A stretch of DNA of 35,326 bases, from positions 62,001 to 97,326 of the forward strand of contig JARGFH010000008.1 in the NCBI GenBank assembly GCA_029210695.1, written 5' to 3'. Source of the DNA: Acidimicrobiia bacterium. Lineage in GTDB: Bacteria > Actinomycetota > Acidimicrobiia > Spongiisociales > JAHEDJ01. Shown here one piece after another: positions 1-35,326 of this stretch. The notes under the pieces are model-generated. The model was not told the DNA's origin, ran no database searches, and saw nothing but the letters and a program-made list of their open reading frames with translations. Within the stretch, counting starts at the first letter, position 1. Each line of letters begins with the position of its first letter. The translations under genes and the position numbers were made by a program.

Positions 1-2
1 CC

Positions 3-353
3 GGTAATCCCCTCGAGCAGGCAGTCACGGTGGCGCTCGACGACCCGGGCGCGCAGGTTGCCACATTGACCGCTGAAGGGACGGCTGGAGCGATGTTGAT
101 CGTGGTCCTGCCGGATGGAACCGGCTACGTATATCAGAGCACTCTCGAGCAGCTCCCAGATGACCTGACCTACCAGCTCTGGGCCGTGATCGATGACAGA
201 GTGATCTCGGCAGGTGTTCTCGGGAACCGTCCCACCATCGTTCCGTTCCACATCGATCCAGAAGGCCTCAAGGGATTGGTCATCACTCGAGAAGTGTCCG
301 GTGGGGTGGCTCAATCTGAGGCGGACCCGGTTGTCTCATGGTTCGGCGCGTAG
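3..353 (+). CDS. Anti-sigma factor, RskA-like C-terminal domain (5'-truncated by window edge)
   Basis: Frame is open from the window start. The LPDDLTYQLWAV...ISAGVL...LVITREVSGG..QS pattern is typical of RskA C-terminal domains. Confidence 0.8.
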   Translation, partial: GNPLEQAVTVALDDPGAQVATLTAEGTAGAMLIVVLPDGTGYVYQSTLEQLPDDLTYQLWAVIDDRVISAGVLGNRPTIVPFHIDPEGLKGLVITREVSGGVAQSEADPVVSWFGA

Positions 354-355
354 CC

Positions 356-1318
356 GTGGGCGTCTCCAGCTCCCTCGATTTGGATGATGTGCTCGATCGG
401 ACGGTGATCGGGAGCTTCACCAATATCGGTTTTGCCCTTCGGAGCCGCAGGTGGCCTCGTGAGCTTCCCACGCTCGAAGGGAAAACGATTGTCGTCACCG
501 GTTCGACGTCAGGGCTGGGCCGGGCGGCGGCGGAACGACTGGCCGGTCTCGGCGCTCGCCTATGTCTGGTCGGGCGTTCCGAGGCAAAGCTCGAGACGGC
601 CCGCCGGGAGATCCGCGCGGCCACCGCTAACGACGACCTGGCGGTGTACGTTGCCGATCATTCCGATGTCGGATCGGTGCGCGAACTCGCCGATGCTCTC
701 CTGGCAGGTGAACCCAGGATCGATGTGTTGATCAACAACGCCGGCGCCCTGTTCACCAAGCGATCCGAGACCGCAGCCGGTATCGAACTAACGCTCGCCA
801 CGAACCTCCTGAGTCACTTCGTGCTCACCAATCTGTTGATTCCCCGTCTCGAAACCTCCGCACCCTCCGGCATCATCAATGTGTCATCGGGTGGCATGTA
901 CACGCAGCGGATCAGAGTGCGCGATCTTCAGTCCAGGCGCGGTGAGTACAAGGGTTCGATCGCGTATGCCCGGGCGAAACGTGGTCAGGTGATTCTCACC
1001 GAGCTGTGGGCTGAGCAACTGGCGGATCGTGGTGTCGTGGTCCACGCGATGCACCCCGGCTGGGCCGACACTCCGGGGGTTGAGGATTCGCTTCCGACCT
1101 TCCGCCGGGTCACCAAGCCGTTTCTGCGGACTTCCGAACAGGGAGCAGACACCATCGTCTGGTTGGCCGCCTCGGATGAAGCTTCCCGATCCACCGGCTT
1201 GTTCTGGCTCGACCGCCGTCCCAGGCCAACGCACCGGTTGAAGAGCACCGTCGAGGCGCCTGCCGATCGACACGGGTTACGAGTGGCCCTCAACGCACTG
1301 GCCGGTACCGCCTTCTGA
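356..1318 (+). CDS. SDR family NAD(P)-dependent oxidoreductase (DHRS12/retinol dehydrogenase-like)
   Basis: TGSTSGLG Rossmann motif, NNAG, YARAK catalytic YxxxK, MHPGWADTPG. GTG at 356 lies just after the upstream stop. Confidence 0.9.
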   Translation: MGVSSSLDLDDVLDRTVIGSFTNIGFALRSRRWPRELPTLEGKTIVVTGSTSGLGRAAAERLAGLGARLCLVGRSEAKLETARREIRAATANDDLAVYVADHSDVGSVRELADALLAGEPRIDVLINNAGALFTKRSETAAGIELTLATNLLSHFVLTNLLIPRLETSAPSGIINVSSGGMYTQRIRVRDLQSRRGEYKGSIAYARAKRGQVILTELWAEQLADRGVVVHAMHPGWADTPGVEDSLPTFRRVTKPFLRTSEQGADTIVWLAASDEASRSTGLFWLDRRPRPTHRLKSTVEAPADRHGLRVALNALAGTAF

Positions 1319-1441
1319 CGTCGAGGTGCGCCCGGCTCCGAACCGCCCGGCGGGCTGCCCTGTCAACGTCCTAACCATCCTGGCACCGCCAACCCGCCTT
1401 GCGGCTTCTAGGCTTCAGTGGCTTTCGGAGACAGGAGAACG

Positions 1442-2299
1442 ATGCATCTCGGCGTAGCGATATTCCCAACGGACACGACGCTGCAGCCTGTCGATCTGGC
1501 CCGGGCAGTTGAAGAGCGGGGGTTCGAATCGTTGTGGTTCCCGGAACACAGTCATATCCCGGTCAGCAGGCGAACCCCCAGGGGTGGCGTGGCCGGGGCC
1601 GCCCCCCTCCCCGACTACTACTGGAGAACCCACGACCAGTTCGTGGCACTGGCCGCGGCAGCCGCGGTCACTTCGACTCTCAAGTTGGCCACCGGAATCA
1701 CACTCGTAGCTCAGCGAGACCCACTCTGGCTGGCCAAGGAGGTCGCCTCCCTCGATCTGATCTCCGGCGGACGTGTGTTGTTCGGCATCGGCTATGGGTG
1801 GAACAAGGAGGAGATGGCCGATCACGACCTCCAGTACACCGAGCGGCGTGCGGTGCTCCGCGAGAACATCCTGGCCATGCAGGAGTTGTGGACCAAGGAC
1901 GAGGCGGAGTTTCATGGCGACCACGTCGATTTCGAGCCGAGTTGGTCGTGGCCAAAACCCGTCCAGAAGCCGCATCCTCCGGTCATCCTCGGTGGGGCGG
2001 CGGGTCCGAAAACGATAGAGCACATCGTTGAATTCTGCGACGGATGGATGCCGATCGCCGGGAGGCACTCGTTTGGCGACCGGCTGGACGACCTGCGACT
2101 GGCTGCCGAGCGAGCGGGGCGCGACCCGGCTTCCATCGAGCTTGGTCTGTTTATGGCTCCTCCGAACGCCAGTGCCTTAGAGCCGCTGGCCGCCTCCGGG
2201 ATCGGCCGGGCCGTGCTGGGACTCCCGCAGGGGCCGCCGGAGGAGGTACTGGAGGCGCTGGATTCGTTTGTGCCGCTCCTCGACGTGGTTGGAGGGTGA
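1442..2299 (+). CDS. LLM-class F420-dependent oxidoreductase (Rv2161c-like)
   Basis: GFESLWFPEHSHIP, LAKEVASLDLISGGR, GIGYGWNKEEM, PKPVQKPHPPVILGG. AGGAG precedes ATG 1442. Confidence 0.9.
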   Translation: MHLGVAIFPTDTTLQPVDLARAVEERGFESLWFPEHSHIPVSRRTPRGGVAGAAPLPDYYWRTHDQFVALAAAAAVTSTLKLATGITLVAQRDPLWLAKEVASLDLISGGRVLFGIGYGWNKEEMADHDLQYTERRAVLRENILAMQELWTKDEAEFHGDHVDFEPSWSWPKPVQKPHPPVILGGAAGPKTIEHIVEFCDGWMPIAGRHSFGDRLDDLRLAAERAGRDPASIELGLFMAPPNASALEPLAASGIGRAVLGLPQGPPEEVLEALDSFVPLLDVVGG

Positions 2300-2655
2300 C
2301 CGGCACCGCCTGGATTGTCGCCTTCTTCCTCGGAATGTTGTTCCTGGCGACCGGTGCAATGAAGTTGATCGTTCCGTATGAGCAGGGGCGGGCACGCATC
2401 GGCTGGATCGGAGACGTGCCGGCGGGTCGCTACCGGCTGGTCGGATGGCTGGAAATCGCGGGAGCGATCGGCCTGGTGTTCCCGACTCTGGTCGACGCCT
2501 TCGACCCGGTGGTGCCCGTCGCTGCCGGGGGTCTGGCTGCCGTCATGGTGGGAGCGATGGGTCTCCACGCTCGCCGCCACGAGTGGGGATCTCTATTACT
2601 CACGTCGGTGCTGCTGGCGGGTTGCGTGTTCGTGGTGGTCGGCAACCTGGGATGA
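2296..2655 (+). CDS. DoxX family membrane protein
   Basis: GTGA overlap with the LLM stop. Four hydrophobic segments; FLATGAMKL, GWLEIAGAIGL, MVGAMGLH motifs. Confidence 0.8.
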   Translation: MTGTAWIVAFFLGMLFLATGAMKLIVPYEQGRARIGWIGDVPAGRYRLVGWLEIAGAIGLVFPTLVDAFDPVVPVAAGGLAAVMVGAMGLHARRHEWGSLLLTSVLLAGCVFVVVGNLG

Positions 2656-2686
2656 CGTCAACTGCCGCCAAATCGCCGGCGGGCGG

Positions 2687-4465
2687 TCAGACGAGTGCCG
2701 GAGCTGCAATGCGCTCGGCTTGACCGCGGAGTTCGGCTAGCTGCGTGAGGAATTCGGGTCCGGTGCCAAGCTCTTCGGCGATCGTCGTGTAGTAGTCGAG
2801 TCCTTCGATCAGGTTCGCCTTGTACTCATCGAAGTAGCTCGCCTTGCGCGGTGAGAGATCGAGCACGAAACGATCGAGTTCCTTATTGACGAAGTCGAGG
2901 TAGAGCTCTGCCTCGCGGATGAACATGTGGGGACGCCCGGGCTGCGACATGAGCTGGGCCCGCCCATAGATATGGTCGACCATTTCGCGGAGGCTGGCCA
3001 GCTTCGAGAAGTTCACGATATTCGGACCGGTGCAGATTGATGTGTGCGACCGGTTCTTGATGGCGTTCTTTCCCTCGGCTCCGCCGGCTAGATCCCGGCA
3101 CAAGCATGTTTTCGCCAGGATGTCCTCACGAACTACCGCGAGTTGTTCCGGTGAGTAGCCCTCCTGATCGAGGTGGGCGAGCTTCTGGACCTGGTAGGTC
3201 CGCGACGCAACGCAGATCGGCTCTTCGCTGAACTCGGTATTGGAGAGAGCGAGATATCCCTTCGGGCAAGCGCTGCCCGGGCGGCCCTTCTCGATCTTGT
3301 CGCGGCGGTTTCTCTCGCTCTCCGACGTGCGCAGGCTCCAAAACGGTATGCCGAACGGTGAGGAGTTGCTGAGATAGACATCGTCGCCGGTGGCCTCCTG
3401 CAGCTTCACCAAATGCTGGTCATCAACGTTCGTGACTTCTGGAACCAGGAGAAATGGGGTGCCCCACCCTGCGGAGTCCACGTTGAAATACTCAACTATC
3501 TGCCGGTGCTCTTCTGCGGTGCCGATCCCACCCTGGACGGTGATTCGCAGCTCGGGTGGGTCTGCGACGGGGGACCGGTCCGTCTCTTCGAGGCCGCGGT
3601 TACGCATCGAGTGAAGTGTCTCGATGAGCTCTGCGCGCCTCTTCTTGAACTCGTCGAGGATCGGTCCGAGCAGCTTTCCGGCGGTTGGGAAAGTGTGACC
3701 GCCACAGTTGAGCCCAGACTCGACCCGGAACTCCGATACCCACAGGCCCCGCTTGGCGAGGTACTTCCCCTGGATGAGGGCGGAGCGAAAGTCGCTCACC
3801 TTGAGGACGATTTGTTTCCGCAGTTCGCCCTGGTCGTCCGGGTAGAAGTCGTCGAACTGAGTCAGGTAGTTGTACAACCTGGGGTTGAGCCCGGCGGAGA
3901 AAACGACTGCCGAGCGCAGGGTGCTGCGGGCGAAGCCGCGCAAGCCGGATAGCGCGTCGCTCAACTCGGGTGCTTGTTTCATTCCGTCCTGGTAGGCGTC
4001 GCGATCGACCTTGGTCATGAGGTTGACGTCGATCGAGCCTGCCGTGACGTGGCGCCGCAGCAGATCCTGGAGGCGGTCGCGCTCTGACTCATCGCGGCTC
4101 TCCCTCATTCGCTGGTAGGCCTGGCGGAGGGGTCCGGTGGGCAGCATCTCGAAGTACTTCGTGAGGTCGTTACCGGCTTCGAACAGCATCAACTGCATGG
4201 AACGGATCTGCTGCGCTACCTGAGTCTGAACGAGATCGAGGTAGGCGGTGATCCGCCTGGCTCGCGCATCGTCGGCGTCGTCGGGGATCTCCTCGTAGGT
4301 CTCTCCCGCCAGCTCACTGTGGAACTTGCGCATCTGCTCGATGAGCATGTCGTCGACGATCTGAATCACAGACGAGATGCCGAAACGGGCAACCTTCAAC
4401 GGAGTGTCGATCGTGAAGCCTGTGCCCATTACCGGGATGTGAAAAGAGTGGACGGCAGCCGTCAA
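2687..4465 (-). CDS. Conserved hypothetical protein; probable FMN-binding TIM-barrel (nitronate monooxygenase-like) with Cys-rich C-terminus
   Basis: 592-aa ORF with ESGLNCGGH, ITVQGGIGT and GWGTPFLLVPE segments resembling NMO/FMN-barrel motifs. Cys cluster CPKGY..PIC..KTCLC..ICTGPN. Confidence 0.6.
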   Translation of the reverse strand: MTAAVHSFHIPVMGTGFTIDTPLKVARFGISSVIQIVDDMLIEQMRKFHSELAGETYEEIPDDADDARARRITAYLDLVQTQVAQQIRSMQLMLFEAGNDLTKYFEMLPTGPLRQAYQRMRESRDESERDRLQDLLRRHVTAGSIDVNLMTKVDRDAYQDGMKQAPELSDALSGLRGFARSTLRSAVVFSAGLNPRLYNYLTQFDDFYPDDQGELRKQIVLKVSDFRSALIQGKYLAKRGLWVSEFRVESGLNCGGHTFPTAGKLLGPILDEFKKRRAELIETLHSMRNRGLEETDRSPVADPPELRITVQGGIGTAEEHRQIVEYFNVDSAGWGTPFLLVPEVTNVDDQHLVKLQEATGDDVYLSNSSPFGIPFWSLRTSESERNRRDKIEKGRPGSACPKGYLALSNTEFSEEPICVASRTYQVQKLAHLDQEGYSPEQLAVVREDILAKTCLCRDLAGGAEGKNAIKNRSHTSICTGPNIVNFSKLASLREMVDHIYGRAQLMSQPGRPHMFIREAELYLDFVNKELDRFVLDLSPRKASYFDEYKANLIEGLDYYTTIAEELGTGPEFLTQLAELRGQAERIAAPALV

Positions 4466-4533
4466 GTGGGTTCCCCGTTTTCGTAAACCCCAGTCAAGCA
4501 GACAAATGCCATTAAAGGGAGGGTCAAAATCAA

Positions 4534-4630
4534 GAGGTTCAGCAAGAGATTCTGAGTTATTGCAAGAGATTCTGAGTTATAGGTTCTGAGTTTTGCAGGA
4601 GGTTCTGAGTTTTAGGTTCTGGGTTGTGGT
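4534..4630. repeat. Degenerate short-repeat array (AGGTTCT/GAGTTWT units, including a 19-bp direct repeat)
   Basis: GCAAGAGATTCTGAGTTAT at 4542 and 4562; repeated AGGTTCTGAGTTTT units. Confidence 0.75.
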
Positions 4631-4673
4631 CCGTCGGGAGGCGTCTATCCCATCACGGGCACGCGTCGCCGGC

Positions 4674-4930
4674 TAGAACCTACAACGTAGAACCTGAAAC
4701 CAGATCGCAGATCGTCGCGGATGGCAGTAGGCAGTAGGCAGCAGGCAGCAGGCAATAGGCGATAAGGGGCGCCGGTTAGAACCTACAACGTAGAACCTGA
4801 AACCAGATCGCAGATCGTCGCGGATGGCAGTAGGCAGTAGGCAGCAGGCAGCAGGCAATAGGCGATAAGGGGCGCCGGTTAGAACCTACAACGTAGAACC
4901 TAAAACCTCGATCGCAGATCGCAGATCGTC
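4674..4930. repeat. 103-bp tandem repeat (two identical copies plus a partial third) built from heptamers
   Basis: Units start at 4674, 4777 and 4880. Internal TAGAACC/TACAACG, AGATCGC and GGCAGYA heptamer runs. Confidence 0.9.
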
Positions 4931-4948
4931 CGACTCCTCCTCAGCTCC

Positions 4949-6307
4949 TTACACCTCGGGCAAGTGCGCCAGGGCTTCTGCGACCTTTGCTTCGGGATAG
5001 TCGTAGTCGATGATCTCTCCGGCCAGGAACTTGTCGTAGGAAGCCAGATCGAAGTGTCCGTGCCCGCACACCGCGGTGAGGATGACCTTCTCCTCTCCAG
5101 ATTCCTTGCATGCCTCGGCTTCCCGTATGGCCGCGGCAATGGCGTGGGTCGGTTCGGGAGCAGGAATGATCCCCTCGGTCCGTGCGAACCGGATGGCGCT
5201 CTCGAAACACTCGACCTGGCCGATCGCGGTCGCTTCGATGAGCCCGAGCTCGTAGATGTGCGAGAGCAACGGCGACATGCCGTGGTAGCGCAAGCCGCCT
5301 GCATGGATCGGGTCCGGTATGAAATCGTGGCCGAGGGTGTGCATCTTCATCAAAGGAGTCATCCCCGCCGTGTCGCCGTAGTCGTAGGCATAGACGCCTT
5401 TGGTGAACGACGGGCAGGCGGCCGGCTCGATAGCGCGGATGGTCGGGTTGATCTTGCCCGCCATCTTCTCGCGAAGGAACGGGAAGCTGAGCCCGGAGAA
5501 GTTCGAGCCACCCCCCGTGCAAGCCACGATCACGTCGGGCGACTCACCGATCTTCTCGAACTGACGGAGGGTCTCCTCTCCGATGATCGTCTGGTGCAGA
5601 AGTACGTGGTTCAAAACGCTGCCGAGCGCATAGCGGATCGTGGGATCCTGAACCGCAGCTTCAACTGCCTCTGAGATGGCGATCCCGAGCGAACCAGGAC
5701 TGTTCGGATCTTGTTCGAGGATCGTCCGACCGGCAGCCGTGAGCATGGAGGGGCTCGAGTGGACCGTTGCGCCCCAGGTCTCCATCATCGACTTGCGGTA
5801 GGGCTTCTGCTCGAACGAGGCGGCTACCTGCCAGACCTCACATTCGAGACCGAACAGGGCGCTGGCAAACGCCAGGGCACTGCCCCATTGGCCAGCCCCC
5901 GTCTCGGTGGTCAGCTTCCGGATGCCTTCCCGGGCGTTGTAGAAGGCCTGCGGAACGGCGGTGTTCGGCTTGTGAGAGCCGGCCGGGCTCACGCCTTCGT
6001 ACTTGTAGTAGATGCGCGCCGGCGTATCCAGGGCTTGCTCGAGACGTCGCGCCCGGTAGAGCGGAGTGGGCCGCCATAGCCGGTAGACGTCGAGGACTTC
6101 ACCTGGGATGTCGATATAGCTGTCTGTGCTGACTTCCTGCATGATCAGCGCCATGGGAAAGAGCGGGGCGAGATCTTCAGGTCCGACAGGTTGTTTGGTG
6201 CCGGGATGGAGCGGTGGGGGAGGTGGTTCGGGCAGGTCGGGCACGATGTTGTACCACTGGGTGGGCATCTCCGACTCGTCCAGCATGATCTTGGTGGCGT
6301 CGCTCAC
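4949..6307 (-). CDS. trpB2: TrpB-like PLP-dependent enzyme (tryptophan synthase beta type 2)
   Basis: [60 protein letters not shown] 6307 has a GAGG RBS. Confidence 0.93.
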
Positions 6308-6370
6308 AGCATGTACCTCTCGTCTGCTCCTGAATCGATGGTAGCTCTCCTGCGCTGAGCCGACCACGGA

Positions 6371-6406
6371 TTGAAAGAGGGCCCGCAGCAGCTGCTGCGG
6401 GCCCTC
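6371..6406 (-). terminator. Intrinsic terminator downstream of the EB_dh-like gene
   Basis: Perfect stem GAGGGCCCGCAGC/GCTGCGGGCCCTC (6377-6406) followed by TTTC on the minus strand. Confidence 0.75.
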
Positions 6407-6427
6407 AGTCGTAGGTTGCGGGTTGGA

Positions 6428-7573
6428 TTACGGAGCGAACACGAACGGTGTCACGCCAACCTGGAAGGAATGGCGAACCTGGGCGTTGTCGAAGGTCGCA
6501 ACGCCGAAGTAATAGGTGGCACCCATGTCCGAGAACTGCACATCGAACTCGGAACCGGTCGTCATCGCACGTGCGATCTCGACCGTCCAGGTACCGTCGG
6601 CATACGTCCACTCTGCTGAGATGTCGCTGCGATCACCAGTGAACTCGGCCTTGTAGATACCGGGAACCCGGTCACCGGCCACGAACAGTGAGTCGTCGAA
6701 CTCCACCTTCTCGGAGTCGAGGATGTAGCCGGGCGAACCGTCCTTGGCGCCACCATCGGGTGACATGAAGGCAGGCAGGGTCTTGTCTTCGTTCTCGTTG
6801 TTGGTGTAGCCGCCGCCGTCACTCGGGTCGCCGTGGCGCCCGGCGCCGGGGGTGTCGGCCGAGTACCTGACCGAATCGACGTACTGGTCGTCGATCTGGT
6901 GGAGGTTACGAACCGACTTCCAGTGCCAGATGTCGCCGATTTGGCCTTCCGCCGCCGTGTACTTGTTGCCGTAAGGCTTGGCGTCCGAGTCCTCACCGGC
7001 ATGGCACATGACGAAGCAGCCCGATGATTCGAAGCCTTCGATGGCGGAATCCGTGTTCCAGATGATGGACATCTTGTCCTCGTACCAGAGGTTGTTGTCG
7101 CCGCCGTTGTCGTTCGGATCCTTGAGCTTGGCCCATGAACCGTCGTCCTGCTTCTCCCATGGCGAGCGCAGGTAGCTCTCGGTGGGATCATCCCAGCTCA
7201 CCAGGAAGTAAACGGTATCGCCCGAGTACACGGACTGGAGGCTGACATCGGCGCCGCCGCTGTTGGCTCCACCGGAGACGGCAACGGTCGTGACCGGGGC
7301 CCCTGCCCAGGCGCCGTCGTCGGCGACACCATCGAGGGTCGGAGCGTCCGTAGCAACCGAAACCAGCGTTCCCTCAGGAACCTCGAGCATCGCTTCCGTG
7401 GTCGTTGTGGCCACCATTGCCTCGGTAGTCGTTGTGGCCACCATCGCTTCGGTAGTTGTGGTCTCGGGCGCGCCGACCGCGCCTTCTGTGGTAGTGGTCT
7501 CATCTGAACTGCCGCAGGCAGCCAGGATGAGCGCCAGCATCATTGTGATGCCGGCGATACGTATGAAACGCAT
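6428..7573 (-). CDS. Ethylbenzene dehydrogenase-related (EB_dh/DOMON-like) haem-binding lipoprotein
   Basis: Lipobox LAAC, Thr-rich linker, APTLDG..D..W, YFLVSWDDPTES, YEDKMSIIW, GCFVMCH, DIWHWKSVR, WTVEIARAM, FGVATFDNAQVRH. Confidence 0.8.
   Translation of the reverse strand: MRFIRIAGITMMLALILAACGSSDETTTTEGAVGAPETTTTEAMVATTTTEAMVATTTTEAMLEVPEGTLVSVATDAPTLDGVADDGAWAGAPVTTVAVSGGANSGGADVSLQSVYSGDTVYFLVSWDDPTESYLRSPWEKQDDGSWAKLKDPNDNGGDNNLWYEDKMSIIWNTDSAIEGFESSGCFVMCHAGEDSDAKPYGNKYTAAEGQIGDIWHWKSVRNLHQIDDQYVDSVRYSADTPGAGRHGDPSDGGGYTNNENEDKTLPAFMSPDGGAKDGSPGYILDSEKVEFDDSLFVAGDRVPGIYKAEFTGDRSDISAEWTYADGTWTVEIARAMTTGSEFDVQFSDMGATYYFGVATFDNAQVRHSFQVGVTPFVFAP
7388..7465 (-). repeat. 27-bp coding tandem repeat (TTTTEAMVA, about 3 copies) in the lipoprotein linker
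   Basis: Period 27, seen at 7388, 7415 and 7442. Confidence 0.85.
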
Positions 7574-7601
7574 ATAAGTTCTCCCCGTTAAGGTCTCATC
7601 A

Positions 7602-7658
7602 GTATATCTATCTGATATACCACAAGCGAGATTCGGCAGACGTCACTACTTAAGTGAC
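7602..7658. promoter_or_regulatory. Two candidate operator palindromes upstream of the EB_dh-like gene
   Basis: GTATATC-N5-GATATAC (7602-7620) and GTCACT-N5-AGTGAC (7642-7658) in an AT-rich intergenic patch. Confidence 0.45.
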
Positions 7659-7779
7659 CTGTGCTGCCCACATAGGGTGGTGAAGAGGCCCGATGCGGCC
7701 TCGCCCAGACTTCCAGGCTCGCCAGATGCATTTACGGCCTGATTGACTGCCGGGCGAGATCGAGAGAGGTCCCTTGGAC

Positions 7780-9093
7780 CTACCCGGCCAGCAGAGTACC
7801 CAGGCGGGTGGCTTCGGTTCCTAGGCTGGAGACTCCAATCCCCCGGTAACCCCAGCCGGTGAGATGTAGACCGGGGTGATTGGCCACGGTCGCGTCGAGC
7901 TTGCGCATCCAATCGACGTGACCCACGTTGTACTGGGGGATTCCGGGGTCGTGCCTGACGACTCTCGACCAGGTCGGTTGCACCCGCGTCCCGATCACAC
8001 GACTCGTCTCGTCGATCATCATGGCAATGAGTTCTTCATCCGTCCGCGTCAGCACTTTCGGGTCGGCAGCACCTCCGTAGATCCCTTTGGCGAGATGGTG
8101 CAGCTCCGGTGCTCGCCCGGGGGCGTATTGCGACTCCATGAGGATTCCCAGGACGTGCACATCGGTGTCCGGGCCGATCAGTGCACCGAATCCTGCCGGA
8201 AGAGGAACGTCCGCTGCCCGGCCGCCGATCCCGACGACCGCCACGGGGGCGACCACTGCCTCTCCTAGCTGCGCAGCGATATCGGGCGGCGCCAGCTTGC
8301 AGGCATCGTGGGGAGCCAGGGCTAACACGATGTCTTTCGCCTGCAACTCACTTCCTGCTTCGACGATCCAGCCGTTCTCAATCCTTCTGACGGCACTCAC
8401 CGGCCGATTCGTCTGGAAGGACGCGCCGAGATAGGCGGCGAGGTCTTCGGCTACCCCTGTCATTCCGTTCGCCGGAACGTGGACCGAAGCTCGCGGCGTG
8501 TCTTTCTCGCGCTGCTTCATGCGGGCCATCATCCCCCGGACCATGCTGCCCGCCTCGTCTTCGAGCGCCACCATCCTCGGGAACGCGGCTCGCATGGACA
8601 GCGTGGATGGGTCACCGGCGAAAACGCCGTGCGCCATCAGGGTCGCACCGAGTCGGCCGAGTTCCGGACCGAAGCGACGGCTGAAGTAACTCTCGATCGA
8701 CTCGTCGGAGCTGGGGGGCGGTGTCTTGACCCATGGTTCGCAAATCGCCCGGAACTTCGCTCTCCACGAAACCAGTCCGGAGAAGGCGAGGGCCGGCGAT
8801 TCCGGAACCTGAAAGAGCTCGTCCCTCTCGTAGACGAATCGTGACTTCGCCTCCGGATTTGCAGCCAGCATCTCGATTCCCGCCGCTTCGAAGACGGGTC
8901 CGAGGTCGGAGTTGGGCCACAGGAGGGACCCGGCCGCGGGTTCGAGTAGAAAGCCGTCCTGCCGAACGCTGGACGCCACGCCGCCGGGGTGTCCCGACGC
9001 TTCAAGGACTAGTACTTCCATGTCGCGGCGCTTCAATTCCGCTCCGACGATCAGTCCACCCAAACCACCGCCGACCACGATCACGTCACTCAC
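7780..9093 (-). CDS. hemY: Protoporphyrinogen/coproporphyrinogen oxidase, HemY type (often annotated hemG)
   Basis: VIVVGGGLGGL FAD motif, LEAS..PGG, GVFAGDP..LSM..AFP, GIPQYNVGH, GYRGIGV. GTGA overlap with hemH. Confidence 0.9.
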   Translation of the reverse strand: MSDVIVVGGGLGGLIVGAELKRRDMEVLVLEASGHPGGVASSVRQDGFLLEPAAGSLLWPNSDLGPVFEAAGIEMLAANPEAKSRFVYERDELFQVPESPALAFSGLVSWRAKFRAICEPWVKTPPPSSDESIESYFSRRFGPELGRLGATLMAHGVFAGDPSTLSMRAAFPRMVALEDEAGSMVRGMMARMKQREKDTPRASVHVPANGMTGVAEDLAAYLGASFQTNRPVSAVRRIENGWIVEAGSELQAKDIVLALAPHDACKLAPPDIAAQLGEAVVAPVAVVGIGGRAADVPLPAGFGALIGPDTDVHVLGILMESQYAPGRAPELHHLAKGIYGGAADPKVLTRTDEELIAMMIDETSRVIGTRVQPTWSRVVRHDPGIPQYNVGHVDWMRKLDATVANHPGLHLTGWGYRGIGVSSLGTEATRLGTLLAG

Positions 9094-10058
9094 AGCGAAT
9101 CCTCCAAAACATCGGCCAGCATCGGCCCTACCTCGGGCCGGTCGTTCATCATTTCCGATCGGTAGTAGGTGCGGATTCCGACCTCTTCGGCCGCATCCCG
9201 GAAGAGCATGTCGACTTCGTAGAGCGTCTCGATGTGATCGGTGACAAATGAGATGGCCACCATGCCCACCGTGTCGAATCCGTCGCCGGCGAAGTCGGCG
9301 AGTACATGTTCGGTTCCCGGCCCGATCCATTTCACCGGCTTCGTGCGGGACTGGTAGCCGAGCCTGGCGTCGATCGAGTACGGGATCCGATCCACCACTG
9401 CCTTGACGGTGGCGGCCGTCTCTTCTGGATACGGGTCGCCTTTGGCGACCACGCTCCGGGGAAGGCCGTGCGCCGAAAACAGCACGGCAGCCCCGTCCCG
9501 CTGATCATGTGGCCGGGTCTCGAGCATCTCGGTCACCAGCTTCGCCTGGAAGTCGAGATACGACGGATGGTCGTACCAGGTGCGCACGACGTCGAGCGGG
9601 ACTGCAACGTTCAGTTCCTCGAGCACCCGCCTGAGTTCGTTTTCCGAAGATCCGGTGGTGGCCCTCGAGTATTGGGGGTAGAGCGGCAGGAGAATGATGC
9701 GGTCCACGTTGGCGCGGACGAGCGAACGTACTGCATCGTAGGTATCCGGGCGTGTATAGCGCATGGCTACAGCCACTTCAGCGTCGTGTCCCCGTTCGTT
9801 CAGCGTTGCCTGGAGCATCCGGGCTTGTGCCAGCGTGATCTCCATGATGGGGGATCCACCGCCGATCAGCCGGTAGTTTCGCCTGACGAACGGCCCACGC
9901 GCTTTCGCGACCAGCCACCCGAAGGCTTTGCTCACTGCCGGACCGCCGGGGATGGGCACGAGATCAGGGTCGGCGAAGATCGCACGAACGAACGGCTCGA
10001 CTTCCTTCTGGTCACGGGGGCCGCCTAGTTGGGCCAGGATGATTCCAGTCTTGGACAT
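9090..10058 (-). CDS. hemH: Ferrochelatase (protoporphyrin-type sequence)
   Basis: LGGP, IGGGSP, AMRY, LPLYPQYS..TTGSS, LFSAHGLP, GDPY, YQSR..PVKWIGP, FVTDHIETLYEVD. Confidence 0.95.
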   Translation of the reverse strand: MSKTGIILAQLGGPRDQKEVEPFVRAIFADPDLVPIPGGPAVSKAFGWLVAKARGPFVRRNYRLIGGGSPIMEITLAQARMLQATLNERGHDAEVAVAMRYTRPDTYDAVRSLVRANVDRIILLPLYPQYSRATTGSSENELRRVLEELNVAVPLDVVRTWYDHPSYLDFQAKLVTEMLETRPHDQRDGAAVLFSAHGLPRSVVAKGDPYPEETAATVKAVVDRIPYSIDARLGYQSRTKPVKWIGPGTEHVLADFAGDGFDTVGMVAISFVTDHIETLYEVDMLFRDAAEEVGIRTYYRSEMMNDRPEVGPMLADVLEDSL

Positions 10059-10065
10059 GCTGCTC

Positions 10066-11451
10066 CTAGACAGTTCGGGAGAAGACGGGCTTGTCCCGTT
10101 TCACATTCTTGAGGTACACATCGAAAGCCATGGCGACGTTGCGAATGAACACCCGGCCGAGCTCGGTGGCGGTGATGTGGTCGTCGGCGACGGTAGCCAT
10201 CCCCTCCTCGACGGATCCGCCGGGCCCGGTGATGACCGCCAGCTCCTTAGCGAAGTACTCGTGGAAATCGATGGAGAACAGCTCCTCCACGTCGGGAAAC
10301 GAGAGATGCGAGTTGCACATCAGCTCGGTGATGACGTGGCGGCGGATCCGGTCGTCGTCGGATAGGGTAACTCCTCGCTCGACCGGCAGTTCGCCGGCTT
10401 CGATCGCTTGGTAATACGAGTTCAGCCGCTTGTGGTTCTGGGCGTATGCGCCGGCGACGTCGCTGATACCGGAGGTGCCGAGGGCAACCATTTCGGTTCC
10501 CCGCTTGGTCGTATACCCCATGAAGTTGCGCGAAAGCGAACCGTTGCCCATCGCGATGGAGAGTTCGTCGTCTGGTAGGGCGAAGTGATCCATGCCGATG
10601 GCGCGATAGCCGCCTCCGACGAGGGTTTCCGACACCTGGGCGAGCAGCGCGAACTTCGCGTCCCGATCGGGAAGGGTTGCCTTGTCGATCCTCTTCTGAT
10701 TGGGCTTGACCCAGGGCACGTAGGCGAATGAATAGACCGCCAGGCGGTCGGGGCGCATCTCGAGCGTCTTCTCCAGTGTGTCGCCCATCGTGTCGAGAGT
10801 CTGGCCGGGGAGCCCGTAGATGAGGTCGATGTTGATGGAATCGAATCCCAACCGCCTGGCTTCGTCGTAGAGGGTTCTTGTTTCTTCCCAGGTTTGGTTT
10901 CGCCCGATCATCTCCTGGACCGTTGGATCCAGATCCTGGACCCCCAGGGAGAGCCGGTTGAACCCCAGTTCCCTGAGCATGAGCAGGTGTTCGGGAGTCG
11001 TTACGCGGGGGTCGACTTCGAGGGCAACCTCGGCATCCGGCGCGATGGTGAAGTGCAACAAGAGCGTCTTGTGGAGGGTGCTGAGGTCATGGGCCGAGTA
11101 GTAGGTTGGGGTTCCTCCCCCCCAGTGGTACTGCACGACCGAGCGTCGCTCGCCGAGATGGTCGGCGACGATCGCCGCTTCTTCGATGAGGCGTTGGAGG
11201 TACACGTTGGAGACCGAGTCGCGGCGGGCGATCACTACGTGACATCCGCAGAACGAACAGCGGGCGTCGCAAAAGGGGAGATGCACATACAACGAGAGGG
11301 GCCCCCCTGCGTCGCGTGCGGCGTCCCGCAAACGACCCGCGTAGGCGTCCGGCCCGAATGACTCCGTGAACTCCACCGCGGTCGGATACGAGGTGTAGCG
11401 CGGGCCGGGTCGATCGTAGCGAGCCAGGAGGTCCGGCGTCAGCGAGATCAC
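10066..11451 (-). CDS. hemN: Oxygen-independent coproporphyrinogen III dehydrogenase (radical SAM)
   Basis: GPRYTSYPTA, YVHLPFCDARCSFCGC, GGGTPT, DLIYGLPGQT, IGMDHFA, RNFMGYTT, FSRTV. GTGA overlap with hemE. Confidence 0.95.
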   Translation of the reverse strand: MISLTPDLLARYDRPGPRYTSYPTAVEFTESFGPDAYAGRLRDAARDAGGPLSLYVHLPFCDARCSFCGCHVVIARRDSVSNVYLQRLIEEAAIVADHLGERRSVVQYHWGGGTPTYYSAHDLSTLHKTLLLHFTIAPDAEVALEVDPRVTTPEHLLMLRELGFNRLSLGVQDLDPTVQEMIGRNQTWEETRTLYDEARRLGFDSINIDLIYGLPGQTLDTMGDTLEKTLEMRPDRLAVYSFAYVPWVKPNQKRIDKATLPDRDAKFALLAQVSETLVGGGYRAIGMDHFALPDDELSIAMGNGSLSRNFMGYTTKRGTEMVALGTSGISDVAGAYAQNHKRLNSYYQAIEAGELPVERGVTLSDDDRIRRHVITELMCNSHLSFPDVEELFSIDFHEYFAKELAVITGPGGSVEEGMATVADDHITATELGRVFIRNVAMAFDVYLKNVKRDKPVFSRTV

Positions 11452-12443
11452 CGGTCCTCCCCTCGGACGGACGCCACCATGGCGGCCACGTTGTCGACTG
11501 GGGTGTCGCGGTGGATGCCGTGACCGAGATTGAAAATGTGGCCGGGCCGCCCACCGGCTTCGTCGAGTACACCGGCGACGGCCTTTCGGACCCGTTCCGG
11601 GTCGGTCAACAGAGTCGCCGGATCGAGGTTTCCCTGGATGGGGTGAGAAACGCCAACTCGCTGCCACGCCTCCGCCAGAGGCAGCCGCCAGTCGACGCCG
11701 TAGGCAGTGGCCCCGACCCCGTCGAAGTGGGGGAGGAGATGAGGGCCGTGGGGGGCGAAATAGATCGTGGGCACCGTCTGGTGCTCGAGGGCGGCCCTTG
11801 CAGGCGGAATGGCCAGGTCGACGAAATCGTTGGCCGAGAGGATGCCTGCCCACGAGTCGAACAACTGCACAACGTCGGCACCTGCACTCACCTGCATCTG
11901 CAGGTAGGCCGACATTGCCCGGCCGACCTTGAGGAGCGCTTCGGTGGCAACCGTCGGTTGGCGCTGGAGCGTGCTGCGGAGGGCCATGAATTCCTTGCTC
12001 CCTCCCCCCTCGAGCAGATAGGCGAGCAGCGTGGTGGGAGCCCCGGCGAACCCGATCAGGGCGACCCCGGCAGGTAGGTCCGAGCGTACGTTGGCGATGG
12101 CCTCGGCCACGAAGTCGACCTTGTGAGGCTCGAACTCTGGAAGCCGCGCGATTTGTTCGATGGTCATCGGTGCGAGTTGCGGTCCCGGGTTGAAATCGAC
12201 TGTCACGCCCATGGCTTCGAGCGGTGTCATGATGTCCGAGAAGATGATTGCGGCGTCGAGTTCGAATCGTCTGATGGGTTGCAGGGTGATCTCGGCTGCC
12301 ACGGCGGGATCGTGCACCGCCTCCTGGAACGAATGCCCGGCGCGTAACTCCATGTATTCGGGCAGGTAGCGGCCTGCCTGTCGCATGAACCAGACGGGCG
12401 GCCGGTCGAGTGGCTCTCGGCGAAGAGCTTGCAGCAGTCTCAC
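11448..12443 (-). CDS. hemE: Uroporphyrinogen decarboxylase
   Basis: PVWFMRQAGRYLPEY, DAAIIFSDI, LIGFAGAP, QLFDSW, QGNLDP, HIFNLGHG. Confidence 0.95.
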   Translation of the reverse strand: MRLLQALRREPLDRPPVWFMRQAGRYLPEYMELRAGHSFQEAVHDPAVAAEITLQPIRRFELDAAIIFSDIMTPLEAMGVTVDFNPGPQLAPMTIEQIARLPEFEPHKVDFVAEAIANVRSDLPAGVALIGFAGAPTTLLAYLLEGGGSKEFMALRSTLQRQPTVATEALLKVGRAMSAYLQMQVSAGADVVQLFDSWAGILSANDFVDLAIPPARAALEHQTVPTIYFAPHGPHLLPHFDGVGATAYGVDWRLPLAEAWQRVGVSHPIQGNLDPATLLTDPERVRKAVAGVLDEAGGRPGHIFNLGHGIHRDTPVDNVAAMVASVRGEDR

Positions 12444-13708
12444 GATGCAGCTTCGATGATGGCCTCTTCGAGCGCAGTGAGCGCGATGTCGAGAGTGCCG
12501 TCGAGGTGTGACTCCATCAGGAACCAGGTTTCGAAAGGCGACGGCGGCAGCAACACTCCCCGTCGCAGTGCGCCGTGGAAGAAGCGGTTGAAGAGCTCGG
12601 TATCGAGACCCGCCACGTCGGTCCAGGTGGTCGCCCGGTCGACCCCCAGGAAGACGCCTACCATGCCGCCTACCGCGTGAACGACTCCGGGCAAACCCGC
12701 TTCGGCGAGGGCTTTCCCGAGGCGGTGTTCTATCAACCGCCCGGCCTCCTCGAATCGATCGTAGAGATCGTCGTTGCTCCGGATCCAGCGCAGCGTTGCC
12801 AACCCGGCCGCCGTAGAAAGGGGATTGCCGGCGAGCGTACCGGCCTGGTAGACGGGCCCGTTGGGAGCGATCATGCTCATCAGGTCGGCCCGGCCTCCGT
12901 AGACGGCGGCTGGCGTGGCGCCGGCAACGACCTTGCCCATCGTCGTCAGGTCGGGCGAGACGCCGTAGCGACCTTGGGCGGATTCGCGGCCCACCCTGAA
13001 TCCGGTCATGACTTCGTCGAAGATCAGCAAGGCGCCGTGAGATCCGCACAGGTCGCGCAAACCGGAGAGGAACCCATCGGCCGGGGCGATACAGCCCATG
13101 TTTCCTGCCACGGGTTCGACGATCACCGCGGCGATGTCGCCGGTGGCGAGATGCGCCTCTACCGAGTCGAGGTCGTTGAAGTCCGCCACCCTCGTGTCGA
13201 TTACCGTCCGCTCGGGGACACCGGGGCTCGACGGGGTGCCGAAGGTGGCGAGGCCGCTGCCGGCCTGCACGAGGAACGGGTCTGCATGGCCGTGGTAGCA
13301 GCCGGCGAACTTCACGATTCCGGCCCTGCCGGTGGCAGCCCGGGCGAGGCGGATCGCCGAGGCAGTTGCTTCCGTCCCGCTGTTGACCATGCGTACGACC
13401 TCGATCGAGGGAACCATCTCGACGATCAACTCGGCGAACTCGACCTCTGCTGTGGTGGGCAGGCCGAACGATGAGCCGTTTTCCGCGGCCTCTGTGATGG
13501 CTGCAATGACCGATGGGTGCGCATGCCCGTTGATCAATGCCCCCCACGAGGCCACGAAGTCGATGAGTTCCCGGCCGTCGGTGGTGGTGACCCTCGCTCC
13601 CGACCCTGAAAGAACGAACGGTGGGTCTCCTCCCACTGCTTTGAAGGCCCTGACGGGCGAGTTCACTCCTCCGGGGATGACGGCACGAGCGCGTTCGAAC
13701 CAGCTCAT
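12440..13708 (-). CDS. hemL: Glutamate-1-semialdehyde 2,1-aminomutase
   Basis: IPGGVNSPVRAF, VNSGTEAT, GCYHGH, EPVAGNMG, FDEVMTGFR, YQAGTLAGNP. Confidence 0.96.
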   Translation of the reverse strand: MSWFERARAVIPGGVNSPVRAFKAVGGDPPFVLSGSGARVTTTDGRELIDFVASWGALINGHAHPSVIAAITEAAENGSSFGLPTTAEVEFAELIVEMVPSIEVVRMVNSGTEATASAIRLARAATGRAGIVKFAGCYHGHADPFLVQAGSGLATFGTPSSPGVPERTVIDTRVADFNDLDSVEAHLATGDIAAVIVEPVAGNMGCIAPADGFLSGLRDLCGSHGALLIFDEVMTGFRVGRESAQGRYGVSPDLTTMGKVVAGATPAAVYGGRADLMSMIAPNGPVYQAGTLAGNPLSTAAGLATLRWIRSNDDLYDRFEEAGRLIEHRLGKALAEAGLPGVVHAVGGMVGVFLGVDRATTWTDVAGLDTELFNRFFHGALRRGVLLPPSPFETWFLMESHLDGTLDIALTALEEAIIEAAS

Positions 13709-13709
13709 C

Positions 13710-14690
13710 TCATCCCTCCCTCAACGCCAGGGCGGCATCGATGGCGAAGTACGTCAAGACGATGTCCGCTCCGGATCGAACGATGCCGGTCAGTGATTCG
13801 AGCATGACCCGGTTCCTTTCGATCCAACCCTGTGCCGCCGCCGCTTCGATCATCGAGAATTCACCGGACACCTGATAGGCGGCGATTGGCAGGTCGGTGC
13901 GATCCCGCAGGTCCCTGATGATGTCCTGGTAGGGACCGGCCGGCTTGACCATGATCATGTCGGCGCCCTCGCCCTCGTCGAGGGCGGCTTCCCGCCTGGC
14001 TTCGCGGGCGTTGGCCGGATCCATCTGATAGGACCGCCGGTCGCCGAATGTCGGTGCAGAGTCGGCTGCCTCGCGGAACGGCCCGTAGTAGCCGGATGCG
14101 TACTTCACGGAATACGAACAAATGGTGACGCCTGTGTGGCCCGTCTCGTCCAAACTGGTGCGGATGGCGCTCACCCGTCCGTCCATCATGTCGGACGGTG
14201 CGACGATGTCGGCGCCCGCGTCTGCGTAGGCAGATGCAGCCCTGGCGAGCAGGGGTAGAGCGGCATCGTTGTCGACGGTGTCTCCGGTAATCGGCCCGCA
14301 GTGGCCGTGACTGGTGTACTCGCACAGGCAGACATCCGCCCAGCGCACCAGGCCGGGGGCGGCGCCGGCGACTGCCTCTATGGCTTTCGGAACCGGCCCG
14401 GCCGGATCCCAGGCCGGCGAACCGATCTCGTCCTTGTGGTCGGGGATCCCGAAGAAGATCATCCCTCCCACCCCGGCATCTTCTGCCCGTTTGGCCAAAT
14501 CGAGGATGCCGTCGACGGAGAGATGATAGTGGCCCGGCATCGACGCAATCGAGCGGCGGACTTTTTCGCCGGCGACCACGAACACCGGCAGGACGAACCG
14601 GGCCGGATCCAGGCGGGTCTCCGAGACCGTTCGCCGCAACCTATCCGTTCTGCGGAGTCGCCGGGGGCGGATCGTCGGGAACTGACTCAT
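13710..14690 (-). CDS. hemB: Porphobilinogen synthase (Zn-type)
   Basis: RPRRLR, DVCLCEYTSHGHCG, APSDMMDGR, YGPFREAA, DRRSYQMD, MVKPA, AYQVSGE. ATGA overlap with hemD. Confidence 0.96.
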   Translation of the reverse strand: MSQFPTIRPRRLRRTDRLRRTVSETRLDPARFVLPVFVVAGEKVRRSIASMPGHYHLSVDGILDLAKRAEDAGVGGMIFFGIPDHKDEIGSPAWDPAGPVPKAIEAVAGAAPGLVRWADVCLCEYTSHGHCGPITGDTVDNDAALPLLARAASAYADAGADIVAPSDMMDGRVSAIRTSLDETGHTGVTICSYSVKYASGYYGPFREAADSAPTFGDRRSYQMDPANAREARREAALDEGEGADMIMVKPAGPYQDIIRDLRDRTDLPIAAYQVSGEFSMIEAAAAQGWIERNRVMLESLTGIVRSGADIVLTYFAIDAALALREG

Positions 14691-15370
14691 GCTGCAACTC
14701 CCAGGTGTTTGGCGACGGCTTCGGCCAGGCTCTGGAACGTCGGAGCTTCGGCAACAATCGTCGCCGAAGTTCCGGTCCGATTGACCGCCAGACGGGTGCT
14801 CTCTCCGATTGCCGCCACCGGCTTGTCGAGCGGTCGTGACAGCTGCCATCCGGACACCGCCGACGGAGAAGCGAATGTGATCACATCGACGGGATCGGAA
14901 GGAGGGGCCAGGGGCACGCTGGTGTAGATGATTGGCGCGGAGAACTCTCTGGCATGGCCGGCCAGTTGCTGCAACGGCCTGGGATCGGCTCCGCGTCCAT
15001 GGGGCCAGGCGACGGATCTGCCGGTTACGTGTGGGGCCAGCATCTCTACGAGTTGTGCCGACCCGCCGGTGCCGATCATCGCCGCCCGGCCGCCACGCGC
15101 TTGCACCGCCCGGGCGGTGGCAGCTCCGACGACTGCAAAGTCGACGGCAGGAAGGGGACCTTCCGGCCAGAGAATGTCGATCGTTCTCTTTGAACTGACG
15201 ACCAGTAGATCCGTGAGGAGGGCGATGGCGCGAACCGCCTCGAGTTCCGGCTCAGCAGAGGACTCGACGCCGATGCAGGGGAGCAGCACAGTCTGCAAGC
15301 CGAGGAACGTGAACGGCATGGCGGCGGCTTGCGCCCGATCGGCACTGGTGGTGACGGCCACGCGTTTCAT
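14687..15370 (-). CDS. hemD: Uroporphyrinogen-III synthase
   Basis: RVAVT, LPCI, AVVGAATA, ITFASPSAV, AAIGEST; positioned between hemC and hemB. Confidence 0.85.
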   Translation of the reverse strand: MKRVAVTTSADRAQAAAMPFTFLGLQTVLLPCIGVESSAEPELEAVRAIALLTDLLVVSSKRTIDILWPEGPLPAVDFAVVGAATARAVQARGGRAAMIGTGGSAQLVEMLAPHVTGRSVAWPHGRGADPRPLQQLAGHAREFSAPIIYTSVPLAPPSDPVDVITFASPSAVSGWQLSRPLDKPVAAIGESTRLAVNRTGTSATIVAEAPTFQSLAEAVAKHLGVAA

Positions 15371-16230
15371 AACCCCAACTCCTTCCGTGCCGCCGCAACC
15401 ACGCCGGCGGGGTCATCGCCGAGGACCGAAGTGCGGCGAGCCCCGTTGTGGTCTTCGATGAAGGCATCCATGCGGATCCGGCCGTCGTGCCACTGCGCCA
15501 GGGCACCGAGTGCCGACCGGCATCCCGCCCCGGTCTCGGTGAGGAGCAGCCGCTCGCCGGCGACCAGAGGCGCCAACTCGTGGTCGTCGATGACCGCGAC
15601 GAGACCTCGGATGGGCCCGTGATCGCGCGTCTCAACGGCCAGCACACCCTGCCCCGGGGCAGGCACCATAGAGTCGAGCGTGAGAACCTCAGAGATGTCG
15701 TCCGTGTGACCGAGGCGAGTGAGCCCGGCCTCGGCGAGGATTGCTGCATCGACCTCGCCACCGGCAACCTTCCGGAGGCGCGTATCGACATTGCCGCGCA
15801 GTTCCCGGGTGGAGAGATCCGGGCGTATGGCTTTGAGCTGGGCAATGCGACGGGGGCTGCCGGTCCCGACCACGGCCCCTTCGGTCAAGTCGGCGAGCCG
15901 TGCTCCGACGACGGCGTCCCAGGGAGTCGCCCGCTCGGGCAACGCCGCCAGGACTAGGCCGTCTGCTTGGGCGGTGGGAAGATCCTTGAGTGAGTGAACG
16001 GCGGCGTCGGCCCGGCCGTCGAGTACGGCGGCCTGTACGGCTCGAACGAATGCGCCCATTTGGGTGAGCTGCGCGACAGGCGAGTTCCGATCAAGGTCTC
16101 CGGTCGAGTCGATCTCAACGAGTTCGATCCTCATGTCTCCGTGGACGGCGCGGAGCCGATCGGCTACGCGCCCGGCCTGGTAGAGGGCCAGTGCCGAACG
16201 ACGGGTGGCGAGACGGATCTCAGTCGGCAC
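15367..16230 (-). CDS. hemC: Hydroxymethylbilane synthase
   Basis: LATRRSALALYQA, AVHSLKDLPT, VGTGSPRR, LRGNVDTRL, PAPGQG, GAGC cofactor Cys. Confidence 0.95.
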   Translation of the reverse strand: MPTEIRLATRRSALALYQAGRVADRLRAVHGDMRIELVEIDSTGDLDRNSPVAQLTQMGAFVRAVQAAVLDGRADAAVHSLKDLPTAQADGLVLAALPERATPWDAVVGARLADLTEGAVVGTGSPRRIAQLKAIRPDLSTRELRGNVDTRLRKVAGGEVDAAILAEAGLTRLGHTDDISEVLTLDSMVPAPGQGVLAVETRDHGPIRGLVAVIDDHELAPLVAGERLLLTETGAGCRSALGALAQWHDGRIRMDAFIEDHNGARRTSVLGDDPAGVVAAARKELGL

Positions 16231-17452
16231 CCGCCACCCCGAAGACCTCGGCGAGGATGGGTGCGGCGCTCGCACCGTTCTCGGCCGAACTCAGGTAGGA
16301 CAGCGGACGGTGCAGGACGCGGTGCGCCACGGTCTGGGCAAGCTGGTTGAGAACGGCGAGTTGCTCATCGTCGACTTGGAGTCTGCCGGAGAAGCGGCTC
16401 ACCTCTTCATCAACGGCCCGCCGGGCCTCGGCGAGTATGGCGGAAATGACGGGACCAACCTGATGATGGTTCGTCAGCCTGGCCCACATGTCCGTCGCCA
16501 ACCCGTCGAGCACTTCTTCGACCTCGGTGGAGGTCTGGCGGTCACGCGCCCGGTCGGCGAGGTCGTCCAGATTGACGTAGCGAAGGCGTCCGTTGCATCC
16601 GTTCGGAGAAAAGTCCGGTGGCATCGCCAGGTCGATCAGAAGGAGTTGGTCCGGTCTGGCACTCAGTGCCTCCGCCAAAACACCTCCGTCGAAGAGCTCG
16701 CGTTTGGATGAGGTAGCGCTGATGACGACAGGGAATGAGGCGAGGGCCTTCGGCGCGTCGGTCATATGCCGGACCTCGTCCGCATCGAAAGCGACGGCGT
16801 CCGGGCGACGTGCGAACACGGTCACTCTCGGCGTACGCCCGGCGGTGCGCAGTGTCTCGGCGGCGGCGTGGGCCATCGCCCCGGCCCCGAAAATGGCTAC
16901 CTCTCCGGCGCCGGCGGCGAGGTCGGCGGCGACTAGCGCCATAGACCCGACGCCAGTTTCGGGCAGTCGCTTCCGAGCGGCTCGACCGGCCCGCACCGCG
17001 GATTGAAGGAGCTTCTCGAACATGCCCCCCGCCGCTCTATGGCTGCGGCTCATTTCGAGGGCAGTGCGGAACTGACCGAGCACCTCGGGTTCGCCGACGA
17101 TGGGGCTATCGAGGCCCGCTGCCACCCGGTAGAGGTGGTGGACGACGTCGCGATCGAACCTGACGACCGGCGCGGGGAGGTCTGCGTCCGGGTACAGCAG
17201 TTCGAGCACCCGCCTGTTGGCTCTGTCGCAACCGACCGACACCACTTCGACTCGCAGACAGGTGGCAAGGACAAAGGCGTCGACACCTACCGCTCGGACC
17301 CGGTTCAGAGCCTCCTCGAGATGAGGTCCGTAGAGAGCCAGCCGCGCTCGGTCCTCGCTGGATGTGTCGGGATGAGCGAACGTCGCCGATGTGACCCTGA
17401 AACTCGGATGAGCCACTGCCGCGTGCGTATGCCCTGCGATCGGCGTTGACAT
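16220..17452 (-). CDS. hemA: Glutamyl-tRNA reductase (divergent)
   Basis: TCLRVE (canonical TCNRxE), VAAGLDSPIVGEPEVLGQ, GAGAMA, IDLAMP; first gene of the hem operon. Confidence 0.88.
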   Translation of the reverse strand: MSTPIAGHTHAAVAHPSFRVTSATFAHPDTSSEDRARLALYGPHLEEALNRVRAVGVDAFVLATCLRVEVVSVGCDRANRRVLELLYPDADLPAPVVRFDRDVVHHLYRVAAGLDSPIVGEPEVLGQFRTALEMSRSHRAAGGMFEKLLQSAVRAGRAARKRLPETGVGSMALVAADLAAGAGEVAIFGAGAMAHAAAETLRTAGRTPRVTVFARRPDAVAFDADEVRHMTDAPKALASFPVVISATSSKRELFDGGVLAEALSARPDQLLLIDLAMPPDFSPNGCNGRLRYVNLDDLADRARDRQTSTEVEEVLDGLATDMWARLTNHHQVGPVISAILAEARRAVDEEVSRFSGRLQVDDEQLAVLNQLAQTVAHRVLHRPLSYLSSAENGASAAPILAEVFGVAGAD

Positions 17453-17685
17453 TATCTCCCCGATTTTGCCGTTCCTCTTACATCAGGTTGGCCGGGCTTC
17501 TTGACCGCACTTCAGGGCGAGAAGTCCCTTCTTGCTGGGTCACCGGCCCCTATGCGGGGCAAGTTTGGGCCAGATCTGCGGTCGACACCGAGTCGATATC
17601 GAGCCGACGCGGAGTCGGCCGGTGCAGCCGGCGCTCGACCCGGCAAACGAGCGACTCGCGACCCGCGACTCGCTACCCTTTCGCC

Positions 17686-18498
17686 ATGCCAGTTGGATAC
17701 CAGGGCGAGGCGTTCTCCTACAGCGATCGGGCTGCCGGCGAGTTGTTTCCCAACCGCCAGAGGATCGGGTTCGAGAACTTCGTTGATGCATTTGCAGCGT
17801 TGACTGCCGGAGACGTTGGTCGGTTGGTCCTGCCCATCGAGAACTCGACGACCGGGAGTGTGCTCCCGGTGCTCGACCGCCTTGTGGCGGGCGGGGCCAA
17901 GATCGTTGCCGAGCACTACGTCGAGGTGCGCCATGCGGTCCTCGGTGTGCCGGGGGCCACCCTCGATGGCGTCGTCAGCATCCGCTCGCATGCAGAGGCT
18001 CTGTCGCAGGCAGGCGATGCGATTGCCAGGCGGGGATGGCAGCCGGTGCCGGTGAGTGACACGGCGGGCGCCGTGCGGATGATTGCCGAGCGTGGCGACC
18101 CGACGCGGGCCGCGCTTGCTCCGCCTGAGGCGGCCGGGCCGCATGGGCTGGAGATCCTCTTGAGCGACGTCGTGGACAAACTCCACAACACGACGCGCTT
18201 CGTCGTGCTCGAGGCGGGTGACCCTGAGATACCGGCGGACGCCGACAAGTCCAGCGTTGCCTTTGAAACTCTTCACCGCCCGGGTGCTCTAGCGCTGGCA
18301 CTCACCGAGCTCGGCTTGCGGGGTGCCAACCTGACTCGCATCGAATCGCGTCCGACCGAGACGCCGTGGACCTACCGCTTCTTCGTCAATCTTGTCCATC
18401 AGCCGGGCCCCGAAGGTTTCACGGCAGTCTTCGACCCCCACCCGGTGACGATGGCCGAGATCCACCATCTCGGCACCTACCGATCCGAAGTGAGCTGA
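17686..18498 (+). CDS. pheA: Prephenate dehydratase with ACT domain
   Basis: YQGEAFSYS, LPIENSTTGSV, SHAEALSQ, NTTRF, NLTRIESRP, YRFF. TACCCT 6 nt before the ATG suggests a leaderless start. Confidence 0.9.
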   Translation: MPVGYQGEAFSYSDRAAGELFPNRQRIGFENFVDAFAALTAGDVGRLVLPIENSTTGSVLPVLDRLVAGGAKIVAEHYVEVRHAVLGVPGATLDGVVSIRSHAEALSQAGDAIARRGWQPVPVSDTAGAVRMIAERGDPTRAALAPPEAAGPHGLEILLSDVVDKLHNTTRFVVLEAGDPEIPADADKSSVAFETLHRPGALALALTELGLRGANLTRIESRPTETPWTYRFFVNLVHQPGPEGFTAVFDPHPVTMAEIHHLGTYRSEVS

Positions 18499-19131
18499 GT
18501 GAACCCGGCGGCGGCCTGGGATCGAGTCGAGGAGGGCTGGAAGGTGGCCTTCCTTCAAAGCTGGAAGGCATTCTCCCGCAGCTCATTTCCGGTGGGATCG
18601 GCACTGGTCGGTGGAGATGGGGTTGTCCTCGCTAGTGGTCGCAACAGAGTGTTCGACCCGGCCGAGGAGGGTTTGTCGGGATCTCTACTCGCCCATGCAG
18701 AGATCGACTCTCTGAGCCGGTTGTCGGCCGACGAACGACACGACGATGTGACGCTCTTCACGACCCTCGAGCCTTGTGTTTATTGCATGGGAGCAGTTGT
18801 GGTGTCCCGGGTTGGGACCGTCCGGTATGCGGGGGTCGACCTGTACGGTGGCGCGGCGGGCCTCCCGTTGGATCTCAATCAGCAGACTGCTCGCTACCCG
18901 TTGCGCGTCGAAGGGCCCCTGGCCGGCCCCTACGGAACGTGGGCGGCCGTCCTGCCGCTCGTGTTCCTTCTGGGTGCCGACCGCTGGCGACGGGTTGTCG
19001 ACCATGTCGGTCGGGCCGATCCGCGACTCCTGGACACAGCGGGCCGGGTAGGTGAGCTGGCTTCGTTGCTGGATCCGAAGTCAACCAGTCTGGCCGCCGC
19101 GCTCGAAGAGGCCTGGCCGATCCTTCAATAG
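18499..19131 (+). CDS. Nucleoside/nucleotide deaminase family protein (Zn-dependent)
   Basis: PVGSALV, AHAEID, TTLEPCVYCMGA; abuts the pheA stop. Confidence 0.85.
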   Translation: MNPAAAWDRVEEGWKVAFLQSWKAFSRSSFPVGSALVGGDGVVLASGRNRVFDPAEEGLSGSLLAHAEIDSLSRLSADERHDDVTLFTTLEPCVYCMGAVVVSRVGTVRYAGVDLYGGAAGLPLDLNQQTARYPLRVEGPLAGPYGTWAAVLPLVFLLGADRWRRVVDHVGRADPRLLDTAGRVGELASLLDPKSTSLAAALEEAWPILQ

Positions 19132-19266
19132 GGACGGCGACCTACGGCGAATGCCATGATTTGGCCTCCAGTCGAGACCGCTGGTGTCCTCGCCGTTTCG
19201 GGACCATGGGCCCTATGGTGTAGTGGTGATCGCTTCATAATCTCGCGGTGAGACGAGGGGTATTTC

Positions 19267-20862
19267 ATGGATGATATGTCGAACACGCCACCGGACCCGG
19301 AAGACCAAGACGCACTTGAGGTGCCGGAGGCCGAATCCACCGGTTCCGCCGACGATGATTACACCATTCAATCGTTGTACGGCCATCCGCTGGCGGCGCT
19401 GGGCGGGGCAATCATGCTGGCCGGCATCCTGGTCTTCATCGTGCTGCTCGGTCTCGACTACCTCTCGGAGACCGAGAACCCCTATCGGTCACTCGTCGCC
19501 TTCATCGGGGCGCCCGCGATCGGGTTCCTCGGCCTGCTCCTGTTCCTGATTGCCATCCGCGTTCAGGTCTCCTCGGCCAAGCGGCACGGTCAGCACATCC
19601 GCTGGCGGTTGACGATCATCCCGTCGAGCGCCCGCTATATGCGCAACTTGTGGCTGTTCCTGGGCCTCAGCGCCGCGCTTGTCATCATCTTCATCTATGC
19701 AGGGTTCAGGGGGTACGAGGCCACCGAGTCCGTGGCATTCTGCGGAGAGACCTGCCATACAGTGATGGGTCCGCAGATCGAGACCTACGGCGACTCTGCC
19801 CACGCCCGGGTGCCGTGTGTCGAATGCCATATCGGCCCGGGTACCTCATTCTGGGTGCAGTCGAAGATCGACGGTATCCGGCAGGTTGTGGCCGTCGCAC
19901 GGAACTCCTACACCCGGCCGATCCACACGCCGGTGGTGAGCCTCCGGCCTGCTCCAGAGACGTGTGAGCAGTGTCACTGGCCGGAGCAGTTCTACGGCCA
20001 GAAGTTGCAGACGAAGCAGTACTACCGGACCGACGAACAGAACTCGCCGTGGACCATTTCCCTCCTCGTCAACATCGGGGGTGGCAACCCGCAGACGGGC
20101 CGGGCCGAAGGCATCCACTGGCACATGGTCACCGACAGCGTGGTCGAGTACATCGCGGTGGATGAGAAGCGTCAGGACATCCCGTGGTTCCGGGTGACCA
20201 AGCCGGATGGGTCCGTGCAGGTGTATGCCGATCCGACCGCCACGTATCCCGATCCCAACAGCGTGCTCACTGAGAAACGGGTCATGGACTGTGTCGATTG
20301 CCACAACCGCCCGAGCCACAAGTTCACTCCTCCCGCAGTGTCGGTCAACCTCGCTTTGTCGAAGGGCGAGATCTCCGGCGACCTTCCGTTCATCCGTGCA
20401 GTGAGTGTCGACCTGCTCAACGCCGAATACGCAACGCTCGACGAGGCGTTGGCCGGCATCCCGGCCGGCTTGCGGGAGTACTACGAACAGCAGTATCCCG
20501 GGCGGGTCGCAGAACTGACTGAGGACATCGACCAGGCGATCACTGTGCTTCTCGGGATCTACCAGGCCAACTTCTTCCCTGAGATGAACACCGACTACCG
20601 GGCGCGGGAGAACAACCTCAGCCACTTCGTCAACGACGGGTGCTTCCGGTGCCACGGCGGTGACCAGGTCAACGAGGTCGGCGAACCGCTCTCGGCCACC
20701 TGCGACAGCTGTCATGAGATCATCGCGCAGGGCCCGTCTGCGGATCTCAACGAGTTGCAGAACGACATCGCCGGTGTGGACTTCGTTCACCCGCTCGAGA
20801 TCGGCGACATCTGGGAAACGGTGAAGTGCACGCAGTGCCACACCCGGGAGTCCGGCTACTAG
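19267..20862 (+). CDS. NapC/NirT-family 7-haem membrane cytochrome c (ImcH-like quinol dehydrogenase)
   Basis: Three N-terminal TM segments. CGETCH, CVECH, CEQCH, CVDCH, CFRCH, CDSCH, CTQCH. SAHARVPCVECHIGPG, LRPA.ETCEQCHWP, GIHWH, MDCVDCHNRPSH. Confidence 0.88.
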   Translation: MDDMSNTPPDPEDQDALEVPEAESTGSADDDYTIQSLYGHPLAALGGAIMLAGILVFIVLLGLDYLSETENPYRSLVAFIGAPAIGFLGLLLFLIAIRVQVSSAKRHGQHIRWRLTIIPSSARYMRNLWLFLGLSAALVIIFIYAGFRGYEATESVAFCGETCHTVMGPQIETYGDSAHARVPCVECHIGPGTSFWVQSKIDGIRQVVAVARNSYTRPIHTPVVSLRPAPETCEQCHWPEQFYGQKLQTKQYYRTDEQNSPWTISLLVNIGGGNPQTGRAEGIHWHMVTDSVVEYIAVDEKRQDIPWFRVTKPDGSVQVYADPTATYPDPNSVLTEKRVMDCVDCHNRPSHKFTPPAVSVNLALSKGEISGDLPFIRAVSVDLLNAEYATLDEALAGIPAGLREYYEQQYPGRVAELTEDIDQAITVLLGIYQANFFPEMNTDYRARENNLSHFVNDGCFRCHGGDQVNEVGEPLSATCDSCHEIIAQGPSADLNELQNDIAGVDFVHPLEIGDIWETVKCTQCHTRESGY

Positions 20863-20889
20863 GACATGCTCCCTCCAGGGACCCTCGCG

Positions 20890-21404
20890 CGTCTCTCCCC
20901 ACGGTGGGGGAGACTAAAGAGACGTCTTTCTTCAGGGTGCGTCGTGAACGCGTTTCTCCCCCACGTTCGTGGGGGAGATGTCGAGTCCTAGAGACAGAGG
21001 GGGCCGCTGCCTGTGGTGTGCCCCCCTTCCCTTCGCTCGCTTTGCTCGGTTCGGGACTCCCCCCACTTCCGTGGGGGGAGAACGCGGTTGTGGCGTGTGC
21101 AGCAGCGAACCCCTTCTCGCGTTTCTCCCGGCCTGTCCTTGTCGCAAAACAGGGGGGCGCCGCGAGGGGGGTCTTCGGGCAGGGTGCGTCGTTTGTTGAC
21201 GCGTTTCTCCCCCACGGAGTGGGGGAGATGTCGAGTCTTCGAGACAGAGGGGGGCCCCACTCAGAAAGGTGCCCCGCTCAGAAAGGTGCCCCGCTCAGAA
21301 AGGTGCCCCGCTCAGAAAGGTGCCCCGCTCAGAAAGGTGCCCTCCTCCCCTTCACTCGCTTTGCTCGGTTCGGGACTCCCTCTACTGCCGTGAGGGGAGA
21401 ACGC
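20890..21404. repeat. Cluster of REP-like palindromic repeats (duplicated A-B unit) between convergent genes
   Basis: A (TCTCCCCCAC..GTGGGGGAGATGTCGAGTC..GAGACAGAGGGGG) at about 20933-21006 and 21180-21258. B (CTCGCTTTGCTCGGTTCGGGACTCCC..GGGGAGAACGC) at about 21029-21084 and 21348-21404. Confidence 0.8.
21260..21342. repeat. 17-bp tandem repeat CTCAGAAAGGTGCCCCG, about 4.9 copies
   Basis: Copies start at 21260, 21277, 21294, 21311 and 21328. Confidence 0.95.
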
Positions 21405-21425
21405 CGAGGGGCGCGAAGCCCAGCT

Positions 21426-22934
21426 TTACGGCGCGCCGGCCCCGATCCACTCCTTGAACGTCGCCAGCTCCGCAGCAGTGAAGGCACCCGGATGGCCTCC
21501 GGCCTCCTGGACGGTGATGAGCGTGCTCCCGGCGGCGTCGCCGGGAAGGATCGCATCGCCGCTGGCCAGCGCATTCGAGAGCGAGGACAGATCCACGCCA
21601 CCGAGGGCCACCGTGTCGGAGTGGCAGGCGCCACACCGCAGAGCGGCCGTCGCTCCGATTCCACCGTCCCAACTCAGTGCTGCGGTCGGCGTTGCGCCGT
21701 CACCGGCGGCTCCGGAGTCGATCCACGCAGTGACCAGGGCCAGATCTCCGGCGGTCAATTGGCCGGGATGTCCTCCGGCCTCCTGGACCGTCACCAGGGA
21801 ACTGGCAGCGGCGTCACCGGTGACAACAACTCCCTCGGAACCCAGCGCCCCCTCGTATGACGAGAGGTCGAGTCCGCCCATTGAGTTCGAGGCTGAGTGG
21901 CAGGTACCACAGTTATCGGCCAGTAGGGGTCCAACCGTCGCCCATGTGACTTCGCCCTGCGGCACCGTGGTCTCGGTGGGGAGGGTGGTGTCGGGGATGA
22001 CGATGGTCGGGAGCGGGTTGTCTTCAGAGAGCGCCGGTCCGCTCGGGTTCTGGAACTCAGGTGGCAGCGGTTTGAAGGCCACTACGTCTTCGATGGGCTC
22101 GATGGTGGCGATAGACGTATCTTCGAAGCTCACGAACCAGTAGATGCCGGCCATCATGAGGACCGCCACAACGCCGAAGGCGAGCAGGAACTTGCGCCGC
22201 CGCTCAGCCATCTGGGCCGGGGTCGCCTGCGGACCGGACTTGCCTGCCTCTATGGCCTCGAGTTCCAGGCCGTGTTCTTCGATCATCTCTACCCGGCTGA
22301 TGTAGCCGGTGAAGATGCTCCTGTTGAAGTGCTTGATGTGCACGTGGTAGATGTGCCAGACGAGGATGGCCAGCACTGCCAGGATCGCCTCTCCACCGTG
22401 AGCTGCTTTGGCGGCCGGGATGAAATCGCCGGGGAGGAACTTGGCGGTGGAAATCGGATTCCACAGCATGTAGCCGGTGGCGATCATCAACACGGTGCCC
22501 CAGACGAACGACCAGTACTCGACTTTCTCCGCGAATGTGAACCGACCTTGTTTCACCGGTTCGTGCCGCCGTCCCGCCAGCAGCGCGACCGATTCTTTGA
22601 TGGCAATCCAGTCGCGCTTGCTCGGGACCATGGCCCGTGGCCGCCGTTCGACGTACGTGCGATATCCGGCTTTTCCAAAGTGCCAGATGACGGCGAGCAT
22701 GAGGATGGTCGCCAGCCACCGATGAATAACGCGCACTTGCGGCAACCCACCGAGGAACCCGATCCACCACTGAGAGATGGCCGACTCGAAGAACTTCTGG
22801 ATAAGTCCGGTGAGGCCGAGGCCGGCGAAGCTGATTACCTGGACGGCATGCTCGATGCGATCCGCTTTTCCAAAACGCAGTATCCGGTCATCCGCTTGGA
22901 CGTCCGCTGCTTGGCGCTCGAGGACGTCAGACAC
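21426..22934 (-). CDS. Cytochrome b (FdnI/HydC-like, CbcL/CbcB-type) fused to two C-terminal monohaem c domains
   Basis: RIEH..LTGLIQKF, VIHR..IWH, GRFTFAEKVEYW..WGT.LMIATG.MLWNP, AHGGEAILA..VWHIYHVH. CGTCH and CGACH lie in duplicated GG.DLSS..GDAA.S.L..WI..GA domains. Confidence 0.88.
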   Translation of the reverse strand: MSDVLERQAADVQADDRILRFGKADRIEHAVQVISFAGLGLTGLIQKFFESAISQWWIGFLGGLPQVRVIHRWLATILMLAVIWHFGKAGYRTYVERRPRAMVPSKRDWIAIKESVALLAGRRHEPVKQGRFTFAEKVEYWSFVWGTVLMIATGYMLWNPISTAKFLPGDFIPAAKAAHGGEAILAVLAILVWHIYHVHIKHFNRSIFTGYISRVEMIEEHGLELEAIEAGKSGPQATPAQMAERRRKFLLAFGVVAVLMMAGIYWFVSFEDTSIATIEPIEDVVAFKPLPPEFQNPSGPALSEDNPLPTIVIPDTTLPTETTVPQGEVTWATVGPLLADNCGTCHSASNSMGGLDLSSYEGALGSEGVVVTGDAAASSLVTVQEAGGHPGQLTAGDLALVTAWIDSGAAGDGATPTAALSWDGGIGATAALRCGACHSDTVALGGVDLSSLSNALASGDAILPGDAAGSTLITVQEAGGHPGAFTAAELATFKEWIGAGAP

Positions 22935-24036
22935 TCGCGGCCGCCTTCCGTCGATGCTGCAGATGGCGAATGCCATCGATCGTCACCCAGACCAGCATGC
23001 CCCCTACGACGCCGGGGATGACGAGTCGGTAGAACCAGTTGACCAGCCAGACAAAAATCGCCTGGTCGGCGGTTGGTTGGTAGTGCTTCATCCACGAGTC
23101 AGGGAAGTTGGCGGTGGCGTCGGGGTGGCACCGCTGACAGGTGAGGAGCAGGTTCTCCTTGTAGACAGTCGAGTCGACCGAGTCGGCGGCCAGGATGTTG
23201 TGCACGCCGTGGCAGTCGATACAGACCGGCGAATTGGTCTTCTGGTCGGGCGCCAGTTCCTCGAAGAGCATGACAGTCGTGCCGTGGAAATCGGCCACAT
23301 AGGTGTCGAAGACGGCCGTGCTGATCCCGTACTTGCCCATGAGGGCTTCGTCCGCGTGGCAGTCCTCGCAGATTTTCGGTGAGAACAAGTGGAACTGCGA
23401 GTGCGAAGGTCCTTCAACACTGTGGACACCGTGACAACTCGTGCAGCTCGGAACGTCCTGATTGTCGTGTTCGAGCAGGGCGGCGCCGTGGATGCTGCCG
23501 GCATACAGGTCGTAGATTTCCGAGTGGCAGTTCCGGCAAGTGCGGGGGATGGCCGTCGTGTCGGCGCTCGGGTGAGTCACGTTGTGGGCGCCGTGGCAGT
23601 CAGTGCAGACGGCTGCTTCCCGGTTGCCGCCGGCCAGTGCCTCGGTGTGCATGTTGTCGAGCGTGTCGGTGTATTCGCTCTGATGGCAGTTGAAACACGT
23701 GGTGTACAACTCAATGGCGAGGTCACGACGGGTGACGGCCGACATCGGATCGTGGGGGTATTGCCCGATATCGGTATGACAGGCAATGCAGGTGAGGCCG
23801 GCCTGACCGTGAATCGAGGCGTCAAAGACGGTGCGCGGCACCACGGCGGGAAGCATCTCACCCGACGGGAACGACAGAATGATGTTCCCGGATTTGTGGC
23901 ATCCTAGGCAGTAATTGTTGACTTCCGAGTCGGCGGAGTCCTGCGCTGAGGCCAAGTCCGCCGAGAGGGCAGTGAATCCGATGACGGCAATGAACAGCAT
24001 CCCCCACAGAGCGAACCGTTGCAGCTTGGTGCGCAT
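22927..24036 (-). CDS. 9-haem cytochrome c with signal peptide and C-terminal membrane anchor (CbcL c-domain/CbcA-like)
   Basis: CLGCH, CIACH, CFNCH, CTDCH, CRNCH, CTSCH, CEDCH, CIDCH, CQRCH. Recurrent S.HG, CHG.H motifs; TCQRCHPDATANF; overlaps the cytochrome b gene. Confidence 0.88.
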   Translation of the reverse strand: MRTKLQRFALWGMLFIAVIGFTALSADLASAQDSADSEVNNYCLGCHKSGNIILSFPSGEMLPAVVPRTVFDASIHGQAGLTCIACHTDIGQYPHDPMSAVTRRDLAIELYTTCFNCHQSEYTDTLDNMHTEALAGGNREAAVCTDCHGAHNVTHPSADTTAIPRTCRNCHSEIYDLYAGSIHGAALLEHDNQDVPSCTSCHGVHSVEGPSHSQFHLFSPKICEDCHADEALMGKYGISTAVFDTYVADFHGTTVMLFEELAPDQKTNSPVCIDCHGVHNILAADSVDSTVYKENLLLTCQRCHPDATANFPDSWMKHYQPTADQAIFVWLVNWFYRLVIPGVVGGMLVWVTIDGIRHLQHRRKAAASV

Positions 24037-24165
24037 CGATCTCTCCGGAATCGGTTGTTGGTCCGATCTCTCTTGGTCAAGCTACCGCATGACCCGCCGG
24101 CCACTCCAGGGGCCTGAGTCACTTACTAAAGGGTCGGGAACACCTTTGTTGATTGGGCCTTTGGC

Positions 24166-25564
24166 GGCACTCCGCGATTCAGTGGGGTGTGCTGGTTGCG
24201 AGTAGGTCCCAGTTGGGTTTTCCGGCGTAGAGGAGGGTTCGGATCCGGTAGTTGCGGAAGTTGGTGATCCTGAACGCCATCCGCTTGACGCGCTTGAGGA
24301 GGTTGTTGACCGCTTCGGTTGGTCCGTTCGACACCCGAGCCCGGTGCCAAGCCACGATCTGATCCTTCCACCGGGCGATGGTGCGGCCGAGGGAACGCAC
24401 CTCGAGGGGCATCGTCCGGTCTCCGAGGTCGTCGATGAGCTGGTCGACGAGCTCACAGGCGAGGTCGTGATCGTCGAAGTGGTAGATGGACCGGATGGTC
24501 TCTTTGGCATGCCAGGTCATCTGCACCTCACCCCGAGGGTCGCCCGCCTTGAGCAGACCGGTCAGTTTCAGCTCGCCGGCTTGGTCGAGCCGCTCATGGG
24601 CTTTGGTCAACAACCGCCGTGCCCGATACAACGGGTCGTCTTTTCTGCCTCGATGCCCGACGGTCTCGTTCTGGACTCGGCGGCGGCACTCGTCCAGCTT
24701 CGAGTTGGCGAGGCGTACAAGGTGGAACGGGTCGGCCACCTGGACAGCGTCGGGAAGCATCACATCGAACACTTTCCGGTACGGTCCCGACAAGTCCAAC
24801 GTCGCCCACCGGATCCGGCCCCGCCACTCGCCTGTCTGCTTCTCGAGCCATTCGATCGGACCCGAAGCGGCGCGGCCGGCCACCACATCGAGCAACTGGC
24901 CGGCTTCCACGTCGACGATCTGAGTGGTCCACTCCTGGCGGCGCCATTCCCCGACACGGCACCGCAACGTCTCATCCAACCCCAGGGCCGACACGTCTCC
25001 GAACCGTGCCGGGTCGTCGACCAGGGCTTGACCGTAGGCAGCGACGGCGTCCATCACCGGATGCCAGCCGCAGCCCAGATCCTTGGCCACCTCCGTGACT
25101 GATCGGCCATGACGACCCACCTGCACCGTCGCCCACCGGCCCGCCCGATCCGTCAACTTCAACCGGGATGCGGCGATTGCCGGTGCCTGCTCGGTGAACG
25201 ACCCGCACCTCAACGGGCATGCCCAGCGGATCTTGCGCCACGCCAACACCGTCGGCCGTCCGAAACAGGGCAGATCCGTCAACTCGACCATGTTCCGATC
25301 GTTCACCGTCACCGCCGACCCACAGGCGGGACACGACGGACGTTCTCCTCTGGTCTCGACCATCACTCGAAGATGGGTGTCGGCATCGGTCACCTCCAAC
25401 ACGTTGACGGCGGGCAACCCCACCAGCAGCTCGCACATGGCAATAGCATCACACGACACAGGGACTCCCGAATCTCGAAGGCCTAAAACACCTCCAGATT
25501 CGTCGAGTCCCTGTTACTCGTCGAGGATCCCCACCGATCACACCCCACTCAAACGCGAAGCCCC
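24166..25564 (-). mobile_element. Complete ISL3-family insertion sequence (1399 bp)
   Basis: 26-bp imperfect IRs (GGGGCTTCGCGTTTGAGTGGGGTGTG / GGCACTCCGCGATTCAGTGGGGTGTG, 21/26 match). 8-bp TSD CCTTTGGC at 24158-24165 and 25565-25572. Confidence 0.95.
24179..25459 (-). CDS. ISL3 family transposase
   Basis: CPACG zinc finger, LGLDET, TLDLSGPY, VADPFHLV, GHRGRKDDPLY, SNGPTEAVNNLLKRVKR..F...FRNYR. Confidence 0.95.
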   Translation of the reverse strand: MSCDAIAMCELLVGLPAVNVLEVTDADTHLRVMVETRGERPSCPACGSAVTVNDRNMVELTDLPCFGRPTVLAWRKIRWACPLRCGSFTEQAPAIAASRLKLTDRAGRWATVQVGRHGRSVTEVAKDLGCGWHPVMDAVAAYGQALVDDPARFGDVSALGLDETLRCRVGEWRRQEWTTQIVDVEAGQLLDVVAGRAASGPIEWLEKQTGEWRGRIRWATLDLSGPYRKVFDVMLPDAVQVADPFHLVRLANSKLDECRRRVQNETVGHRGRKDDPLYRARRLLTKAHERLDQAGELKLTGLLKAGDPRGEVQMTWHAKETIRSIYHFDDHDLACELVDQLIDDLGDRTMPLEVRSLGRTIARWKDQIVAWHRARVSNGPTEAVNNLLKRVKRMAFRITNFRNYRIRTLLYAGKPNWDLLATSTPH

Positions 25565-25589
25565 CCTTTGGCCCGGGTGTCGAGCGGGG

Positions 25590-26780
25590 TCAGCCCTCGG
25601 GTGGTTGGTAAGTCCTCGCGTAGGCCGCCTGCTCCAGGTCGTTGGCAGACGGCAGTGGCGTCGCAACGGTGAAGAGCACGACACGGTTGTTCTCGCGGTC
25701 GGCCAGCGCGAACGACCCATCCGGGGCCACGGCGAGCTTCTCGGGGAAGTTGAGAGATGTCTCCGCGATGCCGGCCGCACCGAACTCCGAAATCAGCTCC
25801 CCATCTGGGTTGAGAACAACGATGTGTCCGGCGCCGGAGCACTTGTCTTGTGCTCTGAAGGTGTCCACCACGTAGAGATTTCCGTCGGATCCGATGGCGA
25901 TTCCTCGCGGAAGTTGCCAGAAGCTGACGATTTCTCCATCGACGTCACGCTCACCGGAGATCCACAGGACTTCGCCCGTCTCGTCGAGGGCGACTATGCG
26001 GCGGTTGAGCGTGTCGGCAACGTAGAACGTGCCGGTCTCCTCATCAATTGTGAATGCGTCGGGGAAAGCGAATTCCCCGGCCCCGGACCCCCTGGCGTCG
26101 CCTCCCCAGCGGTCGACAACGTGGCCCGATCGATCGAAGAAGTAGAGCCCGTCGTTGCTGGCGGCCACGATCTGGTCTTTCCACACGCGTACCTCGTAGG
26201 GGGAGAACCCGTCCGGTCCAAAGACGTCGAAATCCTGGTCTACTGCCGGGAAGGTCTCGATGTATCTGCCGTCAGCTGAATAGATCAAGATCGCTCGAAG
26301 CGCCCAATCGGCGACGTACAACCTCTGCTGATCCGCGGAAAACGCCATGCTGTAGGGTCCCCATAGTTTGCCGGGGCCTTCGTCCGCTCCGATGACGTTG
26401 ATGAGCTCCTTCTCGGGTCCGAATACGAGAATTCTGCCGTTACCGGTGTCGGCCACGAGCACATTCCCGTTCACATCGAACTGTGTCGCTAGGGGTTGGA
26501 GCAGTAACTCGTCGGCACCCGACCCGAATCCGATGATGGTTTTCTCGAATACCATTGGACAGTCGGCTGGGAGCGCCAGGTTTCCTGCATCGGAATCCGG
26601 ACGCAATATCCAGATCAGCGTTATTGCCAGGATACCCGCCGCGATTACGAGCAATACGATGAGGCCCAGCAGCATCCTTCTTCCGCGGCGATCGGCTTCA
26701 ACAGGCTCGGTTCCTCCCGTTGAGGTTGGGGGTGGTGGGCCGGGGGTTGTGCCTGGGCCTTGAGGTGGGTTTGCTTCCAT
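25590..26780 (-). CDS. NHL-repeat (six-bladed beta-propeller) protein with N-terminal TM anchor
   Basis: Repeated VADTGNGRI, LYVADW, FAFPDAF..FYVADTLNRRI, LPRGIAI..LYVVDT, LNFPEKLAV..LADRENNRV. Confidence 0.9.
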   Translation of the reverse strand: MEANPPQGPGTTPGPPPPTSTGGTEPVEADRRGRRMLLGLIVLLVIAAGILAITLIWILRPDSDAGNLALPADCPMVFEKTIIGFGSGADELLLQPLATQFDVNGNVLVADTGNGRILVFGPEKELINVIGADEGPGKLWGPYSMAFSADQQRLYVADWALRAILIYSADGRYIETFPAVDQDFDVFGPDGFSPYEVRVWKDQIVAASNDGLYFFDRSGHVVDRWGGDARGSGAGEFAFPDAFTIDEETGTFYVADTLNRRIVALDETGEVLWISGERDVDGEIVSFWQLPRGIAIGSDGNLYVVDTFRAQDKCSGAGHIVVLNPDGELISEFGAAGIAETSLNFPEKLAVAPDGSFALADRENNRVVLFTVATPLPSANDLEQAAYARTYQPPEG

Positions 26781-26788
26781 GGTTGCTC

Positions 26789-27445
26789 CTATGGTGTCGT
26801 GGCAGCGGCACCGAGCCTGGCGAGCGCATCGCGGATGTCGGTGTTTGTGGGGTTGAAGGCTGACGCTTGTTCGTATGCGGCGATTGCACTATCGATCTCG
26901 CCCTGCGCCTCCAGCGCTCTACCGAGCCCGAAGTGCGCGTCTGAGACGAAACGATTGTCCGCGATGGCCTCTTGGAAAGCCTCCTGGGCTTCCGTGGGCC
27001 GATCCATCTCGAGCAGCAGGTCGCCGAGAGCGATGAACGGCAGCGCCTTGTTTTCTCGCGGAGCGTATTCGGCCGACCGGGTGAGCATCTCGGTTGCCCT
27101 GTTTTGATCTTCCCTCCTCACCATGACAGCGAGGTCCAGTAGTGCCGACCACTGGTTGGGGTCGATTTCCAGTGCGCGCTCGAGTGTTTGCCGAGCTTCT
27201 TCGGCTTCGCCGTTTCGGAGCAGTGCATTTCCGAGGCCGGCGAGAGCCCAGGCGGCACCAGGGTTTTTATCAACGGTGTCGCGCCAGGATGTAATCTCGA
27301 GGGCGGTCATCGTCTCCGGTACGGGATCGGGGCGGAGCTGTAGAAAGACGATCGCGCCTCCCAGACCGGTCACGACGATCATCAGGACAACCACGATGGT
27401 CAGAAGACCAGTCGGGATCGGCTGCGCTCTCTTACTTCCAGTCAT
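26789..27445 (-). CDS. Tetratricopeptide repeat protein with N-terminal TM anchor
   Basis: LAGLGNALLRNGEAEEA..LERALEIDP, ALGDLL, AHFGLGRALEAQGEIDSAIAAYEQA..FNP. Confidence 0.9.
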   Translation of the reverse strand: MTGSKRAQPIPTGLLTIVVVLMIVVTGLGGAIVFLQLRPDPVPETMTALEITSWRDTVDKNPGAAWALAGLGNALLRNGEAEEARQTLERALEIDPNQWSALLDLAVMVRREDQNRATEMLTRSAEYAPRENKALPFIALGDLLLEMDRPTEAQEAFQEAIADNRFVSDAHFGLGRALEAQGEIDSAIAAYEQASAFNPTNTDIRDALARLGAAATTP

Positions 27446-28091
27446 CTGCCAATACCTCTACTTCGACTTCGTCCCGTCGGGTTTCCAGCCAGTCTACGAA
27501 TGCGGCTTCTTGCATGTCTCCAGTTAGTTCATCCATCAAGGAGTTCCTCACCTCGATGAAGGGGAGCGTGCCACCAGAGTCTTTGAACTGGTCGGGGTTC
27601 GCGTTGTAGTAGGCCTCGGCATTTTCCTCGGTTGCCTCGATGCCTTCAGTGATCGCCCGGTACACCCGTGACGAGGACTCCTGGAGGTACAAACGGCGGC
27701 GTGCCTCCTGCTCGTCGATTCCGTTTTGAGCCAGCCAGGCTTCCCACTCGTCGCCGCCGCCGATGGCAGCGCGTAGATCGTCTAGTGCTTGGTCAACATC
27801 GCCATCGGAGACGGCTACGCCTCGCTCTTCGGCTTCAATCTCTACGATGATGTCGTCGGTGAGCGTCCGAAGCACAACGACCCGCCAATCCTCGCCAAGC
27901 GCTACCTCGATATCGCCCCCGTGTAATTGCGCGATGCCTGCAATGCGAGAATCCGCCACCGATTCGTAGACAGGACGGCCATCCACTGTGGCGATGATCG
28001 GCCCGGCGGGTTCAGACGATTCACATGCCGGGGCAGTGATAGCCAAGACCGCGAGGAAAAGAGCACTCCCGGTGTTGCGGCGCAGCTTCAT
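27432..28091 (-). CDS. SurA N-terminal/PrsA-like foldase lipoprotein (no clear parvulin domain)
   Basis: Signal peptide ending APAC, IIATVDG, VLRTLTDD..VEIEAEERGVAVSDGDVDQ, EAYYNANPDQF, WLETRR. ATGA overlap with the upstream gene. Confidence 0.8.
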   Translation of the reverse strand: MKLRRNTGSALFLAVLAITAPACESSEPAGPIIATVDGRPVYESVADSRIAGIAQLHGGDIEVALGEDWRVVVLRTLTDDIIVEIEAEERGVAVSDGDVDQALDDLRAAIGGGDEWEAWLAQNGIDEQEARRRLYLQESSSRVYRAITEGIEATEENAEAYYNANPDQFKDSGGTLPFIEVRNSLMDELTGDMQEAAFVDWLETRRDEVEVEVLADDWK

Positions 28092-28924
28092 CCTGATGTA
28101 CCTCCGATGGGTAGTGGTCGTGAGCGGGGTCGAACTCCGGCGTGACAAGCGTCCGAGCAATAGGTCGCTGTGTGGCAGGTGCCACAGTTGTTGGCACCTC
28201 CTTCATCTACATCGGCGCCGTGGGTTGCGTTCCAGCCGTCCGGGTGGTTGATGTCATGACAGTTCGCGCAGGTTGAGGCGCTATGGCAAGCGGTGCAGGA
28301 GTCGCGATCGGTCCCGTCAAACGACCCCGGTAAAATGAGGCTGTGATCCTGCCCGGGATGGAACGAATCGGGAAGGTGACAGGTGCCGCAGTCGACGTAG
28401 CCACCACGAGGTATGGCGAAGTCGTAGTAGTGGGGCAATGACCCGGGCACATGGCAGTACTGGCACTGGCTCTCCGACGCAACTTGTGTATGGCATTCGG
28501 CGCACACTCGCTCTGGGGGTGCCAGCGGGTTCGGGTGTGTCAGATCTGTGTGACAGGCTTCGCAAGTGAGACCGGCTTCCGCATGGGTGGGATGGTTGAA
28601 GTACAAATCGCTGGACCGAACGTTCGTCCAGTAGTTCTCGTGGCAGTCGGCGCACTCAGAGAACTCCGATGGCACCGCGGCTTCTGCTGTCGGCTGTTGC
28701 CAGACTGGCAGAACCCAGCGATCGATGGACTGGTCCGCTTCATCGACGAACCGCGAGAGGAGGCCGGGCCGTTCGTCGCTGCCTGCCCACAGCACGACCA
28801 CGTCTTCAGCAAATCGTCCAAGGCCGTCCCTCGCATCGGGTGAGACGAGCACCGCTCCGACAATTGCACCTTCGATAATGAAGAGGCTGATGACAGACGC
28901 GACGATCAGGGTGAATCTGTTCAC
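28088..28924 (-). CDS. Membrane-anchored multihaem cytochrome c (8 CxxCH + 1 CxxxCH)
   Basis: N-terminal TM. CADCH, CEACH, CAECH, CQYCH, CGTCH, CTACH, CANCH, CGTCH, CSDACH. GTGA overlap. Confidence 0.88.
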   Translation of the reverse strand: MNRFTLIVASVISLFIIEGAIVGAVLVSPDARDGLGRFAEDVVVLWAGSDERPGLLSRFVDEADQSIDRWVLPVWQQPTAEAAVPSEFSECADCHENYWTNVRSSDLYFNHPTHAEAGLTCEACHTDLTHPNPLAPPERVCAECHTQVASESQCQYCHVPGSLPHYYDFAIPRGGYVDCGTCHLPDSFHPGQDHSLILPGSFDGTDRDSCTACHSASTCANCHDINHPDGWNATHGADVDEGGANNCGTCHTATYCSDACHAGVRPRSRPLPIGGTSG

Positions 28925-29949
28925 GGCACTATGTCCCAGTCGTAGAGCCGTTGCTCGGTGTGCACCGAGTGTTTGACATGGCAGACACTGCAGTCGCGGA
29001 TGGAATGGCACGTGGCGCAAGCCGACGCTTGAGGCGTTTCCACCGACCGGAAGTGCAGCCCAACCCAGTTTTCCGGATGCGGTATTTCGGTCCCGTGGCA
29101 GCCTGCGCAGAAGGAGGGCGCATGACACGACGTACAGCTGGCGCCGCGATCTCCGATGCTCTCCGGCCCGTGCATCGTGGTCCAGTCTCCCGGGTGCGGA
29201 TAGGTCGCTCCGACGTGACACGCCGAGCAGAAGTCTGAGGCGTGGCAATCGACACACGCGGTCGGTTCGGCGACGGCGTCGCGGCCGTGGGTGAACGAGT
29301 AGTCGGCTGGATGCGGATCCCCTGGACGGGAAACGGCTGCGGTCGTACCCGGATGAGCGACCTGGCCGTGGCAAGCGTCGCAGGCAGCATCTGGTCCCGG
29401 ATGCCCGGCGGCCACCAGTTCAGAACTCGCCGCTATCTCGATGTGACACTCACTGCATGCCCCCGGGGCGAGAACCCCCTGTGCGGTGGGTAGCCGAGTG
29501 ACTTGCTGGGCGGCTTCCCTGATCAGAGTCGGTACGTAGACCAGGCCGCCGAGGAGACCGTGGGTCGTACCGTGACATGCGAGGCAGGCGACATCAGCAT
29601 GAATGGATTGGCCATGACTCGTTGCGGCCGACTCGGCAGTGTGGCACGAACCACAGAACGCCCGTGAGGAACCTGGATAGGTGGTTGTGAAGCCGATCGC
29701 AAGCGCGAATAGAGCTGCCACTCCAAGCACCCAGAGAAGCCATCTGCGCGGTCCGTCGGATGCTCCCTCGAGCTCGCGCGGTAGCTTCCTTCGATCGGGA
29801 AAGTCGGTCGACGGCGGAGTCTGGCTGTTTCCATCCGGTGGCTCGGGAGGGTCTGGAGGCGATGGATCGCTCTGCGACGGCGGTGGCGGTTCGACACCGT
29901 TGCCGCGGAATGCCTCCGGAGGCCCCTCGCCGGGCGGCTCGAAGGTCAT
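28921..29949 (-). CDS. Membrane-anchored 10-haem cytochrome c with NapC/NirT-like N-terminal region
   Basis: Pro-rich N-terminus, TM, FCGSCH..SIHADVACLACH, CSECH, CDACH, then CVDCH, CSACH, CTSCH, CAGCH, CATCH, CSVCH. ATGA overlap. Confidence 0.88.
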   Translation of the reverse strand: MTFEPPGEGPPEAFRGNGVEPPPPSQSDPSPPDPPEPPDGNSQTPPSTDFPDRRKLPRELEGASDGPRRWLLWVLGVAALFALAIGFTTTYPGSSRAFCGSCHTAESAATSHGQSIHADVACLACHGTTHGLLGGLVYVPTLIREAAQQVTRLPTAQGVLAPGACSECHIEIAASSELVAAGHPGPDAACDACHGQVAHPGTTAAVSRPGDPHPADYSFTHGRDAVAEPTACVDCHASDFCSACHVGATYPHPGDWTTMHGPESIGDRGASCTSCHAPSFCAGCHGTEIPHPENWVGLHFRSVETPQASACATCHSIRDCSVCHVKHSVHTEQRLYDWDIVP

Positions 29950-30857
29950 GGTCGCTCCCCTGGTTCTTCGTTCCCAGAGGTGTCGCCATCGAGGGTCGAA
30001 TCTGCCTCGCCTGTGGTTTCGGCTGGTGGCGCGAGGCGTCGAAGGTCGGCTGAGTAATCCTCTACACCCCGTGTGTGGCAAGAAACGCAGGTGTTGGGAT
30101 CGTGGCACTCGAAACAGCCGGCACCACCGTCGGTTCGCACAACCTCAGGATGAGCCTCTCTCCAGACCGGAACGTCGGGGTTCTGCGGGTGGTGGCAGGC
30201 GTCGCACTCATCACGAGTGGTCAGATCTGGTCCGCGCTCGTGACAGCTCATACACGATTCGATGCTCGAGTCGAACGTAGCCCGCGCATGCGGATATCCC
30301 GCCCATCCGTCGTCGTGCGGTATGTCGACACCATGGCACGCCGTACAGAAATCTTGTCGCGAGTGGCAAGTCTCGCACAGCGACTGGCTGATCAGGGCGC
30401 CAGAGCCGTGAACGTCCCGCCACTCTGCAGTGAAGTGGCTCTGGGGCGGAGGCACAGTGGCATTGTCGTGGCACCGGAGGCACGGCAGCTCGAGAGCCGG
30501 CCCGGCGTCTAGGTGGCACGAAAAGCAATCCTCCATGTTCGGTGTCAGCGGGGGAGTGCGATCGTGCGTATCGAGACCATGGCAATTGCCGCAACCGACG
30601 TCACCAGAAGTCGAGAAGTGCTCTTCGTGTCGAAATCCGATGAGTTGCACCAGTCCGGCTTGCAGGGAGTGCTCGATGTCATCGTGGCATTCGAGGCACG
30701 CGTCGAAGTCGGAATCCGCCGCCACGGCGGCGGCTGCAATCGGGATCAGCGGTGGGTCGTTTGCCGGATCGTCCGTCAACTGCCAGGCGACCAACGCAAC
30801 AACGGTGAGGAGTCCGCCGAGCGCAAAGGGCCGTGGTCGTCGTCTCATCGCGACCAC
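29946..30857 (-). CDS. 10-haem cytochrome c (c3/c7-like N-terminal part plus dihaem repeats)
   Basis: N-terminal hydrophobic segment. CLECH, CGNCH, CFSCH, CLRCH, CETCH, CTACH, CMSCH, CDACH, CFECH, CVSCH. Start may be ATG 30848. Confidence 0.88.
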   Translation of the reverse strand: MVAMRRRPRPFALGGLLTVVALVAWQLTDDPANDPPLIPIAAAAVAADSDFDACLECHDDIEHSLQAGLVQLIGFRHEEHFSTSGDVGCGNCHGLDTHDRTPPLTPNMEDCFSCHLDAGPALELPCLRCHDNATVPPPQSHFTAEWRDVHGSGALISQSLCETCHSRQDFCTACHGVDIPHDDGWAGYPHARATFDSSIESCMSCHERGPDLTTRDECDACHHPQNPDVPVWREAHPEVVRTDGGAGCFECHDPNTCVSCHTRGVEDYSADLRRLAPPAETTGEADSTLDGDTSGNEEPGERP

Positions 30858-30909
30858 CCGGCGAGATGGGGTGCGCTGCAGGCTGCGATGGTCCCCAAGT
30901 AATCCACGC

Positions 30910-31335
30910 CTACTCCTCTTGGACGAACGGGCGGAGAGGGATGTGGCCGCCGTTTAGTAATGTGTCGTAGGTCACCGAGAAGACCCGCCTCAGCTCGTCG
31001 AAGGCGTCCTCGCAGACGGGTCGGATCGGACAGTCGGCTGCGGTGTCACAGGTTTCGGGATGCTCGCAGCAGATGTTGACGAAGAGTGGGCCTTGCACGG
31101 CCTCTATGACGTTGAGCAGGCTGATCTCGCTTGGATCGCGCGCAAGATCGATCCCGCCGTTGACTCCTCGTCTGGTGGTGAGTATGCCCGCTTTCGACAC
31201 GGCCGCCACGATGCGCCCGAGGATCGATGGGGGTATCCCGGCCCGTTCCGCGACTGCTCCGGTGGAGGTGTGCCCGGTGCGGGCTACGTCGAGAACACAG
31301 CGCACGGCATAGTCGACCTCGCGGGTGATCAACAC
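30910..31335 (-). CDS. Rrf2 family transcriptional regulator with Fe-S ligand Cys motif
   Basis: ITREVDYAVR, RRGVNGG..LARDPSEISLLNVIEAVQG, NICCEHPETCDTAADC. GAGAGGGG RBS before GTG 31335. Confidence 0.92.
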   Translation of the reverse strand: MLITREVDYAVRCVLDVARTGHTSTGAVAERAGIPPSILGRIVAAVSKAGILTTRRGVNGGIDLARDPSEISLLNVIEAVQGPLFVNICCEHPETCDTAADCPIRPVCEDAFDELRRVFSVTYDTLLNGGHIPLRPFVQEE

Positions 31336-31519
31336 CGTGGGCCCCCTCTCGACCACTCACGGCATTCACAAACCATTGCGGACCCTCGCCTCTCTCCCAT
31401 GTGGCCCAACCCGCGGCTCCTGACAGCCATCCCGGGTCCAACCGCGACGGTACTCGCAGTCAACTGGCGTCCTGTAGGGCCCAATGGCATTCGCGGGGGG
31501 ATGGAGGTCGGGTCTGTCA

Positions 31520-33022
31520 TCAGAACCGCGTCGATCCGTGATTGTGGCACTGTGTGCAGAGCCTGTTGGGTGTGTGGTGGTCGCCGTGGCAGCTGCCACA
31601 GAAGTCAGAGAGGATTGCCTGCTGTTCTGGGGTGTCCTCATCGATGAATCCGGTAACCCGTGGGCCGACGGTGCCGGCGGGCACACCTGCCTGTCCGGGG
31701 CTGATCACATACTCGCGCAACAGGTATGAGTTCGAGGAGCCATGCGGGTCGTGGCAGGCGGTGCAGGCGAGTTGGGCGCCCGCACCGTGGTCCGACCGTT
31801 CGTTGGTGAAATAGTACGTGGCGTCGAACGTGTCGTGGGGTCCGCCGCTCCCGTTCAGCACGGCTGAGTCGTTGGTGAGCCGCACGTCGTAGGGGACCCA
31901 GGTGCCGGCGTTGATTGGAGCGGTCGTGGTCGGGTCCTGGTGACACGCAACGCAAAACTGCGATATGGTGCCCCGGGTGAACGTGCCGTCCGTCCAGGTG
32001 ATGGCGACGTCGCCTCGGGTGTCTCCCGGATTCGAGATCTTGCTCCCAGTTGCTGAGTACTCACGGTCAACCCGATGAGCGTTGTGACATGACGCGCACT
32101 CGACCTCACGGCTACCAACGTCTTGTTCATGGTCGCCGATGGGGTGGTGGTAGATGCGAATCAAGCCGTCGGCGTCGGTGGGGTCGTAGTCGTTGGCTGC
32201 CGCCGTGAAGGCGTACTCGAGGTCGGTGGTGTCGAAGGGAAGATCGGGGTTGGTGTTGGGCGTTGCCGTGTTGTGGCAGGTGAAGCAGGTGGCCTCTTGT
32301 TGGGAGAGGCCCGGGTAGGCCGAGCCATGGCCGTTGTGGCAGTTCACGCACTGGATGCCCGATCCCGAGGGAGGATCGCCCCCGAGCATTTGGTGAACGC
32401 CTCCGTCAAACGCAGTCTGATCGCCAAACGGAGCGGGGAATGGAGAGGCGGCACCGTGGCACCGGTAGCAGTAGGTGTTGCCAATCGGAGTGCCGACCGG
32501 CGAGTAGACCCAGCCACCGGAACCATCGTTGATGCGCAGGAGTTTCGTGAACTCGGATCGAGCCTGATGTGGCGTGTGGCAGTCGCCACACGTGACCGAG
32601 TATCCGTCGAGCGCGTGGGGGAGGGGATGATACGAAGGTTGGGTGCTCTCCCCCAGATTCGACTCGCCGAACTCTGCGCGGATGTCGGACGTCGATCCAC
32701 TCCCGTCGTGGCATCGGTAGCAGGCTTCCTTTTCGGTGGCGGTTGCCAGCAATGTGGTTCCGGCGGCATTGTGGACGTCGTGGCAGGAGAGACACCCGTT
32801 CGTGGCGGCGCTGAGGAGACCGTGAGGGTCCGGGAACTCAACTGCCTGAGCCACCGCGAGGATCGCAAAGGGCATTGAAGTTGCTGCCGTGTCCGCGCGT
32901 TGGTCCGGTCCGGCCGCAGCCGGCAAGAATGTAAGGGCACCGAACACAACGCTCAGCGTGGTCGCAAGAGCGATCCGCCGCCATTGTGCGCCCGGTACTC
33001 GAAACCTGACGAGTTTGGTCAA
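31520..33022 (-). CDS. Secreted 11-haem cytochrome c with paired (doubled) CXXCH domains
   Basis: Signal peptide. CLSCH, CYRCH, CGDCH, CYRCH, CVNCH, CFTCH, CASCH, CVACH, CTACH, CGSCH, CTQCH, mostly alternating CxxCHxxH/CxxCH. GGAGG precedes the TTG. Confidence 0.9.
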   Translation of the reverse strand: MTKLVRFRVPGAQWRRIALATTLSVVFGALTFLPAAAGPDQRADTAATSMPFAILAVAQAVEFPDPHGLLSAATNGCLSCHDVHNAAGTTLLATATEKEACYRCHDGSGSTSDIRAEFGESNLGESTQPSYHPLPHALDGYSVTCGDCHTPHQARSEFTKLLRINDGSGGWVYSPVGTPIGNTYCYRCHGAASPFPAPFGDQTAFDGGVHQMLGGDPPSGSGIQCVNCHNGHGSAYPGLSQQEATCFTCHNTATPNTNPDLPFDTTDLEYAFTAAANDYDPTDADGLIRIYHHPIGDHEQDVGSREVECASCHNAHRVDREYSATGSKISNPGDTRGDVAITWTDGTFTRGTISQFCVACHQDPTTTAPINAGTWVPYDVRLTNDSAVLNGSGGPHDTFDATYYFTNERSDHGAGAQLACTACHDPHGSSNSYLLREYVISPGQAGVPAGTVGPRVTGFIDEDTPEQQAILSDFCGSCHGDHHTPNRLCTQCHNHGSTRF

Positions 33023-33189
33023 ATATCCTCCGCCACCCTAAGAGTAAATCATACCTATTTCGGGCGATTTCGGTAGTGCGATGCGCCCCGTTGATGGGGC
33101 CGAATGGCCCTGTCGCGATAGGGCCATTCCTCAACTTGACGCTGTGTCGGGAAACACATAGAGTGATGAATGAGCCAAGTGCTATCGGC

Positions 33190-33214
33190 ATATTTGACCT
33201 AAAAGGTCTGATTA
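33190..33214. promoter_or_regulatory. Candidate Rrf2 (IscR type-1-like) operator in the divergent promoter region
   Basis: ATATTTGACCTAAAAGGTCTGATTA: 25 bp, GACCT-AAA-AGGTC core, GAC-N7-GTC spacing. Confidence 0.5.
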
Positions 33215-33339
33215 CGTCGAGGTTAGGGATTACGCATCGCCAGGCTTCTTGGCGGCATCGCGATGCGGGTTGCGAGAAACAGAAGGGGAGCATGCAGCTC
33301 CCATGAGTCGGGTTCCGAACCCGACAGGGAGGAGGGCGA

Positions 33340-34470
33340 ATGAGACGGCGATTCAGAACCGTCGGACTCGTTGTGTGTGTAATGGCTGCGATGTTGGTCC
33401 CGGTAACGGGGGCGATGGCGCAGGATGCGAGCAATGTTGGTGATCCAGCTGCCGGGGCAGTTGATCCGCATGGTGGGTACTCGTCGACTACGCAGTTCTG
33501 TCTGCAATGTCATGACGTCCATAATGCAAACGGATCGTACGGTCTCATGGGGGCAGTCAGTGTGACAGCCGTCTGTCAGACTTGCCATGCGTTGCCGAGG
33601 TTGGGTGGAGGCGGAGTAACGGTTCCGAGCCACAATCCAACGCCAAATCTCAACCCCGACGGGTCGGTCAAGACACTCGGTACGACGTCGTCGTTCAGTG
33701 CCTACGACCTAACGGGTGGGGTGGGCGAAGAGCACACGATCGGTGCTACAGACATTGACGGCAACCCGATGACGCAGTCTGCCTACCAATACCGTGGACG
33801 GTTCCTCGGAACCGATTCTGCCGTTGCGGCGGGTGCGGGCACTGCAGGTGAGTACGCCGGCGGTCTTTACTGCGCCAGTTGCCACACGGCACACGGCGAG
33901 TACGGCCAGGTTGTGAATGATCCGGTCGAACCGACGGCAACCAGTCCTGGCGACGAGGGTGTGCACTTCTATCAGGGGAATACGCAACTCTGGTTGGACT
34001 ACTCCGGCGACGCGACAAACCCGAATGCCGACTGGTTCGCATGTGAAGCCGCGGCCGATGTAATGATTGGCACCGGCGTCGGCACCGCCTGTGCGAAGCG
34101 ATTCGACGCGCTGACGATCAACGATGAAGAGGGCAAGCCCTCTTCGCTGTTCGGCTACAAGCTGCTGTCGTCATATCCGAATCACACATGGGGGAGCAAG
34201 TCGAGCTTCAAGTTCGACAACCACGCGCATGATGTATCGGTGTGGTGCTCAAAGTGCCATGATTCGAAGTCGATCGATACTGCGGGCATTCACAATCACC
34301 CGACGGGCTGCCTGGCTTGCCACGGCAACCCTTCGGATGTCGACTCGCGAGGTCGATTCACTGTTGCGACGGCCTTCGACTTCCCGCATACGTCGCCAAA
34401 TGCGGCCTTCCTGCGGGCGTTGCCTGACGCACTCTGCATCAGCTGCCACACGAGGGGAAGCCTGCCGTAG
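33340..34470 (+). CDS. Secreted hexahaem cytochrome c, OmcS/CwcA-like motif architecture
   Basis: Sec signal ending AMA. PHGGY..CLQCHDVH, CQTCH, LYCASCHTAHGEY, WCSKCH..HP, CLACH..FPH, LCISCH at the C-terminus. GGAGG RBS. Confidence 0.85.
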   Translation: MRRRFRTVGLVVCVMAAMLVPVTGAMAQDASNVGDPAAGAVDPHGGYSSTTQFCLQCHDVHNANGSYGLMGAVSVTAVCQTCHALPRLGGGGVTVPSHNPTPNLNPDGSVKTLGTTSSFSAYDLTGGVGEEHTIGATDIDGNPMTQSAYQYRGRFLGTDSAVAAGAGTAGEYAGGLYCASCHTAHGEYGQVVNDPVEPTATSPGDEGVHFYQGNTQLWLDYSGDATNPNADWFACEAAADVMIGTGVGTACAKRFDALTINDEEGKPSSLFGYKLLSSYPNHTWGSKSSFKFDNHAHDVSVWCSKCHDSKSIDTAGIHNHPTGCLACHGNPSDVDSRGRFTVATAFDFPHTSPNAAFLRALPDALCISCHTRGSLP

Positions 34471-34495
34471 ACGACCTGTAACTTACCGACTACCC

Positions 34496-34530
34496 GAAGT
34501 GGGGAGCCGAAAGGCTCCCCACTTCTCTGT
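34496..34530 (+). terminator. Intrinsic terminator after the hexahaem gene
   Basis: GAAGTGGGGAGCC-GAAA-GGCTCCCCACTTC (13-bp stem, GNRA loop) followed by TCTGT. Confidence 0.8.
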
Positions 34531-34622
34531 CCCACCCCAAACCCCTTCTTGCGTCACTTCTGGGCGTATAGCGCCCGTGGCTTCAGGTGGTGTGGGCGAC
34601 GGGGTGGCTTTGGAGGTGGGTT

Positions 34623-34822
34623 GTGGGCCGTCCCAAGATTCCGTGGTTGGTGGCGCGTGAGGCGTTGTTGGCGATAGGCAGGGGTGCAACGATTGATCAG
34701 GCTGCTGTGGTGGCTGGTGTGTCACCGCGGGCGGTTGATCAGCTGGTCAGCGAGCATGGCCGCATGTTGCATTTGGAAGGTCATAAACCGCGGGCTGATG
34801 TGTTGACGGTGGGAGAACGTGA
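34623..34822 (+). pseudogene. IS30-family transposase N-terminal fragment
   Basis: GGAGG RBS, HTH-like GATIDQAAVVAGVS, then LTVGERE (IS30 LSxxERxxI). Interrupted at the start of the next IS. Confidence 0.6.
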
Positions 34823-35251
34823 AGTTACGTCCATTGACGTGGTGTACGGGAGGGTCTGAGGGTCCTTCCTTATCGGTGTTCACCGCGTCAGCCTCACGAA
34901 CACGTGCAAGCGAGCGTGAGGAGTAACGCGGTGATCAATAAAAGCATGGACGCGTTGGTGTGGCTGCGCAAGCAGCTCGAGACCGGCGACAACGACTTGC
35001 TGCGTGAGATGGTGCGCAGCTTCGCCGAGGAGTTGATGGGAACCGAAGCGGATGTGGTGTGCGGTGCCGGCTACGGGGAGGTCTCGGTGGACCGGGTCAA
35101 TAGCTGCGGACTGGTTCGTATTTCCCGGACTGGCTCCTGGATGCGAGGACCCGTTCGGAGCGGGCGTTCATCCAAGTCGTCTCGGAAGCCTACGTTCGGG
35201 GCGTTTCCACTCGCAGGGTCGAAGGGCTGGTGGAGGCGTTGGGGATCACGT
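34823..35251 (+). pseudogene. IS256-family element remnant (left end plus deleted, frameshifted transposase)
   Basis: AGTTACGTCC..GTGGTGTACGG end. DLLREM..LMGTEADVVCGAGYGE..RVNS, then in another frame LRTGSYFPDWLL..RSERA..YVRGVSTRRVEGLVEALGIT; the RNGYR..IPK segment is missing. Confidence 0.85.
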
Positions 35252-35326
35252 TGACGCCGCTCGCTGAAATTCCCCAGGGTTGCTCATCGAAATTCCTCAC
35301 CTTGGGTTGGGTTTGGATGCTAGTTG
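35252..35326 (+). mobile_element. Probable terminal end of an IS21-family element (runs off the window)
   Basis: TG start with repeated GAAATTCCCCAG / GAAATTCCTCAC boxes, as in IS21-type ends. It truncates the IS256 reading frame. Confidence 0.5.

Follow-up and report, generated by a model that had tools for sequence, protein, structure and literature searches.

A multihaem cytochrome locus in a monoderm actinobacterium: a candidate porin-free route from menaquinol to an acceptor outside the cytoplasmic membrane

How an uncultured bacterium that appears to have no outer membrane might move respiratory electrons past its cytoplasmic membrane is the question raised by a 35,326-nt stretch of an Acidimicrobiia genome (GCA_029210695.1, contig JARGFH010000008.1, positions 62,001 to 97,326), hereafter the window. 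Eight c-type cytochrome genes in it contain 64 haem motifs (7+2+9+9+10+10+11+6), and our six-frame script reproduced exactly the counts and positions given in an earlier note on this DNA. Across the 3.91-Mb genome, 23 stop-to-stop ORFs (≥60 aa) carry at least two CxxCH motifs and eight of them lie within the 15.3 kb of the cluster, indicating that this clustering is not due to chance. Orthologues at 38-60% identity keep the same haem counts. Two conserved modules make up the locus. Module A combines the ImcH-type 7-haem protein with a CbcL-type unit split between a 9-haem c gene and a cytochrome b gene, and module B comprises 10-, 10-, and 9-haem anchored cytochromes, a PrsA-like lipoprotein, TPR and NHL proteins, an Rrf2 regulator, and a divergent 11-/6-haem pair. 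From the gene content, motif counts, predicted topology, operon tightness, gene order across lineages, and missing outer-membrane markers, all directly observed, we infer a porin-free conduit with its electron-transfer steps, complex, direction, and acceptor. It would lead from menaquinol to an acceptor past the cytoplasmic membrane, most likely outward, a reading to which we give slightly better than even chances. Minerals containing Fe(III) or Mn(IV) would be candidate acceptors, as would humic substances or partner cells.

In the first step of the proposed route, two alternative modules would take electrons from quinol on the outer side of the membrane, namely the ImcH-type 7-haem protein and the split CbcL-type pair of a dihaem cytochrome b with a 9-haem c protein. 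The former (19267..20862, + strand; six CxxCH and one CxxxCH), a candidate inner-membrane quinol oxidase by topology, motif series, and Pfam, has N-terminal hydrophobic helices at residues 42-60, 79-97, and 128-146, followed by a CX3CH at 159 and six CX2CH motifs, and matches the NapC/NirT N-terminal region (Pfam, E=2e-8). This reproduces the layout of Geobacter sulfurreducens ImcH as given in PMC6295460. Among the 75 complete ImcH-type ORFs from 80 relatives' loci, CX3CH opened the haem series in every case, and the layout of 3 TM + 1 + 6 was shared by 49. The cytochrome b gene (21426..22976, - strand; two CxxCH) encodes a b561/FdnI-type (FdnI/HydC) protein (Ni_hydr_CYTB, E=1.9e-12) extended at its C-terminus by two monohaem c domains (two PSCyt1 domains, E=4.2e-13), and NCBIfam models of formate dehydrogenase gamma matched it under cut-off. 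Its constant neighbour, the 9-haem gene (22927..24036, - strand; nine CxxCH), specifies a protein with a signal peptide-like N-terminus and a C-terminal membrane helix (hydrophobic segment 326-344), which would supply the c-type moiety of a CbcL-type protein encoded in two parts. The relation to CbcL is drawn from fused homologues, since PF01292, the cytochrome b domain, is part of the same chain in 105 of the 120 top-ranked longer homologues of the 9-haem protein (the best fused one, of 779 aa and 53% identity, also has PF07635), and from His 43, 85, 99, 193, 208, 213, and 235 of the cytochrome b, invariant in 13 sequences including fused forms. The 9-haem, cytochrome b, and ImcH genes adjoined in all 13 fetched loci, from 11 relatives.

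Two distinct quinol-oxidising modules, as the earlier note had claimed, are thus borne out as one ImcH-type and one split CbcL-type. Its label of a Geobacter-style locus holds for these quinol oxidases and fails for the remainder, which is an Actinomycetota-centred module. By the description in PMC6295460, G. sulfurreducens CbcL has its counterpart here in the 9-haem c protein plus the FdnI/HydC-type cytochrome b, although the unit is divided between two genes and has gained two extra monohaem c domains. In further contrast to G. sulfurreducens, the ImcH-type and CbcL-type modules are always adjacent, and no outer membrane or porin-cytochrome complex lies downstream. The same 2018 survey counted one ImcH homologue and no CbcL in Actinobacteria.

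From the quinol oxidases, electrons would pass to three co-translated cytochromes holding 10+10+9 = 29 haems, each with a single N-terminal helix; these probably form one assembly, whose folding or anchoring would depend on the PrsA-like lipoprotein, the TPR protein, and the NHL propeller. The six genes keep the order MHC10a-MHC10b-MHC9-PPI-TPR-NHL, with 4-nt overlaps or tiny gaps between them. The longer overlaps between the ORFs of the three tandem cytochromes arise only because the open frames extend upstream of the true starts, which yield 4-nt ATGA/GTGA overlaps. The three genes are translationally coupled, and their products are membrane-bound by conserved N-terminal anchors. MHC10a (29946..30848, - strand; 10 CxxCH) is an anchored 10-haem protein of c7-like units, with nine invariant non-motif His and an invariant Met105. 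Its family profile matched PDB chains 6lod_A, 8k9e_A, and 6f0k_A, which we take to be ActA of alternative complex III, and 3ov0_A, presumably GSU1996 (E 6e-10 to 2.5e-5; about 1e-9 for 6lod_A/8k9e_A and 2.4e-7 for 3ov0_A). As in the 6lod_A-type subunits, the haem chain of MHC10a follows an N-terminal anchor; however, the matches are partial and cover single c7-like units, whereas MHC10a has 10 haems, and no catalytic subunits of alternative complex III lie near it. MHC10b (28921..29949, - strand; 10 CxxCH, helix 71-89) has a Pro-rich cytoplasmic N-terminus, an ATGA overlap with the gene upstream, and 10 invariant His in addition to its 10 motif His. The His-poor MHC9 (28088..28924, - strand; eight CxxCH and one CxxxCH, N-terminal helix) has only six invariant non-motif His for nine haems, and in 12 of its 14 top-ranked library representatives the haems outnumber such His. 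The protein itself thus cannot provide a distal ligand to at least one haem, or to three haems as judged by conserved columns.

The accessory genes follow on the same strand, and Pfam and NCBIfam agree with the foldase, TPR, NHL, and Rrf2 parts listed earlier (SurA_N/PPIase-like, TPR, NHL, Rrf2). The PrsA/SurA-like lipoprotein (27432..28091, - strand), a putative extracytoplasmic foldase, has weak SurA_N_3 and Rotamase_2 matches in Pfam, a peptidylprolyl isomerase match under the NCBIfam cut-off (E=7.7e-9), and an N-terminus ending in a lipobox-like APAC; its ATG at 28091 overlaps the MHC9 stop (ATGA). The membrane-anchored TPR protein (26789..27445, - strand; helix 17-35) matched many TPR families (TPR_CcmH_CycH, E=6.7e-11), and the membrane-anchored NHL-repeat beta-propeller (25590..26780, - strand; Pfam NHL E=8.6e-22, one helix 40-58) closes the conserved core. 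The Rrf2-family gene (30910..31356, - strand; E=1.8e-26) immediately precedes the three cytochrome genes in every core-bearing relative. Its product has C96, C103, and C109 invariant in seven orthologues, and as a regulator with three putative cluster-binding cysteines it would set expression of the locus.

Beyond the membrane, the secreted 11-haem and 6-haem proteins would carry electrons through or past the wall, probably together with a 717-aa 10-haem lipoprotein whose gene lies on the adjoining contig. Both MHC11 (31520..33022, - strand; 11 CxxCH, Paired_CXXCH_1 E=3.9e-27) and MHC6 (33340..34470, + strand; six CxxCH) have signal peptide-like N-termini, that of MHC6 ending in AMA-Q, and hydropathy agrees with the combination of membrane-anchored and secreted multihaem proteins noted before. 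Neither MHC11 nor MHC6 showed a sortase or wall-binding motif. Full-length relatives of MHC11 were found in eight loci (L229-L236), seven with Actinomycetota-type labels, and MHC6 adjoins MHC11 in all eight, on opposite strands in seven. The MHC6 family is small (36 proteins at E≤1e-5), and its profile weakly matched 7tfs_A (7e-6) and OmcS 6ef8_A (1e-3). The divergent intergenic region (33023..33339) contains a 28-nt palindrome at 33102-33129 (inverted repeats I8 and I2), which we guess to be an operator. Two structure models were too poor for use (pLDDT 47.5 and 43.4).

The envelope of the host is consistent with a wire that needs no porin. No window ORF matched a porin-like family, and neither Omp85 nor LpxC was found in the host genome (97.85% complete; seven WhiB genes), the Omp85 control being positive in seven of seven diderms; the earlier statements that no beta-barrel porin is present and that the host is a probable monoderm actinobacterium are both upheld. 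The five core-bearing relatives each have six WhiB genes and no Omp85, and WhiB shares contigs with the modules in two genomes (G011 and G040). A complete Ccm System I was found in the genome, and the gene order is the same in sister genomes, showing that the contig is not chimeric.

Conservation of the core across lineages provided further evidence. The sister genome keeps its order, as do four genomes from a different family, L230, and four public MAG contigs (L204-L207) at 32-49% identity, and the core gene set is shared with other Actinomycetota, with varied quinol-oxidising fronts. It is rare, occurring in five of 401 sampled genomes of the class, this one included, and Coriobacteriia-labelled contigs have only weak relatives of its cytochromes (25-30% identity). 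ImcH stands in front of the core in L203, Rieske/b6 genes do so in L204 and L205, a NapC/NirT-type 6-haem protein forms another quinol-oxidising front, and in the Armatimonadota loci L210 and L217 the front is Cbc9 plus cytochrome b (fused to 28- and 32-haem proteins). Differing fronts with a constant core are the pattern expected of a downstream conduit.

Cultured Gram-positive precedents for multihaem chains are Thermincola (PMC7911101) and Parvivirga hydrogeniphila (PMC9686372). The pathway of T. potens and T. ferriacetica (ImdcA - PdcA - CwcA - OcwA) is described there as a porin-free chain that has several decahaems, one of them in the membrane, a reductase at the surface, and a hexahaem resembling OmcS that is proposed to lie in the wall. 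The locus resembles this description in its tethered 10-, 10-, and 9-haem proteins and a secreted hexahaem weakly similar to OmcS/7tfs. It differs in having ImcH-type plus CbcL-type quinol oxidases and an 11-haem partner, in the shared operon of the three tethered cytochromes with PrsA-like, TPR, and NHL genes, and in phylum, being from Actinomycetota. Parvivirga, of the Coriobacteriia, is an Fe(III)-reducing actinobacterium that has 17 multihaems and can respire ferrihydrite. Like Carboxydothermus ferrireducens (PMC7829351), it is a monoderm whose multihaems, both membrane-bound and at the surface, are clustered, some of them adjoining cytochrome c biogenesis genes; the descriptions, within the parts available, include neither the six-gene core nor an ImcH + split-CbcL block.

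Flow in the opposite direction, with Fe(II) outside the cell, a cathode-like mineral, or a partner cell as donor and the quinone pool, b6-type complexes, and terminal oxidases as recipients, is unlikely in our judgement but has a compositional argument behind it. The nearest analogue in composition, the uet cluster of Ca. Tenderia electrophaga (uetABCDEFGHIJ + ccsAB + nrfG; preprint 10.1101/2022.05.06.490989), is proposed for electron uptake. It encodes three c7-type cytochromes and an undecahaem alongside two NHL proteins, a TPR protein, and a peptidylprolyl isomerase, and it includes maturation genes. Our locus resembles it in PPI, NHL, TPR, three small c7-type cytochromes, an undecahaem, and adjoining maturation genes, whereas Uet, as there described, includes a beta-barrel outer-membrane protein, a cupredoxin, and System II, in a diderm gammaproteobacterium. 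The one lead towards homology of MHC11 with UetJ was a 30% partial match in a Thiohalomonadales-labelled MAG. Fe(II) oxidisers also have CbcL/MtoC/MtrH homologues according to PMC6295460, which nevertheless reports ImcH homologues solely in Fe(III) reducers. Rieske/b6 genes are coupled to the core in relatives (L204, L205, and family f6), and contig C94 of this genome holds two such sets, so reverse flow, like an ordinary membrane-level chain, also fits; with three haem-copper oxidase (COX1) matches in the genome, the cytochromes could feed oxygen reduction. The RuBisCO large subunit was not found in the genome, making CBB lithoautotrophy unlikely.

Against a conduit that reaches the surface stands the tethering of all three tandem cytochromes, and the 29-haem set might never lead through the wall but end at a soluble acceptor, with the quinol oxidases or b6 complexes as its electron source and the open haems of MHC9 as catalytic sites. 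The three anchors, the missing MHC9 ligands, and the Rieske/b6 coupling favour such a branch, for which nitrogen or sulfur oxyanions are example substrates. We hold it to be somewhat less probable still, as Pfam and NCBIfam searches matched no enzyme family and a conserved secreted 11-/6-haem pair is hard to explain without a distant target, as is a decahaem lipoprotein with a long Thr-rich linker. That the cluster is decaying or silent in this genome through IS disruption, whatever its role elsewhere, appears very improbable. An ISL3 insertion lies between the NHL and 9-haem genes and may disturb expression here, a transposase fragment marks the contig end, and the core is variable within the genus, not being found in G002 or G004; however, no open frame is broken among the eight cytochrome genes and the accessory genes, the haem counts are conserved, and the IS is intergenic, inside no gene. 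The outward conduit remains the reading we prefer.

The insertion (24166..25589, - strand; transposase gene 24179-25459, DDE_Tnp_ISL3 E=2e-46) occupies a site of 86 nt in the sister genome versus about 1.4-1.5 kb here. Homology restarts at 24165, and contigs from two runs connect 24165 to 25954, the right-hand boundary being approximate. The window terminates at the end of contig C170, beside a Mutator-family transposase fragment (34904..35254, + strand; weak Transposase_mut, E=0.0059) that probably caused the assembly break. The sister cluster continues unbroken into two more multihaem genes, a ccm operon, and b6-type complexes, which here sit at the end of C94. With this continuation and the IS interrupting the cluster, the earlier description of the locus as self-contained does not stand.

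The full haem-biosynthesis operon nearby (7780..17452, - strand; HemA, HemC, HemD, HemB, HemL, HemE, HemN, ferrochelatase, and a HemY-type oxidase by Pfam; over the NCBIfam cut-off, HemN TIGR00538 with 538.9 bits and protoporphyrinogen oxidase TIGR00562 with 188 bits) was confirmed, although not as the locus's own haem supply. Each of HemA, B, C, D, E, H, and Y is encoded once in the genome, which indicates a housekeeping operon that is a neighbour rather than a dedicated part; pheA and tadA stand between it and the cytochromes on the opposite strand, and the adjacency is limited to the genus. Related modules of other lineages do repeatedly have haem-synthesis genes next to them, so the idea of a haem supply is not empty. 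At 6428..7573 (- strand) lies a lipoprotein with a LAAC lipobox, a Thr-rich linker of TTTTE repeats, and an EB_dh (haem b-binding) domain (E=1.4e-41); its tie to the cytochrome cluster is unproven, and its single CxxxCH is probably a chance occurrence.

The eight cytochrome reading frames listed in an earlier note, with 64 motifs among them, were recovered exactly by our six-frame script (7, 2, 9, 9, 10, 10, 11 and 6), and these 64 haem motifs comprise 62 CxxCH and two CxxxCH. Pfam and NCBIfam confirmed the other named parts of the locus, and no named NCBIfam model exceeded its cut-off for the cytochromes of the locus. Reading frames with at least two CxxCH number 23 genome-wide, and eight of them lie inside these 15.3 kb. 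The window contains no N anywhere, and its right edge is the end of contig C170 of the source genome, G000. With true starts fixed by start codons and orthologue comparison, three tandem cytochrome genes on the minus strand, MHC10a (29946-30848), MHC10b (28921-29949) and MHC9 (28088-28924), run one into the next through four-base overlaps (ATGA or GTGA), and a PrsA-like gene (27432-28091, minus strand) is coupled in the same way after 28088-28924. The whole of module B reads 11-haem gene (MHC11, 31520-33022), Rrf2 gene (30910-31356), 10-haem, 10-haem, 9-haem, PrsA-like lipoprotein, TPR and NHL genes on the minus strand, with the 6-haem gene (MHC6, 33340-34470, plus strand) divergent from the 11-haem gene. 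G001, a sister genome, and four genomes of another family, f6, keep this order. The six-gene core, from MHC10a to NHL, also occurs on L204-L207, four public contigs that carry the label 'uncultured Actinomycetes bacterium', and on L230 (labelled Actinomycetota), with the core order kept in 5/5 and 32-54% identity across the core genes. Contigs L201 and L229 are apparently duplicates of C70 of G001, as is L096 of C85 of G004, also of the genus; each was counted once.

Each of MHC10a, MHC10b and MHC9 has a single hydrophobic helix at its N-terminus and a length of 30-34 residues per haem. The family profile of MHC10a matches c7-type haem chains in the PDB, and a single-sequence PDB search with MHC10a returned nothing meaningful. 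MHC10b has ten invariant non-motif histidines for its ten haems, and MHC10a has nine together with an invariant methionine; MHC9 has nine haems against only six invariant non-motif histidines, and in its family the spare histidines are fewer than the haems in 12 of the 14 best representatives from a library of 1.84 billion proteins. This shortage in MHC9 points to open haem sites or to ligands borrowed from partners. Complex prediction for the three proteins together yielded no usable answer (score 0.00). The Rrf2 protein keeps three cysteines in CX6CX5C spacing.

MHC11 and MHC6 both begin with signal-peptide-like N-termini. Full-length relatives of MHC11 occur at eight loci (L229-L236), seven with Actinomycetota-type labels and one labelled only 'Bacterium HR12', and MHC6 adjoins MHC11 at 8/8 of them, on the opposite strand in 7/8. 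The MHC6 family is a small one, with 36 members at E<=1e-5; its profile produced weak matches, mostly around haem motifs, to 7tfs_A (E=7e-6), which we take to be the OmcE filament and which the PDB tool labels just 'Cytochrome c', and to OmcS (6ef8_A, E=1e-3). Its six motif histidines and six further conserved histidines are compatible with intra-chain or inter-chain ligation, and an AF2 model built with 32 relatives (pLDDT 47.5) was too poor for a fold search. For MHC11, a single-sequence PDB search gave nothing meaningful, and the ESM Atlas returned generic Paired_CXXCH/c7 clusters only. The divergent region between the two genes contains a 28-nt near-perfect palindrome (33102-33129) and an AT-rich inverted repeat (33000-33026 / 33190-33216), both candidate Rrf2 operators.

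Module A consists of an ImcH-type gene (19267-20862, plus strand), a cytochrome b gene (21426-22976, minus strand) and a 9-haem gene (22927-24036, minus strand). The accessible sections of PMC6295460 describe ImcH by three N-terminal helices, a CX3CH by the last helix, six subsequent CX2CH and a NapC/NirT-like region. The 7-haem protein has hydrophobic segments at 42-60, 79-97 and 128-146 (Kyte-Doolittle heuristic), CGETCH (CX3CH) at 159 followed by six CxxCH, and a match to PF03264 (NapC/NirT-like; E=2e-8) over residues 129-214. The haem series begins with CX3CH in 75/75 complete reading frames among its relatives, which reach 35-41% identity in Acidobacteriota and others. By the published hallmarks, the protein is predicted to be ImcH-type and is a putative quinol oxidase. 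The same sections of PMC6295460 give the CbcL/MtrH/MtoC family as an N-terminal multihaem c domain with 3-23 CX2CH plus a HydC/FdnI-like cytochrome b, the two joined in a single chain of about six helices. The product of 22927-24036 (Cbc9) falls within this range with 9 CxxCH, and the cytochrome b gene, which matches PF01292 (E=1.9e-12), agrees with the other half; here the halves are not one polypeptide and are encoded by two overlapping genes, 22927-24036 and 21426-22976. Seven histidine positions are invariant across split and fused cytochrome b forms. The fused form is the commoner one, since the cytochrome b domain lies in the same chain in 105 of the best 120 longer 9-haem homologues, the best of which also carries a C-terminal PSCyt1 domain. 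Together, the two genes equal a CbcL-type protein cut in two. The ImcH query found a match in 13/40 relatives of the same order, spread over 6/12 families, and the ImcH, cytochrome b and 9-haem genes were adjacent in 13/13 loci examined, from 11 genomes; outside the genus, all three are on the same strand, with the 9-haem gene first, then cytochrome b and then ImcH. A 344-aa reading frame at 20826-21860 (plus strand) was rejected as a gene, having no family match, an antisense overlap with the cytochrome b gene and a sister-contig match with just 23% coverage.

The assembly of G000 spans 3.91 Mb in 181 contigs and is 97.85% complete and 0.38% contaminated. It contains seven WhiB genes (the control search matched Corynebacterium only), and genome searches at this completeness found neither Omp85, for which the control matched all seven diderms including Thermotoga and Deinococcus, nor LpxC; no beta-barrel or porin-like Pfam match occurs in the window. 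The porin-free character claimed in the earlier note is upheld, and the markers do not point to a diderm host. In contrast to the MtrCAB/Pcc porin-cytochrome conduits, no beta-barrel gene was found beside the cytochromes and the host shows no outer-membrane markers. Placement in Actinomycetota is firm, the class is probably Acidimicrobiia, and the host is best read as having a monoderm envelope. One cytochrome of the locus has 63% identity to an 'uncultured Acidimicrobiia bacterium' contig and one has 60% to an 'Acidimicrobiia bacterium' protein; HemB, at 51-62% identity to many phyla, was uninformative as a taxonomic probe. Each of the relatives' genomes with the core (n=5) has six WhiB genes and none has Omp85, and two of these relatives, G011 and G040, carry a WhiB gene and the cytochrome modules together on one contig. 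Two MHC6 relatives, P0013 and P0020, carry the source label 'Gammaproteobacteria bacterium', a probable mislabel in the public record given the six WhiB genes and missing Omp85 of the core-carrying related genomes. A chimeric contig was ruled out by the order hem-pheA-tadA-ImcH-cytochrome b-9-haem, which is kept in three sister genomes.

The locus had also been called self-contained, a description that did not hold. The last 20 kb of another contig of G000, C94, match in gene order, at 85-92% identity, the segment of G001 directly upstream of the 6-haem gene, and C94 ends 380 bases past a 717-aa 10-haem gene. This stretch (C94:41400-61365, L221) encodes two b6-type cytochrome b sets, a Rieske protein and CcmA, B, C, E, F and H, and further a TPR protein, a thioredoxin-like protein, a 5-haem protein and the 10-haem lipoprotein with a Thr-rich linker. 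In one of its b6-type complexes, eight monohaem c domains are joined to subunit IV in a chain of 795 aa. The ccm genes whose presence elsewhere had been proposed as a check were thereby found, ResB was not found in G000, and by its gene content G000 matures its c-type cytochromes with System I. System II is the usual cytochrome c maturation system in Actinobacteria. The 717-aa decahaem lipoprotein (L221:17435-19588) shows an internal duplication of a five-haem unit of ~315 aa. It had no match in 400 other genomes of the phylum (E<=1e-20); distant relatives turned up only on contigs with the labels Planctomycetota and Polyangiales (34-36%), which suggests that it was acquired from outside. A single-sequence PDB search with it returned nothing meaningful, and its AF2 model with 6 sequences (pLDDT 43.4) was too poor for a fold search.

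The idea that the locus has its own haem supply stood only in part. HemA, B, C, D, E, H and Y are single copy in G000, which makes the hem operon a housekeeping one and argues against a private pathway, and the operon lies beside module A in the genus only. Haem-synthesis genes do occur near related modules (L204, L206, L207, L231, L232, L234). In L204 and L206, Rrf2 is separated from the cytochromes by a full-length HemA gene, with a partial reading frame in L207 and a match by tblastn only in L205; in L207 the core is followed by HemY and HemH, which in L234 stand beside MHC11, and HemE stands beside MHC11 in L231 and L232. We take this pattern to mean that haem-synthesis genes have repeatedly come to lie beside operons with a very high demand for haem. 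Within the hem operon, the stretch 7780-11853 (minus strand) includes HemN, an oxygen-independent coproporphyrinogen oxidase (TIGR00538 over cut-off), along with a HemY-type oxidase and a ferrochelatase. Directly after the operon, 6428-7573 (minus strand) encodes a lipoprotein with an LAAC lipobox, TTTTE Thr-rich repeats and an EB_dh haem-b-binding domain, which could be a surface haem protein and shares the lipobox-plus-Thr-linker design of the 10-haem lipoprotein on C94; a CxxxCH in this protein was taken as chance and rejected as a haem site.

The quinol-oxidising genes next to the core vary. ImcH precedes it in L203, a NapC/NirT-type 6-haem gene with Rieske/b6 genes precedes it in L204 and L205, and 9-haem and cytochrome b genes precede it on two Armatimonadota contigs, in which fusion of the core cytochromes has given proteins of 28 and 32 haems; in f6, Rieske/b6 genes come immediately after NHL. 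The arrangement Rrf2-Rieske-b6-MHC10a-like-NHL was found on two contigs, L306 (labelled Eubacteriales, with a TPR gene as well) and L293 (unlabelled). Two genomes of the genus, G002 and G004, run hem operon, pheA, tadA, ImcH, cytochrome b, 9-haem, 10-haem lipoprotein, 5-haem and ccm and are without module B, which indicates that an 11-kb block was inserted or deleted inside the genus. In the comparison of G000 with G001, identity is 88-96% in the flanks and 80% in MHC10a, against only 39-54% for MHC10b, MHC9, PPI (the PrsA-like protein), TPR, NHL and MHC6; the regions concerned are 25590-30848 and 33340-34470 of the window, set against L183. Contigs obtained from three runs of one sediment-metagenome study have flanks ~90% alike on a single contig, an unlike middle and no IS; only 5-6% of the sampled words occur in these DNA runs, no RNA run containing them was listed, and the contigs belong to a relative, not to the G000 organism. 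Similar flanks around a divergent middle indicate that the cassette was exchanged or replaced by recombination. The MHC10b profile matched 5 of 401 genomes of the class at E<=1e-20 (the source genome and four of f6) and 45 of 401 genomes sampled evenly across the phylum at E<=1e-15, the source genome included; four of the phylum matches have E<1e-90, and the others are weaker, multi-copy and in small genomes. With a homologue in 45/401, the trait may be commoner in deep-branching actinobacteria than appreciated. The MHC9 profile matched 39 of 1.84 billion representatives at E<=1e-30, and the MHC10a profile found 19 loci in public genome contigs, 15 with Actinomycetota-lineage labels, 2 with Armatimonadota labels and 2 unlabelled.

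As the function of the locus, we lean towards a conduit that would carry electrons outward, from quinol to an acceptor outside the cell. Inward electron uptake, modelled on the uet cluster of Ca. Tenderia electrophaga, seems rather unlikely to us. That cluster, in the accessible account (10.1101/2022.05.06.490989), comprises PPIase, NHL, TPR, undecahaem and small c7-type cytochrome genes plus the beta-barrel UetC and the cupredoxin UetF. The block at 25590-33022 resembles it in gene content, with PPIase, NHL, TPR, undecahaem and small c7-type cytochromes together; unlike it, the window is without beta-barrel (UetC) and cupredoxin (UetF) domains by Pfam, and RuBisCO was not found in G000. The genome gave three haem-copper oxidase matches. 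We consider it improbable that the cytochromes form a membrane-level branch to a soluble acceptor. Module B in G000 is bordered by an ISL3 element and a contig-end transposase fragment, and we give very little credence to the cluster having been silenced there by IS elements.

A fuller joint reading is speculative and, taken whole, improbable. The six-gene core would be a dedicated actinobacterial machine occurring across the phylum and would form a 29-haem hetero-oligomeric stalk in which partners complete the MHC9 ligands, with its own PrsA-like/TPR/NHL assembly; MHC6 would be OmcS/OmcE-like and polymerise through the peptidoglycan, with MHC11 as cap or adaptor; the quinol front ends would be interchangeable, and divergent cassette alleles recombined within the genus would tune the acceptor or partner. 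To our knowledge, multihaem export across the Gram-positive wall has been worked out biochemically only in a few Firmicutes. Gram-positive multihaem chains are known, in the accessible parts of the respective reports, from Thermincola (PMC7911101), Carboxydothermus (PMC7829351) and the actinobacterium Parvivirga (PMC9686372). A survey with Gram-negative markers reported hardly any such genes for Actinobacteria (3/647 MAGs), and its authors suspect search bias (10.1101/2022.03.26.485925). The accessible text of PMC12175321, PMC11279179 and PMC13264449 does not describe multihaem clusters in Acidimicrobiia. In the main texts of the literature searched, we found no description of the six-gene core with exchangeable front ends, of the histidine-poor 9-haem subunit or of the constant ImcH plus split-CbcL block. 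Homologues of ImcH are listed in Table S3 of PMC6295460, which could affect how new the ImcH member is.

A recognisable conserved core provides a marker for electroactive Actinomycetota in sediment and soil metagenomes, and the core with Rrf2 and the 11-/6-haem pair behind exchangeable quinol oxidases is a defined protein set to express and solve; this value is limited in that the source organism is uncultured and all functional claims are inferred. Elsewhere in the window, a 592-aa reading frame (2687-4465, minus strand) has no Pfam or NCBIfam match and no hydrophobic segment. Its nearest ESM Atlas clusters (30/30) are unnamed 'hypothetical protein' entries of ~580-606 aa at a score of 0.98-0.99, commonest in Bacteroidota and Ignavibacteriota, and it looks like a member of a widespread uncharacterised family. 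At the left edge, 3-353 (plus strand) encodes the C-terminal part of an RskA-type anti-sigma-K factor, a gene typical of actinobacteria.

Follow-up and report, generated by a model that had tools for sequence, protein, structure and literature searches.

OmcS (GSU2504; PDB 6EF8/6NEF) of Geobacter sulfurreducens is a secreted hexahaem cytochrome, mostly coil and similar in size to the protein described here, in which haem 5 takes a His from the adjacent subunit, as described in PMC6584659 and PMC7096707. According to PMC12977616, only one of four related G. sulfurreducens hexahaems is known to form a wire, and an eight-gene block beside the omcS-like hexahaems (GSU2500-GSU2493) is linked to maturation and secretion. 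The clusters encoding the OmcE nanowires (7TFS, 9YUQ) are reported to hold beta-propeller proteins and multihaem cytochromes, with TPR genes in the larger form, and the same source places the bacterial wire structures in Geobacter and Desulfuromonas (PMC13712944). An OmcS-like wire through the Gram-positive wall has already been proposed for CwcA (Tfer_0075) of Thermincola ferriacetica, a secreted hexahaem with 18% identity to OmcS that was modelled as a polymer crossing the cell wall. As reported in PMC7911101, purification never yielded soluble CwcA, and the case for a Gram-positive wire so far rests on its homology model. Literature listings combining OmcS or nanowires with actinobacteria showed no paper on the family described here; actinobacterial homologues may appear in Wang 2019, Shen 2025 or Baquero 2023 or in the supplements of these papers.

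The window analysed here, the whole stretch of 35,326 nucleotides, contains the gene for a secreted hexahaem c-type cytochrome (P0001; 33340..34470, + strand, 376 aa) that is a remote OmcS relative and a candidate polymer subunit. Residue numbers below are those of the precursor, and those of the structural models are 27 lower. The six CxxCH motifs, at C54, C79, C178, C303, C324 and C366, are far above chance, with none of 20,000 shuffles of the protein containing more than two. Hydropathy indicated a single hydrophobic segment (19-residue windows starting at residues 4-11, maximum 2.28) followed by Ala-Met-Ala at 25-27, which points to a cleavable signal peptide (aa 1-27; 33340..33420, + strand). 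Beyond residue 30 hydropathy does not exceed 1.16, and no second membrane segment was found. A ribosome-binding site, AGGAGG, lies at 33330..33335 (+) and is the same in the close relative L008. A preliminary description made from the DNA letters had noted six haems, a cleavable signal, no membrane anchor and a strong ribosome-binding site, and these results agree with it, with cleavage of the signal as a prediction. It had also given the gene its own terminator. A 13-bp GC-rich hairpin does follow the stop codon (34496..34525, +), is identical in L008 and is matched in stability by 0 of 200 shuffles (z -6.9), and we consider it a likely terminator despite a weak U-tail and no call from the terminator scanner. 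Upstream, in the divergent intergenic region (33136..33208, +), a Sigma70-like site at 33136-33164 is no more than chance would give (1 match against 0.7 expected) but is kept in L008. A palindrome, GACC-N5-GGTC (33196-33208), occurs once in the genome and is also present upstream of the hexahaem relatives in L008, L040 and L043. It is a candidate operator that the nearby Rrf2 protein might bind. The hexahaem gene is single-copy in this genome.

A first search returned 36 proteins including the query; a profile search gave 1,325 matches, of which the best 150 were listed, and a second profile search gave 167, of which the best 120 were listed. From the matches we picked 88 full-length or near full-length rows as alignment A2. 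The best match of the A2 profile was OmcS (E 2e-13), followed by MtrA at 5e-8, and a single stretch of the HMMER alignment with OmcS keeps haems 1-4 in register. Conversely, a control profile from a neighbouring paired-CxxCH protein placed MtrA (2e-15) ahead of OmcS (7e-7). This comparison shows that the hexahaem is homologous to OmcS beyond the bare motif, though only remotely; a single-sequence search with the hexahaem misses OmcS. The two proteins share colinear haems 1-4 and a CxxCHxxH motif at haems 1 and 3, and haems 5-6 are out of register in the profile alignment. Of the motif pairs that the preliminary description had matched to OmcS, those at haem 1, haem 2, haem 3 and haem 4 with its following HP were aligned in register by HMMER, and EHTIGA with GHNIVA, GYKLL with AYRIL and the haem-6 pair were not and stay putative resemblances. 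The fold comparison that it had suggested also ranked OmcS first, among 48,161 chains, with a weak match (rmsd 5.3 Å over 177 residues, 22% identity). This rmsd is similar to the 5.2 Å over about 180 pairs given in PMC13712944 for two true OmcE wires. OmcE itself is a weak sequence match and also has CxxCHxxH at haem 1, but it is a tetrahaem protein and its clusters include a large beta-barrel. CwcA, compared here by description only, is likewise a Gram-positive secreted hexahaem of low OmcS identity, from a different phylum; no match named CwcA was among those listed in the first search and the second profile search.

Six non-motif His residues are near-invariant in A2: 44 (77/84), 61 (74/83), 132 (84/86), 185 (87/87), 320 (87/88) and 350 (88/88). 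A distal His is thus on hand for each of the six haems, in an order that would match a His..CxxCH..His..CxxCH unit repeated three times, although their pairing with individual haems is deduced. The last of these units has its second His (His350) shifted into an FPH motif, where it aligns with the xxPH His of the MtrA paired motif. In a census of 167 distinct six-haem proteins with an FPH or YPH motif, CxxCHxxH is found at haem 1 in 158 and at haem 5 in none. The difference from OmcS at haem 5, where the hexahaem has the displaced FPH His and no adjacent xxH, had been noted before and proves to be family-wide. The C-terminus is also strongly constrained, ending in Pro in 162/167 and in Leu-Pro in 152/167 members, exactly 6 residues past haem 6 in 124/167; the OmcS C-terminus differs in the HMMER alignment. 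Two extra Cys residues, previously suggested as a disulfide, sit in an optional beta-rich insert (34042..34092, +) and are kept in 46/47 (C235) and 45/47 (C251) of the rows having that insert, making a disulfide probable. This insert, a monoderm host, the lack of a beta-barrel gene among the neighbours seen and the single gene copy further distinguish the hexahaem from OmcS.

The position of the first CxxCHxxH suggests how subunits could be joined. This genome has 16 multihaem ORFs with at least 4 haems, and only the hexahaem and its divergent 11-haem neighbour have CxxCHxxH at haem 1. In five others the motif first appears at haem 3 or later, from which we infer that the xxH His needs a haem two places upstream. 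Haem 1 would have no such haem in its own chain. The general rule is that the xxH His serves the haem two places upstream, with His16 as the donor in OmcS. The "head" module of the hexahaem (33469..33588, +), defined by conservation and the predicted interface, contains His44, haem 1 with its CxxCHxxH and candidate donor His61 (33520-33522), and haem 2. The "tail" module (34297..34467, +), defined by conservation and the interface model, contains His320, haem 5, the FPH His350, haem 6 and the C-terminal Gly-Ser-Leu-Pro, a putative latch.

We modelled two copies of the hexahaem with 4 of the 12 haems in three runs, alongside three controls. The two-copy model scored 0.45 (runs 0.45, 0.33 and 0.50) against 0.00 for the best of the controls. 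The runs share at least 78% of their contacts, with pLDDT of at least 80. The mark used for a complex is passed by 20/30 solved pairs and 1/23 single chains, rates that are only rough for this job, and the score itself may echo OmcS. The predicted interface is asymmetric and places the C-terminal end of one copy on the N-terminal face of the other. One side comprises residues 320, 327 and 360-376, the other residues 47-55, 60, 69, 111, 147-155, 179-190 and 282, and the most confident pairs in the model involve the last four residues of the protein. Val60 of one copy and His320 and Cys327 of the other are within this interface, in which His61 is not itself named. The predicted contact lies near haem 5, the haem that in OmcS is ligated from the adjacent subunit. 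Interface positions other than Cys and His are more conserved (0.62, n=33) than the rest (0.47, n=224), in rows that are related and non-independent. With one head and one tail still unoccupied, such an asymmetric contact can repeat. A C-terminal latch of this kind would also explain the fixed Leu-Pro end and the aromatic residue found at 282 in the family, both features that OmcS lacks in the HMMER alignment.

We consider it probable (about 0.62) that copies of the hexahaem join head to tail into a polymer, an OmcS-like chain of bis-His haems. In this chain the C-terminal Leu-Pro and the haem 5/6 end of each subunit would contact the haem 1/3 face of the following one. His61, which has no upstream haem in its own chain, would supply the missing ligand to haem 5 of the adjacent copy, the arrangement known from OmcS, and the interface would thereby repeat into a polymer. 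The subunit would be exported by Sec and then receive its haems from System I, and membrane-anchored NHL, SurA-like and TPR proteins may assist assembly. Electrons from the quinone pool could pass through cytochrome b and the multihaem neighbours to the chain, across the monoderm wall and on to outside acceptors; the chain may be a wall-spanning oligomer or a long filament, and the flow may run in either direction. We regard it as probable that such electron-conducting chains are made by this Gram-positive lineage. The polymer reading of the preliminary description is partly supported. On present evidence the protein works like OmcS, but it is a candidate for strict membership of the OmcS type: its haem-5 motif differs, its fold match is weak and its filaments are a prediction.

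The genes around the hexahaem are of similar types to those beside known wire subunits. The divergent 11-haem cytochrome (P0002; 31520..33022, - strand) has the same head module and no Leu-Pro tail, making it a candidate cap or adaptor. It is followed on the - strand by an Rrf2-family regulator (30910..31356; PF02082), three multihaem cytochromes with 10, 10 and 8 CxxCH motifs and hydrophobic N-terminal stretches (28088..30857), a SurA-like or peptidyl-prolyl isomerase-like chaperone (27432..28160; PF13624 at E 5e-4 and NF000809 at E 8e-9, both below cut-off), and a TPR protein (26789..27445) and an NHL beta-propeller protein (25590..26780; PF01436), each with an N-terminal hydrophobic segment. 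The window also holds a NapC-like protein, cytochrome b and several multihaem proteins. Further on are a haem biosynthesis run of HemA, HemC, HemD, HemB, a HemL-like aminotransferase, HemE, a HemN-like radical SAM protein, ferrochelatase and a flavin oxidase (7780-17452, -), and, adjoining it, a protein with an EB_dh (ethylbenzene dehydrogenase gamma-type) haem-binding domain (6428-7573, -). The omcS-companion block reportedly consists of a propeller, a prolyl isomerase, multihaem proteins and a barrel (Shen et al. 2025). The NHL, SurA-like, TPR and multihaem companions here resemble those of the omcS-companion (osc) and omcE-type clusters by family type. No large beta-barrel was found among the 30 window proteins scanned for families (two without any family), and an outer-membrane beta-barrel is not expected in a monoderm host. 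Two putative genes, ORFs of 592 aa (2687-4465, -) and 344 aa (20826-21860, +), match no Pfam or NCBIfam family. An intact ISL3-family transposase ORF of 426 aa (24179-25459, -) sits between the NHL gene and a 9-haem cytochrome gene, which are adjacent in L008.

Across 35 loci, many of them short, 11-haem-type companions were counted in 21, NHL in 15, TPR in 10 and SurA-like in 2. In L085-L087 a seven-haem relative has SurA-like and NHL genes behind it on its own strand, the SurA-like gene being directly downstream. The genes after the subunit in L008 encode 10- and 5-haem proteins and the System I maturation (ccm) machinery; here these genes are on a separate contig, C94. Transposase-like fragments were seen by eye at the end of the present contig (34587-35326) and at the end of C94, and insertion-sequence fragments probably broke the assembly of what would be one large haem and cytochrome block.

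Comparison with L008 indicated that the subunit and the putative assembly genes have diverged together. Flanking genes have 87-92% DNA identity, which places the host in Actinomycetota, and the genes between and around the diverged tracts are 80-97% identical, whereas identity falls to 39% for the subunit, 41-42% for two multihaem proteins, 43% for the SurA-like protein, 46% for TPR and 54% for NHL. The subunit and its NHL/TPR/SurA/multihaem block are as divergent from those of L008 as from those of other families. The 11-haem gene, however, is 88% identical. That two separate tracts changed together suggests, from one genome pair, that subunit and assembly block must match. Fast evolution of surface cytochromes is known, as reported in PMC12977616.

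Several paralogues contain only part of the subunit, or an addition to it, and would fit as chain ends. The 11-haem neighbour shares the head module with the hexahaem (hhalign probability 99.4 over 46 columns), and its head His is invariant in 20/20 rows, comprising this neighbour and 19 of the 21 loci with two truncated ones excluded. Nine of the 167 hexahaems have a tail and no donor His. In a metagenome scan, both loci with such a headless hexahaem (2/4 loci, from one assembly series) had it directly behind a complete copy; this genome has none. An extra haem precedes the head in 19/22 seven-haem relatives. Against a cap role, the 11-haem protein has no His282-type motif, does not diverge jointly with the subunit and is missing near three loci. 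We can only tentatively combine these observations into an Actinomycetota wire of its own design, in which a Leu-Pro latch and a shared His join the subunits, a set of paralogues forms the ends and the assembly block is exchanged. The head-only 11-haem protein might then occupy one end of the chain, and in other lineages the opposite end might be taken by hexahaems that have only the tail or by heptahaems carrying an additional haem at the N-terminus, with subunit and assembly block swapped together between close relatives like pilin alleles. The OmcE operons, as far as PMC13712944 describes them, encode no tip or anchor candidate, and if this reading is true the head-only and tail-only paralogues would supply those candidates.

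A less likely explanation is a finite hetero-oligomeric conduit, in which head and tail join the hexahaem to other multihaem proteins, such as the 11-haem cytochrome, in a short wall-spanning chain. The shared head module and the co-occurrence of the 11-haem gene in 21/35 loci suit this explanation. Most OmcS paralogues are not known as wire formers according to PMC12977616, and ends that pair heterotypically in the cell can, if compatible, also yield a homodimer in a prediction. Most hexahaem members nevertheless keep both head and tail, L085-L087 have no 11-haem gene within the 19 kb covered, and the 11-haem gene has stayed close to its L008 counterpart while the subunit has not.

We think it improbable that the hexahaem acts as a monomer, secreted or associated with the wall, that carries electrons or serves as a terminal reductase and ligates all six haems within its own chain, with His282 or His318 as a spare ligand. 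A seventh conserved His does exist at 282 (77/87 rows of A2) and another at 318 (66/88), the fold match to OmcS is weak, and paired CxxCH motifs are common in non-polymeric cytochromes. Position 282 is however Phe in L008 and Phe, Tyr or Trp in 10 members, and in the model an aromatic residue here would fit packing on the neighbour's C-terminal Pro better than iron ligation. A monomer also leaves His61 and the near-invariant Leu-Pro at its fixed distance unexplained, and single-chain proteins passed the complex mark in only 1 of 23 cases. It is very improbable that the protein is an enzyme in which haem 5 is open and five-coordinate, or that it stores haem or electrons: haem 5 has no adjacent xxH His in 167/167 members, but the displaced His350 with its MtrA counterpart is present in 88/88 rows, and no catalytic multihaem family scores well against the hexahaem.

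The head-to-tail polymer, if correct, would extend wire-based extracellular respiration to uncultured actinobacteria of soil, sediment and groundwater. The gene is patchily distributed, occurring in 6/61 related genomes and 14/401 sampled across the phylum, both counts including this genome. Of the 35 loci, 32 carry titles of Actinomycetota lineages, 2 of "Bacterium HR12" and 1 of a planctomycete. Together with the predicted latch, the paralogues that have only a head or only a tail open two questions to testing: what starts and ends a wire, and how assembly proceeds where there is no outer-membrane barrel.

Other arrangements were also seen among the relatives. L033-L035 (P0101) have two hexahaem paralogues in tandem, and in one of them the hexahaem part follows a fused region of about 1,100 aa with beta-helix and Ig-like domains, a possible stalk, adhesin or anchor form. 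In L043/L045 (G011:C9 16600-17720) a hexahaem copy is split into two frames of 3 + 3 haems, and the genome also has an intact seven-haem copy elsewhere. The N-terminal extension of the long 11-haem-type companions in L003 and L018 holds a ZU5 domain. Elsewhere in this genome, a protein at C169:189-2054 has six spaced monohaem-type domains with Pro/Thr linkers and a C-terminal hydrophobic segment, an architecture that we take to be reminiscent of the "haems on a string" PgcA.
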